From: Candidatus Curtissbacteria bacterium
GTDB lineage: Bacteria > Patescibacteriota > Microgenomatia > Curtissbacterales > GWA2-41-24
Direction: 5' to 3'
DNA: 64,000 nucleotides
Assembly: GCA_016183325.1 (NCBI GenBank)
Contig: JACPEV010000006.1
Coordinates: forward strand, 5,883-69,882
Positions 1 to 64,000 of this stretch are shown here, piece after piece. Positions within the stretch are counted from its first letter, which is position 1, and every line of letters starts with the position of its first letter. The notes beneath the pieces are model-generated. The model searched no databases. It had not been told where the DNA came from and was given only the letters and a program-made list of their open reading frames with translations. Position numbers and translations under genes: made by a program.

Positions 1-2
1 CT

Positions 3-542
3 TTAACCTCCCTCTTGCCGCCTAAATATCACGCCAGTAGCATGTTTATGAGCCATTTTAATAAGTCTTGTAATCCACATCGCCAAGGCGACTAAACTCG
101 AAACTCCCATCACTGTTTTATTAATTACAGCGCCTGCAATTTTCTGGTGGAGCCCCCTCTCATACGTCGCCTCATCAATTGGCAATTCCAAAGTTGTGCC
201 TTTTTCAATCACCTTTTCCGCCTCAGCCGGAGGATGAACTACCCCTGCATCTTCCACATCAGGTGGAATTACTGGCCTTGGCTGAGAAAGCTTTGCTTCA
301 TTTACAACTTTCTGCACTTCTTTCAATACCTCCGCATCTCTCGCTTCATAGGTACTGCGAATTTCTGCCATGATTTTATCCTCTTCCGCATGAGGTTCAT
401 GTTCTTTAGCTTCTGGGACTACTGTAATTGGGGTTTGTGGCGTTGGGACTCCTGCTTGACCAGAAACTGGCTTATTTTGGTTATCATTTGGACTTCCAGG
501 CGTTTGTCTGGATTGATTACTTTGGTTGGACATTGCGAACAT
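3..542 (-). CDS. Hypothetical membrane-anchored protein. Q/N/P-rich N-terminal half and a C-terminal hydrophobic helix. The 3' end runs off the window.
   Basis: ORF on the minus strand starting at 542. The low-complexity N-terminus (SNQSNQS, PTPQTP) is followed by a hydrophobic stretch (VMGVSSLVALAMWITRLI). No stop codon before the window edge. Confidence 0.35.
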   Translation of the reverse strand: MFAMSNQSNQSRQTPGSPNDNQNKPVSGQAGVPTPQTPITVVPEAKEHEPHAEEDKIMAEIRSTYEARDAEVLKEVQKVVNEAKLSQPRPVIPPDVEDAGVVHPPAEAEKVIEKGTTLELPIDEATYERGLHQKIAGAVINKTVMGVSSLVALAMWITRLIKMAHKHATGVIFRRQEGG

Positions 543-644
543 TATAGCCGAAATTGTTGAATTGTTGAATTGTTGAATTGTTCTTTATTAAGCCCTAGGG
601 AGAAATTTATTCTATAACAATAAAGCAATGAAGCAATCTAACAA

Positions 645-1334
645 TTACTTTTTACTTTTTCTCAAAAACAGAAAATCGTAAATAACCCCAAAAAGACTAC
701 CCATGGCAGGGCCGACCATATAGATAGCCAAATAGGCATAAGTTTTGGTAAGTATCATCGGTCCTAAAACTCGCGCCGGGTTTAAAACTGCTCCAGACAA
801 TGGTCCTGCCATAATTGTTGCCACTACTACCACCAGTCCAATTGCAAGTGGCCCAGTCGTTTTCTCCCCTGCCTTGTCAATCATTGTTGCAAAAACAACA
901 AAAACTAAAACGGATGTCAAAACTACCTCAATAACCAAAGCAACCTGTTCACTTACAACGACACTAGGTGCACCGATTGTAAACTTCAGCGCACGATCAC
1001 CATATATAAAAAGGAGAGTCGCAGCTGCGCAAAAACTCGCCGCAGTCTGTGCTGCAATATAGAAAATGGCCCGGCTACTTTCTATTTTTTGGACAAGCCA
1101 AAGCGCTAGCGTCACTGCCGGATTAAGATGGCCCCCGGAGAAAGGAGAAGTCGCATAAATCATCGCAGTCAGTGAAAGTCCGGTGGCAAGAGCTATTCCC
1201 AAAATACCCACATTTCCATAGAAAACGTTAGTTAGAACTGACCCAGAAGCAATCAATACAAAAACAAACGTCCCCAAAAACTCCGCGGCATACGCTCGCC
1301 AAGGGCCGATCCAGTCTTTTAATAAAGTTCTCAT
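645..1334 (-). CDS. MIP-family channel (aquaporin or glycerol facilitator).
   Basis: Two NPA boxes (SGGHLNPAVT and GAVLNPAR) and six predicted TM helices. 229 aa is typical for an aquaporin. Confidence 0.8.
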   Translation of the reverse strand: MRTLLKDWIGPWRAYAAEFLGTFVFVLIASGSVLTNVFYGNVGILGIALATGLSLTAMIYATSPFSGGHLNPAVTLALWLVQKIESSRAIFYIAAQTAASFCAAATLLFIYGDRALKFTIGAPSVVVSEQVALVIEVVLTSVLVFVVFATMIDKAGEKTTGPLAIGLVVVVATIMAGPLSGAVLNPARVLGPMILTKTYAYLAIYMVGPAMGSLFGVIYDFLFLRKSKK

Positions 1335-1346
1335 TAGTGTCTCTTT

Positions 1347-2153
1347 TTATATCTTACTGTAGAGCTTATCAAAAGAAAAATCTGATCCTGATTCAAAATT
1401 TATCTCTTTTGTACCTCTCACAATCGTCACTCCACCTTTCCCCATCACCAAACAATGCTCTTTCTCAAAATCGAAAATACAAGCTGTCATTTCGTCAATT
1501 CCCAAAATTACAATTTGCCGATCTAAAAGTTTCCTTAAATCTTCAAATCTTTCTTCTCCCATGTATGCTCTTGAAGTATCCATTTTCCTTCCACCTTCTT
1601 GATTATTCCAATGAGTCACAATTGCCAGGCTCATTCCAAAATTAGAAAATAAATTAAGACCTTCTTCCCAATATAAATCAGCTCCAGCTTTAAAGATCTC
1701 ATAAACCGGCAAGGTGGCCTCCCCCATTGCAATTGCCGCCGCCGAAGCAATCGACAAAGTTACACCTTCACGATGTCCCTTGGTTATGTGGTTAAAGGCC
1801 AAAGTATTTTTTAAATTTCTAACTGCATAAGTCGGACTTCCCGGACCCGCAAAAATATAATCGGCCGCCAGAATTGGTTCAACAACCTGCGGGTCGTTGG
1901 GGTCAAAACCGCGCATACCTTTTTTATGAGCATGGACAACCGAAATCTGGGGATGATAATTTTGCAGATGTTGCTCCAAAAACTGCTTAATCTCAGCAGA
2001 AACCACCTCAACATTTGGCTGAAATCCGGCCGGAGTCGCAAGGATCGCAACCTTAACTGGGCTTGGCAATTTGGAAAATAGAAAGTCGTGGATCTTTCTG
2101 CCAGTTGGCGAAATTTCCCCAGAACCAAACAAAGCTACCAAGCCATAATTCAT
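1347..2153 (-). CDS. Peptidase S51-family protein (dipeptidase E / cyanophycinase-like).
   Basis: Motif order resembles PepE: YIFAGPGSPTYAVRNL (GGGNTF-like), then GVTLSIASAAAIAMG (Ser nucleophile region), then THWNNQEGG (His region). Assignment is from memory of the family, not a search. Confidence 0.4.
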   Translation of the reverse strand: MNYGLVALFGSGEISPTGRKIHDFLFSKLPSPVKVAILATPAGFQPNVEVVSAEIKQFLEQHLQNYHPQISVVHAHKKGMRGFDPNDPQVVEPILAADYIFAGPGSPTYAVRNLKNTLAFNHITKGHREGVTLSIASAAAIAMGEATLPVYEIFKAGADLYWEEGLNLFSNFGMSLAIVTHWNNQEGGRKMDTSRAYMGEERFEDLRKLLDRQIVILGIDEMTACIFDFEKEHCLVMGKGGVTIVRGTKEINFESGSDFSFDKLYSKI

Positions 2154-2179
2154 TAGAGAGAATATTTTAACTCATTATT

Positions 2180-2737
2180 CTAGTTAGGGGTCTTCTCTGG
2201 CCCGCGGTTTCTGTAAGTCTTGATAAATTCCCGAATCTTATCATAATTGGGCTCATCCATCTTAAGTAACCTTCCCCAAGAAACTAAAGCTATCTTACTA
2301 TCATTTTTATCTCGAGGTGATAGAATCAGTTTCCAATCGTCACTTTTGACGATCTTCTTCAATTCTTCCTTGATGTCATCCCCGATATCTGGTTTATAAG
2401 CAATCCAGACATAACCGTGCTCCATGCTGTGGACGATTTCCTCATCGGCAGGGGCTTGATCATAAATCCCGTTATCTGCCGGACGGTCCCAATGCTGGCC
2501 TCCTATTGGCGGATTAGAAACCCAATCAGTAGCCGATGTTCCATGTACAATATGCGTCCTACTAGGAATAGTAAATTCAACAGTCCCGGGAACAGGAGTA
2601 TTTACAGATACAAGGGCAAGATCAGTACCTTCTTGCATGGTCCCGGTACCGCTTTTTGACAAAAACCAAACCCCCACACCCATCAAAATCACGGTTGGCA
2701 CCAAAAACCATACCAATAAAGGCACTCTATTTAACAA
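2180..2737 (-). CDS. DUF3105-like membrane-anchored protein.
   Basis: N-terminal TM helix, then a HSMEHGYVWIAY motif typical of DUF3105. Confidence 0.4.
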   Translation of the reverse strand: MLNRVPLLVWFLVPTVILMGVGVWFLSKSGTGTMQEGTDLALVSVNTPVPGTVEFTIPSRTHIVHGTSATDWVSNPPIGGQHWDRPADNGIYDQAPADEEIVHSMEHGYVWIAYKPDIGDDIKEELKKIVKSDDWKLILSPRDKNDSKIALVSWGRLLKMDEPNYDKIREFIKTYRNRGPEKTPN

Positions 2738-3164
2738 TGACTTTTCCTCTCTGAGCTGGGTTTAAATGATCGTGATAACCCCAAGTTCCAACTTTGGAAA
2801 CAGTAACTGTCGCCGACGCCGAAGGTTCAAGCTCAATTACAAACTCCCCTTTTGATAGCTCCTTATTTGAAGTATGTATAGGATGAGGATCACTGGCAAT
2901 TTGTACTTTAACTTTTGAGTTATTTGTCCAGGTAATTTTACCTCCAGACTTAACAGTTGCCTGACTCGGACTAGCACCATCATCACTCACAATTATCGTC
3001 ACGCTATCCTGAGCCTCTTCACCGCTAGCCTGTTGCTCTGCGGCCCCTGAGGTACTATTTGAGGTAGTAGTTGTGGCAGGTTTGCATGCCGAAAGAATAA
3101 ATCCAGATGATATTAAAAGTCCGATTGCTGCTACTTTTTTAAGACCAAACATCACAAAAGTCAC
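2727..3164 (-). CDS. Cupredoxin-like lipoprotein.
   Basis: Signal peptide with lipobox (LISSGFILSAC). GGKITWTNNSKVKVQIASDPHPIHT resembles the cupredoxin_1 fold. Overlaps the downstream ORF by 11 nt, consistent with an operon. Confidence 0.4.
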   Translation of the reverse strand: MTFVMFGLKKVAAIGLLISSGFILSACKPATTTTSNSTSGAAEQQASGEEAQDSVTIIVSDDGASPSQATVKSGGKITWTNNSKVKVQIASDPHPIHTSNKELSKGEFVIELEPSASATVTVSKVGTWGYHDHLNPAQRGKVIVK

Positions 3165-3212
3165 CCCCTTAATGTCTAACTTTATCAGAAAATAAACTAA
3201 GTCCGCAAATCG

Positions 3213-4160
3213 CTAAATTTTCCCCGCGCTCCCAAAAACGTCAATTTTCCCCTCAACCACTGCCGTCACCGCCATTACGATATCTGAAGCTAGTTTGTAA
3301 TATGTATATTCATTTGGATTTTCCCCGATTTTTTCGTTTAATGCATCCTTAAACGCTTGTCTTATCTCTGTATTAACATTCACCTTCACGATCCTGCCGA
3401 CTTTTATTGCCTCTCTTATTTGCTCTGCTGGTATCCCCGACCCGCCATGCAAAGAAAGAAAAGTATTCGGGAGCGCTTCTTTTATTTTTTTTAAAAGTTC
3501 AATATCCAGATCAGGCTGGTTAGGAAAAGTCCCATGAATATTCCCAAAAACGCTGGCAAAAATATCAACTCCGGTTTCCGCAACAAACTTTGCCGCGCGC
3601 AGAGGATCAGAATAGGATTTTTTTAATATTTCTAAATCAATTTGCTCGGTATGGACTTCACTCGAGCCGGAAAGTTTATCCAACTCTCCTTCCACAAGCA
3701 GATTTTTTGCGTGTGCCGCCGCAACTACCCTTTTTGTATTCTCGACATTTTGCTCGTACGACAACTCCGATCCGTCAAAGTGGATATCATCAAAACCCAC
3801 AAACGACACCTCCGAGGTGTGAGGAACTTTCACCTCGGAGGTGGAGGAGTTATCAACCGCGAAGTCACCAGACCGCAAGCGAAGTCGAAGGGCCTCCATA
3901 CAATCCTCCACCGTCTTGGCGTGGTCCAAGTTTAAAAGAATCGGAATACCATATTGCTTCCTTGCATTAGCAACTAAATCCACAATATTTTTAAGACCAA
4001 AATATCCGGCTTCGCCGGACGAAAACTCCATCATCACTGGCGATCTTTTTTTCTGTCCGGCTAAACAAATCGCCTTGAAAATCTCAAAGTTATCCACATT
4101 AAAAGCCCCGATGGCAAATCCTTCATTTTGAGCTCTGATGAACCACTCTCTTGCGGTCAT
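3213..4160 (-). CDS. fba: Class II fructose-bisphosphate aldolase. Carries an in-frame palindromic insertion.
   Basis: Class II FBA signatures: N-terminal IRAQNEGFAIGAFN, LNLDHAKT, GELD, LHGGSGIP. The internal segment LRLRLRSGDFAVDNSSTSEVKVPHTSEVS is encoded by the palindromic element at 3807-3895. Confidence 0.85.
   Translation of the reverse strand: MTAREWFIRAQNEGFAIGAFNVDNFEIFKAICLAGQKKRSPVMMEFSSGEAGYFGLKNIVDLVANARKQYGIPILLNLDHAKTVEDCMEALRLRLRSGDFAVDNSSTSEVKVPHTSEVSFVGFDDIHFDGSELSYEQNVENTKRVVAAAHAKNLLVEGELDKLSGSSEVHTEQIDLEILKKSYSDPLRAAKFVAETGVDIFASVFGNIHGTFPNQPDLDIELLKKIKEALPNTFLSLHGGSGIPAEQIREAIKVGRIVKVNVNTEIRQAFKDALNEKIGENPNEYTYYKLASDIVMAVTAVVEGKIDVFGSAGKI
3807..3895. repeat. Palindromic insertion of family P1 lying in frame inside fba. 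It carries two CACCTCCGAGGTG / CACCTCGGAGGTG units and a GCGAAGTCGAAGGGC core.
   Basis: CACCTCCGAGGTG at 3807-3819 and CACCTCGGAGGTG at 3831-3843. Each is near-self-complementary. The same termini occur at 30468-30503 and 40311-40368. Confidence 0.7.
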
Positions 4161-4162
4161 TC

Positions 4163-4561
4163 TTAATTTTTAATTTTTAATTCTTTCTCTTCTTTAAATT
4201 CCGAATAAATCTTCAGTCCCCAAAAACCATTAACAGCCGCCATCAAAAAATAAGGGGACCAGAAGAGAGATTTTGCAGTTATTCCCTGTCCCAATTCAAA
4301 TCCCTCAACAAGAATAATAGAAAGTAGCGTAAATTCAAATATTGAAATCAAGGTTAAAAGCGCAACAGACTTGATTGTTCCCATGAACCATAAAAAAGCC
4401 ACCGGACCAAACATCACCAGTCCAAAAGCCATGCCGTTTATAAATTCTCGTGAGATAACAAAATCCCAAATATTGAGAAAGATAAAAATAAATAAGAGAT
4501 TTATCTTCAGCAAATTCATCTTTCTCTTCCCGGTCAATTTAAATAATGCTCTTAGATTCAT
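4163..4561 (-). CDS. Hypothetical small integral membrane protein.
   Basis: 132-aa ORF with 3-4 hydrophobic helices. Tightly packed between fba and rpiB. Confidence 0.35.
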   Translation of the reverse strand: MNLRALFKLTGKRKMNLLKINLLFIFIFLNIWDFVISREFINGMAFGLVMFGPVAFLWFMGTIKSVALLTLISIFEFTLLSIILVEGFELGQGITAKSLFWSPYFLMAAVNGFWGLKIYSEFKEEKELKIKN

Positions 4562-4616
4562 TTAATCAACCTATAGCATAACCATCACATTTTCTGACAT
4601 ATCATAAGTTGTGATG

Positions 4617-5063
4617 CTAAAGGAGCTCCTCTTTTGATATTTTATCTATTCTTCTCTGATGCCTACCTCCTTCAAATTTAGCCGCGAGCCACAAAGTCAC
4701 GCCCCTTTTGGCGTCATCGTCTGACACAAATCGTGCGCCCAGTGATAAAACATTGGCGTCATTATGCTCCTTGGCAAGTCTGGCAATATCAAAAGGCGGT
4801 CCGTAAAAAACCGCGGCTCTTACTCCTTTGACTTTATTGGCAGCAATCGCTTCACCCTGACCAGAACCTCCAATGACAATCCCGACAGACGCCTTATCGG
4901 CAATTACCTTCTTTGCACAAGGAATAATAAAATCCGGATAATCATCCGCCTCATCAAGTTCATATGCTCCGCAATCGAAAATCTCGTATCCTTTAATTTC
5001 CAAATATTTGATTAGCCGCTTCTTTAAATAAAACCCCGCATGATCAGAAGCAATGTAAATCAT
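4617..5063 (-). CDS. rpiB: Ribose-5-phosphate isomerase B (RpiB/LacAB family).
   Basis: MIYIASDHAGFYLK N-terminus and CGAYE, GIVIGGSGQGEAIAANK, typical RpiB. Confidence 0.85.
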   Translation of the reverse strand: MIYIASDHAGFYLKKRLIKYLEIKGYEIFDCGAYELDEADDYPDFIIPCAKKVIADKASVGIVIGGSGQGEAIAANKVKGVRAAVFYGPPFDIARLAKEHNDANVLSLGARFVSDDDAKRGVTLWLAAKFEGGRHQRRIDKISKEELL

Positions 5064-5180
5064 ATATTCAGATTACTAGTATATATTGGGCAAGTGCAAA
5101 TTAAAATGAATTATGAAGTAAGAATTAAGAATTAAGTAAGAAAACCATAATTCATTATTCATGATTCTTAATTCAATAAT

Positions 5181-6470
5181 TTAAGTTTCAAGCAATTTCT
5201 TTAAATCGAAATTCAAATCTCCAAGTTTATCTATATGTGGAAAAATGTCAGTTTTACCCTTAACGGCACTCGTTAAAGGTCCGACCTCTGCCGGATCATT
5301 AATCACAGTTGCTCCCACAATTCGCAGCACGTTATCGATCGTTTTGACGAAAATCCTGGTCATCTTTCCAGATTCTACCGATCCCCGGCTGATAACCTCA
5401 TCCGCATATTTAGCATCAGTCACCCCGATAAAAGTGTATGACTTTCCAAAAAAGCTGTCCGAATAAGAAGAAGCAGTCTCAAATATTGTGCGTGCACCCA
5501 CCTTGCCGCCAGTCGCCGCGCAAACCATATTCTTGGCAGCAACCGAACCCTGAGAAGTCGCATTTGCCCAATTTCCCAGCGCGTGCTGTTTGTTGAAAAT
5601 AACATCAAAAAATTCGGCGCAGTCTCCGGCGGCATAGACATCCGGCAAATTGGTCTCCAGATACTCGTTTGTTAAAATCCACCTGTTTATTTTAACTGCG
5701 GAACCGCTAAGCCACAAAATATCTGGTCTTATTCCGATTCCCACAGCAGCTACATCACACTCTAAAGTTTTCCCGCCGCGAGTTAAAACTGCTCCGACCT
5801 TGCCCTCCGAAGCCTCGCCGAAGGAGGGCTCAAATTTCTCGATCTCGTCACCGGTTATTATCTTTACTCCATTTTCCAAAAGTACGTTCGTCAACACCTG
5901 GCTTGAAACATCATCCAGCTTCCCTGCCCAATAATACGGCTCCCTCACTAAAATCGTGATATCAGAAATCCCGTTTGCATAAAAACCGGTCGCGAAGTCT
6001 AAGGAAACAAAACCGCCTCCGATAATAACAGCTTTTTTTGCCTCCGCCGCAACTTTGAGAATTTCATCGGCATCGTCAACTGTGCGAAAATATAAAATGT
6101 TCTCAAGCTCTGATCCATCAACGCTTAGCTCCACCGGAAACCCTCCGATCGCGATCAGCAGCTTTCCGTATTGATATACTTCTCCGCTTGAAACTTTGAC
6201 TCTATGACTCTTTGGTTCTAAATCCTGGGCCTTAGTATTTTTTACAAGTTCAATTTTCTTTTCCTGATACCACTGGGGTTTTTTCAAAAATAATTGTTCT
6301 CTGGTGGACTGTTTGCGAATATAAAAGGGCAAAAGGACTCGTGAGTACTCTTCGTAAGGCTCATCAGTAATAATAGTTATTGAAGCCTCCGGCACCAAAG
6401 ATCTTACTACCTCAGCCGCCGTTGTTCCTGCCGCAGAACCACCTATTATCAAATAATCAACCGATTTCAT
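5181..6470 (-). CDS. FAD-dependent pyridine nucleotide-disulfide oxidoreductase (NADH oxidase / CoA-disulfide reductase-like).
   Basis: GXGXXG FAD motif (DYLIIGGSAAG) and a second Rossmann motif (KAVIIGGGFVSLD). The likely start is the ATG at 6468-6470 (MKSVDYL). The ORF-track extension to 6521 uses a TTG inside the upstream repeat IR-A. Confidence 0.6.
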   Translation of the reverse strand: MKSVDYLIIGGSAAGTTAAEVVRSLVPEASITIITDEPYEEYSRVLLPFYIRKQSTREQLFLKKPQWYQEKKIELVKNTKAQDLEPKSHRVKVSSGEVYQYGKLLIAIGGFPVELSVDGSELENILYFRTVDDADEILKVAAEAKKAVIIGGGFVSLDFATGFYANGISDITILVREPYYWAGKLDDVSSQVLTNVLLENGVKIITGDEIEKFEPSFGEASEGKVGAVLTRGGKTLECDVAAVGIGIRPDILWLSGSAVKINRWILTNEYLETNLPDVYAAGDCAEFFDVIFNKQHALGNWANATSQGSVAAKNMVCAATGGKVGARTIFETASSYSDSFFGKSYTFIGVTDAKYADEVISRGSVESGKMTRIFVKTIDNVLRIVGATVINDPAEVGPLTSAVKGKTDIFPHIDKLGDLNFDLKKLLET

Positions 6471-6690
6471 AAAATTCGAATATCGAATATATGATGTTAA
6501 ATCATATTTTTGATAAATCAAAAAGCGAAATACGAAACAATTCTGTATTCTAGAAAATAGTTTCTAGAAACTGGAAAGCGAAGTTTTGCTTCGCAAAATT
6601 GGAAATGGAAAATTGAGATTGGAAAATAGTTATAATTTATTCTCCATTTTCTATTTTCTACTTTCCTCGTGCTTCGGATTTCGGATTTTA
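6471..6690. repeat. Intergenic repeat IR-A, copy 1 of 3.
   Basis: About 170 bp nearly identical to 8219-8462 and 10446-10685. Shared core: GCGAAAT.CGAAACAA...TATTCTAGAAAATAGTTTCTAGAAACTGGAAA...AATGGAAAATTGAGATTGGAAAATAGTTATAATTTATTCTCCATTTTCTATTTTCTACTTTCC. Confidence 0.8.
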
Positions 6691-7416
6691 CATTGATACT
6701 CCGCTTATTCCAAAGAAGTTCAGCGCTTCTCCAGCCGCATATCCGATCGCTGCCGCCAAAAAACCAATGGTAATTGTCTCAACTACTCTCGTTGTCAGAC
6801 TACCCTTATTGAGCCACCAACGAATTACCCCAATTAACGCCATCACAAAAAGAGAAGTAAATATCGAAGCTATCAGCGCTCGAGGCAGCGGTTGCAATAA
6901 TATAAATGGCAAAAGCGGCGGAATTCCTCCGAAAAGATAAAACAGGCCAATCAAAACTCCTGAAATTTTTGGCGATTCCTCCTTGACTAGTCCTACCTCA
7001 TCCCTCATCATCACGCGCAGCCAAAGCTCGCGGTCGGAAGTTACTTTTTTGGTTAAAGTCTCCACCGTCTGCTTATCAAAACCCATATTCGTATAAATCT
7101 CGCGAATTTCATCTCTCTCAACATCCGGCTTATTCTCCATCTCCCAGCGCTCAATCTTCTCCATCGAGTCATAAAACTCTTTCTGGGATTTAACTGCCAG
7201 ATAATTTCCTAAAGCCATCGAGGCCGCTCCCGCCACGATCGTCAATGTCCCCGCAATAACAACCGTTGATTGGTTAACCATCGTTCCGGAAATTCCCACC
7301 AAAAAACCGATGGCTGTCACTACGCCATCATTGGCCCCAAAAACAATGTCTCTTAAAAAATTTCCGCTTGCCGGATGCTGCGGTTCTCTTCCCGCGATTT
7401 TTTCTCCAGGCCGCAT
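6688..7416 (-). CDS. VIT1/CCC1-family iron/manganese transporter.
   Basis: GANDGVVTAIGFLVGISG motif and an N-terminal cytosolic domain followed by TM helices, typical of the VIT family. Confidence 0.7.
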   Translation of the reverse strand: MRPGEKIAGREPQHPASGNFLRDIVFGANDGVVTAIGFLVGISGTMVNQSTVVIAGTLTIVAGAASMALGNYLAVKSQKEFYDSMEKIERWEMENKPDVERDEIREIYTNMGFDKQTVETLTKKVTSDRELWLRVMMRDEVGLVKEESPKISGVLIGLFYLFGGIPPLLPFILLQPLPRALIASIFTSLFVMALIGVIRWWLNKGSLTTRVVETITIGFLAAAIGYAAGEALNFFGISGVSM

Positions 7417-7536
7417 GCAATAATTCTAGCAGAAAAAAGTTCTAATTAACCTAATTGACCTAATTTCTAAAATTTGAATTTATTAAATTAGAATTTATTT
7501 AGAAATTAGAAATTAGAAATTTCCGACGAAGTCGGG

Positions 7537-7779
7537 CTAGGGATATTCCTGTTCTCCGGTTTCCTCATCAACTAAAATGATCGCCTTTGTTGGGCACGAT
7601 TCGGCCGCCAGTTTGACCACCTCCGGCGGATCCCCCTCGCCTTCCAACACAATCGCCTTATTCTCAGAATCCAGTGCAAATGTCTTCATTGCCAAAGCCA
7701 CACAAGACGCCGCGCCGATGCAAAGATCGCGATCTACTGTTATCTTCCACTTCTTTTTTCCGTTTGTTTGATCAGCCAT
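7537..7779 (-). CDS. Small ferredoxin (4Fe-4S / 3Fe-4S type).
   Basis: 80 aa with Cys ligands CIGAASCV ... ESCP. Confidence 0.6.
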   Translation of the reverse strand: MADQTNGKKKWKITVDRDLCIGAASCVALAMKTFALDSENKAIVLEGEGDPPEVVKLAAESCPTKAIILVDEETGEQEYP

Positions 7780-7795
7780 AAAAAATTTTCAACTT

Positions 7796-8218
7796 TCAAT
7801 TTTCAACTTTCAATTTCCTAATTGCTTCCAGTGCCAAAAAGGCGCACTTCAGTCTGGCCGGTGCCACCGGCCCACCAATTAAACTCAAGACATCTTGCCC
7901 AGTTAACTTACCCACACTTTCTACTGACTTACCGCGAATCTCCTCAGACAATATTGAAGCAGATGCCGTTGATATCGCGCAACCCGAACCGGTAAATGAA
8001 ACATCCCTGATCATCGCGCTTTTGCCCTTAGCAGGGACACCCCCGGGGTGGGCTTTGACTCCCCGGGGGTGGGAAACCCGGGAAATTTTGAAATAAAAAG
8101 TCACTTCATCACCACATAATGGATTGATTTGATTTACAACTAAATCAGCATGACTAATTACACCGTAGTTTTGCGGATTCTGCCAATGCTCCAATATTTC
8201 TTCGCGATAGATATCCAT
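7796..8218 (-). CDS. sufU: SufU/NifU-like Fe-S assembly scaffold. Carries an in-frame palindromic insertion.
   Basis: NPLCGDE, GSGCAIS and LKCA motifs of IscU/SufU. The extra segment SRVSHPRGVKAHPGGVPAKGK is encoded by the palindromic element at 8040-8092. Confidence 0.75.
   Translation of the reverse strand: MDIYREEILEHWQNPQNYGVISHADLVVNQINPLCGDEVTFYFKISRVSHPRGVKAHPGGVPAKGKSAMIRDVSFTGSGCAISTASASILSEEIRGKSVESVGKLTGQDVLSLIGGPVAPARLKCAFLALEAIRKLKVEN
8040..8092. repeat. Palindromic insertion of family P2 (CACCCCCGGGGTG ... CCCCGGGGGTGGG) in frame inside sufU.
   Basis: Near-perfect palindromic 13-mers at 8048-8060 and 8071-8083. The reverse complement of the 17813-17840 segment in trxB matches GCAGGGACACCCCCGGGGTGG here. 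Confidence 0.7.
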
Positions 8219-8462
8219 AATTTAAAAATCCGAATATCGAATAAGATCGTTTTGCTTCGCAAAGGCGAAATTCGAAACAAATCTTATTCTAGAAAGTAGT
8301 TTCTAGAAACTGGAAATTGGTAATGGAAATTTGAGATTGGAGAATAGTTATAATTTATTCTCTATTTACTACTTTCCATTACAATTTTCTCTTTTTCAAG
8401 GAAAAATATGCTCTCATACTTTCCAGTAACTAATTTCTTCATACATGGATTTCGTGCTTCGA
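8219..8462. repeat. Intergenic repeat IR-A, copy 2 of 3. Its 3' part supplies the last codons and stop of sufS.
   Basis: Alignment to copies 1 and 3 as given for 6471-6690. The C-terminal KHEIHV-stop of SufS lies inside the repeat. Confidence 0.8.
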
Positions 8463-9692
8463 ATTTATTTTGAAGGTCTTTTTGACCTTCATCACACCCT
8501 CTACCAACCGATCAATCTCCTCAAAATTGTTATACACATAAGAGGAAGCCCTGGCTGCCGATGAAATTCCCAAAAACTCCATCAAAGGTTGGGCGCAGTG
8601 ATGACCGGAGCGAATAGCTATACCTTCTGAATCAAGAATCGACGCTACATCATGTGCATGAATGTTGCCCACGTTAAAAGAAATTACTCCTCCCCTTTTC
8701 TTGCTATCTTTCTGACCCAATATCCTGATATCCTGAATACCTGATAACCTGCTTATCGCATACTCCGTCAGCTCAATCTCATGCGCTCTGACATTCTCCA
8801 TCCCAATTTTTGAAAGATAATCAACTGCAGCTCCAAGTCCGATTGCTCCGGCAATATTGGGTGTCCCTGCCTCAAATTTCCAAGGTAATTCGTTCCATGT
8901 CGAATTATCAAGTCTAACTTTCGAAATCATTTCTCCGCCAAATAAAAAAGGCGGCATCTCTTCTAAAATCTCTCGTTTCCCCCACAAAACTCCAATCCCC
9001 GTTGGCCCAAGCATCTTATGCCCGGTAAAAACATAAAAATCACAGCCTATTCTTGGGATATCAACCGGCACATGCGGCACTGCCTGAGCGCCATCAATCA
9101 ATATGATGACATTTGACCATTGACCTTTGACAATTGACACTAACTTTTCGACGGGGTTAATGGTACCAAGTACATTAGAAACATGGCAAAACGTAACAAG
9201 TTTGGTCTTCTTGGTTAATGCTTCTTTAAAAGCTTCCTGATCGACTTCGCCATTTTCGTCAATTGGCACGATTTTTAAAACCGCTCCATTTTCCATTGCC
9301 AACTGTTGCCAGACCACAAAATTGGAGTGGTGTTCGGCAACTGTCAAAACAATCTCATCACCTTTTTCGATATTCAATCTCCCCCACGCATAAGCAACCA
9401 AATTAATGGCCTCAGTCGCATTTCTGACAAAAACAATTTCTGATGGATCAGAAACTCCCACAAAATCTGCGACTTTCTTTCTGGCAAGCTCTAATTCTTC
9501 CGTCGCTTCTACAGAAAGCGTATGAATTCCTCTGTGCACATTTGCATTGTGCTTACTGTAATAATGCGATAGCATATCGATAACTTGCTTCGGCTTCTGA
9601 CTCGTCGCCGCATTATCAAGATAAGCTAATAATTTGCCATTAATTTTCCTCTTGAGAATTGGGAAGTCATTTCGAATTTTTTGAATGTTCAT
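8439..9692 (-). CDS. sufS: Cysteine desulfurase, SufS-type (class V aminotransferase).
   Basis: PLP-lysine region TGHKMLGPTGIGVLWG, active-site Cys in RSGHHCAQP, and 417 aa length. Confidence 0.85.
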   Translation of the reverse strand: MNIQKIRNDFPILKRKINGKLLAYLDNAATSQKPKQVIDMLSHYYSKHNANVHRGIHTLSVEATEELELARKKVADFVGVSDPSEIVFVRNATEAINLVAYAWGRLNIEKGDEIVLTVAEHHSNFVVWQQLAMENGAVLKIVPIDENGEVDQEAFKEALTKKTKLVTFCHVSNVLGTINPVEKLVSIVKGQWSNVIILIDGAQAVPHVPVDIPRIGCDFYVFTGHKMLGPTGIGVLWGKREILEEMPPFLFGGEMISKVRLDNSTWNELPWKFEAGTPNIAGAIGLGAAVDYLSKIGMENVRAHEIELTEYAISRLSGIQDIRILGQKDSKKRGGVISFNVGNIHAHDVASILDSEGIAIRSGHHCAQPLMEFLGISSAARASSYVYNNFEEIDRLVEGVMKVKKTFKINSKHEIHV

Positions 9693-9768
9693 CCTCAGCT
9701 AAGAAACACATCCGATGTGCTCTCTTGACGTAAACAGGACTTCACATCGGATGTGAAGCGAAGCTACT

Positions 9769-10140
9769 TCAACTTCTTCGTAAACTCGTTGGATTGTCAT
9801 TATTCAGCCAAAGAACATCTTTATTTGCCCAGTCCCCTTCTTTTGGGATAATTGAACGCTGATCTCCACCAGCTTCTTTATAATCAACCAAATCGTAACT
9901 TTCTTGTAAAAATTTTTTGGGATTTACATCACTGTTTTCATGCCCTTTTCTGGCTGCACCGGCTTTCCTTTTTAACAAATACCAAGCATTCTTTTCAGGT
10001 CCCAAAATTTGTCTTACAATAATGCCTCCTCCCATCTCCGCTGCACTAAGTCCCCGGGATACTTCAAGGTCTGGGGTTTCGTCAACCGCTCTCCAAAGAT
10101 TTTCTTCCAAATGCGATTTTTCTCTTTCGTTTGAACTCAT
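9769..10140 (-). CDS. Hypothetical protein embedded in the suf operon.
   Basis: 123-aa ORF with a 4-nt ATGA overlap with the upstream Rieske gene. No motif recognised. Confidence 0.4.
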   Translation of the reverse strand: MSSNEREKSHLEENLWRAVDETPDLEVSRGLSAAEMGGGIIVRQILGPEKNAWYLLKRKAGAARKGHENSDVNPKKFLQESYDLVDYKEAGGDQRSIIPKEGDWANKDVLWLNNDNPTSLRRS

Positions 10141-10445
10141 GCCTCAACAAAAACCTCATCTCCCTCAACATTCACTTTGTAGATTTTTAGCGGTTCAGCC
10201 GCGGGAGGCAAAACGTTTGCGCCGGTTTTGATGTTAAATTGTGAACCGTGACATGTACATTCCACCACATCTCCATGCATCATATGGTTTTGGTCAAGCT
10301 CACACATCTCATGAGTGCAAATATTGGTTGTGGCATAGATTTTTCCTTCGACTTTATATAAAGCCACAGGCTCTCCATCAACCATCACCTTTTTTATCCC
10401 GGCTTCGGGAATTTCATTAACTTTTGCAACTTTAAGCTTAGCCAT
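10137..10445 (-). CDS. Rieske [2Fe-2S] domain protein.
   Basis: CTHEMC ... CTCHGSQF Rieske ligand boxes. Likely start is MAKLKVAKV at 10445. The upstream extension in the ORF track runs into repeat IR-A. Confidence 0.65.
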   Translation of the reverse strand: MAKLKVAKVNEIPEAGIKKVMVDGEPVALYKVEGKIYATTNICTHEMCELDQNHMMHGDVVECTCHGSQFNIKTGANVLPPAAEPLKIYKVNVEGDEVFVEA

Positions 10446-10685
10446 AAGTTTATAAATTCGAATAAGATCGTTTTGCTTCGCAAAAGCGAAATTCGAAACT
10501 CGAAACAATTTTGTATTCTAGAAAATAGTTTCTAGAAACTGGAAATTGGAAATGGAAAATTGAGATTGGAAAATAGTTATAATTTATTCTCCATTTTCTA
10601 TTTTCTACTTTCCATTACAATTTTCTAATTTCCAGTAACTAATTTCTTTATGCACTAATTTCGTGCTTCGGATTTCGAATTTTTT
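10446..10685. repeat. Intergenic repeat IR-A, copy 3 of 3. It overlaps the last codons of sufD.
   Basis: Alignment as given for 6471-6690. The SufD C-terminal KHEISA-stop is encoded inside the repeat. Confidence 0.8.
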
Positions 10686-11184
10686 CCAATATTGGACTCA
10701 CAAATCCCTCTACCAGCATTCTTTCAGCTTCCTTTCGGCTCAGCCCCCTACTCATCAAATAAAACAACATCTGCTCATCAACTTTTCCAATTGTCGCCGC
10801 GTGGCCGGCCTTAACATCCTGCTCCAAAATCTCCAGTGCCGGCGTGTCGTCTCCCATTTTGGCCTCATCGAACAAAAGCGCATCGGATCTCAAGTACGCA
10901 TCCGCCCCCTTTGCCCCTTTTTCAATCTTCACATTTCCCCGAAAAGCAAAAGTCGACCTGTCGCGCAAAACACTTTTCACTTTGACTTCTGACTTCGTGC
11001 GTGGTGCCGCGTGAGTAATGTAAATCTCCAATGCCTTATTCTCATCTCCCCTACCTAACGCAAGTCCAACTATCTCCACCCTCGCATTCTCCCCTGCCAA
11101 AACCACCTCAACTTTCTCTTCTCCATTTTCCAAAAGCAGAGGGATAAATTCGGTCTTATTCGACAAAACAACAATTTGCTTCAT
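10648..11184 (-). CDS. sufD: SufD-like Fe-S assembly protein (short SufBD-family beta-helix protein).
   Basis: Homology to the C-terminal beta-helix region of SufB/SufD (GENARVEIVGLALG, AATIGKVDEQMLFYLMSRGL). ATG at 11182-11184 is preceded by GGAGT. Confidence 0.65.
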   Translation of the reverse strand: MKQIVVLSNKTEFIPLLLENGEEKVEVVLAGENARVEIVGLALGRGDENKALEIYITHAAPRTKSEVKVKSVLRDRSTFAFRGNVKIEKGAKGADAYLRSDALLFDEAKMGDDTPALEILEQDVKAGHAATIGKVDEQMLFYLMSRGLSRKEAERMLVEGFVSPILEKIRNPKHEISA

Positions 11185-11294
11185 ATTACTTACTCCAATG
11201 AATCGAATCACTGGAGTTATCTTATAGACTAATTACGTCTCTTTCTAAAATACTCATTCATAGGCTTCCAGTAATACGTGTGCCGCCGTCATCA

Positions 11295-11728
11295 ATATGA
11301 ACTGTTTGTTTAATTGTTTTTGACATAGGATATCGCAACTGTTAAATTCGTCCTATGCTTTCAAAGCCTTGGCTAAAAGCGCTATCAGCTTTATCTGTAA
11401 ACATATCAGCTGTATGGTTTGGTCTTGCTGTAATTACTCCTAACTTTACTAGCTTAAATAGCCTAGAAGCAATCTCAACATTGATCAAAGACGTAATTTT
11501 TGGTATAGTTTTTCTACAAATCAGTGTAAAAATTGAGGAAATATTAGAAAAATGAACGATTTTCTTAATATTAGTACGAATGTTCAAATTTCTACGGCCT
11601 TGGTTCTGATCGTTCTGCTTTTGCTCTACATTGCGTTCAAGCTCTCCAATAAACCCCGCAGGCGATAAATTAACTTCCTCCGGCTTTGCATTTATATGAA
11701 CTGTTTGTTTAATTGTTTTCATTGACAT
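11295..11728. repeat. Pair of 30-bp direct repeats (ATATGAACTGTTTGTTTAATTGTTTT) flanking a ~370-bp insert between sufD and sufB.
   Basis: Identical 26-30-mers at 11297-11326 and 11694-11723. The repeat encodes the first 11 codons (MSxKTIKQTVHI) of the 128-aa minus-strand ORF 11342-11728. A truncated second copy of that start lies at 11333. Confidence 0.6.
11342..11728 (-). CDS. Hypothetical protein inside the direct-repeat-bounded insert.
   Basis: 128-aa ORF with no recognisable motif. Its start region is duplicated at 11300-11333. Confidence 0.3.
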   Translation of the reverse strand: MSMKTIKQTVHINAKPEEVNLSPAGFIGELERNVEQKQNDQNQGRRNLNIRTNIKKIVHFSNISSIFTLICRKTIPKITSLINVEIASRLFKLVKLGVITARPNHTADMFTDKADSAFSQGFESIGRI

Positions 11729-11827
11729 TTTCTAAATGTCATTCTGGAGCGAACAAAGTGAACGATAGAATCTGATGAGTAGATCCTATCGGTCGTTTCA
11801 CTCCCTCCAGGATGACAATGAGGATAT

Positions 11828-14800
11828 TCATCCTACCGCCCCTATCATTTCCAACTGAATTAACCTATTCAACTCAACTGCATACTCGAGTGGTAATTCC
11901 TTAACAATCGGTTCAATGAAACCGTTGACAATCAAAGAAGTTGCTTCCATCTCTGTTAAACCCCGACTCATCAGATAAAACAATTGTGCCGCATCAATCC
12001 TGGAAACCGCTGCCTCATGCCCGATTCGCACATTATCTTCATTAACCTGCATCGTCGGATAAGTATCGCTTCTTGATTTCTCATCCAAAATCAACGCATC
12101 ACATCTCACATTACACTTAACCCTTTCTGCATTTTTAATCACTTTAACCAACCCACGATACGAGGTCCGGCCTCCAAACGCACTAACAGATTTTGAAATA
12201 ATCTCGCCGCTTGTATCCGGTGCCAAAAACATCAGTTTTCCGCCGGCATCCTGATGTTGCCCTGCCCCGGCGTAAGCTAGGGACAAAACCTCTCCTCTTG
12301 CCCCTCTTCCAACCAAATAACAGCTCGGATATTTCATCGTAATTTTACTGTTATGAACCACTATGCCATTCGCAATAAAATTCGCAGTTTTATCTACCTC
12401 AATATCATAGACTCGCAATCTACCTATGGGTTCAATCGAGCGAACTCTGGTAAATCTCAAGGTCGGATCGAACTCTTTTTTTTCTATTATTCTCTCCAAA
12501 TTACCTCTAATGTTCATAGATAAATAATGAGACGTGTACTCAATTAATCTCCCTTTATATAGTTTTCGTTCCTTTGTGTAGGTTGTGATTTTTAATGGAT
12601 CCAAACCAACCGACATCATCAATAACTTTAAACTTTCGAGTAGATTTTTATTTGCGCTCGCAAAAACTATTTGACCATATTGATTTCCATCTTTTTTGAT
12701 CGCCTTTCTTAAGTAACCATCAGCATCAAAGTACCCCTCAATAAATGCCAGCTTCTCTCTTCTTGAAAGGCTAAATATCCAATTAGGAATTTTTTTCGTT
12801 TTAGCTGTACCCGAAAAACCCAAATCTAAAAATAACTTAGCCAAAGCTGTTGAATTAACTGTCAGAGAGATACCCTTAGGAGTAAACGGAATATCAAAAA
12901 CAAACTTTAGAAGTTTTTCTAGCTTTTTGCGCGCATGATCATTTGGTGGTACTGCAAAATAAATTCTTCGAACAACTCCCGAAAATGAACGATCCATACA
13001 GCCATCACCCAAGTATAGACCCAACAGCCACATCAGCTCTTCAGAAGTCTTATTAGGAATTGTTGGTTTGTGCTTTAAAAGATGTTGATCATAACTAAAA
13101 TTGATTTCATATGGTTTTCCATCATCTGGAAGTTCGTTAACGATAGCAATCCAATCACCTACTTTTAAATTTTCCAGTTTTTCCCATCTCAAGGTCACCA
13201 AACCAATGTTAGAAGTTTTTCTCAAAACCAGAAATGGATGATTAGCTGTTGCCTCAATTTCTCGATAGTTGGTGGTTAAAACTTTAAATACCGGCTTTAC
13301 GCCCTGATCAACGACTGCATTTACCTTGCTTTTTGCTGCTTTAAGAGTATTCAAATCTGTAGTATAAATCCAATCGCCGGCTTTTAAATCTTTAATACTG
13401 ACTGGCCCTTCTGGATTAGTAAAAAGCTTTGCATTTTCCGTTAAACATCCGATATTAGCATCCACCCACTCCATCGTCCCTTCTTCCTCAACAAATGCCC
13501 GCTTTGTCACCAGGTTATAAACATTACTTGACCAATTTTGAATTGTGGTATATCGACAGCGCGCTCCGCGCTTAACAAAAATCTCCACCACCGCCGCATG
13601 CAAAGAATCTGTTGTATAAACCGGGGCGGTGCAATTGTGCGAAATGACACCTTCAGCGACATATGATTCATCTTCTTCGACACTAAAGTTGTAAACACTA
13701 GTATTCAATTCTTCTACCTTAATTGATTTAATAGGAAGATAAATATAGTTTTCATCCATAAAAAATGGCGATCCTTCTTTGCGCCCGTTTAGCACGTCTT
13801 TTTGAACAATTTGGCCAAAAAAGACATTAGATGTACGCGAAATAATGACAGTGTACATAATTTGCCTGGGCATTACCCTCTTATGTAGATTAATTGAAGC
13901 GACTACCCCAATTTTCAATAATGCATCGCGAAACCCATATGCTAATTGTCTAGTAACTGAATTGTATCTAAATAAATTCGCTTTTTTGTCATAGCTTCCA
14001 TCGCCCCTCCATAACCCTTTGATCAATTCGCCCAAGTGCGACTTAGGACTTTCCAGCATCCATGCGGATATGTGTTTCGTCCTATTTGTAGAACCAAATT
14101 CTCTACGAAAAAATCTCGCAGCAAGGGTTGAACAAATTGTAATAGTCTGCCCATTGTTTCTTATTTTTCCCTCTATAACTTCTTTTCCAAAATAAAGAGT
14201 CAATAAACTTTTTACATCTTTTAAATATTCTTTTTCTTTTATGTTGAAAGTAAAAGTCAAGTAATGATCTTTATCAACGTGCCCTTCTGAAAGATAGTAG
14301 CCCACCAGACGATAAAAATCAGGATCGAGTGTTAGCTTAAGACTTTTTTGTGTTACATGAATGCCATTTCCAAAAGGAATTTGGAGATCTATATTCGGTT
14401 TAAAGTTATAAATAAATGGTTTCTCCAAATTCAAAGGAACAGTCTTAATCGTATCCGTTTCTACAATCTCTTTCTCTGTTTCTTTTCTTTGAATTGGAAA
14501 AACCAAATAATCACCTAATTCCACTTTGTCAGCCCTGATCCACTCAGGTGAGAAATATGTGTTTCTATACTCCTTTTTTTCTCTTTTGCAAACAAAAAGA
14601 GGGTGCTCTTCCGTTACTTTTAAAACAGCATCACTGTCACCGTAATACTTAATAGAAAAAATCTTGCCCTTGTATTGACGTTTCATGGTATTGTAAACGC
14701 GTCTATATCTTCCTTTATGAGTTAATACATTGTCTCCAACTTCAATATCCTCAATTAGTTTCTCTCCCTGATCAGTCTTCACTCTTGCACCTGCAATGAA

Positions 14801-15493
14801 ACAGCCTTCGACGTAATGTACATACGCACCCTCATCAACAATAATTAAAGTCCTCTCAAACTGCCCCATGTTGGCGGCATTAATCCTAAAATATGCTTGT
14901 AGTGGAATATCAACAGAAACTCCTGGAGGCACATAAACAAAAGACCCGCCAGACCAAACGGCAGAGTTTAGGGAAGCAAATTTATTATCCGCGGGGGGAA
15001 TAGATCGACCGAAGTATTGTTTTACCAGATCCGGATATTTTCGAAGCCCACTATCCATATCCAAAAATATCACGCCCATATCTTCCCACTGCTTCTTAAA
15101 AGAGTGATAGACACTCTCGGAATCATATTGAGTTGTCACACCCGCCAAAAACTTTTTTTCTGCTTCGGGAATACCAATCGCGTCGTAAGTATCACGAATG
15201 TCTTTTGGTAATTCCTCCCACGATTTCGCCTGCTTATCAATCGGTTTTATGTAGTAGTAAATATTGTCAAAGTCAATTGTCGAAAGATCAGCTCCCCACG
15301 TTGGCATCTTCTTAGACGCGAAAATCGCTAAAGATCGAAGACGAAATTCCCTCATCCACTCCGGCTCACTCTTCATTCCGCTAATCTGCTCCACCACGGA
15401 CTTATCCAGTCCTTTCTGGCTCTTAAACACATAATTTTCCGGCTTTGAGAAACCGTATTTGTAATCGTTTGGAACGATTAATCCATTCGCCAT
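11828..15493 (-). CDS. sufB: Fe-S cluster assembly protein SufB interrupted by two inteins. The 1221-aa precursor gives a spliced SufB of about 465 aa.
   Basis: Extein segments match SufB: N-terminal 230 aa ending in YVHYVEG; CTAPVYTTDSLHAAVVEIFV...NWSSNVYNLVTKRA...MEWVDANIG; SKITMKYPSCYLVGRGARGEVLSLAYAGAGQHQDAG through the C-terminus. The two insertions have the intein signatures C...HN + C/S. Confidence 0.9.
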   Translation of the reverse strand: MANGLIVPNDYKYGFSKPENYVFKSQKGLDKSVVEQISGMKSEPEWMREFRLRSLAIFASKKMPTWGADLSTIDFDNIYYYIKPIDKQAKSWEELPKDIRDTYDAIGIPEAEKKFLAGVTTQYDSESVYHSFKKQWEDMGVIFLDMDSGLRKYPDLVKQYFGRSIPPADNKFASLNSAVWSGGSFVYVPPGVSVDIPLQAYFRINAANMGQFERTLIIVDEGAYVHYVEGCFIAGARVKTDQGEKLIEDIEVGDNVLTHKGRYRRVYNTMKRQYKGKIFSIKYYGDSDAVLKVTEEHPLFVCKREKKEYRNTYFSPEWIRADKVELGDYLVFPIQRKETEKEIVETDTIKTVPLNLEKPFIYNFKPNIDLQIPFGNGIHVTQKSLKLTLDPDFYRLVGYYLSEGHVDKDHYLTFTFNIKEKEYLKDVKSLLTLYFGKEVIEGKIRNNGQTITICSTLAARFFRREFGSTNRTKHISAWMLESPKSHLGELIKGLWRGDGSYDKKANLFRYNSVTRQLAYGFRDALLKIGVVASINLHKRVMPRQIMYTVIISRTSNVFFGQIVQKDVLNGRKEGSPFFMDENYIYLPIKSIKVEELNTSVYNFSVEEDESYVAEGVISHNCTAPVYTTDSLHAAVVEIFVKRGARCRYTTIQNWSSNVYNLVTKRAFVEEEGTMEWVDANIGCLTENAKLFTNPEGPVSIKDLKAGDWIYTTDLNTLKAAKSKVNAVVDQGVKPVFKVLTTNYREIEATANHPFLVLRKTSNIGLVTLRWEKLENLKVGDWIAIVNELPDDGKPYEINFSYDQHLLKHKPTIPNKTSEELMWLLGLYLGDGCMDRSFSGVVRRIYFAVPPNDHARKKLEKLLKFVFDIPFTPKGISLTVNSTALAKLFLDLGFSGTAKTKKIPNWIFSLSRREKLAFIEGYFDADGYLRKAIKKDGNQYGQIVFASANKNLLESLKLLMMSVGLDPLKITTYTKERKLYKGRLIEYTSHYLSMNIRGNLERIIEKKEFDPTLRFTRVRSIEPIGRLRVYDIEVDKTANFIANGIVVHNSKITMKYPSCYLVGRGARGEVLSLAYAGAGQHQDAGGKLMFLAPDTSGEIISKSVSAFGGRTSYRGLVKVIKNAERVKCNVRCDALILDEKSRSDTYPTMQVNEDNVRIGHEAAVSRIDAAQLFYLMSRGLTEMEATSLIVNGFIEPIVKELPLEYAVELNRLIQLEMIGAVG
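12350..13447 (-). mobile_element. Intein 2 of SufB (366 aa) with a LAGLIDADG homing-endonuclease domain.
   Basis: Begins CLTENAKLF after NIG and ends IVVHN followed by SKITMKYPS. LAGLIDADG motifs LLGLYLGDGCM and IEGYFDADGYL. Cys at 13445-13447, terminal Asn at 12350-12352. Confidence 0.85.
13634..14803 (-). mobile_element. Intein 1 of SufB (390 aa) with a LAGLIDADG homing-endonuclease domain.
   Basis: Begins with Cys (CFIAGARVKTD) right after YVEG and ends VISHN followed by CTAP. LAGLIDADG-type motifs LVGYYLSEGHV and LIKGLWRGDGSY. Boundaries were verified by codon counting (Cys 14801-14803, Asn 13634-13636). Confidence 0.85.
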
Positions 15494-15496
15494 CTT

Positions 15497-15775
15497 CTTT
15501 TATTGTTCGAGTGAAATCGAGAACAACAAGCTTGTCTTATTGTTCGAGTGAAATCGAGAACTTACCATTCCTCAAATTGTCATCCTGAACTTGTTTCAGG
15601 ATCTTATGGTAACTTCTCGACTCGCTTCGCTCGCTCGAAGAATATTACTCCATTTTGCCGACAACTTCCTATTTGTCATTCTGGCTTGTCCAGAATCTGC
15701 TTACTTGTCATTCTCGACTCGATCGAGAATCTGGATCCTGAATTGAATTCAGGATGACAAGACGACTAAGTTCCC
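15497..15775. repeat. Cluster of short hairpin/MITE-like units between sufB and sufC. Includes a tandem 24-mer and GTCATCCTGAA/TTCAGGATGAC and GTCATTCTGG/CTTGTCCAGAATC units.
   Basis: TATTGTTCGAGTGAAATCGAGAAC duplicated in tandem (15501-15560). Inverted repeats GTCATCCTGAAC..TTCAGGATC, GTCATTCTGGCTTGTCCAGAATC, GTCATTCTCGACTCGATCGAGAATC, GGATCCTGAATTGAATTCAGGATGAC. Confidence 0.7.
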
Positions 15776-15951
15776 CTCTCTCTTCTTCTAGGAGGAAACT
15801 TATCACCTAATTTGCTTTGAATTCTCCAAAGTCTTTCATAAACTTGTCTTTCTCTTTCAGAAACAAATTCTGGCCCAAAAAGCACCAAAGACATATCATT
15901 GTCTAGGCCAGGTCCAACCTTCAACTCCACAATTTCGCCTTCTTTAGACAT
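15766..15951 (-). CDS. Small hypothetical ORF between sufC and sufB. Coding status uncertain.
   Basis: 61-aa ORF in operon position with no motif. The region is repeat-rich, so it may be spurious. Confidence 0.2.
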   Translation of the reverse strand: MSKEGEIVELKVGPGLDNDMSLVLFGPEFVSERERQVYERLWRIQSKLGDKFPPRRRERGT

Positions 15952-15960
15952 ACCCTGTCC

Positions 15961-16818
15961 TTACTCGCCAACGTATTCCAAACCCGGTTTGGAATAGCTT
16001 TGCGAGTCAGGATTAGAGACCACAGACTGATAACCTTTTTGCTCTATTTCTTGAGCTAATTTCGCCTTCCCCGATTTAACGATCTTCCCATCAACCATCA
16101 CATGCACAAAATCTGGCTTTAAGTATTTCAAAATCCTTGCATAGTGCGTTATCAGAATAATTGAGGATCTCGGATTCACTTTGATGAATCGAATTATCGA
16201 AGTGGCAACAAGTTTCAATCCGTCAACATCCAAACCGCTATCAATCTCATCCAAAATCACCAATTTAGGCTTCAGTGCCATCATCTGCAAAATCTCATTC
16301 CTCTTTTTCTCCCCCCCGGAAAAGCCTTCATTAAGCGAACGGCTTATGAAGTCATCGGAAAGTTTTAGCGAGGATGCATACTCGAGAAGTTCTTCTCGAA
16401 ACTTCGAAAGTTTGTTCAGGGGTTCAACCCCCGAAACTACTGACGGTGCTCGGGCTTTAGGGGTTGAACCCCTCGTCTGTCCCAAAATACTCTGCTTCGC
16501 ACGGCGAAGCACATTAAACACGCTCACTCCCGGCACTTCCACCGGATGCTGAAATCCCAAAAATATTCCTAATTTCGCCCTTTTATCGGGAGAAAGATTT
16601 CTTAAATCTTTCTCGTCCATCGTTAATCGTCCATCGTTAATCGTATAGAATGGGTACCCCATGACAACTTGGGCAAGAGTAGATTTGCCCGAACCGTTCG
16701 GCCCCATCAATACATGCATTTCTCCCGGTCGGATCGTCAGATCTAGACCTTTCAAAATCCCCTTCCCTTCGACTGAGACTCGCAAATTTTGAATTTTTAA
16801 TAAAAGTTCATCGTTCAT
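15961..16818 (-). CDS. sufC: SufC, the Fe-S assembly ABC ATPase. Carries an in-frame palindromic insertion.
   Basis: Walker A GPNGSGKST, ABC signature FSGGEKKR, Walker B LVILDEIDSGLD, H-loop ITHY. The extra segment TRGSTPKARAPSVVSGVEPLNK is encoded by 16419-16472. A 14-bp tandem duplication (ACGATTAACGATGG x2) lies at 16617-16644. Confidence 0.85.
   Translation of the reverse strand: MNDELLLKIQNLRVSVEGKGILKGLDLTIRPGEMHVLMGPNGSGKSTLAQVVMGYPFYTINDGRLTMDEKDLRNLSPDKRAKLGIFLGFQHPVEVPGVSVFNVLRRAKQSILGQTRGSTPKARAPSVVSGVEPLNKLSKFREELLEYASSLKLSDDFISRSLNEGFSGGEKKRNEILQMMALKPKLVILDEIDSGLDVDGLKLVATSIIRFIKVNPRSSIILITHYARILKYLKPDFVHVMVDGKIVKSGKAKLAQEIEQKGYQSVVSNPDSQSYSKPGLEYVGE
16419..16472. repeat. Palindromic insertion of family P3 (GGGGTTCAACCCC ... 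GGGGTTGAACCCC), 54 nt, in frame inside sufC.
   Basis: Inverted 13-mers at 16419-16431 and 16460-16472. Length is a multiple of 3. The position corresponds to a loop insertion relative to canonical SufC. Confidence 0.7.
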
Positions 16819-17072
16819 CGTGTATCGTTCATCGCAAAGAATTCTTTAAGGCAACAGTTTTCGCCGCTTGCTTACTTAAAAACTCGTATATTCTTTCAAA
16901 TTCCTCCAACCTCATCGATTGACGTATGAGACATTTCGTAAAATCTTAACTTCTCTTGGGAAATTCGCAGTGATTCTATAAATCTCTTTGACTAGCTCTC
17001 TCGCTTCTTGCCAGACAACTAATTTTTCGAAATTAAAATAGCTCATTGTTTTAAACGATGAACAATAAACGA

Positions 17073-17459
17073 TTAACGATTTGCCAAATCAGCTACCGTT
17101 TTCCTCCCAATTGTCTCCTCAAGCTGTTTTTTGACATCTTCCCACATATCCCCAGCTCCACAAACACATTCGTGATCATCCTCAAAACATTTCCCTTCAA
17201 CAATTTCCCCGTCTAAAATCTTCAAAACATCCAAAAGCTTAATTTCATCAGCTGATTTGGCAAGCTTATATCCCCCAGTTACACCTTCCTTAGAAGAAAT
17301 GATGCCAGCATTTTTAAGATCATTTGCAATCTGAGAAAGAAATTTGGCAGAAATTTTATTTTTCTTGGCAATCGAGGAAACTGAAACCAATTTCTTGGAG
17401 TTAGATAAATTTGATAAAAGTATCAATCCGTAATCAGCTTTTTGAGATAATCTGAACAT
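17073..17459 (-). CDS. Rrf2-family transcriptional regulator (IscR/SufR-like), head of the suf operon.
   Basis: Rrf2 wHTH N-terminus (MFRLSQKADYGLILLSNL ... SVSSIAKKNKISAKFLSQIANDL) and a C-terminal Cys cluster CFEDDHECVCG that fits Fe-S ligation. Confidence 0.75.
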   Translation of the reverse strand: MFRLSQKADYGLILLSNLSNSKKLVSVSSIAKKNKISAKFLSQIANDLKNAGIISSKEGVTGGYKLAKSADEIKLLDVLKILDGEIVEGKCFEDDHECVCGAGDMWEDVKKQLEETIGRKTVADLANR

Positions 17460-17638
17460 TGTAAATTATTGTTCGAGCTTGTCGAGAACCTACCGCTAAA
17501 ATTACTATAATAATAGTTTTTTAAGGTAACTTCTCGACTCTCCGGCTCGCCGGATCGCTCGAAGAATAATATTCTAACTGCTACTTATTTAGTGGAAGTT
17601 TAATAGGAATTTAGCAATAAGTCAAGCCAATCAAAACC

Positions 17639-18682
17639 CTAATCATTTTGCGCTTCCAACCACTTCTCAGCCTCAATTGCAGCCGCACAGCCGTATCCTG
17701 CCGCCGTCACCGCTTGACGATAGTGGTAATCGTGTACATCTCCGGCCACAAAAACGCCAGGAACCGACGTCATCATTTTGAAACTTCCTTCCCCACCCCC
17801 GGGGTGTGCCGCAGGCGCAACACCACCCCGGGGGTGTCCCTGCGACTTGCGTACCACATACCCTTTCTCGTCAAGCTCCACCTGCCCCTTAAAAATATCC
17901 GTCATCGGGTGGTGACCAATTGCCACAAACATGCCATCAACTGCCAAGTCCCGAGTCGATCCATCTTTTAGGCCCGCAGCCGCAGGCGAGGACCGCAAGC
18001 CTGGCAAACTTACAGGTGAGCCAGGCTTATTCTTGATCTTTACTCCGGAAACTTTATCCTTCCCTAGAATGTCAACCACTTCAGAATTTAATATAAACGA
18101 AATCTTCTTATTTGCTTTTGCCCTATCTACCATTATCTTCGACGCCCGAAACTCATCTCTACGATGAACAATCGTCACCTCAGTCGCAAACTTGGTTAGA
18201 GTCAACGCTTCCTCCATTGCGCTATCCCCACCACCAACCACAACCACTTTTTTATCGCGAAAGAAAAATGCATCACACGGTGCGCAAGAAGAAATTCCCC
18301 GACCAATTAATCTTTGTTCATTGGCAAGTCCCAACCAATTTGTCTCGGCCCCGGTTGCAATAATAACTGCCTTTGATTTGTATGCTTTATCATCGGCTGT
18401 TATCAAAAAAGGACGATTGGAAAAATCAACTGCAGTCACATCAGTGGTTGCAATTTCCGCCCCAAATCTTTCGGCTTGATGCCGAAATTTCTCCATCAAT
18501 TCCGGCCCTAAAATTCCATCAACAAAACCCGGATAATTCTCAACATCCGTAGTCAACATCAATTGCCCACCCCATTTGACACCAGCTAAAACCAAGGGTT
18601 TCAAATCTGCCCGTGCATTGTATAAAGCGGCCGTTAATGCCGCCGGTCCGGAACCGATGATAATGACGTTACGAATATCCAT
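17639..18682 (-). CDS. trxB: Thioredoxin-disulfide reductase carrying two in-frame palindromic insertions.
   Basis: GSGPAALTAALY FAD motif, CAPCD redox centre, VVVGGGDSAMEEALTLT NADPH motif, VPGVFVAGDV. Likely start is MDIRN at 18680-18682. Extra segments KPGSPVSLPGLRSSPAAAGLKDGSTRDL and RKSQGHPRGGVAPAAHPGGGEGSFKM are absent from canonical TrxB. Confidence 0.8.
   Translation of the reverse strand: MDIRNVIIIGSGPAALTAALYNARADLKPLVLAGVKWGGQLMLTTDVENYPGFVDGILGPELMEKFRHQAERFGAEIATTDVTAVDFSNRPFLITADDKAYKSKAVIIATGAETNWLGLANEQRLIGRGISSCAPCDAFFFRDKKVVVVGGGDSAMEEALTLTKFATEVTIVHRRDEFRASKIMVDRAKANKKISFILNSEVVDILGKDKVSGVKIKNKPGSPVSLPGLRSSPAAAGLKDGSTRDLAVDGMFVAIGHHPMTDIFKGQVELDEKGYVVRKSQGHPRGGVAPAAHPGGGEGSFKMMTSVPGVFVAGDVHDYHYRQAVTAAGYGCAAAIEAEKWLEAQND
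17790..17845. repeat. Palindromic insertion of family P2 in frame inside trxB, in inverse orientation to the sufU copy.
   Basis: CACCCCCGGGGTG at 17794-17806 and CACCCCGGGGGTG at 17824-17836. The reverse complement matches the element at 8040-8092. Confidence 0.7.
17958..18030. repeat. Second GC-rich hairpin insertion in trxB (CCCGCAGCCGCAGGCG ... AAGCCTGGC...GCCAGGCTT).
   Basis: Local GC spike and an inverted repeat AAGCCTGGC / GCCAGGCTT. Encodes the extra LPGLRSSPAAAGLKDGSTRDL segment. Confidence 0.5.
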
Positions 18683-18725
18683 ACTTAAGTATCTTAAGTT
18701 ACTTAAGTAACTTAAGCAACCGAAT
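18683..18725. promoter_or_regulatory. Array of ACTTAAGT palindromes immediately upstream of the trxB start. Candidate operator.
   Basis: ACTTAAGTATCTTAAGTTACTTAAGTAACTTAAG: four overlapping perfect palindromic units within 40 bp of the start codon. Confidence 0.35.
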
Positions 18726-18877
18726 TTTTTATTGACAAAATTTTTGTCAAAAACTTTGCGGGAATTTTTCAACAATTCTTAAAAAATTTCCGATTGATCA
18801 ATTAATTTATCCGGATTTTAGCCATTTCTGGGTAAAAATAAATCACTATTGACACCTTTTAGGTACATTATCTTAGA

Positions 18878-19489
18878 ATGTCTCCTGTCATCATTATGCA
18901 TAAATTGGTAACCGCACTTTTAACTTCTTCGGTTCTGGCACTTTTGACAACAACTGCAACAGTTGCTCAAACTTCAAACCCCACCTTAAAGATAATTTCG
19001 CCGTCCGAAGGTCAAACTATTTACGGCAACAGAGTATCTATACTCTTATCTGCTGAAAATTTCGAAATAGTCGATTTTCAAACCAACCCTACCGTTAAAT
19101 CCGGTCAGGGACATATCCATGTCTGGTTAGATGATAATAATCCGACACGAGAGTCTGCTAAAAAACTTATAAAAGAGGAAGATACTTTCACAGATGTGCC
19201 GTACGGCGACCATGTTTTAAGAGCCGAACTCGTTAATAACAATCACAGTTCTCTAAATCCGCGGCAAGTTATTACTGTTAATTTTAAAAGCACTGCTCTT
19301 CCCACCCCTTCTCCTCAAGCAGCATCAGGATTCGATAAGAATACGGCCTTGGTCATCCTTGTCGTGGTCTCACTGGTAATCGTTGCAGCCTGGTGGTACA
19401 CCAAAGAGGAAGATGAAATGCCGGCTAAATCAATATCACCAACAAGAAAATCGACAACTAAAAAATCGGCAAAAAGACGCCGCAAGTAG
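18878..19489 (+). CDS. Secreted protein with a C-terminal TM anchor and basic tail (DUF4399-like).
   Basis: N-terminal signal peptide, a QGHIHVWLDD motif, and a C-terminal hydrophobic helix followed by KKSAKRRRK. Confidence 0.35.
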   Translation: MSPVIIMHKLVTALLTSSVLALLTTTATVAQTSNPTLKIISPSEGQTIYGNRVSILLSAENFEIVDFQTNPTVKSGQGHIHVWLDDNNPTRESAKKLIKEEDTFTDVPYGDHVLRAELVNNNHSSLNPRQVITVNFKSTALPTPSPQAASGFDKNTALVILVVVSLVIVAAWWYTKEEDEMPAKSISPTRKSTTKKSAKRRRK

Positions 19490-19612
19490 CAGTTAATCGT
19501 AGATCGTTAATCGTTAATCGCCATAAACGAAAAACGATAAACAATAAACGAATTTTTAAAACAGAAGCCCTTCGCGTTTGACGAGGGCTTTTGTTTTAGG
19601 TAGGGTATCTCT

Positions 19613-20581
19613 ATGCGCACCATAAGATGGTTAATCATTCTCGTCTTAATTGCGATCGCACTCTGGCGCTTAGCTCCCGAAATTTCTTCTATCTCCTCTT
19701 TAATTAAATACATTGATAAAGTTCAAACCCCCTGGCTTATTTTGACTGTTGTCTCTCAAGCTGGGCAATATTTTGGTAGTGGTTGGCTTTCTCAAGTTCT
19801 TTTAAAAATTGCTGGCTATCGTATCAATCTAAAAAATACTTTCCTAATTTCATGCCTCAATGTATTTGCCGCCCACATCTTGCCTGTTGGAGACGCCGGC
19901 ATGATCGCAGCCACTTTCTATTTTTATCGCAAACTCGGCGTTCAAACGGGAAGCATTATTTTTCTTGCCCTCCTCTGGCCGATCTTCGGCGGTGTAGTTC
20001 TTTTATCTTTATTCCTATCATCTCTATTTTACTTACCCAAACCGCCCACCCTATCATTCCACCCGTCATTCATTACTTTGACTACAGCATCTGTTGCCAC
20101 CATCATCGGACTTATACTTTTCTGGGGCAGAAAAACCATCCTCAATAAATTGATCTTATTTGTCGCCAGATTCAGTTTCTTTGAAGAAATTAGGAGATTC
20201 AAAAACAATTTGCCCATCTACAAAAAAAATCTTTCTCACAACAAACTCTATGCCGCTGAAGGACTGTTGTCGGCCTTTATTTATTATCTTTCCAATATCG
20301 CCACACTTGTTCTTTCCTTTGTTACTTTTGGCAACCTGCCACCCGTATCTGTCATCATTTTTGCCTATACGCTATCTTTGGTAGCCGGCTGGATTACCTT
20401 TGCTCCTGCGGGCATTGGCGCCGCCGAAGCCACTTTAATTCTGGTGTTTCTGCATTTCAATATCGATGCTACTTTAACCATAGCCGCCGTCCTAGTCTTC
20501 AGACTAATAACTTTCTGGCTCCCCATCCCCTTCGGTGCCCTCGCCTTTAAAATTTTGATGAAGAAAGATAAAAGCAAATAG
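19613..20581 (+). CDS. Flippase-like / LPG-synthase TM-domain family membrane protein (UPF0104-like).
   Basis: Eight predicted TM helices with the architecture of TIGR00374-type membrane proteins. No catalytic motif. Confidence 0.45.
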   Translation: MRTIRWLIILVLIAIALWRLAPEISSISSLIKYIDKVQTPWLILTVVSQAGQYFGSGWLSQVLLKIAGYRINLKNTFLISCLNVFAAHILPVGDAGMIAATFYFYRKLGVQTGSIIFLALLWPIFGGVVLLSLFLSSLFYLPKPPTLSFHPSFITLTTASVATIIGLILFWGRKTILNKLILFVARFSFFEEIRRFKNNLPIYKKNLSHNKLYAAEGLLSAFIYYLSNIATLVLSFVTFGNLPPVSVIIFAYTLSLVAGWITFAPAGIGAAEATLILVFLHFNIDATLTIAAVLVFRLITFWLPIPFGALAFKILMKKDKSK

Positions 20582-20597
20582 TCTGTATAATGTTGTT

Positions 20598-20960
20598 GTG
20601 AGTAAAGATTTCTTAAAAGACGCTGCTATCGCCTTTGGTGTCTTTATTTTAATTGTCATAATATTTTGGGTTGGATTTAAAAGTGAAGAATTCGGATACT
20701 ATCTAGTTTTCTATGGAATGGGATTTTTGACTATATCTCCAATACTGCTTCTTGTTTATAAGTTTAGTCACAAAAATAAAAACAATACAACCATAGAATC
20801 AAATATCATACAGAATCATTCCGTTAGAAACACTATTATAGTTTTAATACCGCTGGTCACAAATTTTTTCTTGATTGTAGAGTCTGGGTATTTATTCTTC
20901 GAACGCAGTCGAGTCTGGCTCGACGAAGTGAGAAGTTACCTTAAAAACTATAATTATTAG
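20598..20960 (+). CDS. Hypothetical small membrane protein.
   Basis: 120-aa ORF with three hydrophobic helices. Confidence 0.3.
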   Translation: MSKDFLKDAAIAFGVFILIVIIFWVGFKSEEFGYYLVFYGMGFLTISPILLLVYKFSHKNKNNTTIESNIIQNHSVRNTIIVLIPLVTNFFLIVESGYLFFERSRVWLDEVRSYLKNYNY

Positions 20961-21058
20961 TAGATTTAACGGCAAGTTCTCGCTTCGCTCGAACAATATA
21001 GGGGGAACTGCTGACCTATACATGTCGGTCTGCAACCCTTCGACTACGCTCAGGGTGG

Positions 21059-21679
21059 CTAGACATGCCTATCAGCCACATGGCTGGCGCCCCAAGAAGC
21101 GGGTTTTGTAGCAACTTTGAAGCCGTTGGCCCGAATCATTCCCACAATCTCCGAAATCATTTCCCGCGTTGGCCCATTAGGTCCAATATCAACATGAATT
21201 TCGAGGTTAAGATCAGCCCTTCGACGTTGCTCAGGATTGATGGTGAGCGAAGTCGTACTTCGATTCCACTCAGTACGACCTCCTCGAGTCTGAGGGACCT
21301 CGGAGTCGAAGACCTGAGTGTTAATCGAATGGGTCGAACCATCAAATAACCCAATATTCGCAAAATCAGAAACTAACTTTTCCGCTACTGATAAAGAAAT
21401 CAAAGCTTCCTGCCAGATTCTCTGCCGTAAAGAATGTAAGTTCTCTACCTTTTGCCTTCCCCAAAAATAAATCCCTCCCTTGCCTTTTTTATGCACAATC
21501 ACGGCCGAAACGAAATCAACCGTTCCATTCTGGGCCTCCGAATCCGTACCGATAATCACTTCATAAGAACCCATCACATCGCTTCCCACAAACTTCACCA
21601 TCTGACACAAAGCATCTTCCCAATCAAGGTGACCATACGTAGGACTATTAAAAGACTCCGGTACCAATTTTCCCTTCAT
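21059..21679 (-). CDS. YkuK/DUF458-family RNase H-like protein with a ~30-aa repeat-derived insertion.
   Basis: Matches YkuK landmarks: IIGTDSE, HKKGKGG, IHVDIGPNGPTREMI, KPASWGASHVADRHV. The internal STHSINTQVFDSEVPQTRGGRTEWNRSTTSLTINPEQRRRADLN is encoded by hairpin-rich DNA at 21214-21312. Confidence 0.55.
   Translation of the reverse strand: MKGKLVPESFNSPTYGHLDWEDALCQMVKFVGSDVMGSYEVIIGTDSEAQNGTVDFVSAVIVHKKGKGGIYFWGRQKVENLHSLRQRIWQEALISLSVAEKLVSDFANIGLFDGSTHSINTQVFDSEVPQTRGGRTEWNRSTTSLTINPEQRRRADLNLEIHVDIGPNGPTREMISEIVGMIRANGFKVATKPASWGASHVADRHV
21214..21312. repeat. Composite hairpin insertion in frame inside the ykuK-like gene. Contains a CCTGAGCAACGTCGAAGGGC-type motif.
   Basis: AGCCCTTCGACGTTGCTCAGG, GTCGTACTTCGATTCCACTCAGTACGAC, GACCTCCTCGAG...GACCTCGGAGTCGAAG. 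The CTGAGCG.AGTCGAAGGG motif recurs at 36674-36700, 45326-45345, 40325-40345, 57738-57755. Confidence 0.6.
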
Positions 21680-21842
21680 AAGCTCTCTTCTTTAACTGCA
21701 AATTTTAACCCAATATAACTTTTAAGGCAAATTCGAATCTGATTTACTCAGTTCGAATTTGCTTCTCCTCTAAGGAGGGAAATATTAAGGTCTGATCTAA
21801 AAGATCGACCCGTAGGGGGGAACCTTGGTGCCCCTTAAAGTG

Positions 21843-21877
21843 TAAAAAAAAAGACCCCATCGAAACGGGGTCTTTTA
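21843..21877 (-). terminator. Rho-independent terminator, bidirectional in shape, after the SGNH-like gene.
   Basis: GACCCCATCGAAACGGGGTC stem-loop (21853-21872) with A8 on one side and TTTT on the other. A second perfect hairpin AGACCTAAATT-AAATTTAGGTCT lies at 21910-21932. Confidence 0.7.
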
Positions 21878-21984
21878 AATACCGGCCAGTATTCTTAACT
21901 GAAAGGGCTAGACCTAAATTAAATTTAGGTCTACTTCCATATTTGCAGAAGTTAGAAGAACTGTCAATACTCACACTTTTTTAC

Positions 21985-23286
21985 TCAATTACTTAAACTA
22001 TCTATTAATTTATTGTTCAATATAAATTCCGCCACCTTCGTCCCCATAAATAAATTGCCGTTTTTACTGTAGTGAGCATCGAGCGCAAAATGCAAATCTC
22101 CATTTTGGTTTTTCCATTCTAAGCCGTCAAGTCGCGGATCATAAAAGTTTATCTCTAAATCTTTGGCAGCTTCAGAAAGTACTTCGTTAATTTCAAACGC
22201 TGATGAGCTGTTTGGATCTAATTTATATGTTTTTTGCAAATGATCCCAATCGCCTGCCTGAACTTGAGCTTTTGGAATATTTATCGTAAGCAAAAACACA
22301 GCTTTATGTTCGTTTGCTTGCCTTTTCATATCTGCAAGTATTACTTTTATCAAAGACCAGGAGTCTAAAACTTCTCTTGGCGGATTTTTTTGCGAAGCAA
22401 CCACCTCAAAAGGCCCTTGTACTAACTGTGCATCGGATAAGAAAAATCTCTCCTCTTTGACAAACCCCAATATGCTAATCCGAACATCATCAACCAACTT
22501 TTTGAAAAACTGATTTCCCAAGGATGCTTTTACAACCAAATGATATATATAAGTTTCTCGCACCAACTTCCCCAGCCAATTTCCCCCCATCCGATCTTTG
22601 GGATCGACAACTTTCAACTTTCCCGCTTCGCCCGCGACTATCGTCGACGCAGGCGCGAAGCGAGGCGAGCCACTTTCCACTTTGACTAACTTATTCTTAT
22701 ATGTATCTCCAACATCATTTGGCGAAAACGCCAAAATGACCATATCCGGTTGAAATTGCCAGACTTTTTCCCGAAGCGTCAACCACTGCTGATCAGTGCC
22801 ATATCCGGAAACTCCGAAATTGTAACTTTCGACCCTCCGGGTCGGTCTCTGACTCGGAGCAGTCTCTGACTCGGAGAAAGGCCCTTCTGGGCCGGAGGCT
22901 TTTTCCGCTAACTCGCGACTTAACTTTCTGGCCATTACTTTTTGCCAGGTATCGGCAAGTTCAACCTGCAATGCTTCTTCTTGAGAGTCTCCTAAAACGG
23001 CTATTCTATAAACATCACTAGCTTTATCATGAGTAAACTGATCATCGCGAAACCCATCGGAATTAATCGCAATCTCAACCGTCACACCGTCAGAAATGCT
23101 GTAAGGAAAAACAGCGTTGGGCTTATTCTCGTGCAAAAAAAGTGTTGAGGATTGTAACTTTGCCAAATTTTCGGGCACAGGAGTAAATAGTCGAAGCAAT
23201 ATTTCAAGTAAAATTAAGGCAGTCAACAAAGCCCAAAAAGAAAGTACAGCTCTTACAATAACTTTCTTCATCTGATATTTGATCAT
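21985..23286 (-). CDS. Membrane-anchored SGNH/GDSL-like hydrolase-fold protein with two repeat-derived insertions.
   Basis: N-terminal TM helix, then IAVLGDSQEEALQ, GVSGYGTDQQW, VILAFSPNDVGD (SGNH blocks I-III-like). Insertions are encoded by 22625-22672 (P4 palindrome) and 22844-22876 (15-nt tandem). Confidence 0.4.
   Translation of the reverse strand: MIKYQMKKVIVRAVLSFWALLTALILLEILLRLFTPVPENLAKLQSSTLFLHENKPNAVFPYSISDGVTVEIAINSDGFRDDQFTHDKASDVYRIAVLGDSQEEALQVELADTWQKVMARKLSRELAEKASGPEGPFSESETAPSQRPTRRVESYNFGVSGYGTDQQWLTLREKVWQFQPDMVILAFSPNDVGDTYKNKLVKVESGSPRFAPASTIVAGEAGKLKVVDPKDRMGGNWLGKLVRETYIYHLVVKASLGNQFFKKLVDDVRISILGFVKEERFFLSDAQLVQGPFEVVASQKNPPREVLDSWSLIKVILADMKRQANEHKAVFLLTINIPKAQVQAGDWDHLQKTYKLDPNSSSAFEINEVLSEAAKDLEINFYDPRLDGLEWKNQNGDLHFALDAHYSKNGNLFMGTKVAEFILNNKLIDSLSN
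22625..22672. repeat. Palindromic element P4 (GCTTCGCCCGCGACTATCGTCGACGCAGGCGCGAAGC) in frame inside the SGNH-like gene.
   Basis: Its reverse complement matches 40147-40190 inside the alkD-like gene (CGCCTGCGTCGACGATAGTCGCGGGCG). Confidence 0.65.
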
Positions 23287-23321
23287 TGTAACACCCTAAA
23301 CTGTTTGTTAGAATTCGCTCT

Positions 23322-24008
23322 ATGTCCAATTTACGCAGTAAATCTTTTCTTAGGGCAAGTCACATATCCTCAGCAAAATTAAAAAAAATATGGTCGCAAG
23401 TCCCCCCCAACTACTACGACGTCGGCATCAAAAAAAACCTTTTCCAGAAGTTATGGCATACCCACAAGCTTACCCAGGTAAAAAAAATTCTACCTAAAAA
23501 ATCACGCCAGATACTGGACATAGGTTGTTCATCCGCTGTTCTCACTGCCAAAATCGCTAAAATCCTTCCCAAAAGCAAAATAACTGGACTTGACAGTTAC
23601 AAAGATGCCATAGATTTTGCGCAAGTCAAGTATCCTCATATTAAATTCATCGTCGCCGATGCCCACAATCTACCTTTTAAAAAAGCAGCTTTTGATCTTG
23701 TCATCTGCACTGAAACTCTCGAACATCTTATTGATCCAAAACTTGCCTTATCTGAGATGAAACGTGTCTTAAAGAAACACGGCGCAGCCATCCTTTCCAT
23801 GGATTCAGGCAGCCTTCTTTTCAGACTAATTTGGTTTTTTTGGACCAAAACCAAAGGCCGCGTCTGGCAAAACGCCCATCTTCATGAATTCAATGCAATC
23901 TTACTAGAAGATTTAATTAAAGAAGTTGGCTTTAAAATTAAAAAGAGAATATCATCGCACTTAGGCATGGCTATCACTTTCTTGGCTGTTCCCAAAAACA
24001 GGATTTAA
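23322..24008 (+). CDS. Class I SAM-dependent methyltransferase.
   Basis: Motif I ILDIGCSSAV and the post-I/II region VADAHNLPFKKAAFDLVICTETLEHL. Confidence 0.65.
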   Translation: MSNLRSKSFLRASHISSAKLKKIWSQVPPNYYDVGIKKNLFQKLWHTHKLTQVKKILPKKSRQILDIGCSSAVLTAKIAKILPKSKITGLDSYKDAIDFAQVKYPHIKFIVADAHNLPFKKAAFDLVICTETLEHLIDPKLALSEMKRVLKKHGAAILSMDSGSLLFRLIWFFWTKTKGRVWQNAHLHEFNAILLEDLIKEVGFKIKKRISSHLGMAITFLAVPKNRI

Positions 24009-24095
24009 AAGGCCCAATAAAGCGCTGACCAAAACTGCCTGCATCTTGCAGCCCAAGATATCACACAAAAGACTGACTTAGAAGAGATTGAGAAA

Positions 24096-24827
24096 CTAGG
24101 CTGAGTTCTTTGAACTGTATCTAGCCAACTTAATACCTGCCGGCACTAGTCCCAGAGATAATAGCGCGGCTAAAACATCTGCTCCGGTTTCAGGTAGTCT
24201 GGTGGGAGCTTGAACTCCGAGTACCCGGCCAGTTTCAACAGTTACGTTGACAGTCTGATTATTTTGAGTCTGTGTTTGAGGCTGACTTTGGTTGTTATTG
24301 TTGGTATTCTCGTTGTTAGTCCCACCAGTCGGCGAAGGACTTGGTGACGGACTCACAACAGTTGATTCCAAGGACAATGGACTTGGACTTGGTGTTGCGC
24401 TCGGACTCGGTGAAGCCGTCGGTGATGGGCTCACACTCGGACTCGGACTTGGTGACGGTGTGGGTGTCGCCGAAGGCTCACCACAATTAATGGTTCGACT
24501 TAAATTACGAGTATCTCCACCCATAGAAATCGAGGCTCTTACGACTACATTGCCGCTTAAATTATTAAAAGTGGCATCAAGAATTCCCCACTCATACGGA
24601 GCCTCTGTTGACGCATCAGTTTCTTGTATAGGTTCAAAAACTCTTCCGACAAACTGATTGGACTGATTCCTGTCATTTTGCATCTCCCAATGAATATGTT
24701 GGCAATCCACCTCCGGTCCACGAGTTGGCCAAGCGAACACGCTTGTCACTGAAAGAAAAACCAGCGCAATGGAGTTTAAAACAGGTAAAATTACTTTTAA
24801 AGAACTTTTGGAGAATCTCAATTTCAT
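24096..24827 (-). CDS. LPXTG-anchored surface protein with a Pro/Ser/Thr-rich stalk (sortase substrate).
   Basis: Signal peptide, a (SP)n/(PSPS)n linker, and C-terminal LPETG followed by a hydrophobic helix and KLARYSSK tail. Confidence 0.6.
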   Translation of the reverse strand: MKLRFSKSSLKVILPVLNSIALVFLSVTSVFAWPTRGPEVDCQHIHWEMQNDRNQSNQFVGRVFEPIQETDASTEAPYEWGILDATFNNLSGNVVVRASISMGGDTRNLSRTINCGEPSATPTPSPSPSPSVSPSPTASPSPSATPSPSPLSLESTVVSPSPSPSPTGGTNNENTNNNNQSQPQTQTQNNQTVNVTVETGRVLGVQAPTRLPETGADVLAALLSLGLVPAGIKLARYSSKNSA

Positions 24828-25036
24828 AGAAGCGCAGTATATAGTATTAATTATAAGATGTCAAGTTATTAAAGAAATTCGATAAAAAACCCAAAATTTA
24901 GCCAAAAAAATAGCACTGCTGTGAATACCTATGGGTTTTATTGACAATGGATTTTGTTTATTGTAATATCGCGCCAGCTCTGTAAATAAGTTAGATTTCT
25001 AACAATTAGAATTCTAACTTAAGGACGACACGGACC

Positions 25037-25504
25037 ATGAAACACACACTCACCTTCCATTCGATTGGTTTCGCTAAAAAACTCGATAAAGTCATTGGCT
25101 TTAAATCCTCTCCCCTCTCCCTTTCTTACTCCCAAGCCTCTGCTGTTTTAGTATCTGACTCCCAAAAGGAAATCAGCCAAAGGGAAATAGCCTCTCATTT
25201 GCACCTTGAACCAGCCACAGTCGTTACTCTCATCGATGAGTTGGAAAAGCTAAAGTTAGTCAAAAGACTGCATACTAATGGTGATCGACGCAAATATAAA
25301 GTCGTTCTTACTAATAAAGGTAAAAGCGCAGCAAGACAAATTAAAAATCGCACTTGGCGGATAAATAATTACCTTAAAAGCCAGCTTTCGAAAAAAGAAT
25401 TTGAAATGTTTAATAAGTCTTTAGAAAAGCTCACAAACGCTCTAGATAAGTGGAAAGGAGGTGAAAATGAAATACCCGGCACAAAGCGACATCTGGCGGC
25501 TTGA
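25037..25504 (+). CDS. MarR-family transcriptional regulator.
   Basis: wHTH region SQREIASHLHLEPATVVTLIDELEKLKLVKRLHTNGDRRKYKVVLTNKGK. Confidence 0.65.
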   Translation: MKHTLTFHSIGFAKKLDKVIGFKSSPLSLSYSQASAVLVSDSQKEISQREIASHLHLEPATVVTLIDELEKLKLVKRLHTNGDRRKYKVVLTNKGKSAARQIKNRTWRINNYLKSQLSKKEFEMFNKSLEKLTNALDKWKGGENEIPGTKRHLAA

Positions 25505-25922
25505 TCGAATCGTGGGAACAAAACCTATTGCCAACTCTGGTGGCCAGTCACGCGTTCTTGCTCGCTTTCAACAAGTCTTTCCGCTCGCTTTATTCCCCGA
25601 TGAGCTGATTGTTGAAGAATTAAGAATAATCTGGATACAGAAAAATGGCCCATGGACAAATAATGTCATTTCGATAATGGCAACAGACATCGCTTGTGTC
25701 AATGCATCAACTGGACCGTTTTTTGGACACGTCCATATTCAAAGCTTAACTGGAGGACCGGAAATCCTCATAGAACAACTTTTGAGAAAAGACGCATTCA
25801 AAATTCGCAGCCTAGTTGAAGGCATTGCCCTGGCAGCAAGAGAGGGACTCAAAATTGAACATGGGTCCTTGGAAGCTGAAAGAGAAAACCTCCTTAAAGC
25901 AGGCGGGCTAAAATTAGCCTGA
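25461..25922 (+). CDS. Hypothetical protein co-transcribed with MarR.
   Basis: 153-aa ORF overlapping the marR 3' end by 44 nt. No motif. Confidence 0.35.
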   Translation: MKMKYPAQSDIWRLDRIVGTKPIANSGGQSRVLARFQQVFPLALFPDELIVEELRIIWIQKNGPWTNNVISIMATDIACVNASTGPFFGHVHIQSLTGGPEILIEQLLRKDAFKIRSLVEGIALAAREGLKIEHGSLEAERENLLKAGGLKLA

Positions 25923-25986
25923 CTTAACTTAAAGGGCTCAACTGAAAAATCGTTGTCTAGGCAACGGATAGAATCTTTGAAAAAGA

Positions 25987-28023
25987 TTAACTCACGTTTT
26001 TACCAGAAAACTTCACTATTTCCCGAACTTTTTTGATAATTGCTGACGCTGAAATGCCTTCGTAACCTAAAAGTTCTTCACCTTTACCTGACATCGGCAG
26101 TTTATTTACTGCCAATTTATGAACATTTATTCTTCCGTCTCTTGCAAAAACGTTCAAAACCGCGTCCCCCAGCCCACCATCAAAATAATGATCCTCGACA
26201 GTCACAATCAGATTATTCGTCTCATTTGCAGCCTTCTTTAGAGTCATCTCATCAATCGGTTTAATGGAATATGCGTCAATCACTCTGACATTAACTCCAA
26301 CTTTAGCCAGTTTGTCACCGGCTCTGATGGCTTCGATCAAAGTCACTCCACTAGAAACCACCGTCAAAACATCCTTCCTTGAAGATCTGATAACTTTGCA
26401 GCCACCTATTACAAACTTCTCACTGTTGCCATAAATCACCGGCGTTGCAGGCCGATTCGTCCGAATATAAAAAAGACCGTTTGTCGCAGCCGCAAGGACA
26501 ACCAACTTTTCGCAGGCTACCGCGTCGCCTGGGCAAAATATCACGCTGCCAAAAATACTTCTAAACATCGCTATATCTTCAAGCCCCATTTGAGAAGGCC
26601 CATCCTCACCAATAGAAACTCCGCAGTGTGATCCTGCAAACTTTATATTTCCTCCAGAGATAGCACTCATCCTAATCTGGTCAAAGGCGCGTGTCAAAAA
26701 GGCCGCAAATGTCGAAACAAAAGGAATTTTACCCCTTTTTGATAAACCTAAAGCCGCGCCTACCATGTTCTGCTCTGCAATAAACATTTCAAAAAACCGC
26801 TCTCTAAATCTCTCTGCAAAAATCTGGGCAAACGTCGAGTTCTTGACCTCAGCATCAAGGACCACAACATTGGGATTCACTTCGCCTATTTTGGAAAGCG
26901 CCTCCCCATATGCTTTCCTCGTCGCCACCATCTCCCCCAGTTTGTAGTTAAGCTTAATACGAGGGGTAGCAATCGTTTTGGTAGTTAGGTTAAGGTCAGG
27001 ATGCCCGTTTGGTTTAGGTTGTCGTTTTGGTTGGTCGCTGCCAGTTTCGTTTTCGTTTAACGTACTGTGACTAACCATACGGGCTGCGACACCCACACCT
27101 ACACCCATATCGTTTCGGGCTTCTTTACCTTTACCTAACGACAAACTACCCTTGGGCTTCTTAATCTCTCCCTTCAACTTCCGATCCACATCTCCCAACT
27201 CCAAAACCGCCTTCTTGAAATCCTCCTGCGGCAGTGCCTTCCCATGCCAACCTTCTTTGTTCTCCAAAAAACTAATGCCCTTGCCCTTGATGGTCTTTGC
27301 AATAATCATCTGAGGCTTACTACCCTTGATTGGCAATTGGTCAAACTCACCAGTTAATGCTTTCAAATCATGACCGTCCACCACGTGCCCTTCCCACCCG
27401 AATGACGCAATCCGCCTTTTGTACGCTTCAACATCCCAACCAAGCATCGTCTCTCCAGCCTGCCCAAGCCTGTTAACGTCAATAATCCCTACTAAATTTG
27501 AAAGTTTATAATAGGAAGCCAGCTCAATTGCCTCCCAGACTGAACCCTCAGCCATCTCTGAATCCCCCATCAAGACATAAACCATCGGCCACATTTGACA
27601 TTTGACATTTGACATTTGACATTCTTGCCTTATGGCAAGGGCCATTCCAAGCCCTATCGAAAGACCTTGCCCAAGTGATCCCGTCGCCACCTCAGCATAT
27701 TTAAATCTGGGAGTCGGATGACCCTCAAGTGGGCTTTTAAATTTTCTGTAAGTCAATAAATCTTTCTCGGTAAGCACTCCAGCTACCGCATAAAGAGCAT
27801 AGATAAGCGGTGAAACATGGCCTTTGGAAAAAATTACCCTGTCATTGGCAGGATTGTCGGGATTTTTAAGATCAAATCTTAGCTTACTAAAAAAAAGGGC
27901 AACCGCAATATCCGTTGCCGAAAGCGAAGAAGTCGGATGCCCAGACCCAGCTTCGGTTGTCATCCGAAGAATATAGTATCGAACCAGCTTGGAAAGCTCC
28001 TCAAGTTCTCCAATATCTTTCAC
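25987..28023 (-). CDS. tkt: Transketolase with a long low-complexity linker and an in-frame heptamer tandem repeat.
   Basis: N-terminal TPP-binding region (GSGHPTSSLSATDIAVALFF, GHVSP, GSLGQGL) plus the Pyr and C-terminal domains. ACATTTG x4 at 27591-27625 encodes CQMSNVKCQMW. A degenerate GGTT(A/T)GG-rich linker sits at about 26960-27130. Confidence 0.8.
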   Translation of the reverse strand: MKDIGELEELSKLVRYYILRMTTEAGSGHPTSSLSATDIAVALFFSKLRFDLKNPDNPANDRVIFSKGHVSPLIYALYAVAGVLTEKDLLTYRKFKSPLEGHPTPRFKYAEVATGSLGQGLSIGLGMALAIRQECQMSNVKCQMWPMVYVLMGDSEMAEGSVWEAIELASYYKLSNLVGIIDVNRLGQAGETMLGWDVEAYKRRIASFGWEGHVVDGHDLKALTGEFDQLPIKGSKPQMIIAKTIKGKGISFLENKEGWHGKALPQEDFKKAVLELGDVDRKLKGEIKKPKGSLSLGKGKEARNDMGVGVGVAARMVSHSTLNENETGSDQPKRQPKPNGHPDLNLTTKTIATPRIKLNYKLGEMVATRKAYGEALSKIGEVNPNVVVLDAEVKNSTFAQIFAERFRERFFEMFIAEQNMVGAALGLSKRGKIPFVSTFAAFLTRAFDQIRMSAISGGNIKFAGSHCGVSIGEDGPSQMGLEDIAMFRSIFGSVIFCPGDAVACEKLVVLAAATNGLFYIRTNRPATPVIYGNSEKFVIGGCKVIRSSRKDVLTVVSSGVTLIEAIRAGDKLAKVGVNVRVIDAYSIKPIDEMTLKKAANETNNLIVTVEDHYFDGGLGDAVLNVFARDGRINVHKLAVNKLPMSGKGEELLGYEGISASAIIKKVREIVKFSGKNVS

Positions 28024-28082
28024 TTTTCACAAATTACCATAAACATGGATTGGATTAACAGTGTTAAACTAAGTATGAATCT

Positions 28083-29138
28083 GTGGATCATAAAAAGAAA
28101 GTGCAGCGCACAATACTCATTATATTTGGCGCAATCATCCTCAGCTTTATGATCTTCCAAAAACCTGTAAAGGCCAATATCAAATCACTTCTTCTAATTT
28201 CCCAAGAGCTTCCTCAAATTCCCATTAAACCCCTGTACAAAATTACCAAAACTCCCAGTCATCAAAATATTCATCTTGACTCGCCAGATGGCCCTGTTGT
28301 TGCTGATTTGTTCATATCTCAAAACTCAAAAAAAAACAAGCCTGCCCTCATTATAGCTATGGGTGTTAAAACTAGTGACAAAGACAAACCTATCATCTTG
28401 GGCTTTGCCGAAACTCTTTCTCGCCTCGGTTTTATCGTCCTTTGGCCGAGAAGCGAAATTTTGGAGCAGGGTATCTCAGATTTCGAAAAACCTTCAACTT
28501 TCTCAGAAAGTTATCGCTTTCTCGAAAATCAAGAAATAGTCAATAAAAACCGTATTTCATTTGTCGGCTTCTCAGTCGGCTCATCAATTGCTTTTAGCGC
28601 AATTGCCGATCCCCAAATTTCGGGCAAAACCCGCTCTCTAATCTTTTTCGGAGGTTACTATGACGTCTTTGAATACTTAGAAAACCTATCATCACAAACA
28701 ATTACTCAAAACGGACAAAAAATATCCTGGCATCCCGACCAAAGTGCCACCAACCATGTCAAGGAAATCCTAACTTTCAACAACTCACAGTTACTTTCTC
28801 TTTTTAACGATCCTAAAAGTCAAAAAACTGCTCAGGAAATTCTAAAATCACTTCCCCAAAATGAAATTGAAAAGTTTAAAATGATTAGTCCCAAGGAAAA
28901 AATTGGAGAGTATAAAACTCCCACCTTTATTCTCCATGAAAGAAATGATACTTTTGTACCATACACTCAATCACTTGCTCTAAAAACTGCCCTTCCCAAA
29001 AATCTCCAAAAATCATACTTAATTATCAATCTATTCGAACACGTCCAGCCCCAAAAAGGTTTCAGCCCAAAGATTTTAGGAGAAATCTTCAAACTCTACC
29101 TTTTCCTTTACCAAACACTTTATTTTCTAGATTCCTGA
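28083..29138 (+). CDS. Alpha/beta-hydrolase fold protein (esterase/lipase-like), membrane-anchored.
   Basis: N-terminal TM/signal, GFSVGSS nucleophile elbow, and downstream Asp/His candidates. Confidence 0.5.
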   Translation: MDHKKKVQRTILIIFGAIILSFMIFQKPVKANIKSLLLISQELPQIPIKPLYKITKTPSHQNIHLDSPDGPVVADLFISQNSKKNKPALIIAMGVKTSDKDKPIILGFAETLSRLGFIVLWPRSEILEQGISDFEKPSTFSESYRFLENQEIVNKNRISFVGFSVGSSIAFSAIADPQISGKTRSLIFFGGYYDVFEYLENLSSQTITQNGQKISWHPDQSATNHVKEILTFNNSQLLSLFNDPKSQKTAQEILKSLPQNEIEKFKMISPKEKIGEYKTPTFILHERNDTFVPYTQSLALKTALPKNLQKSYLIINLFEHVQPQKGFSPKILGEIFKLYLFLYQTLYFLDS

Positions 29139-31723
29139 AGTTCTGCCAATGCTTGCCTCATCACCTTGGCGGCTTTCTCATAATCTGTCCCTTTAACAAA
29201 GCTTAAGGGTTTTCCAATTGTAATCCCTACCATCCGTCTCTTCTTAGGCAAGTTCTCTCGCCAATTAGAAGAAAGGTCCTGGTTGAAAATCTCTCGGTAG
29301 GAAAAATCAATTTTTACGGGTATTGTCGGCACTTGCATCTCAACGGCCAGTAGCCCAACACCGGCCTTAAATTGCAAAAGATTATCGTCGCCAGCTACTG
29401 CTCCTTCCGGCGCCAATATCAGCGAAAATCCCTTATCTAAAAATTCACCGGTCACATCAAGCGAAGCCTTAATCTTCTCCTTTTTATCAAACGGAAAACC
29501 GCCTGCCAAAATTTCCATAAATCGACCGCGTTTATCTTCCCAAAACTCGGAAGTCGCCGCAAAAACCAATTTTTCGCGAATAGCTCTTGGCAATACTCTT
29601 AGTACACACAACCCATCCAACACTCCTATGTGATTGAAGTAGAAAATCGCCGGAAGCTTAATATCCGTAAGATTCTCTCTTCCTTTAACCTCAAGTGGTG
29701 CAAACAAACTAAAAAGTGGAAAAAGCAAAAGATTTTGTAAAATTACTCTAATTTTTGAAAAAAACCACGAATAGGAAATTTTATTTATCTCAGTTTCCAG
29801 ATCACCCGGAATCGCCTCATCCACTAACTTTCTTAAATCACCAACCGTAGTCTTTGCATTAATTTTGGTCTCAAAAACGGCCACACCCAATTCTTCCTCA
29901 ATCAAAGATAACAGCTCAACGCGTCCTAGAGAATCTATCAGCAAATCACTAGAAAGTATTGAACTTTCCTTGATTTTTGAAACATCTACTTTTGTCACTT
30001 TAGAAATCAAATTAATCAACTTATCTTCTACTTTTCCTTGGCTTCCACCCTTAATTGCCTTTTTGCTGGAGATAGAGGCCAAGACCTTTTTGCGATCAAT
30101 CTTCAAAATCGGAGTCCTTGGGAAATCCTCATCAGGCCAGACACTCCAAGAGAGAATCTGCTCGTGTGAGGCCAAGTTTTGATTGACCTCACCAATGATC
30201 GCGCTTGCATCTTTCGGAAATTTTGTCACTAAAACTGCGTGAACAGCCTCTCCTTCTTCGCGGCCAACACCAACTACACAGGCCTCGGATACCTTAGGGT
30301 GGGCATTTAACTTCTTCTCCAAATCCTCGGGATAAACTTTTTGGCCATTAGGCAAAACGATTCGAAAACTTTCTCGACCGGTAATATACAAAAAACCGTC
30401 TTTATCTATCTGGCCCACATCTCCCGTTTTATACCAAGTCTCTCCACCTCCCAGGAGTCCATTCGGCCACCTCCGAGGTGACTGGATAGGCTCCTCGGAG
30501 GTGAAAGCTGCGCTGGTTTTTTCTTCATCCTCAAAATACCCAGGCGAAATGTTGGGTCCGCTGGCCTCAATTTCTCCCACAACTCCCGAAGTGTCAACGT
30601 ATCCCACACCCGGTGTGTGCTGAGTAGACACATCGGGATTTAGCCTTATTTTCATTCCGGGTAAAACTTTGCCGACTGAGCCCAAGCGCTTAGATCTCGG
30701 TGTGTTAATAGTCAAAGCAGCCGTCGTCTCCGTCGCACCATAACCCTCAAAAACATCAATACCTAAATTTTCCCAAGCTTTGGCCAGTTTTAAATCCAGA
30801 GGAGCCGATCCACAACCAAAAAACGTCAAATGACCACCAAGTTTTTTGTGAATTTTTAAAAAGATCATTCTTCTTAAAAAAAATGTCAAATATGGAGCAA
30901 TTTTATTAGCTGTCTTAAATTGTTCTAATTTCCCCTGGCGCTCAATTTCTCGCTCAATCCCGTTCATCAGTAGCCGCAATGCTTGAGGAACCAGTGCCAC
31001 GGAGGTAATTTTGTTCTTAAAAAGAGCCCGGATTATTGTCAGCGAGTTAATACGCTCTAAATAAGTAACCGTTATGCCAACTTTAAAAAGTGCCAAAAAA
31101 TCAACCACCTGCTCGAAAGCATGCGATAAAGGTAAAACTGAAAGCGCCCTCCAATTGGGCTTAAACGGAAAAACTTCACACAAAGCAGAAACACCCGAAA
31201 GAAAATTTCCGTGAGTCAGAATTACCCCCTTCGGTGTGCCGGTAGTTCCCGACGTAAAAGCAATCTCTGCTAGATCGTCAGGTTTAACATTGGGGAGATT
31301 AGGGTGATTGGGGAAATTTTTGATAAGATCGGTTAATTCCTCCAAATAAAAACTGGCGTCAACTAACTTCCCGAAATTCCCCGGAATAAATTTCCCGGCA
31401 AAACCAACTCTACATTTGGCTTTTTCCAGAAAAATTTTGAGGGTTTCTTCAGTTGTGCGAACATCGATCGGCACCACCACCAACCCCAAAAGCCAACAGC
31501 CAAAATAAAGGATCGGATACTCCGGCATATTGGAAGACCAGATAGAGACCTTGTCACCTTTTTTGAGACCTTTGCCGGACAAAAAAGCCGCTGTTTTATA
31601 AGCCAATAAATTGATTTCTTCAAAAGTAAACCTCTGAGTTCTCAACCCGCGTTTAATCTGATACGCAACATGATCTTTATGAAGCCGCGAATATTTTTCT
31701 AAAAATTGGCCCAAATTCTGCAT
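29120..31723 (-). CDS. Tri-domain acyl-activating enzyme: acyl-AMP ligase (FadD/AAE) + acyl carrier protein domain + lysophospholipid acyltransferase (PlsC/LPLAT). Functionally Aas-like.
   Basis: AMP-binding motifs TSGTTGTPKGV, YGATE, YKTGD. ACP-like phosphopantetheine site LLIDSLGRVELL. LPLAT motifs FNHIGVLDG (HX4D) and LAPEG. An in-frame P1 palindromic insert lies at 30466-30505. Confidence 0.7.
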   Translation of the reverse strand: MQNLGQFLEKYSRLHKDHVAYQIKRGLRTQRFTFEEINLLAYKTAAFLSGKGLKKGDKVSIWSSNMPEYPILYFGCWLLGLVVVPIDVRTTEETLKIFLEKAKCRVGFAGKFIPGNFGKLVDASFYLEELTDLIKNFPNHPNLPNVKPDDLAEIAFTSGTTGTPKGVILTHGNFLSGVSALCEVFPFKPNWRALSVLPLSHAFEQVVDFLALFKVGITVTYLERINSLTIIRALFKNKITSVALVPQALRLLMNGIEREIERQGKLEQFKTANKIAPYLTFFLRRMIFLKIHKKLGGHLTFFGCGSAPLDLKLAKAWENLGIDVFEGYGATETTAALTINTPRSKRLGSVGKVLPGMKIRLNPDVSTQHTPGVGYVDTSGVVGEIEASGPNISPGYFEDEEKTSAAFTSEEPIQSPRRWPNGLLGGGETWYKTGDVGQIDKDGFLYITGRESFRIVLPNGQKVYPEDLEKKLNAHPKVSEACVVGVGREEGEAVHAVLVTKFPKDASAIIGEVNQNLASHEQILSWSVWPDEDFPRTPILKIDRKKVLASISSKKAIKGGSQGKVEDKLINLISKVTKVDVSKIKESSILSSDLLIDSLGRVELLSLIEEELGVAVFETKINAKTTVGDLRKLVDEAIPGDLETEINKISYSWFFSKIRVILQNLLLFPLFSLFAPLEVKGRENLTDIKLPAIFYFNHIGVLDGLCVLRVLPRAIREKLVFAATSEFWEDKRGRFMEILAGGFPFDKKEKIKASLDVTGEFLDKGFSLILAPEGAVAGDDNLLQFKAGVGLLAVEMQVPTIPVKIDFSYREIFNQDLSSNWRENLPKKRRMVGITIGKPLSFVKGTDYEKAAKVMRQALAELQESRK
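30466..30505. repeat. Palindromic element P1 in frame inside the aas-like gene.
   Basis: CACCTCCGAGGTG at 30468-30480 and CTCCTCGGAGGTG at 30491-30503. Encodes the extra SPRRWPNGLLGGG before the YKTGD motif. Confidence 0.65.
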
Positions 31724-31747
31724 CTCAAAAATTTATATCTCTTCTCC

Positions 31748-32647
31748 TCACAAATTCTTTTTGAAAAATGCCGTTACTTTTGCTTGATATTCGCTCTCTA
31801 CTTCGCCTGGCAAATATCCATGCACTTTGTTTTCTATAAAGAAAAATTCAGCGCTCTTATTTTCCCCCAGCGCCGATTGCAACCTCAATGCATTCTCAAA
31901 TGGGATAGTCTGATCGCTCTTGGAATGAATTAATAAAATAGGAATAGTCAAGTCCTTGGCCGCTTTCTCTGGTGATATTTTACCTGCGTCTATCCCGAAA
32001 ATTATCTTACCCCACACTTTAGTTAAAAAAGTCAAAGGATATTTTAGAAAAAAAAGATTTTGCCAGTATACATGACCCATCAAATCTAAAGATGCGTAGG
32101 CACTATCAGTCACTACCGCCGAGACGTCTTGATTTTTAGAAGCCCCCAGAATCGCCACCGCCCCGCCAAAAGAAAAGCCCATTAATCCTATCTTGGCAAA
32201 ACCCTTATTTTTTACATAAGCGATAGCCGCATCCAAATCCTTTTGCTCATCGCGCCCAAGCGTAGTCATATTTCCCTGACTTTTCCCAAAATATCTCATA
32301 TCAAAGAAAAATAAATTGAAATCGTCATGTAAAAACTGGGCAAAAGACAAAAGATTTGCCATATCTGCGCCATACCCATGAAGCATAACAATCACCTTAT
32401 CGGAATTCTTAGAAGCAGGTACAAACCATGCCGAAAGCTCAACTCCGTCGCTTGTTTTAAGTATCACTTCCTCAAATTCCCATTCAAAATTGGCAGGAGT
32501 TAAATTTGTCAAAACTTTAGCCGGATGAACTCCAAGCCATAAACCGTAAAGAGGAAACAAAATTAAAAAAAATACAACAATTAAAATTAGATATAAAAAT
32601 AGCTGATGATTTAAGCTCATTTTATCTGATCCGGCAACCGGTACCAC
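31748..32647 (-). CDS. Alpha/beta hydrolase (lysophospholipase/esterase-like), membrane-anchored.
   Basis: N-terminal TM helix, GFSFGG nucleophile elbow, HGYGAD. Overlaps the upstream MFS gene by 31 nt. Confidence 0.55.
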   Translation of the reverse strand: MVPVAGSDKMSLNHQLFLYLILIVVFFLILFPLYGLWLGVHPAKVLTNLTPANFEWEFEEVILKTSDGVELSAWFVPASKNSDKVIVMLHGYGADMANLLSFAQFLHDDFNLFFFDMRYFGKSQGNMTTLGRDEQKDLDAAIAYVKNKGFAKIGLMGFSFGGAVAILGASKNQDVSAVVTDSAYASLDLMGHVYWQNLFFLKYPLTFLTKVWGKIIFGIDAGKISPEKAAKDLTIPILLIHSKSDQTIPFENALRLQSALGENKSAEFFFIENKVHGYLPGEVESEYQAKVTAFFKKNL

Positions 32648-33933
32648 TTCACAAAAATCACAAAACCCAAAAGTGTGACCAAACCGGCAATCGGCCCGAT
32701 CAATCTAATCCCCATCGAATTATCAACCGTTGCCCCAAACACCGCCAAAGTGGTACCAAAAATTAAACTTGACAGAGCAAAAGAAAATTTCTGCAAAGTA
32801 TTTTGCATGCCGTAATAAATTGCTTCTCGCCTGAGTCCAGTCAGATTGGCATCATAATCAATCACATCCGCCAAAATGGCATTGGGGAAAACAAACTGGC
32901 CGGACAGGACCAAACCGATTGCTACCACCACCGCCACTGTTTGCCAAAAGGGATTAAAAGACGTCAAACCTGTTAAAAAAAGCAGAGGGAACAAGAGCCC
33001 CAAAATTAACATGGAATAAGCATAGATCTTTTTCTTGCCAAAAATATTGGCAAGTTTCGTCTGCACCGGCAAAGCCAAAAGCATACTGCCCAAAACCAAA
33101 GCCATAAATAAAGCCGTTTGTCCTTCCGGAAGCCTTAATAAATTGACCACATAAAAAGGCATGAGCGCTGTTAAAAGATTTAACCCTAAGGAAAAAAGGA
33201 TAAAAGCCAAGGAGAAGACTACAAAATGTTCATTTTTCAAAGTTGTTACTAGTGCTTGGAATAAACTCGTTTGCACAGAAGAACTACGAGGCCGCAAGCC
33301 TAACACCCGCCAGGTCGAAAGGCGTTTTCTGATTCCCAAAATTGCTATCCAGAAAGCCACCAGTGCAGCTACTGCTAAAACTGCCCCCATCATCGCAAAT
33401 CCGTATAGAGAAATTAAAATTCCAGAGCCCACCAGTCCCAAGCCTGCACCTATAACCCCAAACAATACCCTCCAGGCAGAAGTGGCAACCCGATCACGGC
33501 TCGTCAAGGCAATCTCCGGCAAAATTCCTTCATAGGGTGCCGATACCAAAGTATAAGCAAAAAAGAAAAACTGCAGCGCAACGAAGAAATAAATCGCATT
33601 CAATGTCACTGACCAACCACCACCAATCCATAGCAAAAAGAACGAAAAAGCCAAAAGTGGTGCACCAAAAAATATGTAAGGGAAACGCCTACCCCAGCGG
33701 GATTTGGTTCTGTCTGACAGATGGCCTATTAAGGGATCATCAAAAGCTTCGATAAACCTGCCAATTCCCAATAAAACTCCAAGTATTCCAATGGGCACTA
33801 AGGCATTTTGCAAATTGCCTTGGCCTGACCAAAAGAAAATCAACCAGGCGGAAACTGCCTGGAAAGTCACATTTTCCCCAAATCCCCCGACGGCAAATAA
33901 AATCTGGTCTTTAGTTCTAAGCGCATCACTCAT
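32617..33933 (-). CDS. MFS transporter (GPH/LplT-like). Candidate lysophospholipid importer by context.
   Basis: 12 predicted TM helices with MFS/GPH-type N-terminus and loop motifs. Sits between acpS and the hydrolase/aas-like genes. Confidence 0.55.
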   Translation of the reverse strand: MSDALRTKDQILFAVGGFGENVTFQAVSAWLIFFWSGQGNLQNALVPIGILGVLLGIGRFIEAFDDPLIGHLSDRTKSRWGRRFPYIFFGAPLLAFSFFLLWIGGGWSVTLNAIYFFVALQFFFFAYTLVSAPYEGILPEIALTSRDRVATSAWRVLFGVIGAGLGLVGSGILISLYGFAMMGAVLAVAALVAFWIAILGIRKRLSTWRVLGLRPRSSSVQTSLFQALVTTLKNEHFVVFSLAFILFSLGLNLLTALMPFYVVNLLRLPEGQTALFMALVLGSMLLALPVQTKLANIFGKKKIYAYSMLILGLLFPLLFLTGLTSFNPFWQTVAVVVAIGLVLSGQFVFPNAILADVIDYDANLTGLRREAIYYGMQNTLQKFSFALSSLIFGTTLAVFGATVDNSMGIRLIGPIAGLVTLLGFVIFVKWYRLPDQIK

Positions 33934-33936
33934 AAC

Positions 33937-34281
33937 TCACAACTCATTACTAATTAATGCTACAAAATAAGCTACAACATAATCTCCATCGTGACTAATC
34001 GATAAAGAATCTTTAATTCTTACTTCATAATTCATAATTCTTACAATAGGCGCTCCATTTTGCCTGTAAGTAATTTCAATATCTTGCCAACTGCCCTTTG
34101 GTAACCCTAACGCCTTCATCACCGCTTCTTTGGCCGCAAAAATCCCCGCCAAGTGCTCTTCTCGCTTATCTTCAAGCTCGCTCTCAAGATAGACCCTTTT
34201 CAAAAAACTACTACCACCTCGTGATAGAGTCTTCCTGAATTTTGGCAAAAATACCAGATCGATTCCCGACTTGATCTGCAT
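33937..34281 (-). CDS. acpS: Holo-[acyl-carrier-protein] synthase (4'-phosphopantetheinyl transferase).
   Basis: GIDLV N-terminal Mg site, FAAKEAVMKALG. 114 aa is typical AcpS size. Confidence 0.7.
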   Translation of the reverse strand: MQIKSGIDLVFLPKFRKTLSRGGSSFLKRVYLESELEDKREEHLAGIFAAKEAVMKALGLPKGSWQDIEITYRQNGAPIVRIMNYEVRIKDSLSISHDGDYVVAYFVALISNEL

Positions 34282-34369
34282 CTCACTTAGTATCTTATCA
34301 GGTTGATCCTACTGTCATCCTCCAGCTTAAAGGATCCAAAAATGACGATATGGGTTTTGAAATGAGGCT

Positions 34370-35122
34370 CTACTCAACCAAAATTGAACCGGTCATATTA
34401 GAAGCATGCGCACTGCAATGATAAGGGTAAACTCCGGCCTCATTAAAAGTCAGTGAGTAGCTATCACCACTAGCTAAAGATTTTGAATTCTGACTCAGGT
34501 AATACGTGTGAGCAGGGTGCGAATCAGTATTTACATAGTGCTCGACATTATCATCATTTATCCATACGACTTTTGTACCTTTTTTAATTTTCAAATTCAT
34601 TGGCTTAAATGAAATTTCTGAAAGCCCTACAATCACTTCGCTCTTACCAACCATATCCTCATAACTTTGTGACTTTGTCCGATCGATCGCAAATTGAAAA
34701 TTCCCTTCGTGACAACTGCCGTCCGGCCAACAGGCTTTGTAAGAAACTGTATAAACTCCGTCCGGCGCGGCAGGGTCCATCTTTCTTCTCATCGCCAACT
34801 TATTCTTATCAATCACTACATCGGCAATACCATATTCACGACCGTCATTTTTAATCGATATCGCAGAACCCTCTGCCAAATCAAAATTAAAATCAATAAC
34901 AACATTTATTGGCACACCCGCCAAAACCGCCCCGTGTGCGGGAGTATTGCTCTCATAGTGTGCACTCTTTTTGGGATTTTCGAATTTGAACTTATTATTA
35001 TTCTGAACCTGTCCGGCCGGAGATTGACCGGGCGGACCTACATTTGGGGAAATTTTTTTGCAACCAGCCAGAATCAAAGCGGAAAATAAAATAAAACCGA
35101 ATATCAAAACGTGCCGAGTCAT
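34370..35122 (-). CDS. Copper-binding lipoprotein: CopC-like domain fused to a type-1 cupredoxin domain.
   Basis: Lipobox LILAGCKK, CopC-like beta-sandwich (VYTVSYKACWPDGSCHEG), C-terminal blue-copper ligands YPYHCSAHASNMTG. Confidence 0.55.
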   Translation of the reverse strand: MTRHVLIFGFILFSALILAGCKKISPNVGPPGQSPAGQVQNNNKFKFENPKKSAHYESNTPAHGAVLAGVPINVVIDFNFDLAEGSAISIKNDGREYGIADVVIDKNKLAMRRKMDPAAPDGVYTVSYKACWPDGSCHEGNFQFAIDRTKSQSYEDMVGKSEVIVGLSEISFKPMNLKIKKGTKVVWINDDNVEHYVNTDSHPAHTYYLSQNSKSLASGDSYSLTFNEAGVYPYHCSAHASNMTGSILVE

Positions 35123-35306
35123 TTCTCTTAGGACTTACGCACTTCGTGCCTGACTGTCATTCTGGCCCTAAGGTCCGGGTCTAGGACTTGTCCAGAATCT
35201 GAAGCTAATTTTGGAAACACTGCGTAAGTCCTGTTCTCTGAGTCTATCACAAAATTATCCAACTTAGAATCCACTTTTTCCAAAAATCAAATCATTTTGA
35301 ATCTGC

Positions 35307-35876
35307 ATGAATGGTAAAATAAGTGACATGGAATCAACCGACTCGGAAACTGCAACTTTAGCAGGAGGTTGTTTTTGGTGCACGGAAGCAGTTTTCAAAC
35401 GCCTTAAAGGTGTTCAATCTGTTACCTCCGGATATGCAGGTGGCCAGATGGACAAACCTTCATACGAAGCGGTCTCATCCGGCACAACCGGTCATGCCGA
35501 AGCAATTCAAATTATATTCGACCCCAAAATCATTTCTTATGAAAAACTACTCGAAGTCTTCTTCAAGCTTCACGATCCAACTACAATGAATCGTCAAGGA
35601 ACCGACGTGGGACATCAATATCGATCAGCCATCTTTTATCAAGACGAAAATCAAAGACAGATTGCCCTCTCACTAAAAGAAAAATTGGAAAAATCGGGAA
35701 TTTACCAAAACCCCATCGTCACCGAAATTCTCCCCTTTACCAATTTTTTCAAAGCCGAAGATTATCATCAAAACTTTTACGACAACAATAGATCATATGG
35801 ATATTGTCAAGTCGTGATCGATCCTAAAATTAAAAAATTAATGGAAGTATTTAAAAATGAGGTTAAATCATCCTAG
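35307..35876 (+). CDS. msrA: Peptide methionine sulfoxide reductase MsrA.
   Basis: Active-site GCFWCTE and conserved GYAGG, HDPTTMNRQGTDVGHQYRS. Confidence 0.85.
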   Translation: MNGKISDMESTDSETATLAGGCFWCTEAVFKRLKGVQSVTSGYAGGQMDKPSYEAVSSGTTGHAEAIQIIFDPKIISYEKLLEVFFKLHDPTTMNRQGTDVGHQYRSAIFYQDENQRQIALSLKEKLEKSGIYQNPIVTEILPFTNFFKAEDYHQNFYDNNRSYGYCQVVIDPKIKKLMEVFKNEVKSS

Positions 35877-35904
35877 AATTCTTAAATCAATATCGACCCC
35901 AAAA

Positions 35905-35924
35905 CCTGCCTGCCGGCAGGCAGG
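35905..35924 (-). terminator. Perfect 20-bp palindrome CCTGCCTGCCGGCAGGCAGG followed, on the minus strand, by TTTTGGGG. Likely terminator of the minus-strand relE/phd operon.
   Basis: Perfect palindrome, with a T-rich tract on the minus-strand side only. Located inside the first msrA-3'-end repeat copy. Confidence 0.5.
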
Positions 35925-35992
35925 TCCAAAAATTGTACAAGGAATTTAAAAGTGCAGTTAAATCAGATTGAAAGTTTCAACCGAAACTTAAT

Positions 35993-36250
35993 CTAGTAAG
36001 TTGTTGAAGTTCTTCTAATAATTGACGTAATTACAACTATTTTTTGATCCAAATAATAAAAAATTCGATAGTTGCCAACCCTTAGTCTATAACCGTCTGT
36101 CAATTTTTTGATGTGTTTGCCATCAGCCAGATATGGAGAAGCAACCAGGCGTGCCGAGATTGAGTTAAGAATGTTTGTCTGGGTGGATTGAGGAAATGAT
36201 TTTAGCTGTTTGACTGCGGATTTTTTGAATTCAACCTTAAACTTTGCCAC
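35993..36250 (-). CDS. RelE/ParE-family type II toxin.
   Basis: C-terminal YRLRVGNYRIFYYLDQKIVVITSIIRR, typical RelE/ParE. 85 aa. 14-nt overlap with the upstream antitoxin gene. Confidence 0.6.
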   Translation of the reverse strand: MAKFKVEFKKSAVKQLKSFPQSTQTNILNSISARLVASPYLADGKHIKKLTDGYRLRVGNYRIFYYLDQKIVVITSIIRRTSTTY

Positions 36251-36500
36251 TGGTGATATCTTCCAATGAGTAAGTTTTTTCAGCTTTAGTGGCTTTTTTG
36301 GAACGAGTCATCTCGAGTTCTTCCCATAAAGTTTCATTTTCGTCAATAATTGACTGGAAATATTTTGGCGAAACAATAACCGAAAGCTGATCGTTATTTT
36401 TAGTAACAACTACCACTTCGTCTTTTTTTTGGACGGCCTCAAAAAGCTGCTTAGCATTTTTTCTGACATCTGAAACGCTTTTAATTGTTGGTAATTGCAT
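36237..36500 (-). CDS. Phd/YefM-family antitoxin.
   Basis: 87 aa with Phd/YefM-like N-terminus (VRKNAKQLFEAVQKKDEVVVVTKNNDQ) and acidic C-terminus. Operonic with the RelE-like toxin. Confidence 0.6.
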   Translation of the reverse strand: MQLPTIKSVSDVRKNAKQLFEAVQKKDEVVVVTKNNDQLSVIVSPKYFQSIIDENETLWEELEMTRSKKATKAEKTYSLEDITSGKV

Positions 36501-36639
36501 AACAAATTTAGTATATAATTTATCTACAAATTTGTCAACATTTGGAATTGCCGTAAGAAAACTTTAGTTTGCTGAAAACCCTCGAATCTCGCGACTACGA
36601 GAAAAGGCTGCTAGGATAAACCATCAGTTTGTCATTCTG

Positions 36640-36735
36640 GCAGTTCGATATAACTCACTGCCCTTCAACTGCCCTGAGCGTAGTCGAAGGGCTTGTCCAG
36701 AATCCTTACTGAAAACAGATTCTGGAGTCGCTTCG
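36640..36735. repeat. Nested MITE: GTCATTCTGGC ... CTTGTCCAGAATC shell containing a GCCCTTCAACTGCCCTGAGCGTAGTCGAAGGGC core.
   Basis: Shell termini also at 15672-15697, 35155-35208 and (inverted) 40131-40203. Core motif CTGAGCGTAGTCGAAGGG is shared with 45326-45345 and others. Confidence 0.7.
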
Positions 36736-36976
36736 CTCCCCAGAGTGACAGTTCAATATAGGTTTTCACCAAGCTCAAAACTCGTCATCGACCCCAAAAT
36801 CCAGAAATGATATAAGGAATTTAAAAAAGAAGTTAAATCAGGCTAACCTTTTCATCCAGTACAAATTCGCAACCTCTTGTATTCCGATTTTTGCCAAGCT
36901 TTACGATTTTTACAAAAATCTAAGTCAGGAAATCACGACATTTCCGAAAACCAAGCGTTATACCTTAGGCCAAAGG

Positions 36977-37303
36977 TTGGATAGCCTAACTTTGGATATT
37001 TTTGAACTTTTATTTTCCGTGCCAAACTCTAAGAACAAATTAGAAGTTCTTTTACAAATTAGTATTAAGTTGGATCTCATAAAAATACTTTTAAGACTTA
37101 GCAAAGACACGCAAGCAATAAAGAACAACAAATATTTAGAACTGCAAGCAGTGCTTCAAGAAATAGGCAAGATGCTTGGCGGTTGGATTCGCTCCACCAA
37201 GCAAAGCTTCCCGATTAGAATCATCTTTCTAGAAACTACCGCGGGGAAGGCCCAAATGTGCGGATTGCCATCGTCACGGTTCCAGTCATTGACGTTCAGT
37301 TGA
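36977..37303 (+). CDS. Four-helix-bundle protein (23S rRNA IVS-protein family). Homology extends upstream to about 36820 without a canonical start, so it may be a pseudogene.
   Basis: The in-frame upstream translation NQANLFIQYKFATSCIPIFAKLYDFYKNLSQEITTFPKTKRYTLGQRL matches the N-terminal half of the family (FPKxxKY, LxxQLxR). An AAGGAA SD lies at 36813-36818, but the codon 8 nt downstream is AAG, not ATG. Confidence 0.4.
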   Translation: MDSLTLDIFELLFSVPNSKNKLEVLLQISIKLDLIKILLRLSKDTQAIKNNKYLELQAVLQEIGKMLGGWIRSTKQSFPIRIIFLETTAGKAQMCGLPSSRFQSLTFS

Positions 37304-37657
37304 TTGTCGGGGTGATTACGCCCAACGTTGGCAACGCTCGGGTCAACCTTATGAATGCTTTTCCGTCAACCAGTCTCACTGTGGCTTGACTGCTCTTACC
37401 ACTGTATTTTATTTTCTGAGTGTAACGAAGAAAACGAGATTGCGAAGCAATCTCCTTCGCCTCAGTATAAGAAATGCACTCGTAGTGTCTAGTAATTTTC
37501 TCTTTAGCGCACCCACGTACCGTATGGTACATGGCTCTGGCTGTAGAAGATTCTAGAGGTAGGCGCCACGTTTATGTAAATTAAGCGTGATCACTGCCTA
37601 ACATTTTTAACTTAACAAAAAATTTAGGGAGAACCAAGATACAAAAATTCAAATAAA

Positions 37658-38083
37658 TCATGCTTTTCTCTTTTTAAAATATTCCGGTAAAGTCCAAGCA
37701 AGAGTTTTGGAATGCACAATTCCTATTCCCCGAAACTTTTTAAGCTTAATTAAATCCTGATCAAGAGTAACTATTAAATCTGCCTCTCCAGAGACAGCAC
37801 ATTCCAAGATTTTGTTATCTTCAGGATCTCGCAAGATCACTGACACTTTTTCCTTGATTTCTACAACTTCTGCGATCTTTCTCACACTGGCGACGAAATA
37901 ATCAATATTTTCTTCTCTCCAGTGAAATTTATCTTTAAGTTTTTGGGTTAGTTCTGTGAGGATTTCTTCCGATGTGATAGCTGTTAAATCATTACTTCTG
38001 GTTACAAGCTCTATAATTTCTGCCGAAAAACTGTTCTTAAGCGCTGCGGCAATGTAGATATTGGTGTCAAGAACCACTCTCAT
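37658..38083 (-). CDS. PIN-domain toxin (TIGR00305-type VapC-like).
   Basis: N-terminal VVLDTNIYIAA acidic motif and C-terminal LECAVSGEADLIVTLDQDL. 4-nt overlap with the upstream antitoxin gene. Confidence 0.65.
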   Translation of the reverse strand: MRVVLDTNIYIAAALKNSFSAEIIELVTRSNDLTAITSEEILTELTQKLKDKFHWREENIDYFVASVRKIAEVVEIKEKVSVILRDPEDNKILECAVSGEADLIVTLDQDLIKLKKFRGIGIVHSKTLAWTLPEYFKKRKA

Positions 38084-38307
38084 CCGGCAATTCGCTCGAC
38101 ATCATCTTCTGTCTCTATCCTCATCCGACGGGCAGTCTCTCTTCCCCAAGCCCAGATTCTTGCCCATTCCTTATCGGATTTATAAGACCTAAATGCCTCA
38201 CGCATCAGCTCACTCTTTGTCTTATTCTCCTTCTTCGCCATGGCCTCAATCTGTTTTGCGATAGCGCGAGGAACGGAAATATTCATAATTACACGTTGAG
38301 TGCTCAT
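38080..38307 (-). CDS. Ribbon-helix-helix antitoxin partner of the PIN toxin.
   Basis: 75 aa. N-terminal beta-strand region VIMNISVPRAIAKQIEAMAKK is RHH-like. Operonic overlap with the PIN gene. Confidence 0.55.
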   Translation of the reverse strand: MSTQRVIMNISVPRAIAKQIEAMAKKENKTKSELMREAFRSYKSDKEWARIWAWGRETARRMRIETEDDVERIAG

Positions 38308-38374
38308 TTGTAATAAATTGTATTACAATATAACATATTGGTCAACCAGGAAAGATCGTCATCGACCCCAAAAT

Positions 38375-38812
38375 TCAAGAAAATTCTTCCGGTGTAGCGA
38401 AGGCAACGGTTTTGATTTTGGAAAAATCGACATCATAGGTTATTATTTTTGAGTTTTTTGGAACTTGCGTGGCAATGAGGCAGTCGGCGTATTTTATATT
38501 TAATCTCCGGAAAGTTTTCATCGCCGCCCTGGTATTCGTCTTTTCTATCAAAGTAAGGTTCCTAAGACCAAGAATTTTAAAAATAGCCTCAAGAACTTCC
38601 TTTTTAGAAAATTCATAAACTCTTGTAAGAACAAATAGGATTTCAAGCAAAACTATATTCGAAGTATAAGGGCGAATTTTAGCGCCCTTTTCAATTAGTT
38701 CCAAAAGATGGACGCAGTCGCCAAGCTTCTTTTTATCATCAGCCGTAAAGTATCTTATAAAAATGCTTGTTTCGAGGAAGACCTTATCCACCTTACTTAC
38801 CATTTTCCCCAA
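38375..38812 (-). CDS. PIN-domain toxin (VapC-like).
   Basis: VFLETSIFIRY N-terminal Asp region and a PIN-type C-terminal acidic residue set. 16-nt overlap with the upstream AbrB-type antitoxin gene. Confidence 0.6.
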   Translation of the reverse strand: MGKMVSKVDKVFLETSIFIRYFTADDKKKLGDCVHLLELIEKGAKIRPYTSNIVLLEILFVLTRVYEFSKKEVLEAIFKILGLRNLTLIEKTNTRAAMKTFRRLNIKYADCLIATQVPKNSKIITYDVDFSKIKTVAFATPEEFS

Positions 38813-39039
38813 GAGTAATCTATATGATCTCTGATTTTTTCAGCCGGTATTGGCTTTTTTACTTTAAACTTCCCGGCCAGAGATAAAATGCCCTTCTTCT
38901 CATCAATTGGCTCTATGATTATTTTTCTCTTTTCTGACCTAATAATAGCCTTGCCGTGTTTAAGGCCAATTTTTTTTCTGATAGAAACCGGAATATGAAC
39001 CTGGAATTTAGGAGTAATAGTAGTATAATCACTCATCAA
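38797..39039 (-). CDS. AbrB/MazE/SpoVT-family antitoxin (VapB-like).
   Basis: Swapped-hairpin motif KFQVHIPVSIRKKIGLKHGKAIII. Confidence 0.6.
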   Translation of the reverse strand: MMSDYTTITPKFQVHIPVSIRKKIGLKHGKAIIRSEKRKIIIEPIDEKKGILSLAGKFKVKKPIPAEKIRDHIDYSWGKW

Positions 39040-39192
39040 TACATATTGTAAGCTATTGATTATATTTTGTCAATAATAACTATCTTACATCGCCATCGAC
39101 CCCAAAATCAAAAACTTAACAACTTAACTAATCTTCAATGCTGATACAATGGATATGAATAATGATACAATCAAAACAAAGGGGGTGAAAAA

Positions 39193-39765
39193 ATGTTAAG
39201 TACTCTTGCAGAAAAAATCAAAGATACTTTAATTACTATCATTGAAGCATCTGGCGATGTCGTCGCAACTGCCAGGGACACAGTTAAAAAGACAATTGTA
39301 GATACAGTTAGAGGTGCCGGTGAAGTCACGTCTGGCGCCATGGGAACTGTTTCCGACGTTGTCACAGGTGGAGCTGCTGCCGCTTCCAAATCCGCTGTGT
39401 CAACTATTGATGGAGTTGCCGGTGTTGTCGAAGGAGCTATCGAAGCAGCGCAAGAAGTTGGAGCAGACATTGCCAGTGCCATTGTCGAGTCTTCAGAAGG
39501 CGCTATCAAGGGAGTTTCTGATGTCGGTGGGGATCTCGGCGATGCTGCCGTCGGTGCGCTCAGAGGCACGATTCAAGCCGCCTCAGTTGTTGGCACAGAT
39601 ATCACAGATGCGACAACTAAAGCTGTAGTCGGAGTTCTAAAAGCAGCCGACGAGATCGGTTCAGAAGCTGGTGGCACAGTCAGAAAAGCTCTTCTTTCGG
39701 CAGCCGCCTTACCTAGAGAAATAATCGAGGCAGCCATTGGAAAAGCTGACGGCGGCAAAAAGTAA
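39193..39765 (+). CDS. Ala/Gly/Val-rich protein built of ~11-residue amphipathic repeats (apolipoprotein/LEA/phasin-like).
   Basis: Periodic 11-mers (VGADIASAIVE, SEGAIKGVSDV, GGDLGDAAVGA, LRGTIQAASVV ...). Local GC content is clearly above the window average. The antisense ORFs here are spurious. Confidence 0.45.
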   Translation: MLSTLAEKIKDTLITIIEASGDVVATARDTVKKTIVDTVRGAGEVTSGAMGTVSDVVTGGAAAASKSAVSTIDGVAGVVEGAIEAAQEVGADIASAIVESSEGAIKGVSDVGGDLGDAAVGALRGTIQAASVVGTDITDATTKAVVGVLKAADEIGSEAGGTVRKALLSAAALPREIIEAAIGKADGGKK

Positions 39766-39773
39766 TTTAGGCA

Positions 39774-40625
39774 TTATTTTCCTAGATAAAACTTCTTTTT
39801 TCCGGCTTCAAATCTCTCAATTGCATAGCGAAGCATCGTTCGTGGCATTTGTTTGTAGTGTTTTCTCAAAAACTCTTCCTCAACCTGCTGATCTCTCTTG
39901 CCCACTTCCCTGAGCATCCACCCTACCGCCTTATGTATCAAATCATGCTTATCAGAAAGCAACATTTCGCCAATTTTCAGAGTCCACGTAAAATCTTTCT
40001 TTTCTTTAATGAATTGAAATGTAGCAATAATGGCAATCCTTCGCTCCCATAGATTATTTGATCTTGCCAGTTTTTCTAAAATGTCATTCTGGGGATCCGG
40101 CGAAGCCGGAGACTCCAGTTTTCTAGCTTTGATTCTGGACAAGCTCGCCTCACTCCGCGCCTGCGTCGACGATAGTCGCGGGCGGAGCGGGCCAGAATGA
40201 CGAGAATTTATCAAATACCCGCCCACAATTTTATCGGCCGATAAATCAACTAAGTCCCAATTATTAATGTACTTTGTATTCTTAAGATAAAAATCGAAAA
40301 TTAATCTCTTCACCTCCGAGGAGCCCCCTTCGACTTCGCTCAGGGCAAGCGAGCTCACCTCGGAGGTGTTTTGGATCCGTTCTACCAAAATTAAAAGTGC
40401 GATTAACCTTTCTTCGTGAATCTTCGATCTCAAAAGTTTCTCAATCTCGCCAAATGAAAGGTCTTTAAATTTTTGGGCAATCTTCCTAGACTGTGGCACC
40501 GTAATTCCCAAAAACACATCCCCTTCCCCATATTGCCCTTTCCCCGTTTTAAAAAATCTTGCCAAAATCTTAGCTTTCTTCTTATTTTTCAGTTTTTTTA
40601 AATCCCTCCTCAACTCGAAAATCAT
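39774..40625 (-). CDS. DNA alkylation repair enzyme (AlkD/AlkC HEAT-repeat family) with two in-frame MITE insertions.
   Basis: N-terminal LKKLKNKKKAKILARFFKTGKGQYGEGDVFLGITVPQSRKIAQKF and C-terminal WERRIAIIATFQFIKEK...HKAVGWMLREVGKRD match PF08713. The extra segments SEVEGG... and SGPLRPRLSSTQARSEASLSRIKARKLESPASP are encoded by 40083-40203 and 40309-40370. Confidence 0.6.
   Translation of the reverse strand: MIFELRRDLKKLKNKKKAKILARFFKTGKGQYGEGDVFLGITVPQSRKIAQKFKDLSFGEIEKLLRSKIHEERLIALLILVERIQNTSEVSSLALSEVEGGSSEVKRLIFDFYLKNTKYINNWDLVDLSADKIVGGYLINSRHSGPLRPRLSSTQARSEASLSRIKARKLESPASPDPQNDILEKLARSNNLWERRIAIIATFQFIKEKKDFTWTLKIGEMLLSDKHDLIHKAVGWMLREVGKRDQQVEEEFLRKHYKQMPRTMLRYAIERFEAGKKKFYLGK
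40083..40203. repeat. Nested MITE inside the alkD-like gene: a GTCATTCTGG/CCAGAATGAC shell (inverted orientation) enclosing the P4 core CGCCTGCGTCGACGATAGTCGCGGGCG.
   Basis: GATTCTGGACAAGC ... GCCAGAATGAC termini at 40131-40203. The P4 core is the reverse complement of 22634-22660. A further GTCATTCTGGGG unit lies at 40084. Confidence 0.7.
40309..40370. repeat. P1 palindromic element (CACCTCCGAGGA ... CACCTCGGAGGTG) with a CTTCGACTTCGCTCAGGGC core, in frame inside the alkD-like gene.
   Basis: Termini at 40311-40322 and 40356-40368. The core is the reverse complement of the CTGAGCGAAGTCGAAGGG motif. Confidence 0.7.
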
Positions 40626-40738
40626 AATTAAATCTTATACGAAAATCCCCCAATCGCTAAAGATGCAAGTATCCTTCCGCTTTCACAAACACCCACATAC
40701 AAAAAGTTTAGCGAAACGATTTTCGGACTTCCTGCTTT

Positions 40739-41779
40739 CTACTTCAAATTTTTTTCAAAAAACGCCAACGTTCGATTCAAAAAAAGACTGCGGAATTCGC
40801 CCGACAAATTATGATCTGCGCCCTCGTAAACAAAATATTCCACTTCTTTGCCGGCATCAATAAGAGCTTGATTAAGACTATCCGAAAATTCTTTTGGTAC
40901 TGACTGGTCATCGGTTCCATGATGAATCTGCACTGGTCCTTCAATGTCGAAAACATAACTAATTGCCGAAATCTTGCTCCAAAAATCCGAATTGTCCTTT
41001 GGCTCGCCGTAAACTTGCACCAGCTTTGCCCGAGCCGAGGCCGTCGCCCACCATGGCGGCGGCACAAAACCGGCCCTTCTTCGCCAGCGATAAAATAAAT
41101 CCTGGGCCGAACCTACTACTCCCGCTGCAATCACCGAAGCCTTAATATCATCCAAAACCACTACCGCTCTCAAAGTCACGTTCCCTCCCATCGAGTGACC
41201 CCACATGCCAATTGCTTCGGAATTAACCTCAGGCATTCGTTTAACAGACGCCACTAGATTTAAAACGTCATAAGTATAAGCCGGTGACCAATGGCCGCCT
41301 TCCGCTTCTCCTTGCGAATCACCGTGCCCTCGATAATCAGATTTGACCACTAAAAATCCACCCCTGGCAAAATAATCTGAAAATGCCCTGTAGGAATCAA
41401 TCGTGCTGTAAACTGAGGGAGCAATGTATCCGTGATTTAAAATAATTACCGGCCACCCGTTCGCCGGTTTCTGCCCTGTCGGCACGTTCATCAGGGCCAA
41501 TAGCTTTAAGCCATCAGATGGGTAGGAAATAATATAGCTTTTGAATCCTCCCTGATCACCCAAATCCTTCTCGATTTTGATCTCTCCACCTAAATATTCC
41601 CTCTGCCTCATTGCCAAAATCATCAGAGGGTAGAGCTGTTCCCCGCCACCTTCTTCTAAAATCTCCGGTTTAAGGATCTTATTATCTTTTGGAAACGTTA
41701 ACCAACCGGCAATTAAAATCAAAATCCCAACCAGTCCGAAAGTCAAAAACCTATTTCGTCGAAGGACTTCTCGCATCAA
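40739..41779 (-). CDS. Alpha/beta hydrolase of the prolyl-oligopeptidase / S9 / dienelactone-hydrolase type.
   Basis: N-terminal TM anchor, GHSMGGN nucleophile elbow, HGTDD C-terminal His region. Confidence 0.6.
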   Translation of the reverse strand: MMREVLRRNRFLTFGLVGILILIAGWLTFPKDNKILKPEILEEGGGEQLYPLMILAMRQREYLGGEIKIEKDLGDQGGFKSYIISYPSDGLKLLALMNVPTGQKPANGWPVIILNHGYIAPSVYSTIDSYRAFSDYFARGGFLVVKSDYRGHGDSQGEAEGGHWSPAYTYDVLNLVASVKRMPEVNSEAIGMWGHSMGGNVTLRAVVVLDDIKASVIAAGVVGSAQDLFYRWRRRAGFVPPPWWATASARAKLVQVYGEPKDNSDFWSKISAISYVFDIEGPVQIHHGTDDQSVPKEFSDSLNQALIDAGKEVEYFVYEGADHNLSGEFRSLFLNRTLAFFEKNLK

Positions 41780-41852
41780 AGCAGTGTATAATAAATTTTA
41801 AACCGGTGCCCAAATCGTCGTCGATGGCGGGGTTTTGCTCTCCTAGTAGACT

Positions 41853-42098
41853 ATGACTAAAGTCTCAGCCAAAAAAGTCCTGGTCACTTCCTTTTTGGTC
41901 GATCTTTTAGACGTCGCCCTAAACACAGCAGTCGCTATTGTCACCGGCAGTATGGTGATACTTGCCGAAACTCTCCAAGGCGCCACTGATCTTGCCACCG
42001 ACCAAATCGAACTGCTCATCGACCAAATCAAGAAAAAAATTCAAGAAGCAATACCCAATATCACCCATATCCAAATTGAGTTGGAAACTCCCGACTAG
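41853..42098 (+). CDS. Small ORF resembling fused N- and C-terminal fragments of a cation-diffusion-facilitator transporter. Possible gene remnant.
   Basis: LVDLLDVALNTAVAIVTGSMVILAETLQGATDLATD resembles CDF TM1-TM2, and the C-terminal ITHIQIELE resembles the CDF C-terminal HVTIQxE. 81 aa is far too short for a transporter. Confidence 0.25.
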   Translation: MTKVSAKKVLVTSFLVDLLDVALNTAVAIVTGSMVILAETLQGATDLATDQIELLIDQIKKKIQEAIPNITHIQIELETPD

Positions 42099-43479
42099 AC
42101 TCGTACTTTGAAACTGTAAAGGCTAAAAGCAACAAAGCCGGATAGACCTGCAAAACTAACCTGTAAATTGAGGTGGCGATTTGTGAAGCCTGATCTTCAC
42201 CTGTGACATAATACACCCAGATGTAACCAACAAACTGAGCTGCAATCAAAATTAAACTCAAAGTTAACCACTTATTTCTCAAAATTCTCCTAAATCTCGT
42301 AATCAAAAAGAAGAAAATTACCCAAAAACCAATACCCCAGTGGAAAAGAAATCGGAATTGCTCCCGAAAAGACTGGATCGAATACCATGTGTACTCCAAA
42401 ATCGGCCTTTGTCTTAAAACTTGGCTCCAATCATTTTGCAAATATCGATTACCTAAACCAAAATAAAACTTCCATCCCAAGTTAAAAAGCAGGAGTCCTA
42501 TCGCCAAAATTAGTGCCACTTTGGGAAATTTTTCTTTTTTTTGCAAAGAAAATATCGGCAAAAGTAAACAAAAGCCAATTAAAGCTGGAAGCGCATCATT
42601 TTTGACTAGTGCCGAAAGTCCAAAGAAAATTGCCCCCCAGACCAATCGCCTGTTTACCAATGCACCCGTTGCCAAAAACAGATAAAAGCTGACTAAAAGA
42701 TCGGCATTGCCGGAATATGCCTTGGAGGATACTGTCTGCCATAAAAAGGGCGTGAACATTAAAAGCAAAACCCACGCCCAAATCAGTTGTTTAGAAACAG
42801 CAACGATTCGGAAAAATTCACCAACCAAAAGCACCAAAACGGTAAACGGAATGATCTGCACCCAAAAATCACTCGATTTACCTAAAAGATGGAAAATCCA
42901 GGCAGCATTTAAAGACCACAGATTCGGATTATCTGGTGGCGGGTAAATAAATAAATTCGCTCTTGTTATTCCCCCATCAATCCAAAATGCCCGAGCCTTC
43001 GCCAGCCAATGCTGAGTCGCATCATACCCCCAAACTGGATGGGAAAAAGTAATCATCCCAACAGTTACAAAAAAAATTAAAAGTGTTAAAATCCCGAGAA
43101 CGTGCTGGGGTTTAATTTTTTTAAGAGATTTTGCAGTTAAATCACCTAGTTGTTTTTTTAATCTTCGATCTACAAAAATAGGCACTAGTGTAATAATCGT
43201 CGCTAAAATTACCAAATACCTCGTGGTCGGAATTGCCAAAATCCCAAAAATCATTTGCAAAATGGCCACAAAACCCAGTCCCAAGCCGAAATAAACTGCC
43301 AAGTTAAAGCTTAAAAGACGTCTTGTTATTAAGTAATAGTCAATCAAAAGACCAATCTGTAAAAAGGATAAAATCACAAGAAGAGAAATCAAGAGATCTA
43401 AAGTCCACATTTTAGTCAATAACTTCGTAAAGATAATTACCCTGATAGCTGTCAGTAAGCCTGAGTCTTGGATCAACAA
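42061..43479 (-). CDS. Polytopic membrane protein, GT-C-fold glycosyltransferase-like.
   Basis: About 12 predicted TM helices, with no soluble domain beyond short loops. Confidence 0.4.
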   Translation of the reverse strand: MLIQDSGLLTAIRVIIFTKLLTKMWTLDLLISLLVILSFLQIGLLIDYYLITRRLLSFNLAVYFGLGLGFVAILQMIFGILAIPTTRYLVILATIITLVPIFVDRRLKKQLGDLTAKSLKKIKPQHVLGILTLLIFFVTVGMITFSHPVWGYDATQHWLAKARAFWIDGGITRANLFIYPPPDNPNLWSLNAAWIFHLLGKSSDFWVQIIPFTVLVLLVGEFFRIVAVSKQLIWAWVLLLMFTPFLWQTVSSKAYSGNADLLVSFYLFLATGALVNRRLVWGAIFFGLSALVKNDALPALIGFCLLLPIFSLQKKEKFPKVALILAIGLLLFNLGWKFYFGLGNRYLQNDWSQVLRQRPILEYTWYSIQSFREQFRFLFHWGIGFWVIFFFLITRFRRILRNKWLTLSLILIAAQFVGYIWVYYVTGEDQASQIATSIYRLVLQVYPALLLLAFTVSKYESSREFPTQFGYG

Positions 43480-43915
43480 GCCTATTAAACTGTGAAATTA
43501 CAAATCTGCAATCACTAAAAGTGGCTCTTTGGATAACTGCAAAAATATAGGGATAAAGTTCTTTTTGCAAATATAAAGTCGGCAGATCCCAAGACCAATA
43601 GATACAGCCGGTGGCATCTGCAGGCAAAATCTTCCTCAAATGAGTGGCAAAAGAGGCTTGTCCGGCAGTTGTCATTTCGATTTTTTCATCAATCGGCCTA
43701 AAAAAAGCCCGTATTTGTCCAGTATCTTTGGCTATCTCTTTATACGATAAATATAAGCTGACAATCGCGGCAAAGATTATTATTCCGCGACTTATATATG
43801 CTTTAATTTTTTTAGGAGAGATAAAAAATAAAATAATCGCGGCAGTCAAAGATAAATAAAACCATCCGCCAAGTATCCAGATCTTGTTAACAATCGCCAT
43901 GTTCATTCGACCCAA
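43412..43915 (-). CDS. Hypothetical membrane-anchored protein.
   Basis: 167-aa ORF, N-terminal TM helices, 68-nt out-of-frame overlap with 42061-43479. Confidence 0.3.
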   Translation of the reverse strand: MGRMNMAIVNKIWILGGWFYLSLTAAIILFFISPKKIKAYISRGIIIFAAIVSLYLSYKEIAKDTGQIRAFFRPIDEKIEMTTAGQASFATHLRKILPADATGCIYWSWDLPTLYLQKELYPYIFAVIQRATFSDCRFVISQFNRLVDPRLRLTDSYQGNYLYEVID

Positions 43916-45287
43916 AACTGCTGCTTCCCAAAAGTATATCAGGAGAAATATAATTTTTCTCTGCCTTTTTATCTTATCCCTTGCCCTTTACCTCTATAAA
44001 TTCCCAAAGATGGCTACTTTTGATTTTGATCAGGACTACTATGGCAATCAATATTTAAGAATATTTAAAGAGAAAAAACCGACACTGCTGGGGATTGAAG
44101 CCTCGGTTGGTGGTTTATTTGTAGCGCCCCTATATTCCTATTTCGCATCAATTGTCTATGCCGCGTCTTTGGGAAACCCTCTGGGTATTTATCTGGCAAC
44201 CATCATCATCGCTTCACTTCAGGGACCTGTCACCTTTTTATTACTGGCCAGATTAAAAGGGCAAAAGGTTGGAATTTTCGCAGGGCTTGTGACAATCTTC
44301 TCGCACGCACTCTTTTCCAAAGCATTTGCTCCCTCCCCGATCAATCTAATTTACCCAATGGGACTCCTCTTTTTCTATTTCTTATCCCGCCTTGACCAAA
44401 AGCCCCAAAATATTATTTGGTTGGGCTTACTTTCAGGTTTATCTTTACACATCCATTTATCACTCTTGGCACTCGTCCCTACTACTGTGCTTTACATCAT
44501 CTGGAAAAAACCAAAAAGCCTAAACCCTAAATATCTCTTGATCGCAGGGCTGATATTCATTTTTTGGGCTATGCCCTTAATCTTATTTGACATCAGGCAT
44601 GATCTATACCTGTCAAAAAACTTTATCGACTTCTTTTTACAAGGCATCAATAATCAAAACTTCTTGGCCAATGTCTTGAGAATCTTAAAAGCTCTGATGG
44701 ATGTCTTAGCTGGCTTGGCCAGTGGGAATTTAATTGGTAAATTCTTCCTGGTGATCATTCTATTATATTTTGCCAAAAAACTTAGAAATGATAACTTATT
44801 GAAAACAGCAGGGTTTGTTATTTTGGTAACAAGTGCGCTGTTTTCTCTTTATTTTGGCAATCTTTCCGACTATTACTTTTTTTCTTTGCTGGCACCTTTT
44901 CTTTTGATCGTAGCCAGCTTCTGTTCTTGGATGTTTGGTCGCCCGATCGGCAAAATAATCTTGTTGGCGGCTCTTGGTTTTTTTCTCATCTATAATCTTA
45001 AAGAAATAAAAAGCTCAGTTAATCCTTACAATTATTTCGTTAAAGAAAAAGCCGTCAGATATATTAAAAATCAGGCACAAAACAAGAACGTCAAAATCTA
45101 TTTTGACACGGAAGTCGGTTTAGGCTTTGGTTTCAATTATCTATTCAAATATCAAGATCTCAATTTAAGCGATACTGATTATGAGCAAATTTACCAAATC
45201 GTTATCCGTGGCAAAGAAGAAAGCCCGGGAGCCGCGTTCAGAGAAAAAAATGTAGAAAATACTATTAGAGTCATAAAATTATTGTAA
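43884..45287 (+). CDS. GT-C glycosyltransferase (family 39 / ArnT-PMT-like).
   Basis: First-loop acidic motif FDFDQDYY, then about 11 TM helices and a C-terminal soluble domain. Confidence 0.5.
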   Translation: MLTIAMFIRPKTAASQKYIRRNIIFLCLFILSLALYLYKFPKMATFDFDQDYYGNQYLRIFKEKKPTLLGIEASVGGLFVAPLYSYFASIVYAASLGNPLGIYLATIIIASLQGPVTFLLLARLKGQKVGIFAGLVTIFSHALFSKAFAPSPINLIYPMGLLFFYFLSRLDQKPQNIIWLGLLSGLSLHIHLSLLALVPTTVLYIIWKKPKSLNPKYLLIAGLIFIFWAMPLILFDIRHDLYLSKNFIDFFLQGINNQNFLANVLRILKALMDVLAGLASGNLIGKFFLVIILLYFAKKLRNDNLLKTAGFVILVTSALFSLYFGNLSDYYFFSLLAPFLLIVASFCSWMFGRPIGKIILLAALGFFLIYNLKEIKSSVNPYNYFVKEKAVRYIKNQAQNKNVKIYFDTEVGLGFGFNYLFKYQDLNLSDTDYEQIYQIVIRGKEESPGAAFREKNVENTIRVIKLL

Positions 45288-45453
45288 GAACCATTGCACA
45301 CCGGTCTTTCGATTAATCACTCAAGACCTGATTCTGAGCGTAGTCGAAGAACCGGTGTGCTATTATCCGCGCCTATCTCTCTTATCAGCGCTTCAAAGAT
45401 AACCAATCATTTCTTTTTGGGCTTTTTTGAAATTCTTGGATATTCTCTGGACG

Positions 45454-45563
45454 AACTACCACGACTTAACAGTCGTGGTAGGTTCAGGCTACGCCTTCGG
45501 CGAGTACGTAATTGTTCAATTCACCCACGGGTAAAAACCCGTGGTACTTGCGAACAATTATAG
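45454..45563 (+). mobile_element. 110-bp structured repeat element (MITE-like), copy A. It supplies the ATG and first 17 codons of the downstream femAB-like ORF.
   Basis: Near-identical to 57086-57196 in the same orientation. Three internal hairpins: CCACGACTTAACAGTCGTGG, CACCCACGGGTAAAAACCCGTGGTA, and AATTGTTCAA..TTGAACAATT. Confidence 0.75.
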
Positions 45564-46597
45564 ATTTCAACAATCGGGAAGTAGAACATATTTTTCCTGA
45601 AATACCAAACCCACCAACAAAATTTTTCTCCGTCCGAGAATGGTATCATTCATATGTGAAATATCCCCCCCATCTTTTGCAATCACCGCAGTGGGCTCAA
45701 TTTCGTCAAAGGTGGGGTACGCGCGCGGTAAAAGTAGGCAAAGCATACCTTACCATTCACCCCGTGCCACTGCTTCCTTATACCGTTGGGTACATTCCAC
45801 GTGTTTTCCCCAAAGATATTGATTGGCAACTTCTCAAAAAAGAAGCAGCCAGGAATCGCTGCATCTTTGTCAAAATCGAACCCAATAGCGCCTCGTTTAA
45901 TCCGCCTTTTTCTTTTGACGTCAGGCCCGGCGAACGGATGTTTGCTCACGCCACGTATGTTATTGACCTACGAAAGACTGAAAAAGAATTGCTGACCGCA
46001 ATGCACTATAAAACTCGCTACAACATTGGTTTGGCCAAAAAAAGGGGAATAAAGATAAAAGTAGGCCATTCCAATAAAATGTTAACCGAATTTCTAGACC
46101 TTTTTCACAAAACGTCCTTGCGCCACAAAATTGCAATTCACCCTGACGCTTATTACAAAACACTCCTTGATGTTTTTAGCACAAAGGGCAATGCCCAAAT
46201 TATTACTGGCTACTACAACAGAAAGCCGTTGGCGTCAATGATGTTTGTCATCTTTAACGACACTATTTTTTACCCGTATGGTGGATCCACACTTCTTTAT
46301 AAAGAAAAAATGGCTCCATATTTAGTTATGTGGGAAGGAATATTGTTGGGGAAAAAACGTGGCTGTTTGTACTTTGACATGTGGAATTGTCTTCTGCCCG
46401 AACAAGAGAGTCCTTCTCACCCATGGTACGGATTTCACCGGTTTAAAAAAGGGTTTAACGGTGGACTACTTCGGTTCGCTGGAGCCTATGACGTAGTGTT
46501 CAATGATCCCCTTTACTCTCTTTTTACGACACTCAACCACTTACGTTGGGCAATTCTTAAAATCCTTTTGGCTCTAAGGAAAGTAACCAAACGATAA
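45512..46597 (+). CDS. FemAB-family peptidoglycan peptide-bridge aminoacyltransferase.
   Basis: FemABX landmarks SPQWAQFRQRWG, TVGYIPRV, KTRYNIGLAKKRGIKIKV, HPWYGFHRFKKGFNGGL. The N-terminus is encoded by the MITE, so the true start is uncertain. Confidence 0.6.
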   Translation: MFNSPTGKNPWYLRTIIDFNNREVEHIFPEIPNPPTKFFSVREWYHSYVKYPPHLLQSPQWAQFRQRWGTRAVKVGKAYLTIHPVPLLPYTVGYIPRVFPKDIDWQLLKKEAARNRCIFVKIEPNSASFNPPFSFDVRPGERMFAHATYVIDLRKTEKELLTAMHYKTRYNIGLAKKRGIKIKVGHSNKMLTEFLDLFHKTSLRHKIAIHPDAYYKTLLDVFSTKGNAQIITGYYNRKPLASMMFVIFNDTIFYPYGGSTLLYKEKMAPYLVMWEGILLGKKRGCLYFDMWNCLLPEQESPSHPWYGFHRFKKGFNGGLLRFAGAYDVVFNDPLYSLFTTLNHLRWAILKILLALRKVTKR

Positions 46598-47556
46598 AGC
46601 TTGTATCGTGACGCATGAACGGGAAACGCATAGGCGTCGGGAAACGTGATCACTTCTCCTCCAAAACCTTTTTTAAATACTGAAATTCCTGACCAAGGGT
46701 GTTTGGGTTTATCTTTTGGTGCAATTCCCCAAAAGTCAAATGCCTTGCAACCCTTTTGTTTTGCATTTTGAATAGCTGACCAAACCAAAAAATGCGCAGC
46801 TCCGATTTTTCTCCCATTCTCACTCGAAGCAGCATATAAATACGTCGCCGTACCACGATATTGAAGAATAATGGCTCCAGCAACAGGTATATCGCCACAG
46901 TAGGCAATAAATAATTTGGCAATTTTTTGCTCCGCAAGTTTTGTAAATTGTCTTCTTAAATAAGTTGACGATTGTAATAAAAACTTCTGCCTTTTCTCTG
47001 TTTCAAGAAGAAGCCTGGCAAAATCATTCCAGCGAGAAAGTGTGTTAAAAACTGAAATTGTCACGTTTTTTTTCATAGCTTGTTTAATAAGATATCGCGT
47101 TGATTTTCGAAAAGATCTAAATAGTATATCGGCGGACCGATTAAGAGATATAACAAGTGTGTGCTGAGGTTGAATAGTGTAGTTGTTTACAAAACCTTCC
47201 AAAAGATAGACCAACTCATTAAAAAATGACACGTTGTTTGGTTCGATGAAAAGAAAATCGGCGCCATTTTCTCGCGCTTTGGTTCTAAGAAAAGTGAGAA
47301 TTTCTTTTAACCCCTCTTTGTTACGTGCTAGCGGTCCGCGGGGACAGTAAAGAAAGGTAAAAAAACGTGACCGTACGATATACAGTTGTGCCGCAGCTTC
47401 TACACGTCGCCCCTCTTTCACCAAAATTCTGAAAGTTTCATTTTCAAGCTTTTTTTGGAATTCTCCCCATGCCCATGACTGAAGAAACGGGGGATCAGTG
47501 AATTGAGCAAGAACCTCATCCCACTGCTTTTCGCTGCGACATTCAACAACGTCCAT
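46513..47556 (-). CDS. FemAB-family aminoacyltransferase, second paralogue.
   Basis: FLQSWAWGEFQKKL, FLYCPRGPL, TRYLIKQAMKKNV, HPWSGISVFKKGFGGEV. Confidence 0.65.
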   Translation of the reverse strand: MDVVECRSEKQWDEVLAQFTDPPFLQSWAWGEFQKKLENETFRILVKEGRRVEAAAQLYIVRSRFFTFLYCPRGPLARNKEGLKEILTFLRTKARENGADFLFIEPNNVSFFNELVYLLEGFVNNYTIQPQHTLVISLNRSADILFRSFRKSTRYLIKQAMKKNVTISVFNTLSRWNDFARLLLETEKRQKFLLQSSTYLRRQFTKLAEQKIAKLFIAYCGDIPVAGAIILQYRGTATYLYAASSENGRKIGAAHFLVWSAIQNAKQKGCKAFDFWGIAPKDKPKHPWSGISVFKKGFGGEVITFPDAYAFPVHASRYKLYRLVTFLRAKRILRIAQRKWLSVVKRE

Positions 47557-48775
47557 AGAACATTTTTAATGTTTTGATTACACGTTCTACCTGTTTATTG
47601 GAAAGGCGAGGATAAGTGGGAAGATTTACAACACTTCTTCCAACCTCTTCGGCCACAGGACATGAGTCTTGCGTGTAATAAAGTTTTGCCGCGCTTGACA
47701 TAGGCGCTATGGGTGTTTGATACCAGTTACCTAAAATAATATTTTGTCTTCTGGCAAAAGAGCGCAGTTTTTTTGGGTTCTCAACTCTTATTGGGTAGCG
47801 AAGATATATCGCTTGGGACGCGAAAGAAGGTTGTGGATATCCAACGGGAATACTTCCGAGTTCTTCACGGTATCTCTGGGCGATTTCAATTCGGCGTTTA
47901 TTGTCCTGATCCAGACGACCAAGTGCTTGAAGAACCAACTGCGCTTGTGGGCCAGAAAGACCATCAGATCCCTCAAGGGATTTCAGACCCACTTGTTCTT
48001 GCTCCGAAACGGCACCCTTAAGAAAACCTAGCTTCCATAAAACAAATATTAATCCTTTTCCCAAAAGTAAGTCATAGGTGGGAAGAGCAAAAGACCAAAA
48101 AATTGGATGGAAAAGGGCCCGTGCAATTTCTTTTTTCGTCGGGATGACGAACTTGTGGCTCATCCCTCGGAAGAGTTTTGCGATCCGCTTGTTTCTAATA
48201 AGCAGAAGTCCACCACCCACTCCGGAAACAACCTTGTCTTGGCTAAACGAAAAAATGGCTCCGTCTCCGAAAGTCCCGACCAGTTGATTATCGTATTTCG
48301 CCCCCAGTGAGTGGGCGCAGTCTTCTATCAGTATCAGTTTATGTTCTTCGCATATTCTCTTTATTTCATGAAGAGAGGCAGGAATGCCAAACGTGTGCTG
48401 GACGATAACAGCTTTAGTCTTTCCGGTAATTTTTTTGCTGACATCGCGCGGATCAAGATTATAAGTGTCTTCACTGATATCGGCAAATACAACCTTTCCA
48501 CCCGCCCAGGTGATGGCATTAGGAACAGCAAGACAAGTGAAAGCCTGTGTGATAACTTCATCATCAACATCAATAGCAGCCTCCAAAAGAAATTGGAGCG
48601 CAGAACGTCCGCTCACAGTAGCTTGAGTAATTCGAGCTTTATACCTATTTAAAAAATACTGCTCTAACTTTTTTATACCTTCTCTCCTATACCAAGACTG
48701 TGGTGTAAGAAGAAGCTTATATGCAAGAATTACGTCTTCACCCCTAGTATTTGGTGAAGCGTCAATGGCAATCAT
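47543..48775 (-). CDS. DegT/DnrJ/EryC1/StrS-family PLP-dependent sugar aminotransferase.
   Basis: IEDCAHSLGA and the PLP-lysine region SFSQDKVVSGVGGG. Confidence 0.75.
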   Translation of the reverse strand: MIAIDASPNTRGEDVILAYKLLLTPQSWYRREGIKKLEQYFLNRYKARITQATVSGRSALQFLLEAAIDVDDEVITQAFTCLAVPNAITWAGGKVVFADISEDTYNLDPRDVSKKITGKTKAVIVQHTFGIPASLHEIKRICEEHKLILIEDCAHSLGAKYDNQLVGTFGDGAIFSFSQDKVVSGVGGGLLLIRNKRIAKLFRGMSHKFVIPTKKEIARALFHPIFWSFALPTYDLLLGKGLIFVLWKLGFLKGAVSEQEQVGLKSLEGSDGLSGPQAQLVLQALGRLDQDNKRRIEIAQRYREELGSIPVGYPQPSFASQAIYLRYPIRVENPKKLRSFARRQNIILGNWYQTPIAPMSSAAKLYYTQDSCPVAEEVGRSVVNLPTYPRLSNKQVERVIKTLKMFYGRC

Positions 48776-48962
48776 CAGAAGCTTAATCGATCGACGATCC
48801 TTTTCGCGACGGCAAGAGCCTGACCAGGAATCATAAACGTTTGTATAATACCATAGGCTCTAGTGTGAACAACACAGTCACCTTCAATGTGAACTAGCTT
48901 GGCATATCCGAAACAAACCCGAATGTCGAGAGACAATTTTGATCACAAGGTAAGATAAGTTA

Positions 48963-49238
48963 ATGACTTACAAGAAAAAATGGTCTGGTGAAGTCACCAA
49001 AACCAGCTTCGCGCTTGATTTAGAAGAAGGAGTTTTTACTTGGGATAACTCCAAAAAGATAGCCGCCAGCCTTAAGCGCTCGGCAGAGGCAAGCACCAGA
49101 CGTAAAGCCGCGCCATTCCAAAGCGCAATGAGCATGCTCAACTTTTACATTAATCGCGCCGGCAAAAATCTAAAACTGGAAAGAAAAAAGCTACTCGAGC
49201 TGACAAAAGTTGAATTAAGAAAATTGTTTAACAAATAG
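48963..49238 (+). CDS. DUF3175-family protein.
   Basis: ALDLEEGVFTWDNSKKIAASLKRSAEASTRRKAAPFQSAMSMLNFYINRAGKNL closely matches the DUF3175 consensus as recalled. Confidence 0.55.
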   Translation: MTYKKKWSGEVTKTSFALDLEEGVFTWDNSKKIAASLKRSAEASTRRKAAPFQSAMSMLNFYINRAGKNLKLERKKLLELTKVELRKLFNK

Positions 49239-49393
49239 CTCTCAATCAGTGTAACCCCTGCACGAACTTTATGGGTGATGGGTAAGTCCCCGTGTCTAAC
49301 GCGGCAGACAAGTCTGGCCGAGTTTGAGCCGATGTTTATGTAGTTGCCTTGCAAGTTGCGGACTCAGTTTATTACACTTTAAGCTCAGAAATT

Positions 49394-49978
49394 TCAATAA
49401 GGAATTTCAAACAAACGAGTGTTTCGGGACGATATTAAATTTTGCAGTGATTCTTTTCCTCGAAGGTGTGCATCCCCTCCAATATGAACTCCTACTGAGT
49501 TGGGGAAAGTGTTTGCTACTTTGTCTATCGCTTTTGCCATAAACTTATTTCTTTCCACATTGTCGGCCAATTTTTTAAGTGTCTCCTCATCCAAGGCACC
49601 AGAATCATTCCAAACCACTGAAGGATCCTCAAGGTCAGTAATATTCACTGAGGTAACCTCTTCCAGGGATCCATCATATAAGTCTACAAAATAGAGTGGT
49701 ATATTGTTCTTTTTGCAATAAATTATAGCTGCTATATATTCTGCTCCAGGAGGAGGTTTTTCTAGATACTCTTGCTCTAACCCTTCAAGCTCATTCGCCT
49801 TTGCTCTAAGTGCTCGACCAAAGAAAGACTTGTTGGTAATATCATGCAACCCCACTTCTAGCGTAACAAACCCTGGACTCAATCGTTCCAATATTTGCAT
49901 TACATACCTAAAATTTTTCTCTGCAACCCACAATTCCGAATGTGTAACGCCAACCAGTCCAATCTCCGACCCTTCCAT
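49394..49978 (-). CDS. TraB/GumN-family protein.
   Basis: IGLVGVTHSE and VHIGGDAHL resemble the TraB family GTAHVS and HVGG..HL motifs. Confidence 0.35.
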   Translation of the reverse strand: MEGSEIGLVGVTHSELWVAEKNFRYVMQILERLSPGFVTLEVGLHDITNKSFFGRALRAKANELEGLEQEYLEKPPPGAEYIAAIIYCKKNNIPLYFVDLYDGSLEEVTSVNITDLEDPSVVWNDSGALDEETLKKLADNVERNKFMAKAIDKVANTFPNSVGVHIGGDAHLRGKESLQNLISSRNTRLFEIPY

Positions 49979-50161
49979 TAAATTTAATTATATACGATTT
50001 GGCACCAGCATTCCCAGCGCCAATGATCTGCTTCGCAGAACAAGAGCTGCACTGCAGGGCAAAGGTGGAAGACGTTTTTTCTAGAGACAGAGGAGGAGTT
50101 TGAGCCAGTGTTTATTTAGCACTCATGGATAAAATCAGACGCTGCTTGATAAAATACGACA

Positions 50162-50779
50162 ATGGCGACTAAAGAAAGGTTCGTTGGTGTATCTTTTGAC
50201 GACGGTCCTAATTCACAAAATATTCAAGAGATTCTAGCTATCCTGAGAGAGAACAATTGCCAGGCAACTTTCTTTTGGATTGCCGAATTTGCCAAAAAAT
50301 TTTCTGACCAAGATCGGAACTTATTTTCAAAAATCATCAGGGAATTAAAGGTATCCGAACATGAAATTGGCTTACATGCACCGTCCGACTACGCCCCGAC
50401 TTTTTTATCAAGAGCTTACTCTCAATTCTCAAAAGAAGAAATAAAAATCGCTATTGCTGATCTTGAGGAACTTACAGGTCAAAAAGTTCGACTGTATAGA
50501 CCTCATTACCTACTCCAACCCGCCTCAATTATCTTTGCCAGGCAACTTGGATTATCAACTGTGTTCGGTGATGCGATTCATTATGCCAGTGCTGACGCTT
50601 CAACAGAAGTGCAAATTAAAAAGTTTTCTGGAGCAAGAAGTGGAAGTATTTTAATTTTCCACGATGGCACAACCCTTCAACGAAAGACAACCCATATTCT
50701 GGAAGTATTACCACAAGTGTTAGATAATCTAAAAGGATTAGGGCTGACACCAACTAAAGCTTCTGCAGTTTTAAGCTAA
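50162..50779 (+). CDS. CE4 polysaccharide deacetylase (NodB-homology domain).
   Basis: VGVSFDDGP (motif 1), HAPSDY, RPHY, ILIFHDG (motif 5). 205 aa. Confidence 0.75.
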   Translation: MATKERFVGVSFDDGPNSQNIQEILAILRENNCQATFFWIAEFAKKFSDQDRNLFSKIIRELKVSEHEIGLHAPSDYAPTFLSRAYSQFSKEEIKIAIADLEELTGQKVRLYRPHYLLQPASIIFARQLGLSTVFGDAIHYASADASTEVQIKKFSGARSGSILIFHDGTTLQRKTTHILEVLPQVLDNLKGLGLTPTKASAVLS

Positions 50780-50919
50780 CATAGGCATACTTTTGGAGAC
50801 AGAGGAGGAGTTTGAGCCGATATTTGATTTAGCTTGAATTTAAGAAGTACAATTCTGCCTTGTGGAACGCTTAGCACAATTAAAGGTAGAAATAAGTTCA
50901 GAGGGAAAAACAAGTCTTC

Positions 50920-51300
50920 TTGACAAGGCTTCGAAATCGCCCAACCGACCTTGATGATCGTCGAGGAGTTGTTACATGGCGCAGAAGCAGTATATATTTC
51001 CATGCACTCCAAGACTTAAGGCTCGTTGACTTTGCAAGAAGAGCTCATGATGGTGAGGAAGGCAAAGAGTTACCTGAACTTGTGCAAAACGCTCAGGCAT
51101 GTTTTGTCAAAGACTTTGATATATATTTCGCGGGCTTCCCAAAAGAAGAAACAGCGATGTCCAGTCTATTTCAAGAGATATTTGATACTGGGACTTCCTT
51201 TGAGTGGCAAAATGACCTAGAAAGGGTCGAGGGGCTCGAAGAAGCTTTTTCAGAACTCTATAGGGAACAAATACGACCTTGGGTTGCGCTAGAAAAATAG
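50920..51300 (+). CDS. Conserved small ORF of unknown function, paralogue A of 56451-56828. Start uncertain.
   Basis: The two copies differ by a mix of synonymous and nonsynonymous substitutions in this frame, consistent with coding. No ATG at the 5' end (TTG in the ORF track). Confidence 0.3.
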   Translation: MTRLRNRPTDLDDRRGVVTWRRSSIYFHALQDLRLVDFARRAHDGEEGKELPELVQNAQACFVKDFDIYFAGFPKEETAMSSLFQEIFDTGTSFEWQNDLERVEGLEEAFSELYREQIRPWVALEK

Positions 51301-51450
51301 CGAGCACGCCGATATTTTATAGAGAGACGATTTTCGAACTAAATTTCTATTTCAATTTTCCAACTTAAAGGTTTCAATGTCAGAAAGTTAAGATTGGAAG
51401 TTTTAGTCAAAACAATTTATTTAGAGAAATTTTTTCCCTTTAGCTCTCCG

Positions 51451-51882
51451 CTAGTTTAAATCTTCGACCTTTTGAACATAATCATTCTCTTGAATTGTTT
51501 CGATTACTATACCTTTTAGAGAAGGTTCCTCAATAAATACATCAATGATTGCTGAGATTTCGGGGGAAGAGGTTTTGTCGCTTTTTTTTGAATTTTCTTC
51601 TAGCAATGATTTAGAAACATACCAAGTGCCGTTAACTCCTTCTATTTTTTGGAATTCTTTGATTAAAACTTCGGCTTGAGTGTTTGAAACATCAGTTTTT
51701 AAATAGACTCTTATGACTTTCTTGTCTTTATATCTTTGTTCTGTAATTTTATCATCAAATTCTTCATAGGATCTTCTAGTTACCATTAGCCTATCAGCAA
51801 CTACTGCACCTATAATCAAAATTAGAGCTAATATTGCAAGAAAAATTGAACTCAAACCTTTTTGAAATGCAGAGGTTCCCAT
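51451..51882 (-). CDS. Membrane-anchored protein resembling the FtsX extracellular domain. No permease domain.
   Basis: N-terminal TM helix, then KVIRVYLKTDVSNTQAEVLIKEFQKIEGVNGTWYVSKSLLEE, similar to the FtsX ECD. Confidence 0.35.
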   Translation of the reverse strand: MGTSAFQKGLSSIFLAILALILIIGAVVADRLMVTRRSYEEFDDKITEQRYKDKKVIRVYLKTDVSNTQAEVLIKEFQKIEGVNGTWYVSKSLLEENSKKSDKTSSPEISAIIDVFIEEPSLKGIVIETIQENDYVQKVEDLN

Positions 51883-51964
51883 TTATTATTCTTAAATTCT
51901 TCCCACTGACTATTTTCTAGAAATACCTCATAGTAAGCCAAACAATCTTTTTCACGAACTCAAT

Positions 51965-52360
51965 TCACCACACTGACTGAACGTGAGGGTATTTTCTAAT
52001 TCGCTGGTCACTTGTTATCAAAGTAGCACCCATCTCAACCGCAGTAGCCGCAATAATCCTATCAGCAGGGTCGCGCCCTACGGTTTCCGAAAGCTGTACA
52101 GATTTTGCAGCAATTATATTATTAACCGGCACGAAATTAATAAATTTAAGCTGCTCTACCTCTTCAAGCCAAGCATCAACATCCTTCGATAGTTCAAGCC
52201 TACCTTTCTTAACGAGCAAATAAATTTCCCAAATACTCATCGATGAAACATGGATACCGTTCTTTTTAATTTCAGAATTGATATACTTTGCTGCTTTTTG
52301 TGGAAGTTTTTCCGGATTGCCGACAAGATAAATGAGCGCGTTCGTATCCAAAACTATCAT
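51965..52360 (-). CDS. PIN-domain toxin VapC.
   Basis: MIVLDTNALIY N-terminus and the DRIIAATAVEMGATLITSD C-terminal PIN motif. Likely start is the ATG at 52360. Confidence 0.65.
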   Translation of the reverse strand: MIVLDTNALIYLVGNPEKLPQKAAKYINSEIKKNGIHVSSMSIWEIYLLVKKGRLELSKDVDAWLEEVEQLKFINFVPVNNIIAAKSVQLSETVGRDPADRIIAATAVEMGATLITSDQRIRKYPHVQSVW

Positions 52361-52587
52361 TTTAACGCTTTCCAATCTTCAAGCCCTACCGGCTCATTTG
52401 GATCATCGTAACGAAGAACCGAACCTCGCAGAGACTTAAGGACCGCTTTGGAATCCTGGTCAAACGGGGTAATTTTTACAACCGGCTTACCGGCGTGAGT
52501 AACAATAAGAGGCTTTTTATCCTTTTCCACCTTGCGCAAGTATTCAAGAAGCTGGGATTTTAACTGAGATTTTGAAACTGTCTGCAT
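52357..52587 (-). CDS. Phd/YefM-family antitoxin.
   Basis: MQTVSKSQLKSQLLEYLRKVEKDKKPLIVTHAGKPVVKITP, operonic 4-nt overlap with VapC. Start at ATG 52585-52587. Confidence 0.6.
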   Translation of the reverse strand: MQTVSKSQLKSQLLEYLRKVEKDKKPLIVTHAGKPVVKITPFDQDSKAVLKSLRGSVLRYDDPNEPVGLEDWKALK

Positions 52588-52667
52588 AATGTGACCATGG
52601 TACCATGACCATAGGCATTTTGTCAAGAATTAAGGAAAAATCCAGAAAACGCGCCACGATTTTCGAA

Positions 52668-53099
52668 CTAATTTTTTGATTTAGATAATAATCTAAATGC
52701 TTTAGTAATTGCCTCTTTGTAAAAGAGTGGCATATTTAGACCTTCGACTTCTTCAACTGAAAATTTCTCAAACTTTGCTTTACCTGCTTCACTTTCAATC
52801 TCAAATCTATCTGTTCTGTTTATGAGTCGACAGAGGTATGAAATTACTAAAACACCTTTCGATTCATCTTGGGATTTCTCGATTTGATAAAGATTGGCTT
52901 GGACAATATCAGCAACTTCTACTTCAAAACCAAGCTCCTCTTTTAGCTCTCTGACAACTGCTTTCTCTGGTTGTTCCCCACGATCAAGTTTTCCTCCCGG
53001 GAGTTCCCATTCACCTCTCTCGTTCTTTCTCAACCACACTTTATCATCCTCAAAAACAATTCCTTTTACGGAAATAGGCACAGAATATGCAATATTCAC
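52668..53099 (-). CDS. NUDIX hydrolase.
   Basis: Nudix box GGKLDRGEQPEKAVVRELKEELGFEV. Confidence 0.7.
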   Translation of the reverse strand: MNIAYSVPISVKGIVFEDDKVWLRKNERGEWELPGGKLDRGEQPEKAVVRELKEELGFEVEVADIVQANLYQIEKSQDESKGVLVISYLCRLINRTDRFEIESEAGKAKFEKFSVEEVEGLNMPLFYKEAITKAFRLLSKSKN

Positions 53100-53142
53100 A
53101 ACGTTGAAAGTATATCAGAAGCCGAAGGAGTCGAAGGGCTAA

Positions 53143-53279
53143 CTAGCCTCAGTGATTACCGCCTCACATGTCCACAATGGTGGAGACAACCTTTCTAGCA
53201 TTTGCAGCGTCCAGTTGTGATAATTGTCCTGAAGGTTAATCAACGCAACAAGAGGACCGGTATCTAAAATTGTCTTCAT
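53143..53279 (-). pseudogene. Truncated PIN-toxin gene. First 45 codons only, near-identical to the 5' end of 57810-58205.
   Basis: MKTILDTGPLVALINLQDNYHNWTLQMLERLSPPLWTCEAVITEAS-stop. Homology ends where GGAGTCGAAGGGCTAA (MITE motif) abuts. Confidence 0.6.
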
Positions 53280-53473
53280 CCCCGTCTTCTACTGCCAATG
53301 TCGCGAAGATATTTTTTATTTACAGATAAATCAGACGGCCGTCTTAACGGTTGCAAATGCACCTTAAGTGCCTCACGCACAATACGCCCTTTTGAACGAC
53401 TGGTTTTGCGCGATTCTTCTTCTAAAGCAGCGGTCGTTGCCGGATCAAGCCTAATTGTGATTGTTTGATTCAT
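53276..53473 (-). CDS. Ribbon-helix-helix (CopG-type) antitoxin, the intact copy.
   Basis: MNQTITIRLDPATTAALEEESRKTSRSKGRIVREAL, 65 aa. Its stop overlaps the ATG of the truncated PIN gene. Confidence 0.6.
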   Translation of the reverse strand: MNQTITIRLDPATTAALEEESRKTSRSKGRIVREALKVHLQPLRRPSDLSVNKKYLRDIGSRRRG

Positions 53474-53645
53474 AATAAATTGGTAACTCTTACAAAGTCG
53501 GTGGGGCCTCTCTTTTTCAAGATGATTTTGAGGTTATATTAAGAACAAACTGGTTCGCCAAGTGGGACGATTCCGGCCTAACTAATGCTTTTCGCTCGCT
53601 CAGAATGAGATTGACCAAATTCAAACAATACTTTAAGCTAAAACT

Positions 53646-53837
53646 GTGAGCAAAAAAAGGAAAATATCAATTAAAAAATATCTCTTTCTCGCCCTTCTTG
53701 CGATAATTGCCTATCTTATCTATGCGTTTATTTGGTATCAAAAAAATACTAGTTATAAGCCAGAACTTTCAAAAGTCACGGATCAAGAAATAATCGAAGA
53801 CCTACAAAGATTAGTCGATCAAAAAAACCAAAAATAA
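53646..53837 (+). CDS. Hypothetical small membrane protein.
   Basis: 63-aa ORF with one TM helix and a GTG start. Confidence 0.25.
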   Translation: MSKKRKISIKKYLFLALLAIIAYLIYAFIWYQKNTSYKPELSKVTDQEIIEDLQRLVDQKNQK

Positions 53838-53840
53838 TAA

Positions 53841-64000: not shown

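What the first reader, a model, noticed from the sequence alone, without database searches (positions are those of the whole stretch)
3807..40370. Families of GC-rich palindromic mini-elements inserted in frame into housekeeping genes (RPE-like coding MITEs)
Short GC-rich elements with inverted-repeat termini appear inside ORFs whose flanking protein sequence is canonical. There are at least four families: P1 (CACCTCCGAGGTG / CACCTCGGAGGTG), P2 (CACCCCCGGGGTG / CACCCCGGGGGTG), P3 (GGGGTTCAACCCC / GGGGTTGAACCCC) and P4 (CGCCTGCGTCGACGATAGTCGCGGGCG). The host genes are fba (3807-3895), sufU (8040-8092), sufC (16419-16472), trxB (17790-17845, 17958-18030), the ykuK-like gene (21214-21312), the SGNH-like gene (22625-22672), the aas-like gene (30466-30505) and the alkD-like gene (40083-40203, 40309-40370). 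Each preserves the reading frame and adds 13-40 residues of Gly/Pro/Arg/Ser-rich sequence at positions expected to be surface loops. The same element occurs in both orientations (sufU versus trxB). Elements are also nested: a GTCATTCTGG...CTTGTCCAGAATC shell with interchangeable cores is seen at 15672, 35155, 36648 and 40131. The local GC spike contrasts with the AT-rich host. This resembles Rickettsia palindromic elements but in a different lineage and on essential Fe-S and central-metabolism proteins.
Basis: seen in the sequence. Interest (0 to 1): 0.8.

Follow-up and report, generated by a model that had tools for sequence, protein, structure and literature searches.

The report
Palindromic mini-repeats inside CPR genes
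In this Candidatus Curtissbacteria genome, and across related ultra-small Microgenomates bacteria, tiny GC-rich hairpin repeats of about 37-120 bases sit in frame inside essential genes and add extra loops to the enzymes, much like the palindromic elements known from Rickettsia but in a different lineage and with a different architecture.

Summary
The arm motif CACCNCSGNGGTG occurs 10 times in the window against 0.24 expected. Every listed host gene is intact and carries extra residues. For all but aas, these are missing from solved homologues and/or close orthologues.

The window is from Candidatus Curtissbacteria (CPR/Microgenomates). P1 and P2 are one family: a 13-nt arm, a spacer of mostly 11, 17 or 23 nt (one of 29), then the arm's reverse complement. 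In 68 of 69 copies from low-GC genomes the variable arm positions stay complementary between the two arms.

The elements are present or absent among close orthologues. They pile up at single hot-spot loops: 35 of 120 FBA orthologues, several element families, one site. The same DNA is read in two or three frames. Elements nest inside one another's loops. About 77% of copies lie inside long ORFs.

I found no transposase in the window, no target-site duplication and no GTAG/CGTC tag. The best reading is REPIN/RPE-like selfish hairpin repeats, mobilised in trans by unknown machinery and retained only where they encode tolerated loops.

The kind is known (Rickettsia RPEs, intragenic REP dimers). 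I found no published description of this lineage and architecture.

The parts
3801..3884 (-). Composite insert in fba (residues 93-120). It holds a P1 doublet (arms 3807-3819 and 3831-3843, 11-nt spacer, read as TSEVKVPHTSEV) plus a GCCCTTCGACTTCGC-type element read as ALRLRLRSG.
   Evidence: absent from PDB FBAs; 85 of 120 orthologues empty at this site; z -5.2; low-pLDDT stretch 101-118 lies within the insert.
8015..8086 (-). Insert in sufU. It is a P2 doublet (arm 8038-8050; second arm 8059-8071 with 1 mismatch; spacer class GGCTTTGACT), read as SHPRGVKAHPGGV.
   Evidence: (absent in L002 and L005).
9707..9755 (-). Intergenic doublet with arms CACATCCGATGTG / CACATCGGATGTG and a 23-nt spacer, lying between sufS and the next minus-strand gene.
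   Evidence: (z -4.3).
16419..16472 (-). P3 doublet in sufC (GGGGTTCAACCCC, 28-nt spacer, GGGGTTGAACCCC), read as GSTPKARAPSVVSGVEP.
   Evidence: z -5.1; extra relative to T. thermophilus SufC; metagenome copies with the same frame and the spacer start TAAAGC.
17794..17836 (-). P2 doublet in trxB with a 17-nt spacer (GTGTTGCGCCTGCGGCA on the coding strand), read as HPRGGVAPAAHPGG.
   Evidence: same spacer with P1 arms in Daviesbacteria locus L050; z -4.1.
17958..18030 (-). Second trxB insert (PGSPVSLPGLRSSPAAAGL), containing the hairpin GCCTGGC (17999-18005) / GCCAGGC (18020-18026).
   Evidence: absent from L001, L002, L004 and L005; shared with P0002 and P0004.
21214..21312 (-). Nested hairpin insert of 27 residues in the RNaseH_like (PF04308) gene. 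The outer arms are CCCTTCGAC / GTCGAAGaCC and the inner hairpin is GTCGTACT...AGTACGAC.
   Evidence: (absent in L002, L005 and L006).
22625..22672 (-). P4 copy (CGCCCGCGACTATCGTCGACGCAGGCG on the + strand) in the GDSL-like gene. A second hairpin insert lies at 22830-22899 in the same gene.
   Evidence: (both absent from the L002 orthologue).
30468..30503 (-). P1 doublet in the aas-like gene (second arm CTCCTCGGAGGTG). It lies between the AMP-binding N domain and the C-terminal subdomain. A lone arm-like palindrome, CACACCCGGTGTG, lies at 30605-30617.
   Evidence: z -4.2. Insert status against orthologues was not tested.
40083..40202 (-). Composite insert in the alkD-like gene. It holds a reverse-complement shell (CTTGTCCAGAATC at 40131-40143, GTCATTCTGG at 40193-40202) enclosing a P4 core, plus a forward GTCATTCTGG at 40083 and the hairpin GGATCCGGCGAAGCCGGAGACTCC.
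   Evidence: z -3.9; about 51 residues extra relative to B. cereus AlkD.
40311..40368 (-). P1 doublet in alkD whose spacer is a CCCTTCGACTTCGCTCAGGG element, so one element is nested inside another. It is read as TSEVSSLALSEVEGGSSEV.
   Evidence: z -3.7.
15577..15760 (.). Intergenic cluster of hairpins of the form TTGTCAT-stem-loop-stem-ATC, with compensatory stems. It includes the 'empty' shell GTCATTCTGG-CTTGTCCAGAATC at 15675-15697.
   Evidence: (I4).
35156..35199 (+). Intergenic shell copy with the core CCCTAAGGTCCGGGTCTAGGA.
36631..36704 (+). Intergenic shell copy whose core holds a GCCCTTCAAC...GTCGAAGGGC hairpin.
   Evidence: D18; z -3.2.
35904..35925 (.). Intergenic perfect palindrome ACCTGCCTGCCGGCAGGCAGGT. 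The same 20-mer forms the spacer of a P2 doublet in locus L034.
   Evidence: (I15).

Best explanation
These are families of very short, GC-rich, hairpin-forming dispersed repeats that have multiplied in Microgenomates (CPR) genomes.

The main family is a REPIN-like doublet. It has a 13-nt arm (usually itself an odd palindrome such as CACCTC-C-GAGGTG), then a spacer of mostly 11, 17 or 23 nt (one of 29), then the exact reverse complement of the arm. On one strand this folds into a 13-bp stem.

What is shown:
- Copies land, or are copied, into many places in the genome.
- The same DNA element turns up in unrelated genes.
- It is present or absent among close orthologues.
- It nests in the loop or spacer of other elements.
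- It is read in different frames in different hosts.
- The inter-arm pairing is preserved through double changes.

What is inferred:
- Inside genes, the surviving copies are those that add a multiple of three bases, contain no stop codon, encode a Gly/Pro/Ser/Arg/Thr-rich peptide and fall in a permissive loop between secondary-structure elements. The inserts are then translated as extra, probably disordered, loops of functional enzymes.
- Propagation needs the folded hairpin. Some trans-acting enzyme probably acts on single-stranded DNA (RAYT/HUH-like or another kind) and is encoded elsewhere or no longer present.
- Existing elements and permissive loops act as preferred landing pads. Homologous recombination between related genomes then spreads filled alleles, and together these create the hot spots.
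For: Reality and hairpins.

Lineage-specific inserts.

Mobility:
- The approximately 120-nt element is in SufC of L001 and in Tkt of L005, but not in Tkt of L006 or of the window.
- P4 is in the GDSL and AlkD genes in opposite orientations.
- The 17-nt spacer GTGTTGCGCCTGCGGCA occurs with P2 arms in the window's trxB and with P1 arms in a Daviesbacteria gene.
- PASPxQRGE occurs at two UvrD sites and inside a doublet spacer.

Structure constraint: 68 of 69 low-GC doublets keep both free arm positions complementary between arms, against 13 of 49 chance hits in high-GC genomes. The CATG and TGCA types, and the arms CACCTTCGAGGTG/CACCTCGAAGGTG, are complementary between arms but are not palindromes.

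Identity at the DNA level, not the peptide level: the same element is read as HLRGE..HLGG or as TSEVK..TSEV. Another is read as PFDFAQG, LRLRSG or GxPST.

Hot spots with scattered gains and losses: FBA 35 of 120 at one site, with filled and empty sister pairs; TrxB; UvrD 24 of 114.

Tolerated loop: in the FBA model the only low-confidence stretch (101-118) lies within the insert, between helix 84-92 and strand 120-129.

Taxonomic range: Curtiss-, Davies-, Roizman-, Levy-, Beckwith-, Shapiro-, Woese- and Gottesmanbacteria. Only one hit in IMG/VR.
Against: - No transposase, RAYT, integrase or reverse transcriptase was found among about 60 window ORFs.
- No target-site duplication or conserved flank was found in five filled-versus-empty comparisons or in 60 aligned copies.
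- No distant arm pairs bound an autonomous element in about 0.6 Mb of low-GC loci.
- Near-identical strain pairs (99.8-99.9% identity) show no insertion polymorphism, so recent activity is not shown.
- The CAC...GTG unit is 37, 43 or 49 nt long, which is 3k+1. A clean insertion would therefore break the frame, and the junction chemistry is unexplained.
- All FBA inserts hit one site. Random insertion plus selection explains that less well than a targeting or recombination mechanism.
- Orientation relative to the coding strand is 24:1. This could reflect selection at the peptide or RNA level rather than a property of insertion.
- Translation of the inserts is inferred, not observed.
Confidence: 0.72

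Rival explanations
1. Hot-spot alleles spread mainly by homologous recombination. Under this reading, a few ancient insertions in permissive loops are exchanged between related Microgenomates through flanking homology. They are then remodelled by nested insertion, decay and imprecise deletion. There is little or no ongoing transposition.
For: Every FBA insert is at one site, yet the inserts belong to many families and are scattered over the tree. L005 and L006 are mosaic: 99.8% identical over 14 kb but about 85% identical upstream, which indicates recombination. The 'empty' L247 allele is 3 residues shorter than the baseline, which looks like an imprecise loss. No target-site duplication or transposase was found.
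Against: This does not explain how the same element came to sit in unrelated genes such as SufC and Tkt, GDSL and AlkD, or FBA, TrxB, Rrf2, UvrD and many others, nor in intergenic DNA. Some copying mechanism is still needed. The rival therefore complements the main explanation rather than replacing it.
Confidence: 0.2
2. The elements are functional nucleic-acid signals rather than selfish DNA. Under this reading the hairpins are binding or processing sites that the cell selects for, and their peptide products are a by-product. Candidate roles are mRNA stabilisers, pause or processing sites, regulator operators, and DNA-uptake or recombination signals.
For: Inter-arm pairing is conserved. Orientation is strongly biased with respect to the transcribed strand, 24:1. 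Intergenic copies sit right after gene 3' ends, as REPs do. Stable UUCG-, GNRA- and CUUG-like loops can be read directly in many elements. CPR bacteria depend on DNA uptake (my own knowledge).
Against: Presence is patchy among close orthologues of the same gene, so no gene needs the element. Many arm and spacer variants coexist. The host genes are unrelated in function. Density is about 1 per 9 kb, which is far below that of known uptake sequences (the comparison figure is my own knowledge). No Rfam family matches.
Confidence: 0.1
3. The extra segments are ordinary fast-evolving or ancestral loops, or a selected peptide module, and not inserted DNA.
For: The segments lie in loops that vary in length in many protein families. 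The SufC loop is variable in every orthologue examined.
Against: Identical 13-nt arms and spacers recur in unrelated genes and in non-coding DNA. The same DNA is read in different frames. There is DNA-level inverted symmetry with compensatory changes. Most orthologues and all PDB homologues lack the segments.
Confidence: 0.03
4. The hairpins are skipped at expression. This would be translational bypassing, as in T4 gene 60 or the mitochondrial 'byp' elements, or RNA-level excision, so that the proteins are canonical.
For: These are GC-rich hairpins in an AT-rich genome, and the duplicated arms provide identical codons on both sides of each element. These are features of byp elements (my own knowledge).
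Against: 58 of 75 copies lie in long ORFs that read straight through. The inserts add whole codons and contain no stop codon. The 17 copies outside ORFs are ordinary intergenic positions and not frame-breaking gene interruptions. A skipped element would be under no such constraint.
Confidence: 0.03

Closest known systems
Rickettsia palindromic elements (RPEs; Ogata et al. 2000, as summarised in PMC10969869 and PMC3733652)
   Same: They are palindromic repeats inserted in frame into unrelated, functional housekeeping genes of a small-genome bacterium. They add peptide segments compatible with the fold. There are several families, they are patchy among relatives, and no transposase has been identified.
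   Different: RPEs are about 100-150 bp, while these elements are 37-49 bp (up to about 120 bp). Some RPEs carry a CGTC tag (PMC3733652); these carry none. The lineage here is CPR/Microgenomates rather than Alphaproteobacteria. This case also has strict arm-spacer-arm doublets with spacers clustered at 11, 17 and 23 nt, extreme single-site hot spots, and nesting of one element in another. Sequence homology to RPE consensus sequences was not tested.
REP elements / REPINs and their RAYT transposases, including intragenic REP dimers in Opitutus terrae, Thauera and R. conorii (Di Nocera et al. 2013, PMC3733652)
   Same: They are short palindromes arranged as inverted doublets that fold into a longer hairpin. 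Intergenic copies sit next to gene 3' ends. Some dimers lie inside ORFs and encode 20-30 residues. REPs serve as landing sites for other elements.
   Different: There is no GTAG or CGTC tag. No RAYT gene was seen. About 77% of copies are genic rather than mostly extragenic. The arms are perfect 13-nt odd palindromes rather than 20-40-nt imperfect ones.
Bacterial MITEs such as Correia, ERIC, Coxiella QMITE and Anabaena MITEs (PMC10969869)
   Same: They are non-autonomous repeats with terminal inverted repeats, and they occasionally produce in-frame fusions.
   Different: No target-site duplication, no cognate IS element, a much smaller size, and a far higher in-frame genic fraction.
Mitochondrial GC clusters, double-hairpin elements and 'byp' elements of fungi (my own knowledge; not checked in the paper library)
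   Same: They are GC-rich mobile hairpins in AT-rich compact genomes, some of them inside coding sequence.
   Different: They occur in organelles. The byp elements are bypassed by the ribosome, whereas these elements keep the reading frame and are presumably translated.

Membership tests
Rickettsia palindromic elements (RPE) | In-frame insertion into ORFs of conserved, apparently functional proteins | tested here: met
   Intact ORFs with Pfam matches. The inserts are absent from PDB homologues and from close orthologues.
Rickettsia palindromic elements (RPE) | Palindromic sequence able to fold into a hairpin | tested here: met
   Hairpin stems of 11-15 bp (mostly 13 bp), z-scores of -4 to -5; inverted repeats listed.
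Rickettsia palindromic elements (RPE) | Element length of about 100-150 bp and sequence similarity to the RPE-1 to RPE-10 consensus sequences | tested here: not met
   Length is 37-49 bp for the doublets and at most about 120 bp for the largest family.
Rickettsia palindromic elements (RPE) | Inserted peptide lies at the protein surface, away from the active site | tested here: inconclusive
   In the FBA model, insert residues 101-118 form a low-confidence loop between helix 84-92 and strand 120-129, while the rest of the barrel is confident. The TrxB model was too poor to use. No coordinates were available to measure distances.
REP / REPIN with RAYT | Two short palindromes in inverted orientation that form one long hairpin | tested here: met
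   68 of 69 copies keep inter-arm complementarity.
REP / REPIN with RAYT | Conserved GTAG or CGTC tetranucleotide at one end | tested here: not met
   The flanks of 60 oriented copies show no conserved tag, and the arms begin with CAC and end with GTG.
REP / REPIN with RAYT | Cognate RAYT (Y1 transposase) gene flanked by the repeats | tested here: inconclusive
   None found among about 60 window ORFs by Pfam. The rest of the genome could not be searched.
REP / REPIN with RAYT | Predominantly extragenic location | tested here: not met
   58 of 75 doublets lie inside ORFs of at least 120 aa.
MITE (IS-derived) | Terminal inverted repeats | tested here: met
   The 13-nt arms are exact reverse complements of each other.
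MITE (IS-derived) | Target-site duplication flanking the element | tested here: not met
   No direct repeat was found at the junctions in the filled-versus-empty pairs or in the aligned flanks.
MITE (IS-derived) | Autonomous IS element with the same termini | tested here: inconclusive
   No arm pairs 0.2-4 kb apart enclose a gene in about 0.6 Mb of low-GC loci. Complete genomes were not searched.
Translational bypass elements (T4 gene 60, mitochondrial byps) | The element interrupts the reading frame or carries a stop codon, and it is skipped by the ribosome | tested here: not met
   Genic copies preserve the frame and contain no stop codon. The copies outside ORFs are ordinary intergenic positions.

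The most novel reading that the evidence does not exclude
This could be a previously undescribed class of ultra-short (37-49 bp) palindrome-doublet mobile elements, together with several companion hairpin families, that pervades Microgenomates. On this reading the elements propagate through a folded single-strand intermediate. They preferentially land in the loops of earlier elements and at a few permissive gene sites. They are moved by machinery that is not a recognisable transposase. That would make them a major and ongoing source of loop diversity in the essential enzymes of CPR bacteria.
Probability: 0.35. Interest if true: 0.78.

Novelty: new variant of a known kind. Interest (0 to 1): 0.62.

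Why it matters
CPR bacteria have tiny, streamlined genomes. Yet here their Fe-S assembly, redox, glycolytic and DNA-repair enzymes repeatedly carry selfish-looking hairpin DNA that appears to be translated.

If confirmed, this would do four things:
1. It would extend the Rickettsia 'selfish DNA in genes' phenomenon to a large, unrelated, free-living or episymbiotic radiation.
2. It would give a natural map of loop positions in conserved enzymes that tolerate 12-40 extra residues.
3. It would explain much of the length variation among CPR orthologues, and the spurious low-complexity segments in them, which complicate annotation and structure prediction.
4. It would pose a clear mechanistic question: what copies a 37-nt hairpin with no target duplication and no visible transposase?

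The compensatory arm variants and the clustered spacer lengths are concrete handles for finding the enzyme.

Tried and rejected
- Rfam and tRNA scans of the window found nothing.
- Pfam scans of about 60 window ORFs looked for transposases, RAYT genes, integrases and reverse transcriptases. None was found. The only related oddities were a bAvd-like ORF, several PIN toxins and two inteins in SufB.
- I looked for target-site duplications in TrxB (window, L002 and L004 against L001 and L005), Tkt (L005 against L006), TrxB (L125 against L124) and FBA (L248 against L247). None was found, and some 'empty' alleles look like imprecise deletions.
- A flank logo of oriented copies showed no conserved target or tag.
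- Near-identical strain pairs (L005/L006 and L002/L003) showed no insertion polymorphism.
- A search for an autonomous element bounded by distant arms found none.
- A search for frame-breaking copies that would suggest bypassing found none.
- A scan of the phage collection for P1/P2 doublets gave one hit only, so there is no sign of a phage vector.
- A simple GC-spike census proved too unspecific, because many natural Gly/Ala-rich stretches also score.
- The AlphaFold model of TrxB from a 23-sequence alignment was too poor to use, with mean pLDDT 64.8.
- The P3 pattern in metagenomes is heterogeneous. Many hits are direct repeats or CRISPR-like arrays, and only the C...G doublets in ORFs are comparable.
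- Some element-bearing MAGs are labelled 'uncultured Gammaproteobacteria/Pseudomonadales'. I rejected the label for the one locus tested: the L070 helicase is 100% identical to a protein that NCBI names Candidatus Daviesbacteria. Another record in the same series is labelled Ferruginibacter at 75% GC, a mismatch by my own knowledge of that genus.
- Seven literature searches found no description of such elements in CPR. The library does not cover subscription journals.

Full report
**What is there**

The window averages about 41% GC, and from 1 to 42 kb nearly all genes lie on the minus strand.

The commonest form is a 13-nt arm that is itself an odd palindrome, such as CACCTC-C-GAGGTG. A short spacer follows, and then the exact reverse complement of the arm, CACCTC-G-GAGGTG.

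- The arm pattern CACCNCSGNGGTG with at most 1 mismatch occurs 10 times, against 0.24 expected.
- As single strands the doublets fold into hairpin stems of 11-15 bp, mostly 13 bp. Their z-scores are about -4 to -5, except for the sufU copy at -2.1.
- Another doublet with different arms (CACATC) lies in an intergenic spacer at 9707-9755.

**Host genes and insert status**

Pfam confirms the host genes, and all are uninterrupted ORFs.

Against solved structures the extra segments have no counterpart:
- FBA residues 93-120.
- TrxB residues 219-240 and 278-303.
- About 19 residues in SufC.
- About 20 residues in SufU.
- About 51 residues in AlkD.

An AlphaFold model of the FBA, built from 98 orthologues, has mean pLDDT 90.8. 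Its only low-confidence stretch is 101-118, within the insert, between helix 84-92 and strand 120-129.

**Organism and close relatives**

The TrxB and FBA proteins are identical to NCBI proteins of a Candidatus Curtissbacteria bacterium on a 73-kb contig.

Among Curtissbacteria TrxB orthologues at 69-84% identity, the loop after 'GYVVRK' takes four states in different orthologues: HPRG..HPGG, TSEV..SEV, GNPST..GSG, or nothing. Three other sites also carry inserts in some orthologues (DNA).

In FBA, 35 of 120 orthologues have an insert at exactly one site. The inserts belong to many families, and the other 85 orthologues have none. On a distance tree the filled alleles are scattered, and several have empty sister alleles.

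Syntenic contigs show the same presence-or-absence pattern in SufU, SufS, SufC, Rrf2, the RNaseH-like gene, Tkt and the GDSL-like gene.

UvrD of Daviesbacteria has its own hot spot, filled in 24 of 114 orthologues, and shows one element nested inside the spacer of another.

**Evidence that these are copied DNA elements, not peptides or old loops**

- An approximately 120-nt element is found in SufC of one contig and in Tkt of another, and is missing from Tkt of a related contig (L006) that is about 85% identical in that stretch.
- P4 lies in two unrelated window genes in opposite orientations.
- The 17-nt spacer of the window's trxB doublet recurs with P1 arms in a Daviesbacteria gene.
- The same DNA is read as HLRGE..HLGG in some genes and as TSEVK..TSEV in others.
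- The GCCCTTCGAC element is read as PFDFAQG, LRLRSG or GxPST.
- The 'shell' GTCATTCTGG...CTTGTCCAGAATC occurs empty at 15675. It occurs with three different cores at 35156, 36631 and, as a reverse complement enclosing P4, at 40131-40202.

**Distribution and covariation**

I scanned one genome per species with CACCNCCGNGGTG-N(5-35)-CACCNCGGNGGTG.

The hits in low-GC genomes come from Curtiss-, Davies-, Roizman-, Levy-, Beckwith-, Shapiro-, Woese- and Gottesmanbacteria. Some come from MAGs labelled 'Gammaproteobacteria'. The one such MAG I tested is really Daviesbacteria.

- In 68 of 69 low-GC hits, both free arm positions are complementary between the two arms. Among chance hits in high-GC genomes the figure is 13 of 49.
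- Only 54 of 69 are also palindromic within each arm. The types CATG and TGCA are intermediates between P1 and P2.
- A further variant, CACCTTCGAGGTG/CACCTCGAAGGTG, follows the same rule.

The long hairpin is therefore the conserved feature.

- Spacer lengths cluster at 11 and 23 nt, with a smaller class at 17 and one copy at 29; a mainly intergenic 12-nt class is also common. Spacers are conserved within each length class.
- Of 75 doublets, 58 lie in long ORFs.
- Where orientation can be assigned, 24 of 25 have the same orientation relative to the coding strand.
- P3 doublets with the window's reading frame and spacer start occur in other metagenome contigs inside long ORFs.
- Only one P1/P2 doublet was found in the viral collection.

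**What is missing**

- No transposase-like gene is present in the window.
- I found no target-site duplication and no conserved flank.
- I found no autonomous partner element.
- Near-identical strains show no insertion polymorphism.
- The CAC...GTG unit is 3k+1 bases long, so the way in-frame junctions arise is unexplained.
- Translation of the inserts is inferred. The basis is that the genic copies add whole codons, contain no stop codon, and show no frame-breaking examples.

**Comparison with known systems**

In-frame palindromic repeats are known from Rickettsia (RPEs). Intragenic REP dimers are known from Opitutus, Thauera and others (PMC10969869, PMC3733652).

This case shares the behaviour of those systems. 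It differs in these respects:
- lineage;
- size;
- absence of the GTAG/CGTC tag;
- no RAYT gene seen;
- a predominantly genic location;
- clustered spacer lengths;
- extreme single-site hot spots;
- nesting of one element in another.

Seven searches of the paper library found no description of such elements in CPR.

**Verdict**

The mobilisation mechanism remains open. I rate it a new variant of a known kind, of moderate to high interest.

Noticed in passing
window 11828-15493 (-); L002 8577-13418; L005 13298-14695: The window's SufB is 1221 aa and carries two inteins (Hint plus LAGLIDADG domains). The orthologue in L002 is 1613 aa with more intein and LAGLIDADG hits, followed by a GIY-YIG ORF. 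The orthologue in L005 is 465 aa with none. Intein load in SufB is therefore also polymorphic among Curtissbacteria.
   Followed up: partly
window 6515-6658, 8237-8389, 10458-10641: An AT-rich intergenic module of about 150 nt is repeated three times within the suf gene cluster at 75-98% identity (repeats D6, D8, D14 and inverted repeats I1, I2). It contains TTCTAGAAA-type palindromes. It may be a repeated promoter or operator, for example for the Rrf2-family regulator at 17073-17459.
   Followed up: no
window 50067-51304 versus 56322-56832 and 58545-59026; 53140-53485 versus 58066-58339: Several segments of 200-300 nt are duplicated at 89-99% identity (D1-D5, D13). They lie in a region encoding a polysaccharide deacetylase, PIN toxins, a NUDIX protein and small ORFs. 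This looks like recent segmental duplication or a cassette-like region.
   Followed up: no
window 36977-37303 (+), 37658-38083 (-), 38375-38812 (-); repeats at 36777, 38351, 39085: There is a bAvd-like ORF (below Pfam's cut-off) and two PIN-domain toxin genes. A conserved 27-nt motif, AAAnnTCGTCATCGACCCCAAAAT, recurs at three intergenic places (D19). No reverse transcriptase was seen nearby.
   Followed up: no
L021, L022, L024, L026, L033, L058, L070, L078, L117 and others (record titles): A series of TPA_asm MAG records ('binchicken_*', 'SRP*_co*') carry taxonomic labels that do not fit their sequence. L070 is labelled 'uncultured Gammaproteobacteria' but encodes a UvrD 100% identical to a Candidatus Daviesbacteria protein. 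L117 is labelled Ferruginibacter at 75% GC. Labels in this series should not be trusted.
   Followed up: partly
L247 159-1016 versus L248 501-1430: The 'empty' FBA allele in L247 is 285 aa. Its hot-spot loop is 3 residues shorter than the 287-288-aa baseline, as if an element had been lost by an imprecise deletion.
   Followed up: partly
window 7856-7872 (-), inside sufU: A perfect 17-nt palindrome, GGCCGGTGCCACCGGCC, lies in a conserved part of SufU (LIGGPVAPARLKC). It is not an insert. It is either chance or a constrained codon choice.
   Followed up: no
L058 2629-3900; UvrD orthologues P0330, P0331, P0342, P0346: Other recurrent low-complexity peptide motifs appear inside CPR proteins, including DSSLTLRMTGG, SLRASAKQS..EIASS.TPRND and RSEATKQSEKEIA. 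They look like translations of further hairpin repeat families that are not present in the window.
   Followed up: no
window 26900-27100 region of tkt (25987-28023, -): The window's transketolase has an extra segment of about 45 residues (…GVGVGVAARMVSHSTLNENETGSDQPKRQPKPNGHPDLNL…) relative to L005 and L006. It is not an obvious member of the hairpin families.
   Followed up: no

What the first reader, a model, noticed from the sequence alone, without database searches (positions are those of the whole stretch)
6471..10685. A ~170-bp element repeated three times inside the suf locus, donating terminal codons and 5' regions to flanking genes
Copies at 6471-6690, 8219-8462 and 10446-10685 share more than 85% identity over a core. 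The core contains the direct/palindromic motif TTCTAGAAAATAGTTTCTAGAA, a GCGAAG..CTTCGC hairpin, a perfect TATAAT and the A/T-rich tail TTTCTATTTTCTACTTTCC. Each copy lies directly upstream of a minus-strand gene (the FAD oxidoreductase, sufU, the Rieske gene). Each also overlaps the last 6-8 codons and stop of the preceding gene (VIT1, sufS, sufD). sufS and sufD therefore end ...KHEI(H/S)x-stop encoded by the repeat. The element could be a promoter/operator module, for example for the Rrf2 regulator at 17073-17459. Alternatively it could be a mobile element that re-terminates genes on insertion.
Basis: seen in the sequence. Interest (0 to 1): 0.6.

Follow-up and report, generated by a model that had tools for sequence, protein, structure and literature searches.

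The report
Foldback repeat inserted thrice in suf operon
A 215-245 bp non-coding, hairpin-forming repeat has been inserted between genes at three places in the iron-sulfur (suf) operon of a Candidatus Curtissbacteria genome, adding short tails to two proteins and separating genes that abut or overlap in relatives; it looks like a small mobile or copy-pasted spacer, not a binding site for the nearby Rrf2 regulator.

Summary
The repeat is real. Three same-orientation copies (6471-6689, 8219-8466, 10446-10683) are 91-96.5% identical, and profile and pattern searches find no other copy in the 64 kb window. Each copy is an AT-rich imperfect palindrome built from inverted heptamer arrays. It folds far better than shuffled sequence on both strands, has TTCGAA-containing inverted ends and encodes nothing.

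Relatives with 79% identical SufS have compact operons: SufD overlaps Rieske, and SufS abuts SufU. The three 200-220 nt spacers are therefore insertions. They add NSKHEIHV to SufS and RNPKHEISA to SufD. The VIT1 C-terminus is native, contrary to the finding. The Rieske gene's Shine-Dalgarno site is gone.

The Rrf2 gene has its own promoter and palindromic site, conserved in four genomes and unlike TTCTAGAA. The scan found no standard promoter running toward the downstream genes inside the element and no terminator there, and Rfam has no match.

The core occurs nowhere else in the collections searched. Only the ends recur, at the sufS-sufU junction of three distant relatives.

Best reading: a lineage-specific MITE-like foldback repeat, probably transcribed with the operon as an intercistronic hairpin. 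Mobility, genome-wide copy number and any promoter or operator role remain unproven. Interest is moderate to low.

The parts
6471..6689 (-). Copy 1 of the foldback repeat, between the VIT1 stop (6688-6690) and the FAD-oxidoreductase ATG (6468-6470). Relative to copy 3 it lacks 47 nt of the left arm and carries a relocated 21-nt GCGAAG hairpin.
8219..8466 (-). Copy 2, between SufS and SufU. It is probably the oldest copy, because related end sequences occupy the same junction in L024, L033 and L034.
10446..10683 (-). Copy 3, between SufD and the Rieske gene. It gives the most complete hairpin (-63.9 kcal/mol, z = -7.1).
6548..6569 (.). TTCTAGAA-N6-TTCTAGAA double palindrome in copy 1 (right arm only)
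8287..8308 (.). TTCTAGAA-N6-TTCTAGAA double palindrome in copy 2
10516..10537 (.). TTCTAGAA-N6-TTCTAGAA double palindrome in copy 3
6613..6644 (-). Near-invariant centre GAGAATAAATTATAACTATTTTCCAATCTCAA (apex of the hairpin; reads TATAAT on the plus strand), copy 1
8331..8362 (-). Same near-invariant centre, copy 2 (1 mismatch)
10560..10591 (-). Same near-invariant centre, copy 3
8439..8465 (-). Element-encoded SufS tail NSKHEIHV plus stop codon. The canonical SufS end is ..FKI or ..FKIK.
10648..10677 (-). Element-encoded SufD tail RNPKHEISA plus stop codon. SufD homology with orthologues ends at ..P-I-L-E-K-I.
17576..17625 (-). Context, not part of the element: the conserved Rrf2 promoter TTGACT-17-TAAACT and the palindrome AAACTTCCACTAAATAAGTAGCAGTT, the likelier Rrf2 operator.

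Best explanation
**What it is.** The element is a lineage-specific, non-coding, AT-rich foldback repeat of 215-245 bp. It is MITE-like. It is built from inverted heptamer arrays (GGAAAAT-type on one arm, ATTTTCC-type on the other) with inverted ends AAAT[T/C]CGAA...TTCG[A/G]ATTT.

**History.** The suf operon was ancestrally compact, with overlapping or abutting genes. The repeat has been inserted at three cistron junctions, all in one orientation. The sufS-sufU copy is probably the oldest. The sufD-Rieske and VIT1-FAD copies are younger duplicates (96.5% identical to each other).

**Shown.**
- The three copies exist and form foldbacks.
- All three junctions are empty in relatives.
- The SufS (+8 aa) and SufD (+9 aa) tails are encoded by the element.
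- The Rieske Shine-Dalgarno site and the stop/start coupling at sufS-sufU are lost.
- The scan finds no canonical promoter running toward the downstream genes and no terminator in the element, Rfam has no match, and there is no resemblance to the Rrf2 site.

**Inferred mechanism (about 40% for this functional part).**
- The element is transcribed through as part of the suf mRNA.
- There it forms a hairpin with arms of roughly 100 nt between cistrons.
- The hairpin uncouples translation of neighbouring genes.
- It probably acts as a 3' stabiliser or an RNase III-type processing site, dividing the transcript into segments.
- The short, largely unstructured AU-rich stretch at or after its 3' end lets ribosomes start at the next ATG without a Shine-Dalgarno site.

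How the copies spread is unknown. A transposase acting in trans, or recombination at the TTCGAA-rich ends, are both possible.
For: **Repeat statistics.**

**Foldback.**
- MFE is -57 to -64 kcal/mol with z = -5.1 to -7.1, and the result is equal on both strands.
- Each copy also matches the profile in reverse orientation (E 1e-8 to 1e-19).

**No coding capacity.** Stops occur in five of six frames, and the one long open frame has no start codon.

**Insertions.**
- L028 and L032 (SufS 79% identical) have SufD overlapping Rieske. L028 carries AAGGAGGTGAGTT before the Rieske ATG.
- In the same two loci SufS abuts SufU as TGATG or TAAATG.
- L030 has 4 nt between VIT1 and FAD-OR.

**Tails.**
- 58 of 120 SufS orthologues end within 2 residues of ..FKI.
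- SufD homology stops at ..EKI.

**Ends conserved, core variable.** L024, L033 and L034 share AAATTCGAAATCCGAAxCACGAAATCC ... TATTCGATATTCGAATTTT at sufS-sufU but lack the core. This pattern is typical of MITE families.

**Scattered distribution.** The matching NSKH/NPKHE tail class is scattered over the SufS tree.

**Other repeats at the same junctions.** Other palindromic repeat families occupy these junctions in other genomes, and some sit in-frame inside ORFs.

**Precedents.** MITEs that are AT-rich, under 500 bp, intergenic and form stem-loops, and the 235-bp Chunjie element inserted within an operon, are described in PMC10969869. Correia elements, with promoters at their ends and RNase III processing, are described in PMC2649163.
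Against: - All three copies lie within 4.2 kb. There are none in the other 60 kb of the window.
- The 22-nt TTCTAGAA motif was scanned against GTDB representative genomes and JGI metagenome contigs, and the 32-nt central block against IMG/VR. None of these, nor the whole-element searches of phages and plasmids, found the core.
- No predicted protein among 5.8 billion contains any translated frame of the element. A dispersed MITE should usually leave such traces.
- Target-site duplications are not convincing. TAAATT is exact only at copy 2.
- No transposase was found among about 40 window ORFs.
- The right arm, carrying TTCTAGAA x2, is better conserved than the left arm. All copies share one orientation. 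Related ends sit only at suf junctions in the relatives sampled. All three points hint at a locus-specific function.
- Six family members show no covariation, so structure is not shown to be selected at the RNA level.
- There are no transcript data.
Confidence: 0.55

Rival explanations
1. Portable promoter/operator cassette. Each copy would start transcription of the downstream unit (Rieske-x-sufS; sufU-fdx; FAD-OR...) from the TAGAAT inside TTCTAGAAT. The TTCTAGAA-N6-TTCTAGAA palindrome would bind an unidentified regulator, so that three sub-operons are co-regulated.
For: - All copies face the same way and end 0-8 nt before a start codon.
- The right arm containing the palindrome is the best-conserved part. 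It is identical between copies 1 and 3 apart from one 21-nt insertion.
- TAGAAT is a -10 hexamer that this genome uses elsewhere: TGCTAGAAT before VIT1 and TGTTAGAAT at 23322.
- The insertions removed the Rieske Shine-Dalgarno site and the stop/start coupling, so some replacement for expression is needed.
- Near-identical 24-bp palindromes occur as multi-copy spacer motifs in unrelated metagenome contigs, as operators do.
- Correia and other MITEs do carry promoters (PMC10969869, PMC2649163).
Against: - The scan finds no -35/-10 pair running toward the downstream genes inside any copy.
- TAGAAT lacks the TG extension. The best -35-like hexamer, TTTCCA, lies at 19 nt.
- No consistent leaderless-type promoter sits next to the three ATGs.
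- No candidate regulator is encoded nearby.
- The two half-sites are 14 bp apart centre to centre, which is off one helical turn.
Confidence: 0.2
2. The element is the operator array of the adjacent Rrf2-family regulator (17073-17459).
For: The regulator is encoded in the same locus, and Rrf2 regulators such as IscR control Fe-S assembly genes in other bacteria (general knowledge). The motif is palindromic.
Against: - The Rrf2 gene's own upstream region holds a different palindrome overlapping TTGACT-17-TAAACT, conserved in four genomes.
- TTCTAGAA is absent upstream of Rrf2, sufC and sufB.
- Relatives keep the Rrf2 gene but lack the TTCTAGAA core altogether.
Confidence: 0.03
3. A conserved, suf-specific cis-acting spacer (RNA or DNA) belongs natively to the sufS-sufU junction of some Microgenomates. 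In this genome it was expanded and copied to two more junctions. It would not be a transposable element at all.
For: - End sequences are 80-96% conserved at the same junction in L024, L033 and L034, whose SufS is only 68-74% identical. That is far beyond neutral expectation.
- In every locus sampled, the end motif GAAATCCGAA occurs only in suf loci. One exception, a single match in L030, is by chance and lies in coding-like sequence between sufB and sufD.
- There are no copies in 51 kb of non-suf sequence in the window.
Against: - Relatives closer to this genome (79-84% SufS identity) have no spacer or an unrelated one.
- The tail class marking this family is polyphyletic on the SufS tree.
- The conserved parts are the ends while the middle varies, which is the opposite of most regulatory elements.
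- There are no compensatory changes and no Rfam family.
- The sampled loci were chosen through SufS, so the apparent suf association is biased.
Confidence: 0.15
4. The repeat is an assembly or binning artefact, or a chance low-complexity resemblance.
For: The source is a metagenome-assembled genome, and the sequence is AT-rich with heptamer arrays that could align spuriously.
Against: - The copies differ by specific substitutions and indels.
- Shuffles give 0 expected matches.
- An independent assembly (L002) reproduces parts of copies 2 and 3 at 100% identity and breaks inside them, as expected for true repeats.
- The flanking ORFs stay intact.
Confidence: 0.02

Closest known systems
Prokaryotic MITEs inserted in operons, e.g. 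Chunjie of Geobacter uraniireducens (235 bp; PMC10969869, citing Chen et al. 2008)
   Same: - Size near 200-250 bp, AT-rich and non-coding.
- Inverted ends and stable stem-loop transcripts.
- Sits between genes of an operon without destroying the flanking ORFs.
- Copies vary in size through internal indels.
   Different: - No clear target-site duplication.
- Only three copies are known, all in one operon. Chunjie has dozens of dispersed copies.
- No partner transposase has been seen.
- The body is made of inverted heptamer arrays.
Correia repeat-enclosed elements (CREE) of Neisseria (PMC2649163)
   Same: - A foldback element found next to gene starts and ends.
- It can change neighbouring gene expression. 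CREE transcripts form hairpins that RNase III cleaves, which is the same mechanism inferred here.
   Different: - No sequence similarity.
- The CREE features (26-bp TIRs, TA duplication, IHF site, promoters created at the ends) are either not found here or not testable.
- CREE is present in hundreds of dispersed copies.
ERIC/IRU and REP/BIME/REPIN intergenic palindromes of Proteobacteria (PMC3116915, PMC8266576; ERIC properties from general knowledge)
   Same: - Imperfect palindromes located in transcribed spacers inside operons.
- They are thought to act on mRNA stability.
- Mosaic, modular structure.
   Different: - Unrelated sequence.
- No RAYT (TnpA-REP) gene was seen in the window.
- Much lower copy number in the sequence accessible here.
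- Longer than a REP.
Mycobacterial MIRUs and Rickettsia palindromic elements (RPE) (RPE: PMC10969869; MIRU: general knowledge)
   Same: - Repeats that interact with reading frames.
- MIRUs sit between operon genes and overlap their stop and start codons.
- RPEs add peptide segments to host proteins, as this element adds tails to SufS and SufD.
   Different: - MIRUs are direct tandem units with small ORFs that maintain translational coupling. This element breaks coupling and has no ORF.
- RPEs insert inside ORFs in frame. This element only captures the 3' ends of ORFs.
STRR heptanucleotide repeats of heterocystous cyanobacteria (general knowledge; no paper retrieved)
   Same: Intergenic arrays of tandem 7-nt units. 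This genome is full of such arrays, and both arms of the element are built from them.
   Different: STRRs are simple direct arrays. They are not an inverted pair with unique core and end sequences copied as one unit.

Membership tests
Prokaryotic MITE (criteria as listed in PMC10969869) | Length under about 500 bp and no coding capacity | tested here: met
   The copies are 219-248 bp. Stops occur in five of six frames, and the one open frame has no start codon.
Prokaryotic MITE (criteria as listed in PMC10969869) | Terminal inverted repeats of about 4-30 bp | tested here: met
   The ends AAAT[T/C]CGAA and TTCG[A/G]ATTT occur in all copies and pair in the predicted folds. They are short and A/T-rich, so this is weak evidence on its own.
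Prokaryotic MITE (criteria as listed in PMC10969869) | Flanking direct repeats (target-site duplication) | tested here: inconclusive
   TAAATT is exact at copy 2. Copies 1 and 3 have only approximate A/T-rich repeats, which chance could produce in this sequence.
Prokaryotic MITE (criteria as listed in PMC10969869) | AT-rich, sits in intergenic sites, transcript forms a stable stem-loop | tested here: met
   GC content is 26-28% against about 41% for the window. z = -5 to -7.
Prokaryotic MITE (criteria as listed in PMC10969869) | Evidence of insertion: empty orthologous sites | tested here: met
   L028, L032 and L030 have overlapping or abutting genes at all three junctions.
Prokaryotic MITE (criteria as listed in PMC10969869) | Many copies dispersed around the genome | tested here: inconclusive
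   Only three copies are known, all within 4.2 kb. None lie in the other 60 kb of the window or in any collection searched. The rest of this MAG could not be read.
Prokaryotic MITE (criteria as listed in PMC10969869) | Related autonomous IS or transposase with matching ends | tested here: inconclusive
   No transposase domain was found in about 40 window ORFs. The rest of the genome is not available.
Operator of the adjacent Rrf2 regulator | The same motif lies upstream of the autoregulated Rrf2/suf promoter and is conserved in relatives | tested here: not met
   The conserved site upstream of Rrf2 is AAACT[A/T]C[C/T]ACTAA..TAGT.G.AGTT. TTCTAGAA is absent there and absent from relatives.
Sigma-70-type promoter | -35 and -10 hexamers 16-18 nt apart, or an extended -10 (TGnTAnnnT), oriented toward the downstream gene | tested here: not met
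   The scan lists no site running toward the downstream genes inside any copy. A minus-strand match at 6713-6685 lies in the VIT1 3' end and only reaches the edge of copy 1, and two plus-strand matches at the copy-1/FAD-gene boundary (6446-6475, 6466-6495) point the other way. TAGAAT is preceded by TTC rather than TGn. A sequence-only test cannot exclude a weak or unusual promoter.
Intrinsic terminator | GC-rich stem followed by a T-run | tested here: not met
   No terminator-like site was found inside the copies. Classical terminators do exist elsewhere in the window, for example at 21850-21885.
Any curated RNA family (Rfam 15) | Covariance-model match | tested here: not met
   There are no gathering-threshold hits in the window. 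In 5-18 kb at E<=1 the only hit is a spurious one at 12790-12934, outside the element.
Correia (CREE) element | 26-bp TIR, TA duplication, IHF site, end-generated promoters, RNase III cleavage | not testable with these tools
   No reference CREE sequence was compared here. The functional features need experiments. A TA flank is seen at copies 1 and 2 only.
REP/REPIN | Short REP hairpin pairs plus a RAYT gene in the genome | tested here: inconclusive
   No Y1 transposase was found among the scanned ORFs. Small REP-like hairpins of other families are present in the locus.

The most novel reading that the evidence does not exclude
The element could be a self-contained operon-splitting cassette rather than selfish DNA. 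In this reading a foldback ends or stabilises the upstream message, and a regulator-bound TTCTAGAA double palindrome with a weak promoter restarts the downstream one. The cassette would derive from a spacer native to the sufS-sufU junction of Microgenomates. In this lineage it would have been copied to two further junctions, converting one compact suf operon into co-regulated sub-operons. More broadly, families of small palindromic repeats would be remodelling gene junctions and protein C-termini across candidate-phyla-radiation genomes: 55 of 120 SufS orthologues carry such tails.
Probability: 0.15. Interest if true: 0.55.

Novelty: new member of a known kind. Interest (0 to 1): 0.33.

Why it matters
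This is a clean, sequence-level case of how a minimal, tightly packed operon in a reduced CPR genome is pulled apart by repeat insertion. Stop codons are displaced, so proteins gain tails. Translational coupling and a Shine-Dalgarno site are lost. Long hairpins are placed between cistrons of an essential pathway.

My two full-text searches for MITE-type elements or leaderless promoters in CPR/Patescibacteria retrieved one paper, which is about other elements. The wider pattern seen here may deserve its own study: many repeat families recur at the same junctions, and some sit in-frame inside ORFs.

For annotation, the result warns that C-terminal extensions of CPR proteins are often translated repeat DNA. 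If the cassette reading were true, it would show a simple route to new regulatory architecture in genomes with few regulators.

Tried and rejected
**Public DNA collections.**
- The TTCTAGAA-N6-TTCTAGAA motif was scanned against genome contigs and metagenome contigs. It returned only unrelated palindromes with no element core and no suf neighbours.
- An IMG/VR scan with the central block gave nothing.
- Plasmid and phage collections gave one chance 44-nt match and nothing else.

**Translated-frame searches for extra copies in called ORFs.**
- The 54-aa open frame gave no hit.
- A composite of all six-frame segments gave no hit.
- HMMER against 1.84 billion representatives returned one low-complexity hit, P0121, from a different GC-richer heptamer foldback.

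**Extending the contig beyond the window.** The end protein is not on record.

**Known RNA families and signals.**
- Rfam gave nothing at gathering and E-value thresholds.
- The promoter/terminator scan found no terminator-like site and no promoter-like site running toward the downstream genes inside the copies; the only promoter-like matches touching copy 1 point the other way or lie at its edge.

**Structure conservation.** RNAalifold on six family members found no covariation.

**Target-site duplication.** Reconstruction against empty sites was ambiguous.

**Transposase search.** Four Pfam scans of about 40 window ORFs found none.

**Ideas considered by eye and dropped (no tool test run).**
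- Fur/PerR-like box at the centre (wrong spacing).
- Sigma-54 promoter.
- CodY box.
- Iterons.
- Integron attC.
- Replication origin. The GC skew is monotonic.

**Apparent extra copies.**
- The L030 match to the end motif lies in coding-like sequence and is a chance match.
- The L001 Bacteroidetes hits show only an analogous heptamer foldback, not homology.

Full report

Yes, in its main points.
- Reading 6300-10900, the repeat finder and a MAFFT alignment of the three spacers on the gene strand show three copies of one unit. They lie at about 6471-6689, 8219-8466 and 10446-10683, all in the same orientation.
- Global pairwise alignments give 96.5% identity for copies 1 and 3, 92% for copies 2 and 3, and 91% for copies 1 and 2. 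The copies also differ by several indels.
- The 22-nt TTCTAGAA-N6-TTCTAGAA motif and the 32-nt central block GAGAATAAATTATAACTATTYTCCAATCTCAA each occur exactly three times in 64 kb. Shuffles give an expectation of 0.00.
- A profile HMM of the three copies, run with all filters off, finds only these three in the window (E 1e-47 to 1e-75). The next window hit has E = 1.7.
- An independent Logan assembly of run SRR12113420 gives a 2,230-bp contig (L002). It starts inside copy 3, ends inside copy 2, and is 100% identical to both. The repeat is therefore not an assembly artefact.

**2. Corrections to the finding**
- The unit is 215-245 bp, not about 170 bp.
- The perfect TATAAT lies on the plus strand, antisense to all the genes.
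- The GCGAAG/CTTCGC hairpin is near the right end in copies 2 and 3. In copy 1 it appears as a 21-nt insertion in the right arm.
- SufS and SufD do end in element-encoded residues: NSKHEIHV* and RNPKHEISA*.
- VIT1 does not. It ends ...FFGISGVSM*, exactly where orthologue L030 ends (...FFGISGVLI*). The element begins within or after its stop codon.
- Pfam confirms the gene identities: SufBD core, Rieske, VIT1, Pyr_redox_2, ferredoxin and Rrf2.

**3. Anatomy**
- Each copy folds into one long imperfect hairpin or a closed multibranch in which the two ends pair. MFE is -57 to -64 kcal/mol and z = -5.1 to -7.1.
- Copy 3 folds equally well on either strand (-63.9 and -64.8 kcal/mol). This is a DNA palindrome, not a strand-specific RNA fold.
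- Each copy also matches the profile in reverse orientation.
- The arms are arrays of 7-nt units: GAAATTG/GGAAAAT-type on one arm and TATTTTC-type on the other. They surround the near-invariant centre.
- The ends are AAAT[T/C]CGAA and TTCG[A/G]ATTT.
- The right arm carries the TTCTAGAA double palindrome and is the best-conserved part. The left arm carries a 47-nt deletion in copy 1 and a 27-nt insertion in copy 2.
- No frame encodes a plausible protein.
- GC content is 26-28%, against about 41% for the window.

**4. Source organism and comparison with relatives**

The SufS protein is identical to a GenBank protein of a Candidatus Curtissbacteria bacterium (CPR/Patescibacteria) on a 73,071-bp contig. 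I fetched the suf loci of twelve relatives through their SufS proteins.

Gene order is conserved: TrxB-like, Rrf2, SufC, SufB, SufD, Rieske, SufS, SufU, ferredoxin, VIT1, FAD oxidoreductase, RpiB.

Two relatives with 79% identical SufS (L028, L032) have a fully compact operon:
- SufD overlaps the Rieske gene. In L028 the Rieske gene has a strong Shine-Dalgarno site, AAGGAGGTGAGTT-ATG.
- SufS and SufU share TGATG or TAAATG.

L030 has 4 nt between VIT1 and the FAD oxidoreductase.

The three 200-220-nt spacers in the window are therefore insertions. Their consequences can be read directly:
- The SufS and SufD stop codons were displaced into the element.
- Stop/start coupling at sufS-sufU was lost.
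- The Rieske Shine-Dalgarno site was replaced by TTCGAATTTATAAACTT-ATG.

**5. How unusual are the tails?**
- Among 120 SufS orthologues, 58 end within two residues of the conserved ...FKI. Another 55 carry non-homologous tails of 5-43 residues.
- The tails fall into recurrent classes: NSKH/NPKHEARNPKQ, VGKW..HPIIL, TTNAKRLK, ILRANxVSREV, VIARN..LRFA and others.
- The classes are scattered over a SufS neighbour-joining tree rather than forming clades.
- At the DNA level they are translations of different small palindromic repeats sitting at the sufS 3' junction.
- Some of these repeat families also sit at the SufD 3' end of other genomes, and in-frame inside ORFs.
- Junction colonisation by palindromic repeats is thus common in this clade. 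The present element is one instance.

**6. Relatives of this particular element**
- None of the fetched loci contains the core: heptamer arms, centre and TTCTAGAA motif (blastn; nhmmer).
- Three distant relatives (L024, L033, L034; SufS 68-74% identical) have a 130-170-nt foldback at the sufS-sufU junction with the same ends. The left end is AAATTCGAAATCCGAA[A/G][C/T]ACGAAATCC... and the right end is ...GTTTCGA...TATTCGATATTCGAATTTT, followed by 5-9 nt and the sufU ATG.
- Conserved ends with a variable middle is the classic pattern of MITE families. It could also mean the ends have a function at this junction.
- RNAalifold found no compensatory changes.
- In the window, copy 2 occupies this orthologous junction. 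Copies 1 and 3 are nearly identical to each other. Copy 2 is therefore probably the source lineage and the other two are recent duplicates.

**7. Tests of the regulatory interpretation**

The Rrf2 gene has a recognisable promoter, TTGACT-17-TAAACT. It is followed by a palindrome conserved in the window and in L023, L024 and L025 (for example AAACTACTAGTTTCAAACTAGTAGTT in L024, AAACTTCCACTAAATAAGTAGCAGTT here). This is the likelier Rrf2 autoregulatory site, and it bears no resemblance to TTCTAGAA. TTCTAGAA does not occur upstream of Rrf2, sufC or sufB.

Promoter evidence inside the element is weak:
- The consensus scan lists no promoter-like site running toward the downstream genes inside any copy. 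A minus-strand match at 6713-6685 lies in the VIT1 3' end and only reaches the edge of copy 1. Two plus-strand matches at the copy-1/FAD-gene boundary (6446-6475, 6466-6495) point away from the genes. No terminator-like site is listed in the copies.
- Many genes in this genome start 6-8 nt after an extended -10, for example TGCTAGAAT-TATTGC-ATG for VIT1, and some have a canonical -35.
- The element's TAGAAT is preceded by TTC, not TGn. Its best -35-like hexamer is 19 nt away.
- The sequences next to the three ATGs share no leaderless-type promoter.

Rfam has no match. A promoter or operator role is therefore unsupported, but sequence alone cannot exclude it. Three points keep it alive as the main rival: the conserved right arm, the uniform orientation, and the need to express genes that lost their coupling.

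**8. Tests of the mobile-element interpretation**

| MITE criterion | Result | Calls |
|---|---|---|
| Size, AT-richness, no coding capacity | Met | 29, 53, 57 |
| Inverted ends, stem-loop | Met | 4, 12, 13, 45, 46 |
| Empty sites in relatives | Met | 33, 35, 63, 65 |
| Target-site duplication | Ambiguous (TAAATT exact only at copy 2) | 35 |
| Transposase | None among about 40 ORFs | 47, 48, 66, 67 |
| Dispersed copies | None seen | see below |

Evidence on dispersal:
- All three copies lie within 4.2 kb, with none in the remaining 60 kb of the window.
- Exact-pattern scans of GTDB genomes and JGI metagenomes (the TTCTAGAA motif) and of IMG/VR (the central block) did not find the core.
- BLAST against plasmids and phages gave nothing meaningful.
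- No predicted protein in the 5.8-billion-sequence collection contains any translated frame of the element. The HMMER search of 1.84 billion representatives gave only a low-complexity hit.
- The other contigs of this MAG could not be read, so genome-wide copy number is unknown.

**9. Verdict**

The most likely explanation (confidence about 0.55 overall) is a lineage-specific MITE-like foldback repeat that spread to three junctions of a once-compact suf operon.

Shown: the identity as an inserted repeat, the protein tails, and the loss of coupling and of the Shine-Dalgarno site.

Inferred: the element is co-transcribed and acts as an intercistronic hairpin, either a stability barrier or an RNase III-type processing site. 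The AU-rich, largely unstructured stretch that follows would allow Shine-Dalgarno-independent initiation.

Rival explanations:
- Promoter/operator cassette: about 0.2.
- Native suf-specific cis-element that was triplicated: about 0.15.
- Rrf2 operator: about 0.03.
- Artefact: about 0.02.

The closest known systems are operon-inserted MITEs such as Chunjie, and Correia elements (PMC10969869, PMC2649163). ERIC/REP-type palindromes, MIRU and RPE are functional analogues. I class the element as a new member of a known kind. It is of moderate to low interest in itself. It points to a wider, apparently undescribed pattern of repeat-driven remodelling of gene junctions in CPR genomes.

Noticed in passing
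window 11828-15493 (-): SufB is 1221 aa here, against 465-466 aa in L025, L030 and L033 and 853-862 aa in L023 and L024. The L023 and L024 versions carry Hint/intein and LAGLIDADG hits. The window gene appears to hold two inteins.
   Followed up: partly
window 17526-17567 and about 15600-15643 (-); also L025 9390-9425 and 11330-11375, L030 about 4000-4030, L031 about 1440: A second, smaller palindromic repeat family: ATTCTTCGAGCGA-(GC hairpin)-GAGTCGAGAAGTTAC. In the window it sits between the Rrf2 promoter and the Rrf2 ATG, and in the sufC-sufB spacer. In other genomes it sits at SufD or SufS 3' ends and is translated as ...ILRANEVSREV tails.
   Followed up: partly
window 15500-15580 and 17466-17490 (-): The motif GTTCTCGA-N-CTCGAACAATAA lies 5-7 nt upstream of the ATG of both sufB and Rrf2. 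At sufB it forms a 37-nt tandem duplication. Similar motifs occur in the suf loci of L024, L025 and L030. It may be a real suf cis-element.
   Followed up: partly
window-wide, e.g. 552-582, 5108-5181, 7499-7521, 7784-7817, 19492-19552, 34014-40; inside ORFs at 9107-9139 (sufS), 16613-16644 (sufC), 27591-27623 (transketolase): Tandem arrays of 7-nt (sometimes 8-nt) units are very frequent in spacers, often as inverted pairs. They also occur inside coding sequence. The sufS array causes no length change relative to orthologues; the other two were not compared. This resembles cyanobacterial STRR repeats.
   Followed up: partly
window about 8020-8095 (-), within sufU; L023 3346-3404 and 11516-11574: SufU carries a GC-rich palindromic in-frame insert (…SHPRGVKAHPGGVPAKG…), so it is 140 aa against 118-123 aa in L028, L025 and L030. 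In L023 an 88% identical 59-nt repeat sits inside both the Rrf2 and SufU ORFs. This behaviour is like Rickettsia palindromic elements.
   Followed up: partly
window 50067-51304 vs 56322-59026; also 45450-45564 vs 57083-57197 and 53140-53485 vs 58066-58339: Several 75-300-nt blocks are duplicated at 89-99% identity in a region encoding polysaccharide deacetylase, NUDIX and unknown proteins. This suggests a segmental duplication or rearrangement.
   Followed up: no
window, e.g. upstream of 7416 (VIT1), 23322, 50162, 53099, 55448: Many genes start 6-9 nt downstream of an extended -10 box (TGnTAnnnT) and have no Shine-Dalgarno site. This suggests widespread leaderless or near-leaderless mRNAs. A minority of genes have strong GGAGG sites (39193, 62260).
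   Followed up: partly
P0001-P0120 (SufS orthologues): 55 of 120 orthologues carry non-homologous C-terminal tails of 5-43 residues. The tails fall into recurrent classes scattered over the SufS tree. Some orthologues also have repeat-derived in-frame inserts, for example P0025 and P0030.
   Followed up: yes
window 21680-21984: A 305-nt spacer with four or five strong hairpins, including a classical bidirectional terminator (z = -5.2 in the tool's dinucleotide-shuffle test). It has no Rfam match and could hold an unannotated small RNA.
   Followed up: partly
L010, L013, L021, L003 (JGI sample Ga0315911): Unrelated low-GC metagenome contigs carry the perfect 24-bp palindrome ATTCTAGAAAGTACTTTCTAGAAT, flanked within single spacers by further copies or near-copies. 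The arrangement looks like an operator array for an unknown regulator.
   Followed up: no
window 11342-11728 (-) and 9769-10140 (-): Two ORFs inside the suf locus (128 aa and 123 aa) have no Pfam hit. Unannotated ORFs of similar size occupy the first of these positions in relatives.
   Followed up: partly

What the first reader, a model, noticed from the sequence alone, without database searches (positions are those of the whole stretch)
11828..15493. SufB carrying two full-length LAGLIDADG inteins
The 1221-aa ORF reduces to a canonical ~465-aa SufB after removal of two inteins of 390 aa and 366 aa. The first is inserted after YVEG, before CTAP. The second is inserted after NIG, before SKITMKYPS. 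Each has Cys1, terminal His-Asn, a +1 Cys or Ser, and two LAGLIDADG motifs. About 60% of the gene is selfish DNA, inside the Fe-S biogenesis operon.
Basis: partly seen in the sequence, partly recalled or inferred. Interest (0 to 1): 0.55.

Follow-up and report, generated by a model that had tools for sequence, protein, structure and literature searches.

The report
SufB gene carrying two inteins
The iron-sulfur assembly gene sufB of this Curtissbacteria (CPR) genome is interrupted by two self-splicing, endonuclease-carrying inteins at known insertion hot spots; this is a clean but ordinary example of a well-known kind of selfish element.

Summary
The ORF at 11828-15493 (minus strand) encodes 1221 aa. 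Removing residues 231-620 (390 aa) and 683-1048 (366 aa) leaves a 465-aa protein. That protein matches the SufB equivalog model end to end in one stretch. It has the same length as intein-free Curtissbacteria SufBs and is up to 93% identical to them.

Both inserts have Cys1, a TxxH block B, a terminal His-Asn, a +1 Cys or Ser, and two LAGLIDADG motifs with invariant acidic residues. Their AlphaFold models match solved endonuclease-bearing inteins (TliVMA, PI-SceI, PI-PkoII).

Intein 1 occupies exactly the M. tuberculosis SufB intein site (YVEG|C..HN|CTAP). Its +1 Cys is the sulfur-acceptor cysteine, E. coli C254. Intein 2 occupies a second site (NIG|S) that is filled in many bacterial and archaeal phyla.

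Public data show four SufB insertion sites, with dozens of two-intein and some three-intein SufBs. Close relatives carry no intein, one, the other, or three.

Intein 2 shares far more synonymous sites with the copy in one relative than the flanking exteins do (pS 0.20 vs 0.68). That indicates recent horizontal homing.

Verdict: a new member of a known kind, of low to moderate interest.

The parts
11828..15493 (-). sufB precursor ORF, 1221 aa plus stop codon
   Evidence: [quoted passage not shown]
14804..15493 (-). N-extein, residues 1-230, ending ..AYVHYVEG (His at -5)
   Evidence: aligns to E. coli SufB 18-253
13634..14803 (-). Intein 1, 390 aa: CFIAG...VISHN, followed by +1 Cys (CTAP). It sits at the M. 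tuberculosis SufB intein site.
   Evidence: Pfam Intein_splicing 46.1 bits and LAGLIDADG_3 51.1 bits. AF2 pLDDT 88. Foldseek hits to TliVMA, PI-SceI and PI-PkoII at E 1e-21 to 1e-15. Aligns end to end with the Mtu SufB intein, E 2e-29.
14594..14623 (-). Intein 1 block B, LKVTEEHPLF (T64, H67)
   Evidence: T64 and H67 are invariant in the 42-sequence alignment A1
14276..14317 (-). Intein 1 first LAGLIDADG motif, FYRLVGYYLSEGHV (E173)
   Evidence: E173 and G174 are invariant; aligns to the PI-PkoII motif LLGYYVSEGY
13991..14035 (-). Intein 1 second LAGLIDADG motif, LGELIKGLWRGDGSY (D268)
   Evidence: D268 and G269 are invariant; aligns to PI-PkoII FLEGYFIGDGDV
13634..13696 (-). Intein 1 blocks F and G, VYNFSVEEDESYVAEGVISHN
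   Evidence: H389 and N390 are invariant. The pattern matches the Mtu SufB intein VYNLDVENPDSYLAYGFAVHN.
13448..13633 (-). Middle extein, residues 621-682 (62 aa), from CTAPVYTT.. to ..WVDANIG. C621 corresponds to E. coli SufB C254.
   Evidence: role of C254 from PMC5571166
12350..13447 (-). Intein 2, 366 aa: CLTEN...IVVHN, followed by +1 Ser (SKITMKYPS)
   Evidence: Pfam Intein_splicing 80.4 bits and LAGLIDADG_3 46.2 bits. TIGR01445 and TIGR01443 match. AF2 pLDDT 90. Foldseek hit to the TliVMA intein, E 2e-23, TM 0.75.
13229..13258 (-). Intein 2 block B, IEATANHPFL (T67, H70)
   Evidence: H70 is invariant and T67 invariant or nearly so
12995..13036 (-). Intein 2 first LAGLIDADG motif, LMWLLGLYLGDGCM (D148)
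   Evidence: G147, D148 and G149 are invariant in A2
12710..12754 (-). Intein 2 second LAGLIDADG motif, KLAFIEGYFDADGYL (D243)
   Evidence: D243 and G244 are invariant in A2 and A3
12350..12412 (-). Intein 2 blocks F and G, VYDIEVDKTANFIANGIVVHN
   Evidence: D348, H365 and N366 are invariant; aligns to the NpuDnaB and Spl DnaX mini-inteins
11831..12349 (-). C-extein, residues 1049-1221. It carries T1052 and K1054 (= E. coli T326 and K328), C1131 (= C405), and H1159 and E1160 (= H433 and E434).
   Evidence: Ungapped alignment to E. coli SufB 323-494; residue mapping
15961..16818 (-). sufC (ABC ATPase), upstream operon partner
   Evidence: Pfam ABC_tran; same gene order in relatives
10648..11211 (-). 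Short sufD (about 178-187 aa), downstream operon partner
   Evidence: Pfam SUFBD_core 160.7 bits. SufD is 171-177 aa in related Curtissbacteria loci.

Best explanation
This is the sufB gene of a Candidatus Curtissbacteria (CPR/Patescibacteria) genome. Two independent class-1 inteins have invaded it, and each carries a double-motif LAGLIDADG homing endonuclease.

Inferred mechanism. The 1221-aa precursor is translated whole, and each intein folds and removes itself. The steps are: (1) an N-S acyl shift at Cys1 (C231 or C683), helped by the block B Thr and His; (2) attack by the +1 nucleophile, C621 for intein 1 and S1049 for intein 2; (3) cyclisation of the terminal Asn (N620 or N1048), helped by the penultimate His; (4) an acyl shift that forms a normal peptide bond. 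The product is a 465-aa SufB that joins SufC and the short SufD.

Until both inteins are out, the beta-helix core is split at two points. One is the sulfur-acceptor cysteine (E. coli C254). The other lies three and five residues before tunnel residues T326 and K328. The precursor should therefore be inactive.

At the DNA level, each endonuclease is expected to cut intein-free sufB alleles at its own insertion site, and repair then copies the intein in (homing). The sequence features, the fold predictions, the restoration of the extein and the population pattern are shown here. Splicing and cleavage activity are inferred.
For: - Boundaries and junction residues are as reported.
- The spliced product hits TIGR01980 sufB over 2-448/448 in one stretch at 715.5 bits, against a cut-off of 346.
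- It is 465 aa, as are the closest intein-free Curtissbacteria SufBs, and 93% identical over 100% of its length. 118 of the 120 best extein hits are shorter than 500 aa, and most keep YVEGCTAP and NIGSKITM contiguous.
- The spliced DNA aligns without gaps to an intein-free allele.
- Pfam and NCBIfam intein and LAGLIDADG models match above their cut-offs.
- The catalytic residues are invariant across 42 homologues of intein 1 and 18 of intein 2.
- The AF2 models (pLDDT 88 and 90) match endonuclease-bearing inteins and I-DmoI.
- Intein 1 is allelic with the Mtu SufB intein, which has been shown experimentally to splice. The junction is the same (YVEG|C..HN|CTAP), the C-extein is 235 aa in both, and the two inteins align end to end at E 2e-29.
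- Close relatives (extein identity of 83% or more) carry no intein, intein 1 only, intein 2 only, or three inteins.
- Intein 2 compared with the copy in L005 has pS 0.20, against 0.68 for the exteins. At identical residues, 88% of codons are the same in the intein against 55% in the exteins (Fisher p = 4e-24). Two control comparisons are flat.
- dN/dS of the endonuclease domains is 0.05-0.14.
- The inteins have 35% GC (GC3 30%), against 44% for the exteins.
- The whole gene is reproduced base for base in two separate run-level assemblies.
Against: - No experiment was done, so splicing, its order and endonuclease activity are all inferred.
- Intein 1 has Asn rather than Asp at the usual block F position and lacks the block F His. 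The splicing-competent Mtu SufB intein shares both features.
- The N-extein His at -38, which is reported to assist Mtu SufB splicing, is Ser here. His at -5 and Asp at -36 are conserved.
- Intein 1 shows no sign of recent transfer: pS is equal in intein and extein against L086.
- No co-conversion tract is visible around intein 2.
Confidence: 0.93

Rival explanations
1. Both inserts are inteins that still splice, but their endonuclease domains are dead relics. The elements would then be fixed passengers inherited only vertically.
For: Intein 1 shows the same synonymous divergence as its exteins against L086. Mini-inteins that have lost the endonuclease exist at the same sites in other lineages (157-160 aa at sites 230 and 292). 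No co-conversion tract is seen.
Against: The LAGLIDADG acidic residues are invariant. dN/dS of the endonuclease domains is 0.05-0.14, as low as in the splicing domains. Intein 2 is far younger than its exteins in the comparison with L005 (p = 4e-24). The inteins are present in some close relatives and absent in others.
Confidence: 0.2
2. The two-intein gene is an assembly chimera. It would have joined an intein-1-only strain and an intein-2-only strain across the short (186 nt) middle extein.
For: The closest relatives carry one intein or the other, and this exact combination was seen for only one protein cluster.
Against: Window 11791-15607 is reproduced exactly in two independent single-run assemblies, SRR12113419 and SRR12113430, and in the MAG. 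The single-intein relatives differ by 12-17% at the extein protein level, so they share no identical bridge. Thirty-nine other clusters carry the same two-site architecture.
Confidence: 0.02
3. The inserts cannot splice. The gene would then be a pseudogene, or would encode a SufB with two permanent insertion domains.
For: There is no direct splicing evidence, and intein 1 has a non-canonical block F.
Against: All nucleophiles and the block B and G residues are intact. The exteins are under strong purifying selection, dN/dS 0.03-0.05. The window holds no second sufB. The inserts break the beta-helix at C254 and next to T326 and K328, which are needed for function. In M. tuberculosis the unspliced precursor does not bind SufC or SufD (PMC8529194).
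Confidence: 0.03

Closest known systems
Mycobacterium tuberculosis SufB (Pps1) intein, 359 aa
   Same: It uses the same host protein and exactly the same insertion point as intein 1 (..HYVEG|C...HN|CTAP..). Both have Cys1 and Cys+1, His at -5 and Asp at -36. The C-extein is 235 aa in both. Both have a LAGLIDADG domain and the same block F/G pattern (VYN..SY.A.G...HN). The two align end to end, E 2e-29.
   Different: Identity is only 25%. Intein 1 has an extra segment of about 40 aa (residues 106-150, partly low pLDDT). His at -38 is Ser here. The host is a CPR bacterium, not an actinobacterium. Other lineages at the same site (CFTKG..VAVHN, CLPGG..FAVHN) also exist.
SufB inteins at the AQYE|SEVVY site (extein position 124), as in Mycobacterium asiaticum and other Mycobacteriales
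   Same: They are homologous to intein 2 (30-33% identity over the full length), with the same Cys1 / His-Asn / Ser+1 chemistry and a LAGLIDADG domain.
   Different: The insertion site is different. This window's SufB is empty at that site, whereas its relative P0002 is occupied there. I could not confirm from the held literature whether this is the 'SufB-b' site of M. leprae named in PMC5050341.
Endonuclease-bearing inteins with solved structures: TliVMA (7qsu), PhoVMA, PI-SceI (1vde), PI-PfuI (1dq3), PI-PkoII (2cw7)
   Same: The predicted architecture is the same: a Hint splicing domain split by a two-motif LAGLIDADG endonuclease (sequence match to PI-PkoII).
   Different: Sequence identity is 12-20%, the host proteins differ, and no large extra DNA-recognition domain like that of PI-SceI is evident.
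Multi-intein host proteins, e.g. Mycobacterium smegmatis DnaB with two inteins (PMC6195587)
   Same: Two unrelated inteins sit in one essential protein, and both must splice to give an active product.
   Different: The host is SufB. In public data SufB carries up to three inteins spread over four sites.

Membership tests
Class 1 intein (Hint superfamily) | Cys or Ser nucleophile at intein position 1 | tested here: met
   C231 and C683; C1 is invariant in A1, A2 and A3
Class 1 intein (Hint superfamily) | Block B TxxH motif | tested here: met
   Intein 1 TEEH (T64, H67) and intein 2 TANH (T67, H70), conserved across homologues
Class 1 intein (Hint superfamily) | Block G: penultimate His, terminal Asn, and a +1 Cys, Ser or Thr | tested here: met
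   SHN|C and VHN|S; TIGR01443 intein_Cterm matches both
Class 1 intein (Hint superfamily) | Block F Asp and His | tested here: inconclusive
   Intein 2 has the Asp (VYDIEV) but Ala where His is usual. Intein 1 has Asn (VYNFSV) and no His. The splicing-proficient Mtu SufB intein shares the same pattern.
Class 1 intein (Hint superfamily) | In-frame insertion whose exact removal restores a conserved host protein | tested here: met
   TIGR01980 matched over 2-448/448 in one stretch; same length as intein-free orthologues and 93% identical; ungapped DNA alignment
Class 1 intein (Hint superfamily) | Hint fold | tested here: met
   AF2 models with pLDDT 88 and 90. Foldseek hits to solved inteins at E down to 2e-23, including mini-inteins and hedgehog Hint domains. 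These are predictions, not experiments.
Class 1 intein (Hint superfamily) | Autocatalytic protein splicing | not testable with these tools
   Needs expression of the precursor
LAGLIDADG homing endonuclease (double-motif, monomeric) | Two LAGLIDADG helices, each ending in a catalytic Asp or Glu | tested here: met
   Intein 1 E173 and D268; intein 2 D148 and D243. All are invariant. Pfam LAGLIDADG_3 scores 51.1 and 46.2 bits against a cut-off of 22.5.
LAGLIDADG homing endonuclease (double-motif, monomeric) | Pseudo-dimeric alpha-beta-beta-alpha-beta-beta-alpha fold | tested here: met
   The predicted helix-strand order and Foldseek matches to I-DmoI, PI-SceI and PI-PfuI
LAGLIDADG homing endonuclease (double-motif, monomeric) | Site-specific cleavage of the intein-free allele, followed by homing | not testable with these tools
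   Indirect support only: intein 2 is much younger than its exteins, close relatives differ in presence or absence, and dN/dS is low
SufB (TIGR01980 equivalog) | Full-length match above the curated cut-off | tested here: met
   715.5 bits against a cut-off of 346.4 for the spliced sequence
SufB (TIGR01980 equivalog) | Functional residues equivalent to E. coli C254, K328, C405 and E434 | tested here: met
   C621, K1054, C1131 and E1160; residue roles from PMC5571166
SufB (TIGR01980 equivalog) | suf operon context with sufC, sufD and sufS | tested here: met
   the same gene order in relatives

The most novel reading that the evidence does not exclude
SufB of uncultivated bacteria and archaea may be a four-site intein hot spot in which at least the intein 2 lineage is still homing among Curtissbacteria. 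Both inteins here sit on the sulfur relay of SufB: the C254-equivalent acceptor cysteine, and the residues just before the tunnel bottleneck. Intein 1 also has the same Cys1/Cys+1 pair that makes the M. tuberculosis SufB intein redox-sensitive. Double splicing could therefore act as a post-translational redox gate on what appears to be this CPR cell's Fe-S assembly pathway, rather than being purely parasitic.
Probability: 0.12. Interest if true: 0.5.

Novelty: new member of a known kind. Interest (0 to 1): 0.22.

Why it matters
This finding mainly helps annotation. The gene is a normal, presumably functional sufB whose length and domain hits could mislead automated pipelines. Some relatives are labelled 'SufD family' or 'DOD-type homing endonuclease'. 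It also gives a well-controlled natural example of intein turnover in a CPR lineage. Alleles with no, one, two or three inteins coexist among SufBs that are 83-93% identical. Two different intein lineages occupy the same site. There is also a clear synonymous-site signature of recent transfer of intein 2. The two small, well-folded LAGLIDADG inteins, one with a Cys and one with a Ser +1 residue, could serve as protein-engineering parts or meganuclease scaffolds. No new biology is implied.

Tried and rejected
1. I looked for the catalogued names of SufB/Pps1 insertion sites in the held literature. Topilina 2015 (PMC4547236) and Huet 2006 (PMC1447444) are not held. The supplements of Novikova 2016 are not held. 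I found only a passing mention of 'SufB-b in M. leprae'. So I could not establish the site of the M. leprae or Ferroplasma inteins. Instead I showed from sequence that M. asiaticum and other Mycobacteriales use the AQYE|SEVVY site.

2. I searched for other inteins in the window by phmmer of both inteins against all six-frame ORFs. None was found.

3. Rfam at gathering thresholds over the whole window returned nothing.

4. A scan of viral contigs with the intein 2 family found only distant relatives (32% identity or less), so no phage vector was identified.

5. I looked for a co-conversion tract around intein 2 against L005 and saw none.

6. I suspected that sufD (187 aa) was truncated. I rejected this because relatives have a 171-177 aa SufD.

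7. I considered an assembly chimera and rejected it.
Full report
**Observation.** Indexing the translation gives the reported landmarks:
- YVEG ends at residue 230 and CTAP starts at 621.
- NIG ends at 682 and SKITMKYPS starts at 1049.
- His-Asn sits at 619-620 and 1047-1048.

The two inserts are residues 231-620 (390 aa, window 13634-14803) and 683-1048 (366 aa, window 12350-13447). The remainder is 465 aa. The inserts make up 61.9% of the gene.

**Does excision restore SufB?** Yes, on three independent lines.
- The spliced sequence matches the NCBIfam SufB equivalog TIGR01980 over model positions 2-448 of 448 in one stretch at 715.5 bits (cut-off 346.4). The precursor matches in three pieces at 666 bits. 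Pfam SUFBD_core behaves the same way.
- A database search with the spliced sequence returned intein-free SufBs of exactly 465 aa, up to 93% identical over 100% of the query. Several are named Candidatus Curtissbacteria. Of the 120 best hits, 118 are shorter than 500 aa, and most have YVEGCTAP and NIGSKITM contiguous.
- The spliced DNA is 1398 nt. It aligns without a single gap (77.6% identity) to the 1398-nt intein-free sufB of a related contig, L003, and both junctions fall between intact codons.

Against E. coli SufB (5AWF), the first insertion falls between G253 and C254 and the second between G322 and S323.

**Are the inserts inteins with endonucleases?**
- Profile matches: both pass Pfam Intein_splicing (46.1 and 80.4 bits; cut-off 35.8) and LAGLIDADG_3 (51.1 and 46.2 bits; cut-off 22.5). 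Both match the NCBIfam intein C-terminal model, and intein 2 also matches the N-terminal model.
- Conserved residues in intein 1: alignment with 41 homologues leaves C1, T64, H67, E173-G174, D268-G269, H389 and N390 invariant.
- Conserved residues in intein 2: alignments with 17 and 9 homologues leave C1, H70, D148-G149, D243-G244, D348, H365 and N366 invariant.
- Structure: AlphaFold2 models are confident (pLDDT 88.4 and 90.2). Their best PDB matches are endonuclease-bearing inteins (TliVMA, PhoVMA, PI-SceI, PI-PfuI, PI-PkoII; E 1e-15 to 2e-23), followed by I-DmoI and mini-inteins.
- The two inteins are only about 22% identical to each other over the endonuclease domain, so they are not duplicates.
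- One departure: intein 1 has Asn, not Asp, in block F and lacks the block F His. The M. tuberculosis SufB intein shares this pattern and splices in vitro.

**Insertion sites compared with known ones.** The supplement of PMC8891592 prints the M. tuberculosis SufB domains. The N-extein ends ..SYVHYVEG, the intein runs CLPAG...FAVHN, and the C-extein starts CTAPIYKSDSLH...
- Intein 1 is therefore at exactly the M. tuberculosis site. His at -5, Asp at -36 and Cys at +1 are conserved, and the C-extein is 235 aa in both. The two inteins align end to end (25% identity, E 2e-29). His at -38 is Ser here.
- In M. tuberculosis the second site (GNIG|SKVTMKYP) is empty.
- Mapping the 120 best hits of the full-length search onto the extein shows four insertion sites in SufB:
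  - QY(E/D)|C..HN|SE at extein position 124;
  - WSGG|C..HN|SF at position 183;
  - Y(V/I)EG|C..HN|CTAP at position 230;
  - N(I/L/M)G|C..HN|S(K/R)xTM at position 292.
- Occupancy among those hits:

| Sites occupied | Clusters |
|---|---|
| 230 only | 41 |
| 230 + 292 | 39 |
| 292 only | 15 |
| 124 + 230 | 13 |
| three sites | 10 |
| 124 + 292 | 1 |
| 183 + 292 | 1 |

- A scan of one genome per species with the intein 2 family found site-292 inteins in Patescibacteria, Clostridia, Actinomycetota, Chloroflexota, Armatimonadota, Dormibacteria and several archaeal phyla.
- The same scan showed that Mycobacterium asiaticum and other Mycobacteriales carry a homologous intein at site 124.
- The two-intein architecture is thus common, and the protein itself is already deposited as SufB of a Curtissbacteria MAG.

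**Functional placement.** E. coli SufB C254 accepts persulfide sulfur from SufE. A tunnel lined by T326 and K328, among other residues, leads from it to C405 and E434 (PMC5571166).
- The +1 Cys of intein 1 is the C254 equivalent.
- The +1 Ser of intein 2 is S323, three and five residues before the T326 and K328 equivalents.
- C405, H433 and E434 are conserved as C1131, H1159 and E1160.

The unspliced precursor should therefore be inactive. This agrees with the report that unspliced M. tuberculosis SufB does not bind SufC or SufD (PMC8529194). That step is inference.

**Evidence of mobility.**
- Close relatives (extein identity 83-93%) are mostly intein-free. Others carry intein 1 only (e.g. 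P0003, P0009), intein 2 only (e.g. P0006, P0013), or three inteins (P0002).
- P0002 has the most similar extein among intein-bearing relatives (90%) and an intein 2 that is 93% identical. Its site-230 intein is only 43% identical to intein 1, so a different lineage sits in the same site.
- Codon-level comparison with the P0002 locus (L005) gives pS 0.68 (dS 1.77) for the exteins but pS 0.20 (dS 0.23) for intein 2. Nucleotide identity is 93% in the intein against 74-89% in the extein segments.
- At identical residues, 88% of intein codons are the same against 55% of extein codons (Fisher p = 4e-24). Two control pairs are flat: intein 2 vs L087, and intein 1 vs L086.
- Intein 2 therefore moved between these lineages long after their sufB genes diverged.
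- dN/dS of the endonuclease domains is 0.05-0.14, no higher than in the splicing domains.
- The inteins have 35% GC (GC3 30%), against 44% for the exteins.
- No co-conversion tract is visible, and intein 1 shows no recent-transfer signal.

**Artefact check.** Window 11791-15607, which covers the whole gene, occurs base for base in two single-run assemblies (SRR12113419 and SRR12113430). The window holds no second sufB and no other intein related to these two.

**Verdict.** This is a new, uncharacterised member of a well-known kind: class-1 LAGLIDADG inteins in SufB. One sits at the M. tuberculosis site and one at a second widely used site. Interest is modest. The added value is the four-site map, the allele polymorphism among close CPR relatives, and the synonymous-site evidence that intein 2 has homed recently.

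Noticed in passing
window 8038-8071 (in sufU/NifU_N gene 7796-8218) and 17794-17836 (in trxB 17639-18775): A GC-rich twin-palindrome element, CACCCCCGGGGTG-(6-15 nt)-C[AT]CCCCGGGGGTG, sits in frame inside two different genes. It encodes ..HPRGVKAHPGG.. in one and ..HPRGGVAPAAHPGGG.. in the other. There are 7 matches against 0.41 expected by chance. TrxB of relatives lacks this insert. It resembles in-frame palindromic insertion elements such as the Rickettsia palindromic elements.
   Followed up: partly
window 17969-18025: A second GC-rich (67%) in-frame insert of 19 aa (PGSPVSLPGLRSSPAAAGL) lies in trxB. It is absent from the 328-aa orthologue in L005.
   Followed up: partly
window 11212-11827 (sufB-sufD spacer): This spacer is the wreck of an AHSA1-family gene that is intact between sufB and sufD in relatives (L086 5903-6298, L003 8026-8457). 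The N-terminal 17 aa survive, a 31-nt piece of the start is duplicated 399 nt away (11290-11320 and 11689-11719), and the C-terminal 14 aa are retained. The sufB-sufD interval varies among relatives and holds different small ORFs.
   Followed up: partly
window 15494-15960 (sufC-sufB spacer): In relatives the sufC stop overlaps the sufB start. Here 467 bp intervene. They contain a tandem 31-nt repeat directly upstream of the sufB ATG (15494-15524 and 15531-15561) and an inverted repeat GTCATCCTGAA..TTCAGGATGAC (15577-15603 and 15734-15760). Two independent assemblies break inside this repeat.
   Followed up: partly
window 22618-22675 and 40137-40204: Another GC-rich repeat (core CGCGACTATCGTCGACGCAGGCGCG) is present in opposite orientations about 17.5 kb apart.
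   Followed up: no
L005 10844-11146; L087 3858-4154: Small free-standing GIY-YIG ORFs (98-100 aa) lie next to sufB or sufD in related Curtissbacteria loci. The suf operon may therefore attract more than one type of homing-endonuclease gene.
   Followed up: no
L056 2501-3661 (Thaumarchaeota); L074 2501-3598 (Clostridia): Two homologues of intein 2 sit in host proteins other than SufB: the flanking residues are not SufB-like. The host genes were not identified.
   Followed up: no
window 10648-11211: SufD in this clade is very short (171-187 aa). It covers only the C-terminal part of the SUFBD core (profile positions 95-232).
   Followed up: partly

What the first reader, a model, noticed from the sequence alone, without database searches (positions are those of the whole stretch)
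35817..39128. Tandem toxin-antitoxin cassette array delimited by decaying direct copies of the msrA 3' end
Downstream of msrA, three consecutive TA cassettes (four TA units: RelE/Phd; four-helix-bundle gene + PIN/RHH; PIN/AbrB) are each separated by a copy of the motif (C)ATCGACCCCAAAAT at 35892, 36787, 38361 and 39095. The motif is homologous to the last codons of msrA (ATCGATCCTAAAAT at 35817-35876). Copies 1 and 2 retain more of the msrA tail (GGAATTTAAAA..G..GTTAAATCAG). Serial duplication of the insertion target at the end of msrA is consistent with repeated site-specific integration of TA cassettes at one hotspot. This resembles an integron-like cassette platform, but no integrase is in the window.
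Basis: seen in the sequence. Interest (0 to 1): 0.75.

Follow-up and report, generated by a model that had tools for sequence, protein, structure and literature searches.

The report
Toxin-antitoxin cassettes stacked behind msrA
Behind the msrA gene of an uncultivated Curtissbacteria (CPR) bacterium, three small self-transcribed toxin-antitoxin modules are each bounded by a copy of the end of msrA. This is the expected scar of repeated insertion at one hotspot, a known kind of event seen here in an unusually miniature form with no integrase in view.

Summary
The 14-mer ATCGACCCCAAAAT is exact at 36787, 38361 and 39095. It is also exact at 35892 once a 20-nt palindrome is removed. The msrA tail at 35817 carries it with two synonymous changes. 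Copies 1 and 2 are full 21-codon msrA tails. Copies 3 and 4 keep only about 6 nt, the core and at most about 12 nt more.

Between the copies lie three compact modules, each holding a complete type II toxin-antitoxin operon with its own strong promoter: ParE/Phd, RHH/PIN_3 and AbrB/PIN. Module 2 also carries an Avd-like four-helix gene that lacks a canonical start. That makes three TA pairs, not four.

No recombinase was found in the window. The junctions do not fold like integron attC sites and have no dif-like symmetry. The motif is not a common repeat elsewhere.

One related metagenomic contig (MsrA 76% identical) independently shows a compact 1.28-kb integrase-less insert followed by a second, coding-like copy of the msrA 3' end.

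[quoted passage not shown] I rate it a new variant of a known kind, of moderate interest. The recombinase and any current activity are unproven.

The parts
35307..35876 (+). msrA (peptide methionine sulfoxide reductase), intact. The public record calls a 182-aa product starting at M8 (35328).
   Evidence: Pfam PMSR, E=7.5e-68, full length. 100% identical to P0001, Candidatus Curtissbacteria.
35517..35530 (+). Internal look-alike of the core (TTCGACCCCAAAAT, encoding FDPKI). It is a coding resemblance, not an insertion scar.
   Evidence: The same internal resemblance occurs in the msrA genes of L003, L024, L029 and L119.
35811..35876 (+). T0, the tail now attached to msrA (VVIDPKIKKLMEVFKNEVKSS*). 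Its core, 35817-35830, is ATCGATCCTAAAAT, with two synonymous differences from the other copies.
35886..35974 (+). T1, a full msrA-tail copy (IDPKIQKLYKEFKSAVKSD*). Its core is split by a 20-nt perfect palindrome at 35905-35924.
   Evidence: The 116-nt T1 region folds with z=-4.64, and the palindrome forms a 9-pair stem in that fold.
35993..36500 (-). Module A TA operon: Phd/YefM antitoxin (36237-36500) and ParE/RelE-family toxin (35993-36250), overlapping by 14 nt.
   Evidence: Pfam PhdYeFM_antitox 1.1e-10 and ParE_toxin 1.2e-07.
36510..36538 (-). Promoter-like site of module A (TTGACA-17-TATACT).
   Evidence: 11 of 12 consensus matches.
36620..36760 (.). MITE-like repeat inserted between the module A promoter and the next core. 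It shares motifs with 35155-35200 and 40079-40144.
   Evidence: Repeat families D10, D19, I13 and I15. Logan contigs break here.
36781..36849 (+). T2, a full msrA-tail copy colinear with T0 (LVIDPKIQK*YKEFKKEVKSG*) with one in-frame stop. Exact core at 36787-36800.
36854..37303 (+). bAvd-like four-helix-bundle gene. The Pfam-matched N-terminal 28 codons lie upstream of the first canonical start codon (36977), so it is probably a pseudogene or uses an unusual start.
   Evidence: Pfam bAvd 1.3e-16, residues 14-114 of the translation from 36854. ORF list.
37304..37657 (.). About 350 nt of unassigned sequence in module 2. It contains a promoter-like site (37491-37464, minus strand) followed by a hairpin (37454-37436).
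   Evidence: No Pfam hit, no Rfam hit, no protein homologue. Promoter and terminator scan.
37658..38307 (-). Module B TA operon: RHH/CopG antitoxin (38080-38307) and PIN_3 toxin (37658-38083), overlapping by 4 nt.
   Evidence: Pfam RHH_1 4e-09 and PIN_3 5.6e-20.
38317..38345 (-). Promoter-like site of module B (TTGACC-17-TACAAT), 15 nt from the next core.
   Evidence: 10 of 12.
38355..38374 (+). T3, a minimal copy (ATCGTC plus the exact core at 38361-38374). The stop codon of the module C PIN gene abuts the core directly.
38375..39039 (-). Module C TA operon: AbrB/MazE-type antitoxin (38797-39039) and PIN toxin (38375-38812).
   Evidence: Pfam MazE_antitoxin 5.7e-05 and PIN 8.8e-12. PIN is 99% identical to P0121.
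39045..39073 (-). Promoter-like site of module C (TTGACA-17-TACAAT), 21 nt from the last core.
   Evidence: 11 of 12.
39089..39120 (+). T4, the last copy (IAIDPKIKNLTT*), with the exact core at 39095-39108. Similarity to msrA ends about 12 nt after the core.

Best explanation
The array is the product of at least three successive insertions at one recombination site. That site lies in the last conserved coding stretch of msrA, the IDPKI-coding core (C)ATCGACCCCAAAAT.

**Proposed mechanism (inferred).** Each incoming circular element carried its own copy of the msrA end, as 3'-end-restoring integrative elements do. Crossover in the core left msrA intact and left one more core, with or without a tail, at each element border. 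This is tandem accretion.

**What remains (shown).** Three integrase-less mini-modules of 0.7-1.6 kb remain. Each is essentially a promoter plus a type II toxin-antitoxin operon read towards msrA.

**Two readings I cannot separate.** The modules may be remnants of larger elements, trimmed in a streamlined genome and kept because TA pairs resist loss. Or they may be non-autonomous elements moved by a recombinase encoded elsewhere.

**Shown:** the anatomy, the core identity, intact TA operons with promoter-like sites, and a second independent case.
**Inferred:** site-specific recombination, the circular intermediates, and the recombinase acting in trans.
For: 1. **A sharply bounded identical core.** All six pairs among T1-T4 are 14/14 identical in the core. 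They match at only 5-11 of the next 15 nt and 2-5 of the preceding 6 nt.
2. **The shared spelling is not a coding coincidence.** Among 19 msrA genes retrieved by protein similarity, the IDPKI core has 14 different spellings, and only 2 of 19 use this one.
3. **T1 and T2 are not recent copies of the resident tail.** They are consensus-type CPR MsrA tails (VIDPKIQKLYKEFKxEVK), colinear with T0 but only about 65-70% identical to it.
4. **Same orientation, common left edge.** All copies face the same way. Similarity to msrA starts about 6 nt left of the core in T2-T4 and at the core itself in T1, as expected where element arms join at one crossover site.
5. **The modules are compact.** The three strongest promoter-like sites in 35.2-39.3 kb are those of the three TA operons, each 15-25 nt from the next core apart from a MITE-like insertion in module A. 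The module C PIN stop codon abuts a core.
6. **An independent case.** In L119 (MsrA 76% identical) msrA is followed by a compact 1280-bp insert without an integrase, then a 114-nt second copy of the msrA 3' end at 83% identity, E=9e-18. Differences between the two copies fall 4/3/12 by codon position, with 9 synonymous and 4 nonsynonymous codon changes. Both therefore evolved as coding sequence before being brought together.
7. **The motif is specific to msrA.** A 22-mer scan of JGI metagenomes found only three true msrA tails and three GC-rich chance hits.
8. **The process is described in the literature.** Tandem accretion and integrase-less CIMEs flanked by att sites at the 3' end of a target gene are reviewed in PMC5704250.
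Against: - No recombinase is in the window. Pfam covered all ORFs of at least 70 aa in 34-64 kb and ten unassigned ORFs in 0-34 kb. The remaining ORFs were judged housekeeping by reading only.
- No presence/absence polymorphism or circular junction could be examined. Contigs from the same population are all colinear.
- No element with an integrase next to a CPR msrA tail was found. About 50 other msrA loci lack duplications.
- An 18-mer scan of IMG/VR gave only chance hits, and the array has no match in the phage or plasmid collections.
- The core shows no dyad symmetry of the kind expected for a simple recombinase site.
- The core of the msrA-attached copy differs at two positions. This needs later synonymous drift, or a crossover confined to its right-hand AAAAT.
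- 'Element 0' would be only 15 nt long.
- In L119 the duplicated segment is longer (41 codons) and its IDPKI core is not identical between the two copies. A different crossover point must be assumed there.
Confidence: 0.6

Rival explanations
1. Integration was by homologous recombination, with no dedicated recombinase. Small circular DNAs that had picked up an msrA 3' fragment integrated by a RecA-type single crossover (Campbell-type). That duplicates the homologous segment on both sides of the insert. The identical core is simply the longest run of identity available for crossover between diverged tails.
For: - In L119 the duplicated segment is 114 nt at 83% identity with no privileged core. 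This fits a generic single crossover.
- No integrase is seen next to any of the four modules.
- The IDPKI region is the most conserved part of the tail.
Against: - A 14-15 nt identity is very short for RecA-dependent recombination.
- The resident tail T0 shares at most 5-nt identical runs with the other copies around the core.
- T3 and T4 carry almost no msrA homology beyond the core, so they offer no substrate for homologous exchange.
- The model does not explain how separate elements came to carry the same 14-mer spelling, which only 2 of 19 msrA genes use.
Confidence: 0.15
2. The tail copies arose locally, by slippage or unequal exchange that duplicated the end of msrA. The TA operons arrived between them by unrelated events. 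Gene conversion keeps the cores alike.
For: - T0 and T1 lie almost head to tail, 75 nt from start to start.
- Tandem TA operons without any msrA motif are common in related metagenomic contigs (L117 and L118).
Against: - T1 and T2 differ from T0 by about 30% yet keep consensus-like codons, which does not fit recent local copies.
- In L119 the two copies differ mainly at third codon positions, 12 of 19 differences. That indicates separate histories as coding sequence.
- Three unrelated insertions each landing exactly at a core border is unlikely.
- Conversion confined to 14 nt is ad hoc.
Confidence: 0.08
3. It is a true integron or a Xer/dif-module system. The repeats would be attC or dif-like sites, served by IntI or by the host Xer recombinases.
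For: - The modules are small cassettes, often TA genes, bounded by short sites with no recombinase inside. Integron arrays and Acinetobacter dif modules look like this too (PMC6449649 and PMC13141974, listed).
Against: - Junctions O2-O4 have no significant single-strand structure (z = -0.2, +0.7, -1.8).
- No IntI-type recombinase was found in the window.
- The sites are direct repeats homologous to a coding gene end.
- They lack 11-6-11 dyad symmetry, and the only palindrome is TCG-N4-CGA.
- GC skew does not change sign here, so this is not a terminus or dif region.
Confidence: 0.03
4. Assembly artefact. Repeated 15-mers and MITE-like repeats caused unrelated fragments of a metagenome bin to be chained together.
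For: - The source is a metagenome-assembled genome.
- Independent short-read contigs break inside the MITE-like repeat and at 36892.
Against: - Logan contigs from five separate runs are colinear at 99.9-100% and between them span every junction.
- L068 covers 35194-36678, L080 covers 36715-38336, and L078 covers 36892-40112.
Confidence: 0.02

Closest known systems
Tandem accretion of integrative elements and CIMEs (cis-mobilizable elements), for example the ICESt1/ICESt3 family at the 3' end of fda in Streptococcus thermophilus
   Same: - Direct repeats derived from the 3' end of a conserved target gene bound each unit.
- The gene stays intact.
- Several units sit in tandem.
- The units lack integration and transfer genes but keep their att sites (PMC5704250).
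   Different: - The units here are far smaller (0.7-1.6 kb) and consist essentially of one TA operon.
- No intact partner element or integrase is known.
- The host is a CPR bacterium and the target is msrA.
- Derivation from ICEs or IMEs is not shown.
Integron cassette arrays, including TA cassettes of sedentary chromosomal integrons
   Same: - Compact cassettes in series, each ending at a short recombination site.
- TA cassettes carry their own promoters.
- No recombinase inside the cassettes.
   Different: - No attC-type folded sites.
- No adjacent IntI or attI.
- The sites are homologous to a gene end.
- The closest TA homologues elsewhere do not carry the site.
Acinetobacter dif modules (pdif-flanked modules moved by host XerC/XerD)
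   Same: - Sub-kb to 2-kb modules, frequently TA pairs, bounded by short sites.
- Presumed to be moved by a recombinase encoded elsewhere (PMC6449649, PMC13141974).
   Different: - Those sites are 28-bp XerC/XerD sites in alternating inverted orientation, on plasmids.
- Here the repeats are direct, lack dyad symmetry, sit on the chromosome and are anchored to msrA.
Prophage integration at msrA (Lactobacillus crispatus phage PhiM247)
   Same: msrA serves as an attachment site, with long imperfect att repeats (PMC10763512).
   Different: - That site covers the 5' end of msrA.
- The element is a complete prophage with an integrase.
- It is a single insertion.

Membership tests
3'-end-restoring site-specific integration (tandem accretion / CIME) | The insert is flanked by direct repeats that duplicate part of the 3' end of the target gene, and the gene stays intact. 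| tested here: met
   msrA has a full-length PMSR domain. Four downstream same-strand copies of its end are present. A second case exists in L119.
3'-end-restoring site-specific integration (tandem accretion / CIME) | An identical core (crossover segment) is shared by all att copies, with arms that differ. | tested here: met
   The core is 14/14 in all pairs of T1-T4, against 5-11 of 15 and 2-5 of 6 in the adjacent bases. This spelling occurs in 2 of 19 msrA genes. T0 differs at 2 synonymous positions.
3'-end-restoring site-specific integration (tandem accretion / CIME) | A tyrosine or serine recombinase of matching specificity, in the element or elsewhere in the genome. | tested here: inconclusive
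   None was found among the window ORFs scanned. The rest of the genome was not available.
3'-end-restoring site-specific integration (tandem accretion / CIME) | Excision or integration demonstrated: empty sites, circles or polymorphism. | not testable with these tools
   Only colinear contigs of the same population were retrievable. Relatives are at most 79% identical in MsrA and not syntenic.
Integron | attC sites: imperfect inverted repeats that fold as single strands. | tested here: not met
   DNA folding of junctions O2, O3 and O4 gave z = -0.2, +0.7 and -1.8.
Integron | An IntI integrase with attI next to the array. | tested here: not met
   No recombinase domain in ORFs on either side of the array.
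Xer-dependent dif modules / IMEX | 28-bp sites with two roughly 11-bp inverted arms around a 6-bp centre; modules flanked by inverted sites. | tested here: not met
   The repeats are direct. The only symmetry is TCG-N4-CGA. GC skew shows no terminus here.
Type II toxin-antitoxin operons | A small antitoxin gene upstream of and overlapping a toxin gene of a known family, with its own promoter. | tested here: met
   Phd/ParE, RHH/PIN_3 and AbrB(MazE)/PIN by Pfam. Overlaps are 14, 4 and 16 nt. Promoter-like sites match 10-11 of 12. Toxicity was not tested.
Diversity-generating retroelement (because of the Avd-like gene) | A reverse transcriptase and a template/variable repeat pair next to avd. 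| tested here: not met
   No RT domain was found in the translations scanned, and self-BLAST shows no repeat partner for 37.2-37.65 kb.

The most novel reading that the evidence does not exclude
The cores are still active sites of an integron-like gene-capture platform in CPR bacteria, anchored on the conserved end of msrA. Promoter-bearing mini-cassettes (mostly TA or defence genes) would be excised as circles and re-inserted at any core by a recombinase encoded elsewhere in the genome or on a helper element. The L119 insert would then be another cassette of the same traffic using a neighbouring site in msrA.
Probability: 0.15. Interest if true: 0.75.

Novelty: new variant of a known kind. 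Interest (0 to 1): 0.5.

Why it matters
- **Little is known about CPR mobile elements.** Mobile elements of CPR/Patescibacteria are poorly described. These genomes are small and streamlined, so a four-site stack of insertion scars is unexpected ballast.
- **A recurrent hotspot.** The locus, together with the independent L119 case, points to the conserved end of msrA as a recurrent insertion hotspot in Microgenomates.
- **Minimal surviving units.** What survives, or moves, there can be as small as one toxin-antitoxin operon.
- **If the sites are still active.** This would be a simple gene-capture system working without integron machinery, and a possible handle for genetic tools in organisms that cannot yet be manipulated.
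- **If the sites are fossils.** The array is a clean natural example of TA modules outliving the elements that brought them.

Tried and rejected
- **Chance motif.** Rejected by the shuffles.
- **Common repeat family.** Rejected. The 18-mer in IMG/VR gave 9 hits, all unrelated coding contexts. The 22-mer in JGI metagenomes gave three msrA tails and three GC-rich chance hits.
- **Integron attC or dif site.** Rejected on structure and symmetry.
- **DGR.** Only an Avd-like gene is present, with no RT and no template/variable repeat pair.
- **Presence/absence comparison.** Failed. The exact MsrA occurs only on short contigs of the same population. The nearest other MsrA proteins are at most 79% identical, on short or non-syntenic contigs.
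- **67 msrA loci from GTDB genomes.** No tail duplication in any. Two weak hits, in L002 and L029, were chance.
- **IMG/VR proviruses with msrA at their edge.** The one inspected (L089) is not CPR-like: it is GC-rich and its msrA tail reads VIPPKLQKL rather than IDPKI. msrA there is followed by non-coding DNA and phage tail genes, not by an msrA-tail att site.
- **Homologues of the module C PIN toxin.** They sit between metG and a PBP gene, or in other TA tandems, without the core.
- **The unassigned sequence at 37.3-37.65 kb.** No Pfam, Rfam or protein match.
- **Phage and plasmid collections.** No match to the array.
- **The 32-nt repeat in the second TA island (56843, 57765, 59460, 60169).** I first considered it as another att site. 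It reads as a conserved promoter on the minus strand (TTGACT-17-TATGTT/TATATT), judged by reading the sequence.

Full report
**Source and setting.** The window comes from a Candidatus Curtissbacteria (CPR, Microgenomates) metagenome-assembled genome. The MsrA protein is 100% identical to a public Curtissbacteria protein on a 73-kb contig. GC content is about 41%. msrA (35307-35876, +) is intact, with a full-length PMSR domain.

**Checking the observation.**
- The 14-mer ATCGACCCCAAAAT is exact at 36787, 38361 and 39095.
- It has one mismatch at 35892 and two at msrA's own tail, 35817.
- At up to two mismatches there are 8 matches against 0.62 expected, and no shuffle reached 8. The 15-mer with the leading C gives the same three exact sites.
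- Reading the sequence shows that the copy at 35892 is exact once a 20-nt perfect palindrome (35905-35924, unique in the window) is removed.
- With that removal, copy T1 reads IDPKIQKLYKEFKSAVKSD*.
- Copy T2 reads LVIDPKIQK*YKEFKKEVKSG* and is colinear, codon for codon, with the resident tail T0, VVIDPKIKKLMEVFKNEVKSS*.
- T3 keeps only ATCGTC plus the core. The stop codon of the next gene abuts the core.
- T4 keeps ATCGCC, the core and about 12 further similar bases.
- A sixth look-alike inside msrA (35517, FDPKI) is a coding resemblance also seen in other msrA genes.
- Independent Logan contigs from five sequencing runs are colinear at 99.9-100% and jointly span all junctions. The array is therefore not an assembly artefact.

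**What lies between the copies.**
- Module A holds a Phd antitoxin and a ParE/RelE-family toxin.
- Module B holds a bAvd-like four-helix-bundle gene, about 350 nt of unassigned sequence, and an RHH antitoxin with a PIN_3 toxin. The first 28 domain codons of the Avd-like gene precede any canonical start codon.
- Module C holds an AbrB/MazE-type antitoxin and a PIN toxin.
- So there are three TA pairs, not four.
- All three operons are on the minus strand, with overlapping gene pairs.
- The three best sigma-70-like sites in 35.2-39.3 kb are exactly their promoters, matching 11, 10 and 11 of 12 consensus positions.
- Each promoter lies 15-25 nt from the next core, apart from a MITE-like insertion in module A.
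- The modules are therefore very compact: core, optional tail, toxin, antitoxin, promoter, next core.

**Why the core matters.**
- Among T1-T4 every pair is 14/14 identical in the core.
- The same pairs match at only 5-11 of the next 15 bases and 2-5 of the preceding 6.
- Shared coding does not explain this. In 19 msrA genes retrieved by protein similarity, the IDPKI core is spelled 14 different ways, and this spelling occurs in 2 of 19.
- T1 and T2 resemble the consensus tail of CPR MsrA proteins, VIDPKIQKLYKEFKxEVK.
- They are only about 65-70% identical to T0 at the DNA level, so they are not recent local copies of the resident tail.
- Similarity to msrA begins about 6 nt left of the core in T2-T4, and at the core itself in T1.
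- An identical short core, divergent arms, a common left edge, direct orientation and an intact target gene together form the classical signature of integration into the 3' end of a gene by an element that carries a replacement end.
- Several such cores in series are the signature of tandem accretion (PMC5704250).

**A second, independent case.**
- Among the nearest MsrA relatives with usable contigs, L119 (Logan SRR22387896, MsrA 76% identical) has msrA ending at 2862.
- A compact 1280-bp insert follows. It encodes two small membrane proteins and a DUF2283 protein, with no integrase.
- Two bases after the last stop codon there is a second copy of the final 38 codons of msrA: 114 nt, 83% identical, E=9e-18.
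- The 19 differences fall 4/3/12 by codon position, with 9 synonymous and 4 nonsynonymous codon changes.
- Both copies therefore evolved as coding sequence in different lineages before being joined, as expected if one came with the insert.
- The duplicated segment is longer there, and its IDPKI core is not identical between the two copies. The crossover point in that element must lie elsewhere, probably near the left edge in the AEDYHQNYY-coding stretch.
- About 50 other msrA loci show no duplication. The phenomenon is recurrent but not common.

**Tests of other ideas.**
- *Integron.* The junctions have no attC-like single-strand structure, with z-scores of -0.2, +0.7 and -1.8. No recombinase domain appears in any ORF of at least 70 aa between 34 and 64 kb, or in ten unassigned ORFs of the first half. 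The remaining ORFs of 0-34 kb look like housekeeping genes on reading only.
- *dif modules.* The sites are direct repeats without 11-6-11 symmetry, and GC skew shows no terminus here.
- *Common repeat.* An 18-mer scan of IMG/VR gave nine unrelated hits. A 22-mer scan of JGI metagenomes gave three genuine msrA tails and three GC-rich chance matches.
- *A site travelling with the TA genes.* Homologues of the module C toxin at 72-82% identity sit between metG and a penicillin-binding-protein gene in other Curtissbacteria, or in other TA tandems, without the core. The site belongs to msrA and the insertion event, not to the TA genes.
- *Known phages or plasmids.* No match.
- *DGR.* The Avd-like gene has no reverse transcriptase or repeat partner.

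**Most likely mechanism.**
- *Shown:* an intact msrA; four further same-strand copies of its end sharing an identical core; three compact TA operons with strong promoter-like sites between them; one independent parallel case.
- *Inferred:* circular elements carrying an msrA-end mimic recombined with the core, one after another, through a site-specific recombinase that is not in the window.
- The present modules are integrase-less. They may be remnants trimmed in a streamlined genome and retained because TA pairs resist loss, or they may be non-autonomous units moved in trans.
- The compactness of modules A and C and of the L119 insert leans towards small units.
- The start-less Avd-like gene and the unassigned 350 nt in module B show that some decay has occurred.
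- The two synonymous differences in the core attached to msrA could be later drift. Alternatively, the exchange may be confined to the right-hand AAAAT, so that the left half of T0 is native and the left halves of the other cores are element arms.
- The palindrome in T1 is followed on the minus strand by TTTTGGGG. It may stop the ParE operon transcript from running antisense into msrA. That is speculation: the terminator scan did not call it.

**Rival mechanisms.**
- Single-crossover homologous integration (0.15). It fits L119, but it is hard to reconcile with 14-nt identity and with the near-absence of homology in T3 and T4.
- Local duplication plus unrelated TA arrivals (0.08).
- A true integron or Xer system (0.03).
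- Misassembly (0.02).

**Comparison with known systems.**
- The closest known kind is tandem accretion with CIME-type remnants at the 3' end of a conserved gene.
- The array works like integron arrays or dif modules, in that small cassettes are bounded by short sites and carry no recombinase. It fails the defining features of both.
- msrA is a known phage attachment site in Lactobacillus crispatus, but at its 5' end and for a complete prophage (PMC10763512).
- New here are the host group (CPR), the target (the msrA terminus), and the miniature, TA-only, multi-unit form.
- I rate it a new variant of a known kind, interest 0.5.

Noticed in passing
window 49300-60300: A second TA-rich island. It holds at least four TA operons: PIN/Phd at 51965-52626, PIN/AbrB at 55538-56181, PIN_3/RHH at 57117-57672, and PIN at 57810-58205. 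They are interleaved with segmental duplications. The polysaccharide-deacetylase gene (50162-50779) recurs with an internal deletion at 58545-59026. A 126-aa ORF (50920-51300) recurs at 56451-56828. A PIN/antitoxin fragment (53140-53485) matches 58066-58339 at 95-99%. No msrA-type core is involved.
   Followed up: partly
window 56843-56874, 57765-57796, 59460-59491, 60169-60200: Four copies of a 32-nt motif (..GGAATTTAGAAGTCAAAAA). On the minus strand it reads as a near-consensus promoter (TTGACT-17-TATGTT/TATATT) in front of different genes. This appears to be a reused promoter module, not a recombination site.
   Followed up: partly
window 49320, 50096, 50808, 56339, 58574, 59008: Six copies of a 24-60-nt motif (GGAGACAGAGGAGGAGTTTGAGCCGATATTT..). 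They flank the deacetylase gene copies and precede the duplicated 126-aa ORF. Function unknown; it has no Rfam match at the gathering threshold.
   Followed up: no
window 35150-35200, 36620-36760, 40079-40200, 22622-22670; also 45450-45564 = 57083-57197: MITE-like short repeats (GTCATTCTGG...CCAGAATC type). Two of them appear to sit in frame inside the DNA-alkylation-repair gene (39774-40625), which matches its Pfam domain in two separate stretches. A 115-nt repeat is shared at 94% between 45450-45564 and the 3' end of a PIN_3 gene at 57083-57197.
   Followed up: partly
window 35905-35924: A perfect 20-nt GC-rich palindrome, unique in the window, is inserted exactly inside the first downstream core. 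It may be a minus-strand terminator or a recombination footprint.
   Followed up: partly
window 37436-37491 (minus strand): A promoter-like site (TAGACA-16-TATACT, 10 of 12) is followed at once by an 8-bp hairpin with a T-rich tail, inside the unassigned part of module B. It may be a small RNA or a leftover regulatory region.
   Followed up: no
window 36892 (ends of L078 and L079): Logan contigs from two different runs stop at exactly 36892, about 40 nt past the T2/Avd border. A contig from a third run reads through. This may reflect a repeat elsewhere in the genome or a population variant at that border.
   Followed up: no
window 11828-15493: The SufB-like ORF is 1221 aa long. On reading, it seems to carry two intein-like insertions with homing-endonuclease-type segments. 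Not tested with any tool.
   Followed up: no
L089-L104 (IMG/VR proviruses): About 16 predicted proviruses of about 21-46 kb, from non-CPR-like bacteria, have msrA within the first 540 nt of the contig edge. In the one inspected (L089), msrA is followed by about 450 nt of non-coding DNA and phage tail genes. The true attachment site is probably a neighbouring feature rather than msrA.
   Followed up: partly
L117 and L118 (ENA contigs): The closest relatives of the module C TA pair (77-82% identical) also sit directly behind another PIN_3 TA operon. Tandem TA operons thus seem common in these CPR lineages even without msrA-derived repeats.
   Followed up: partly
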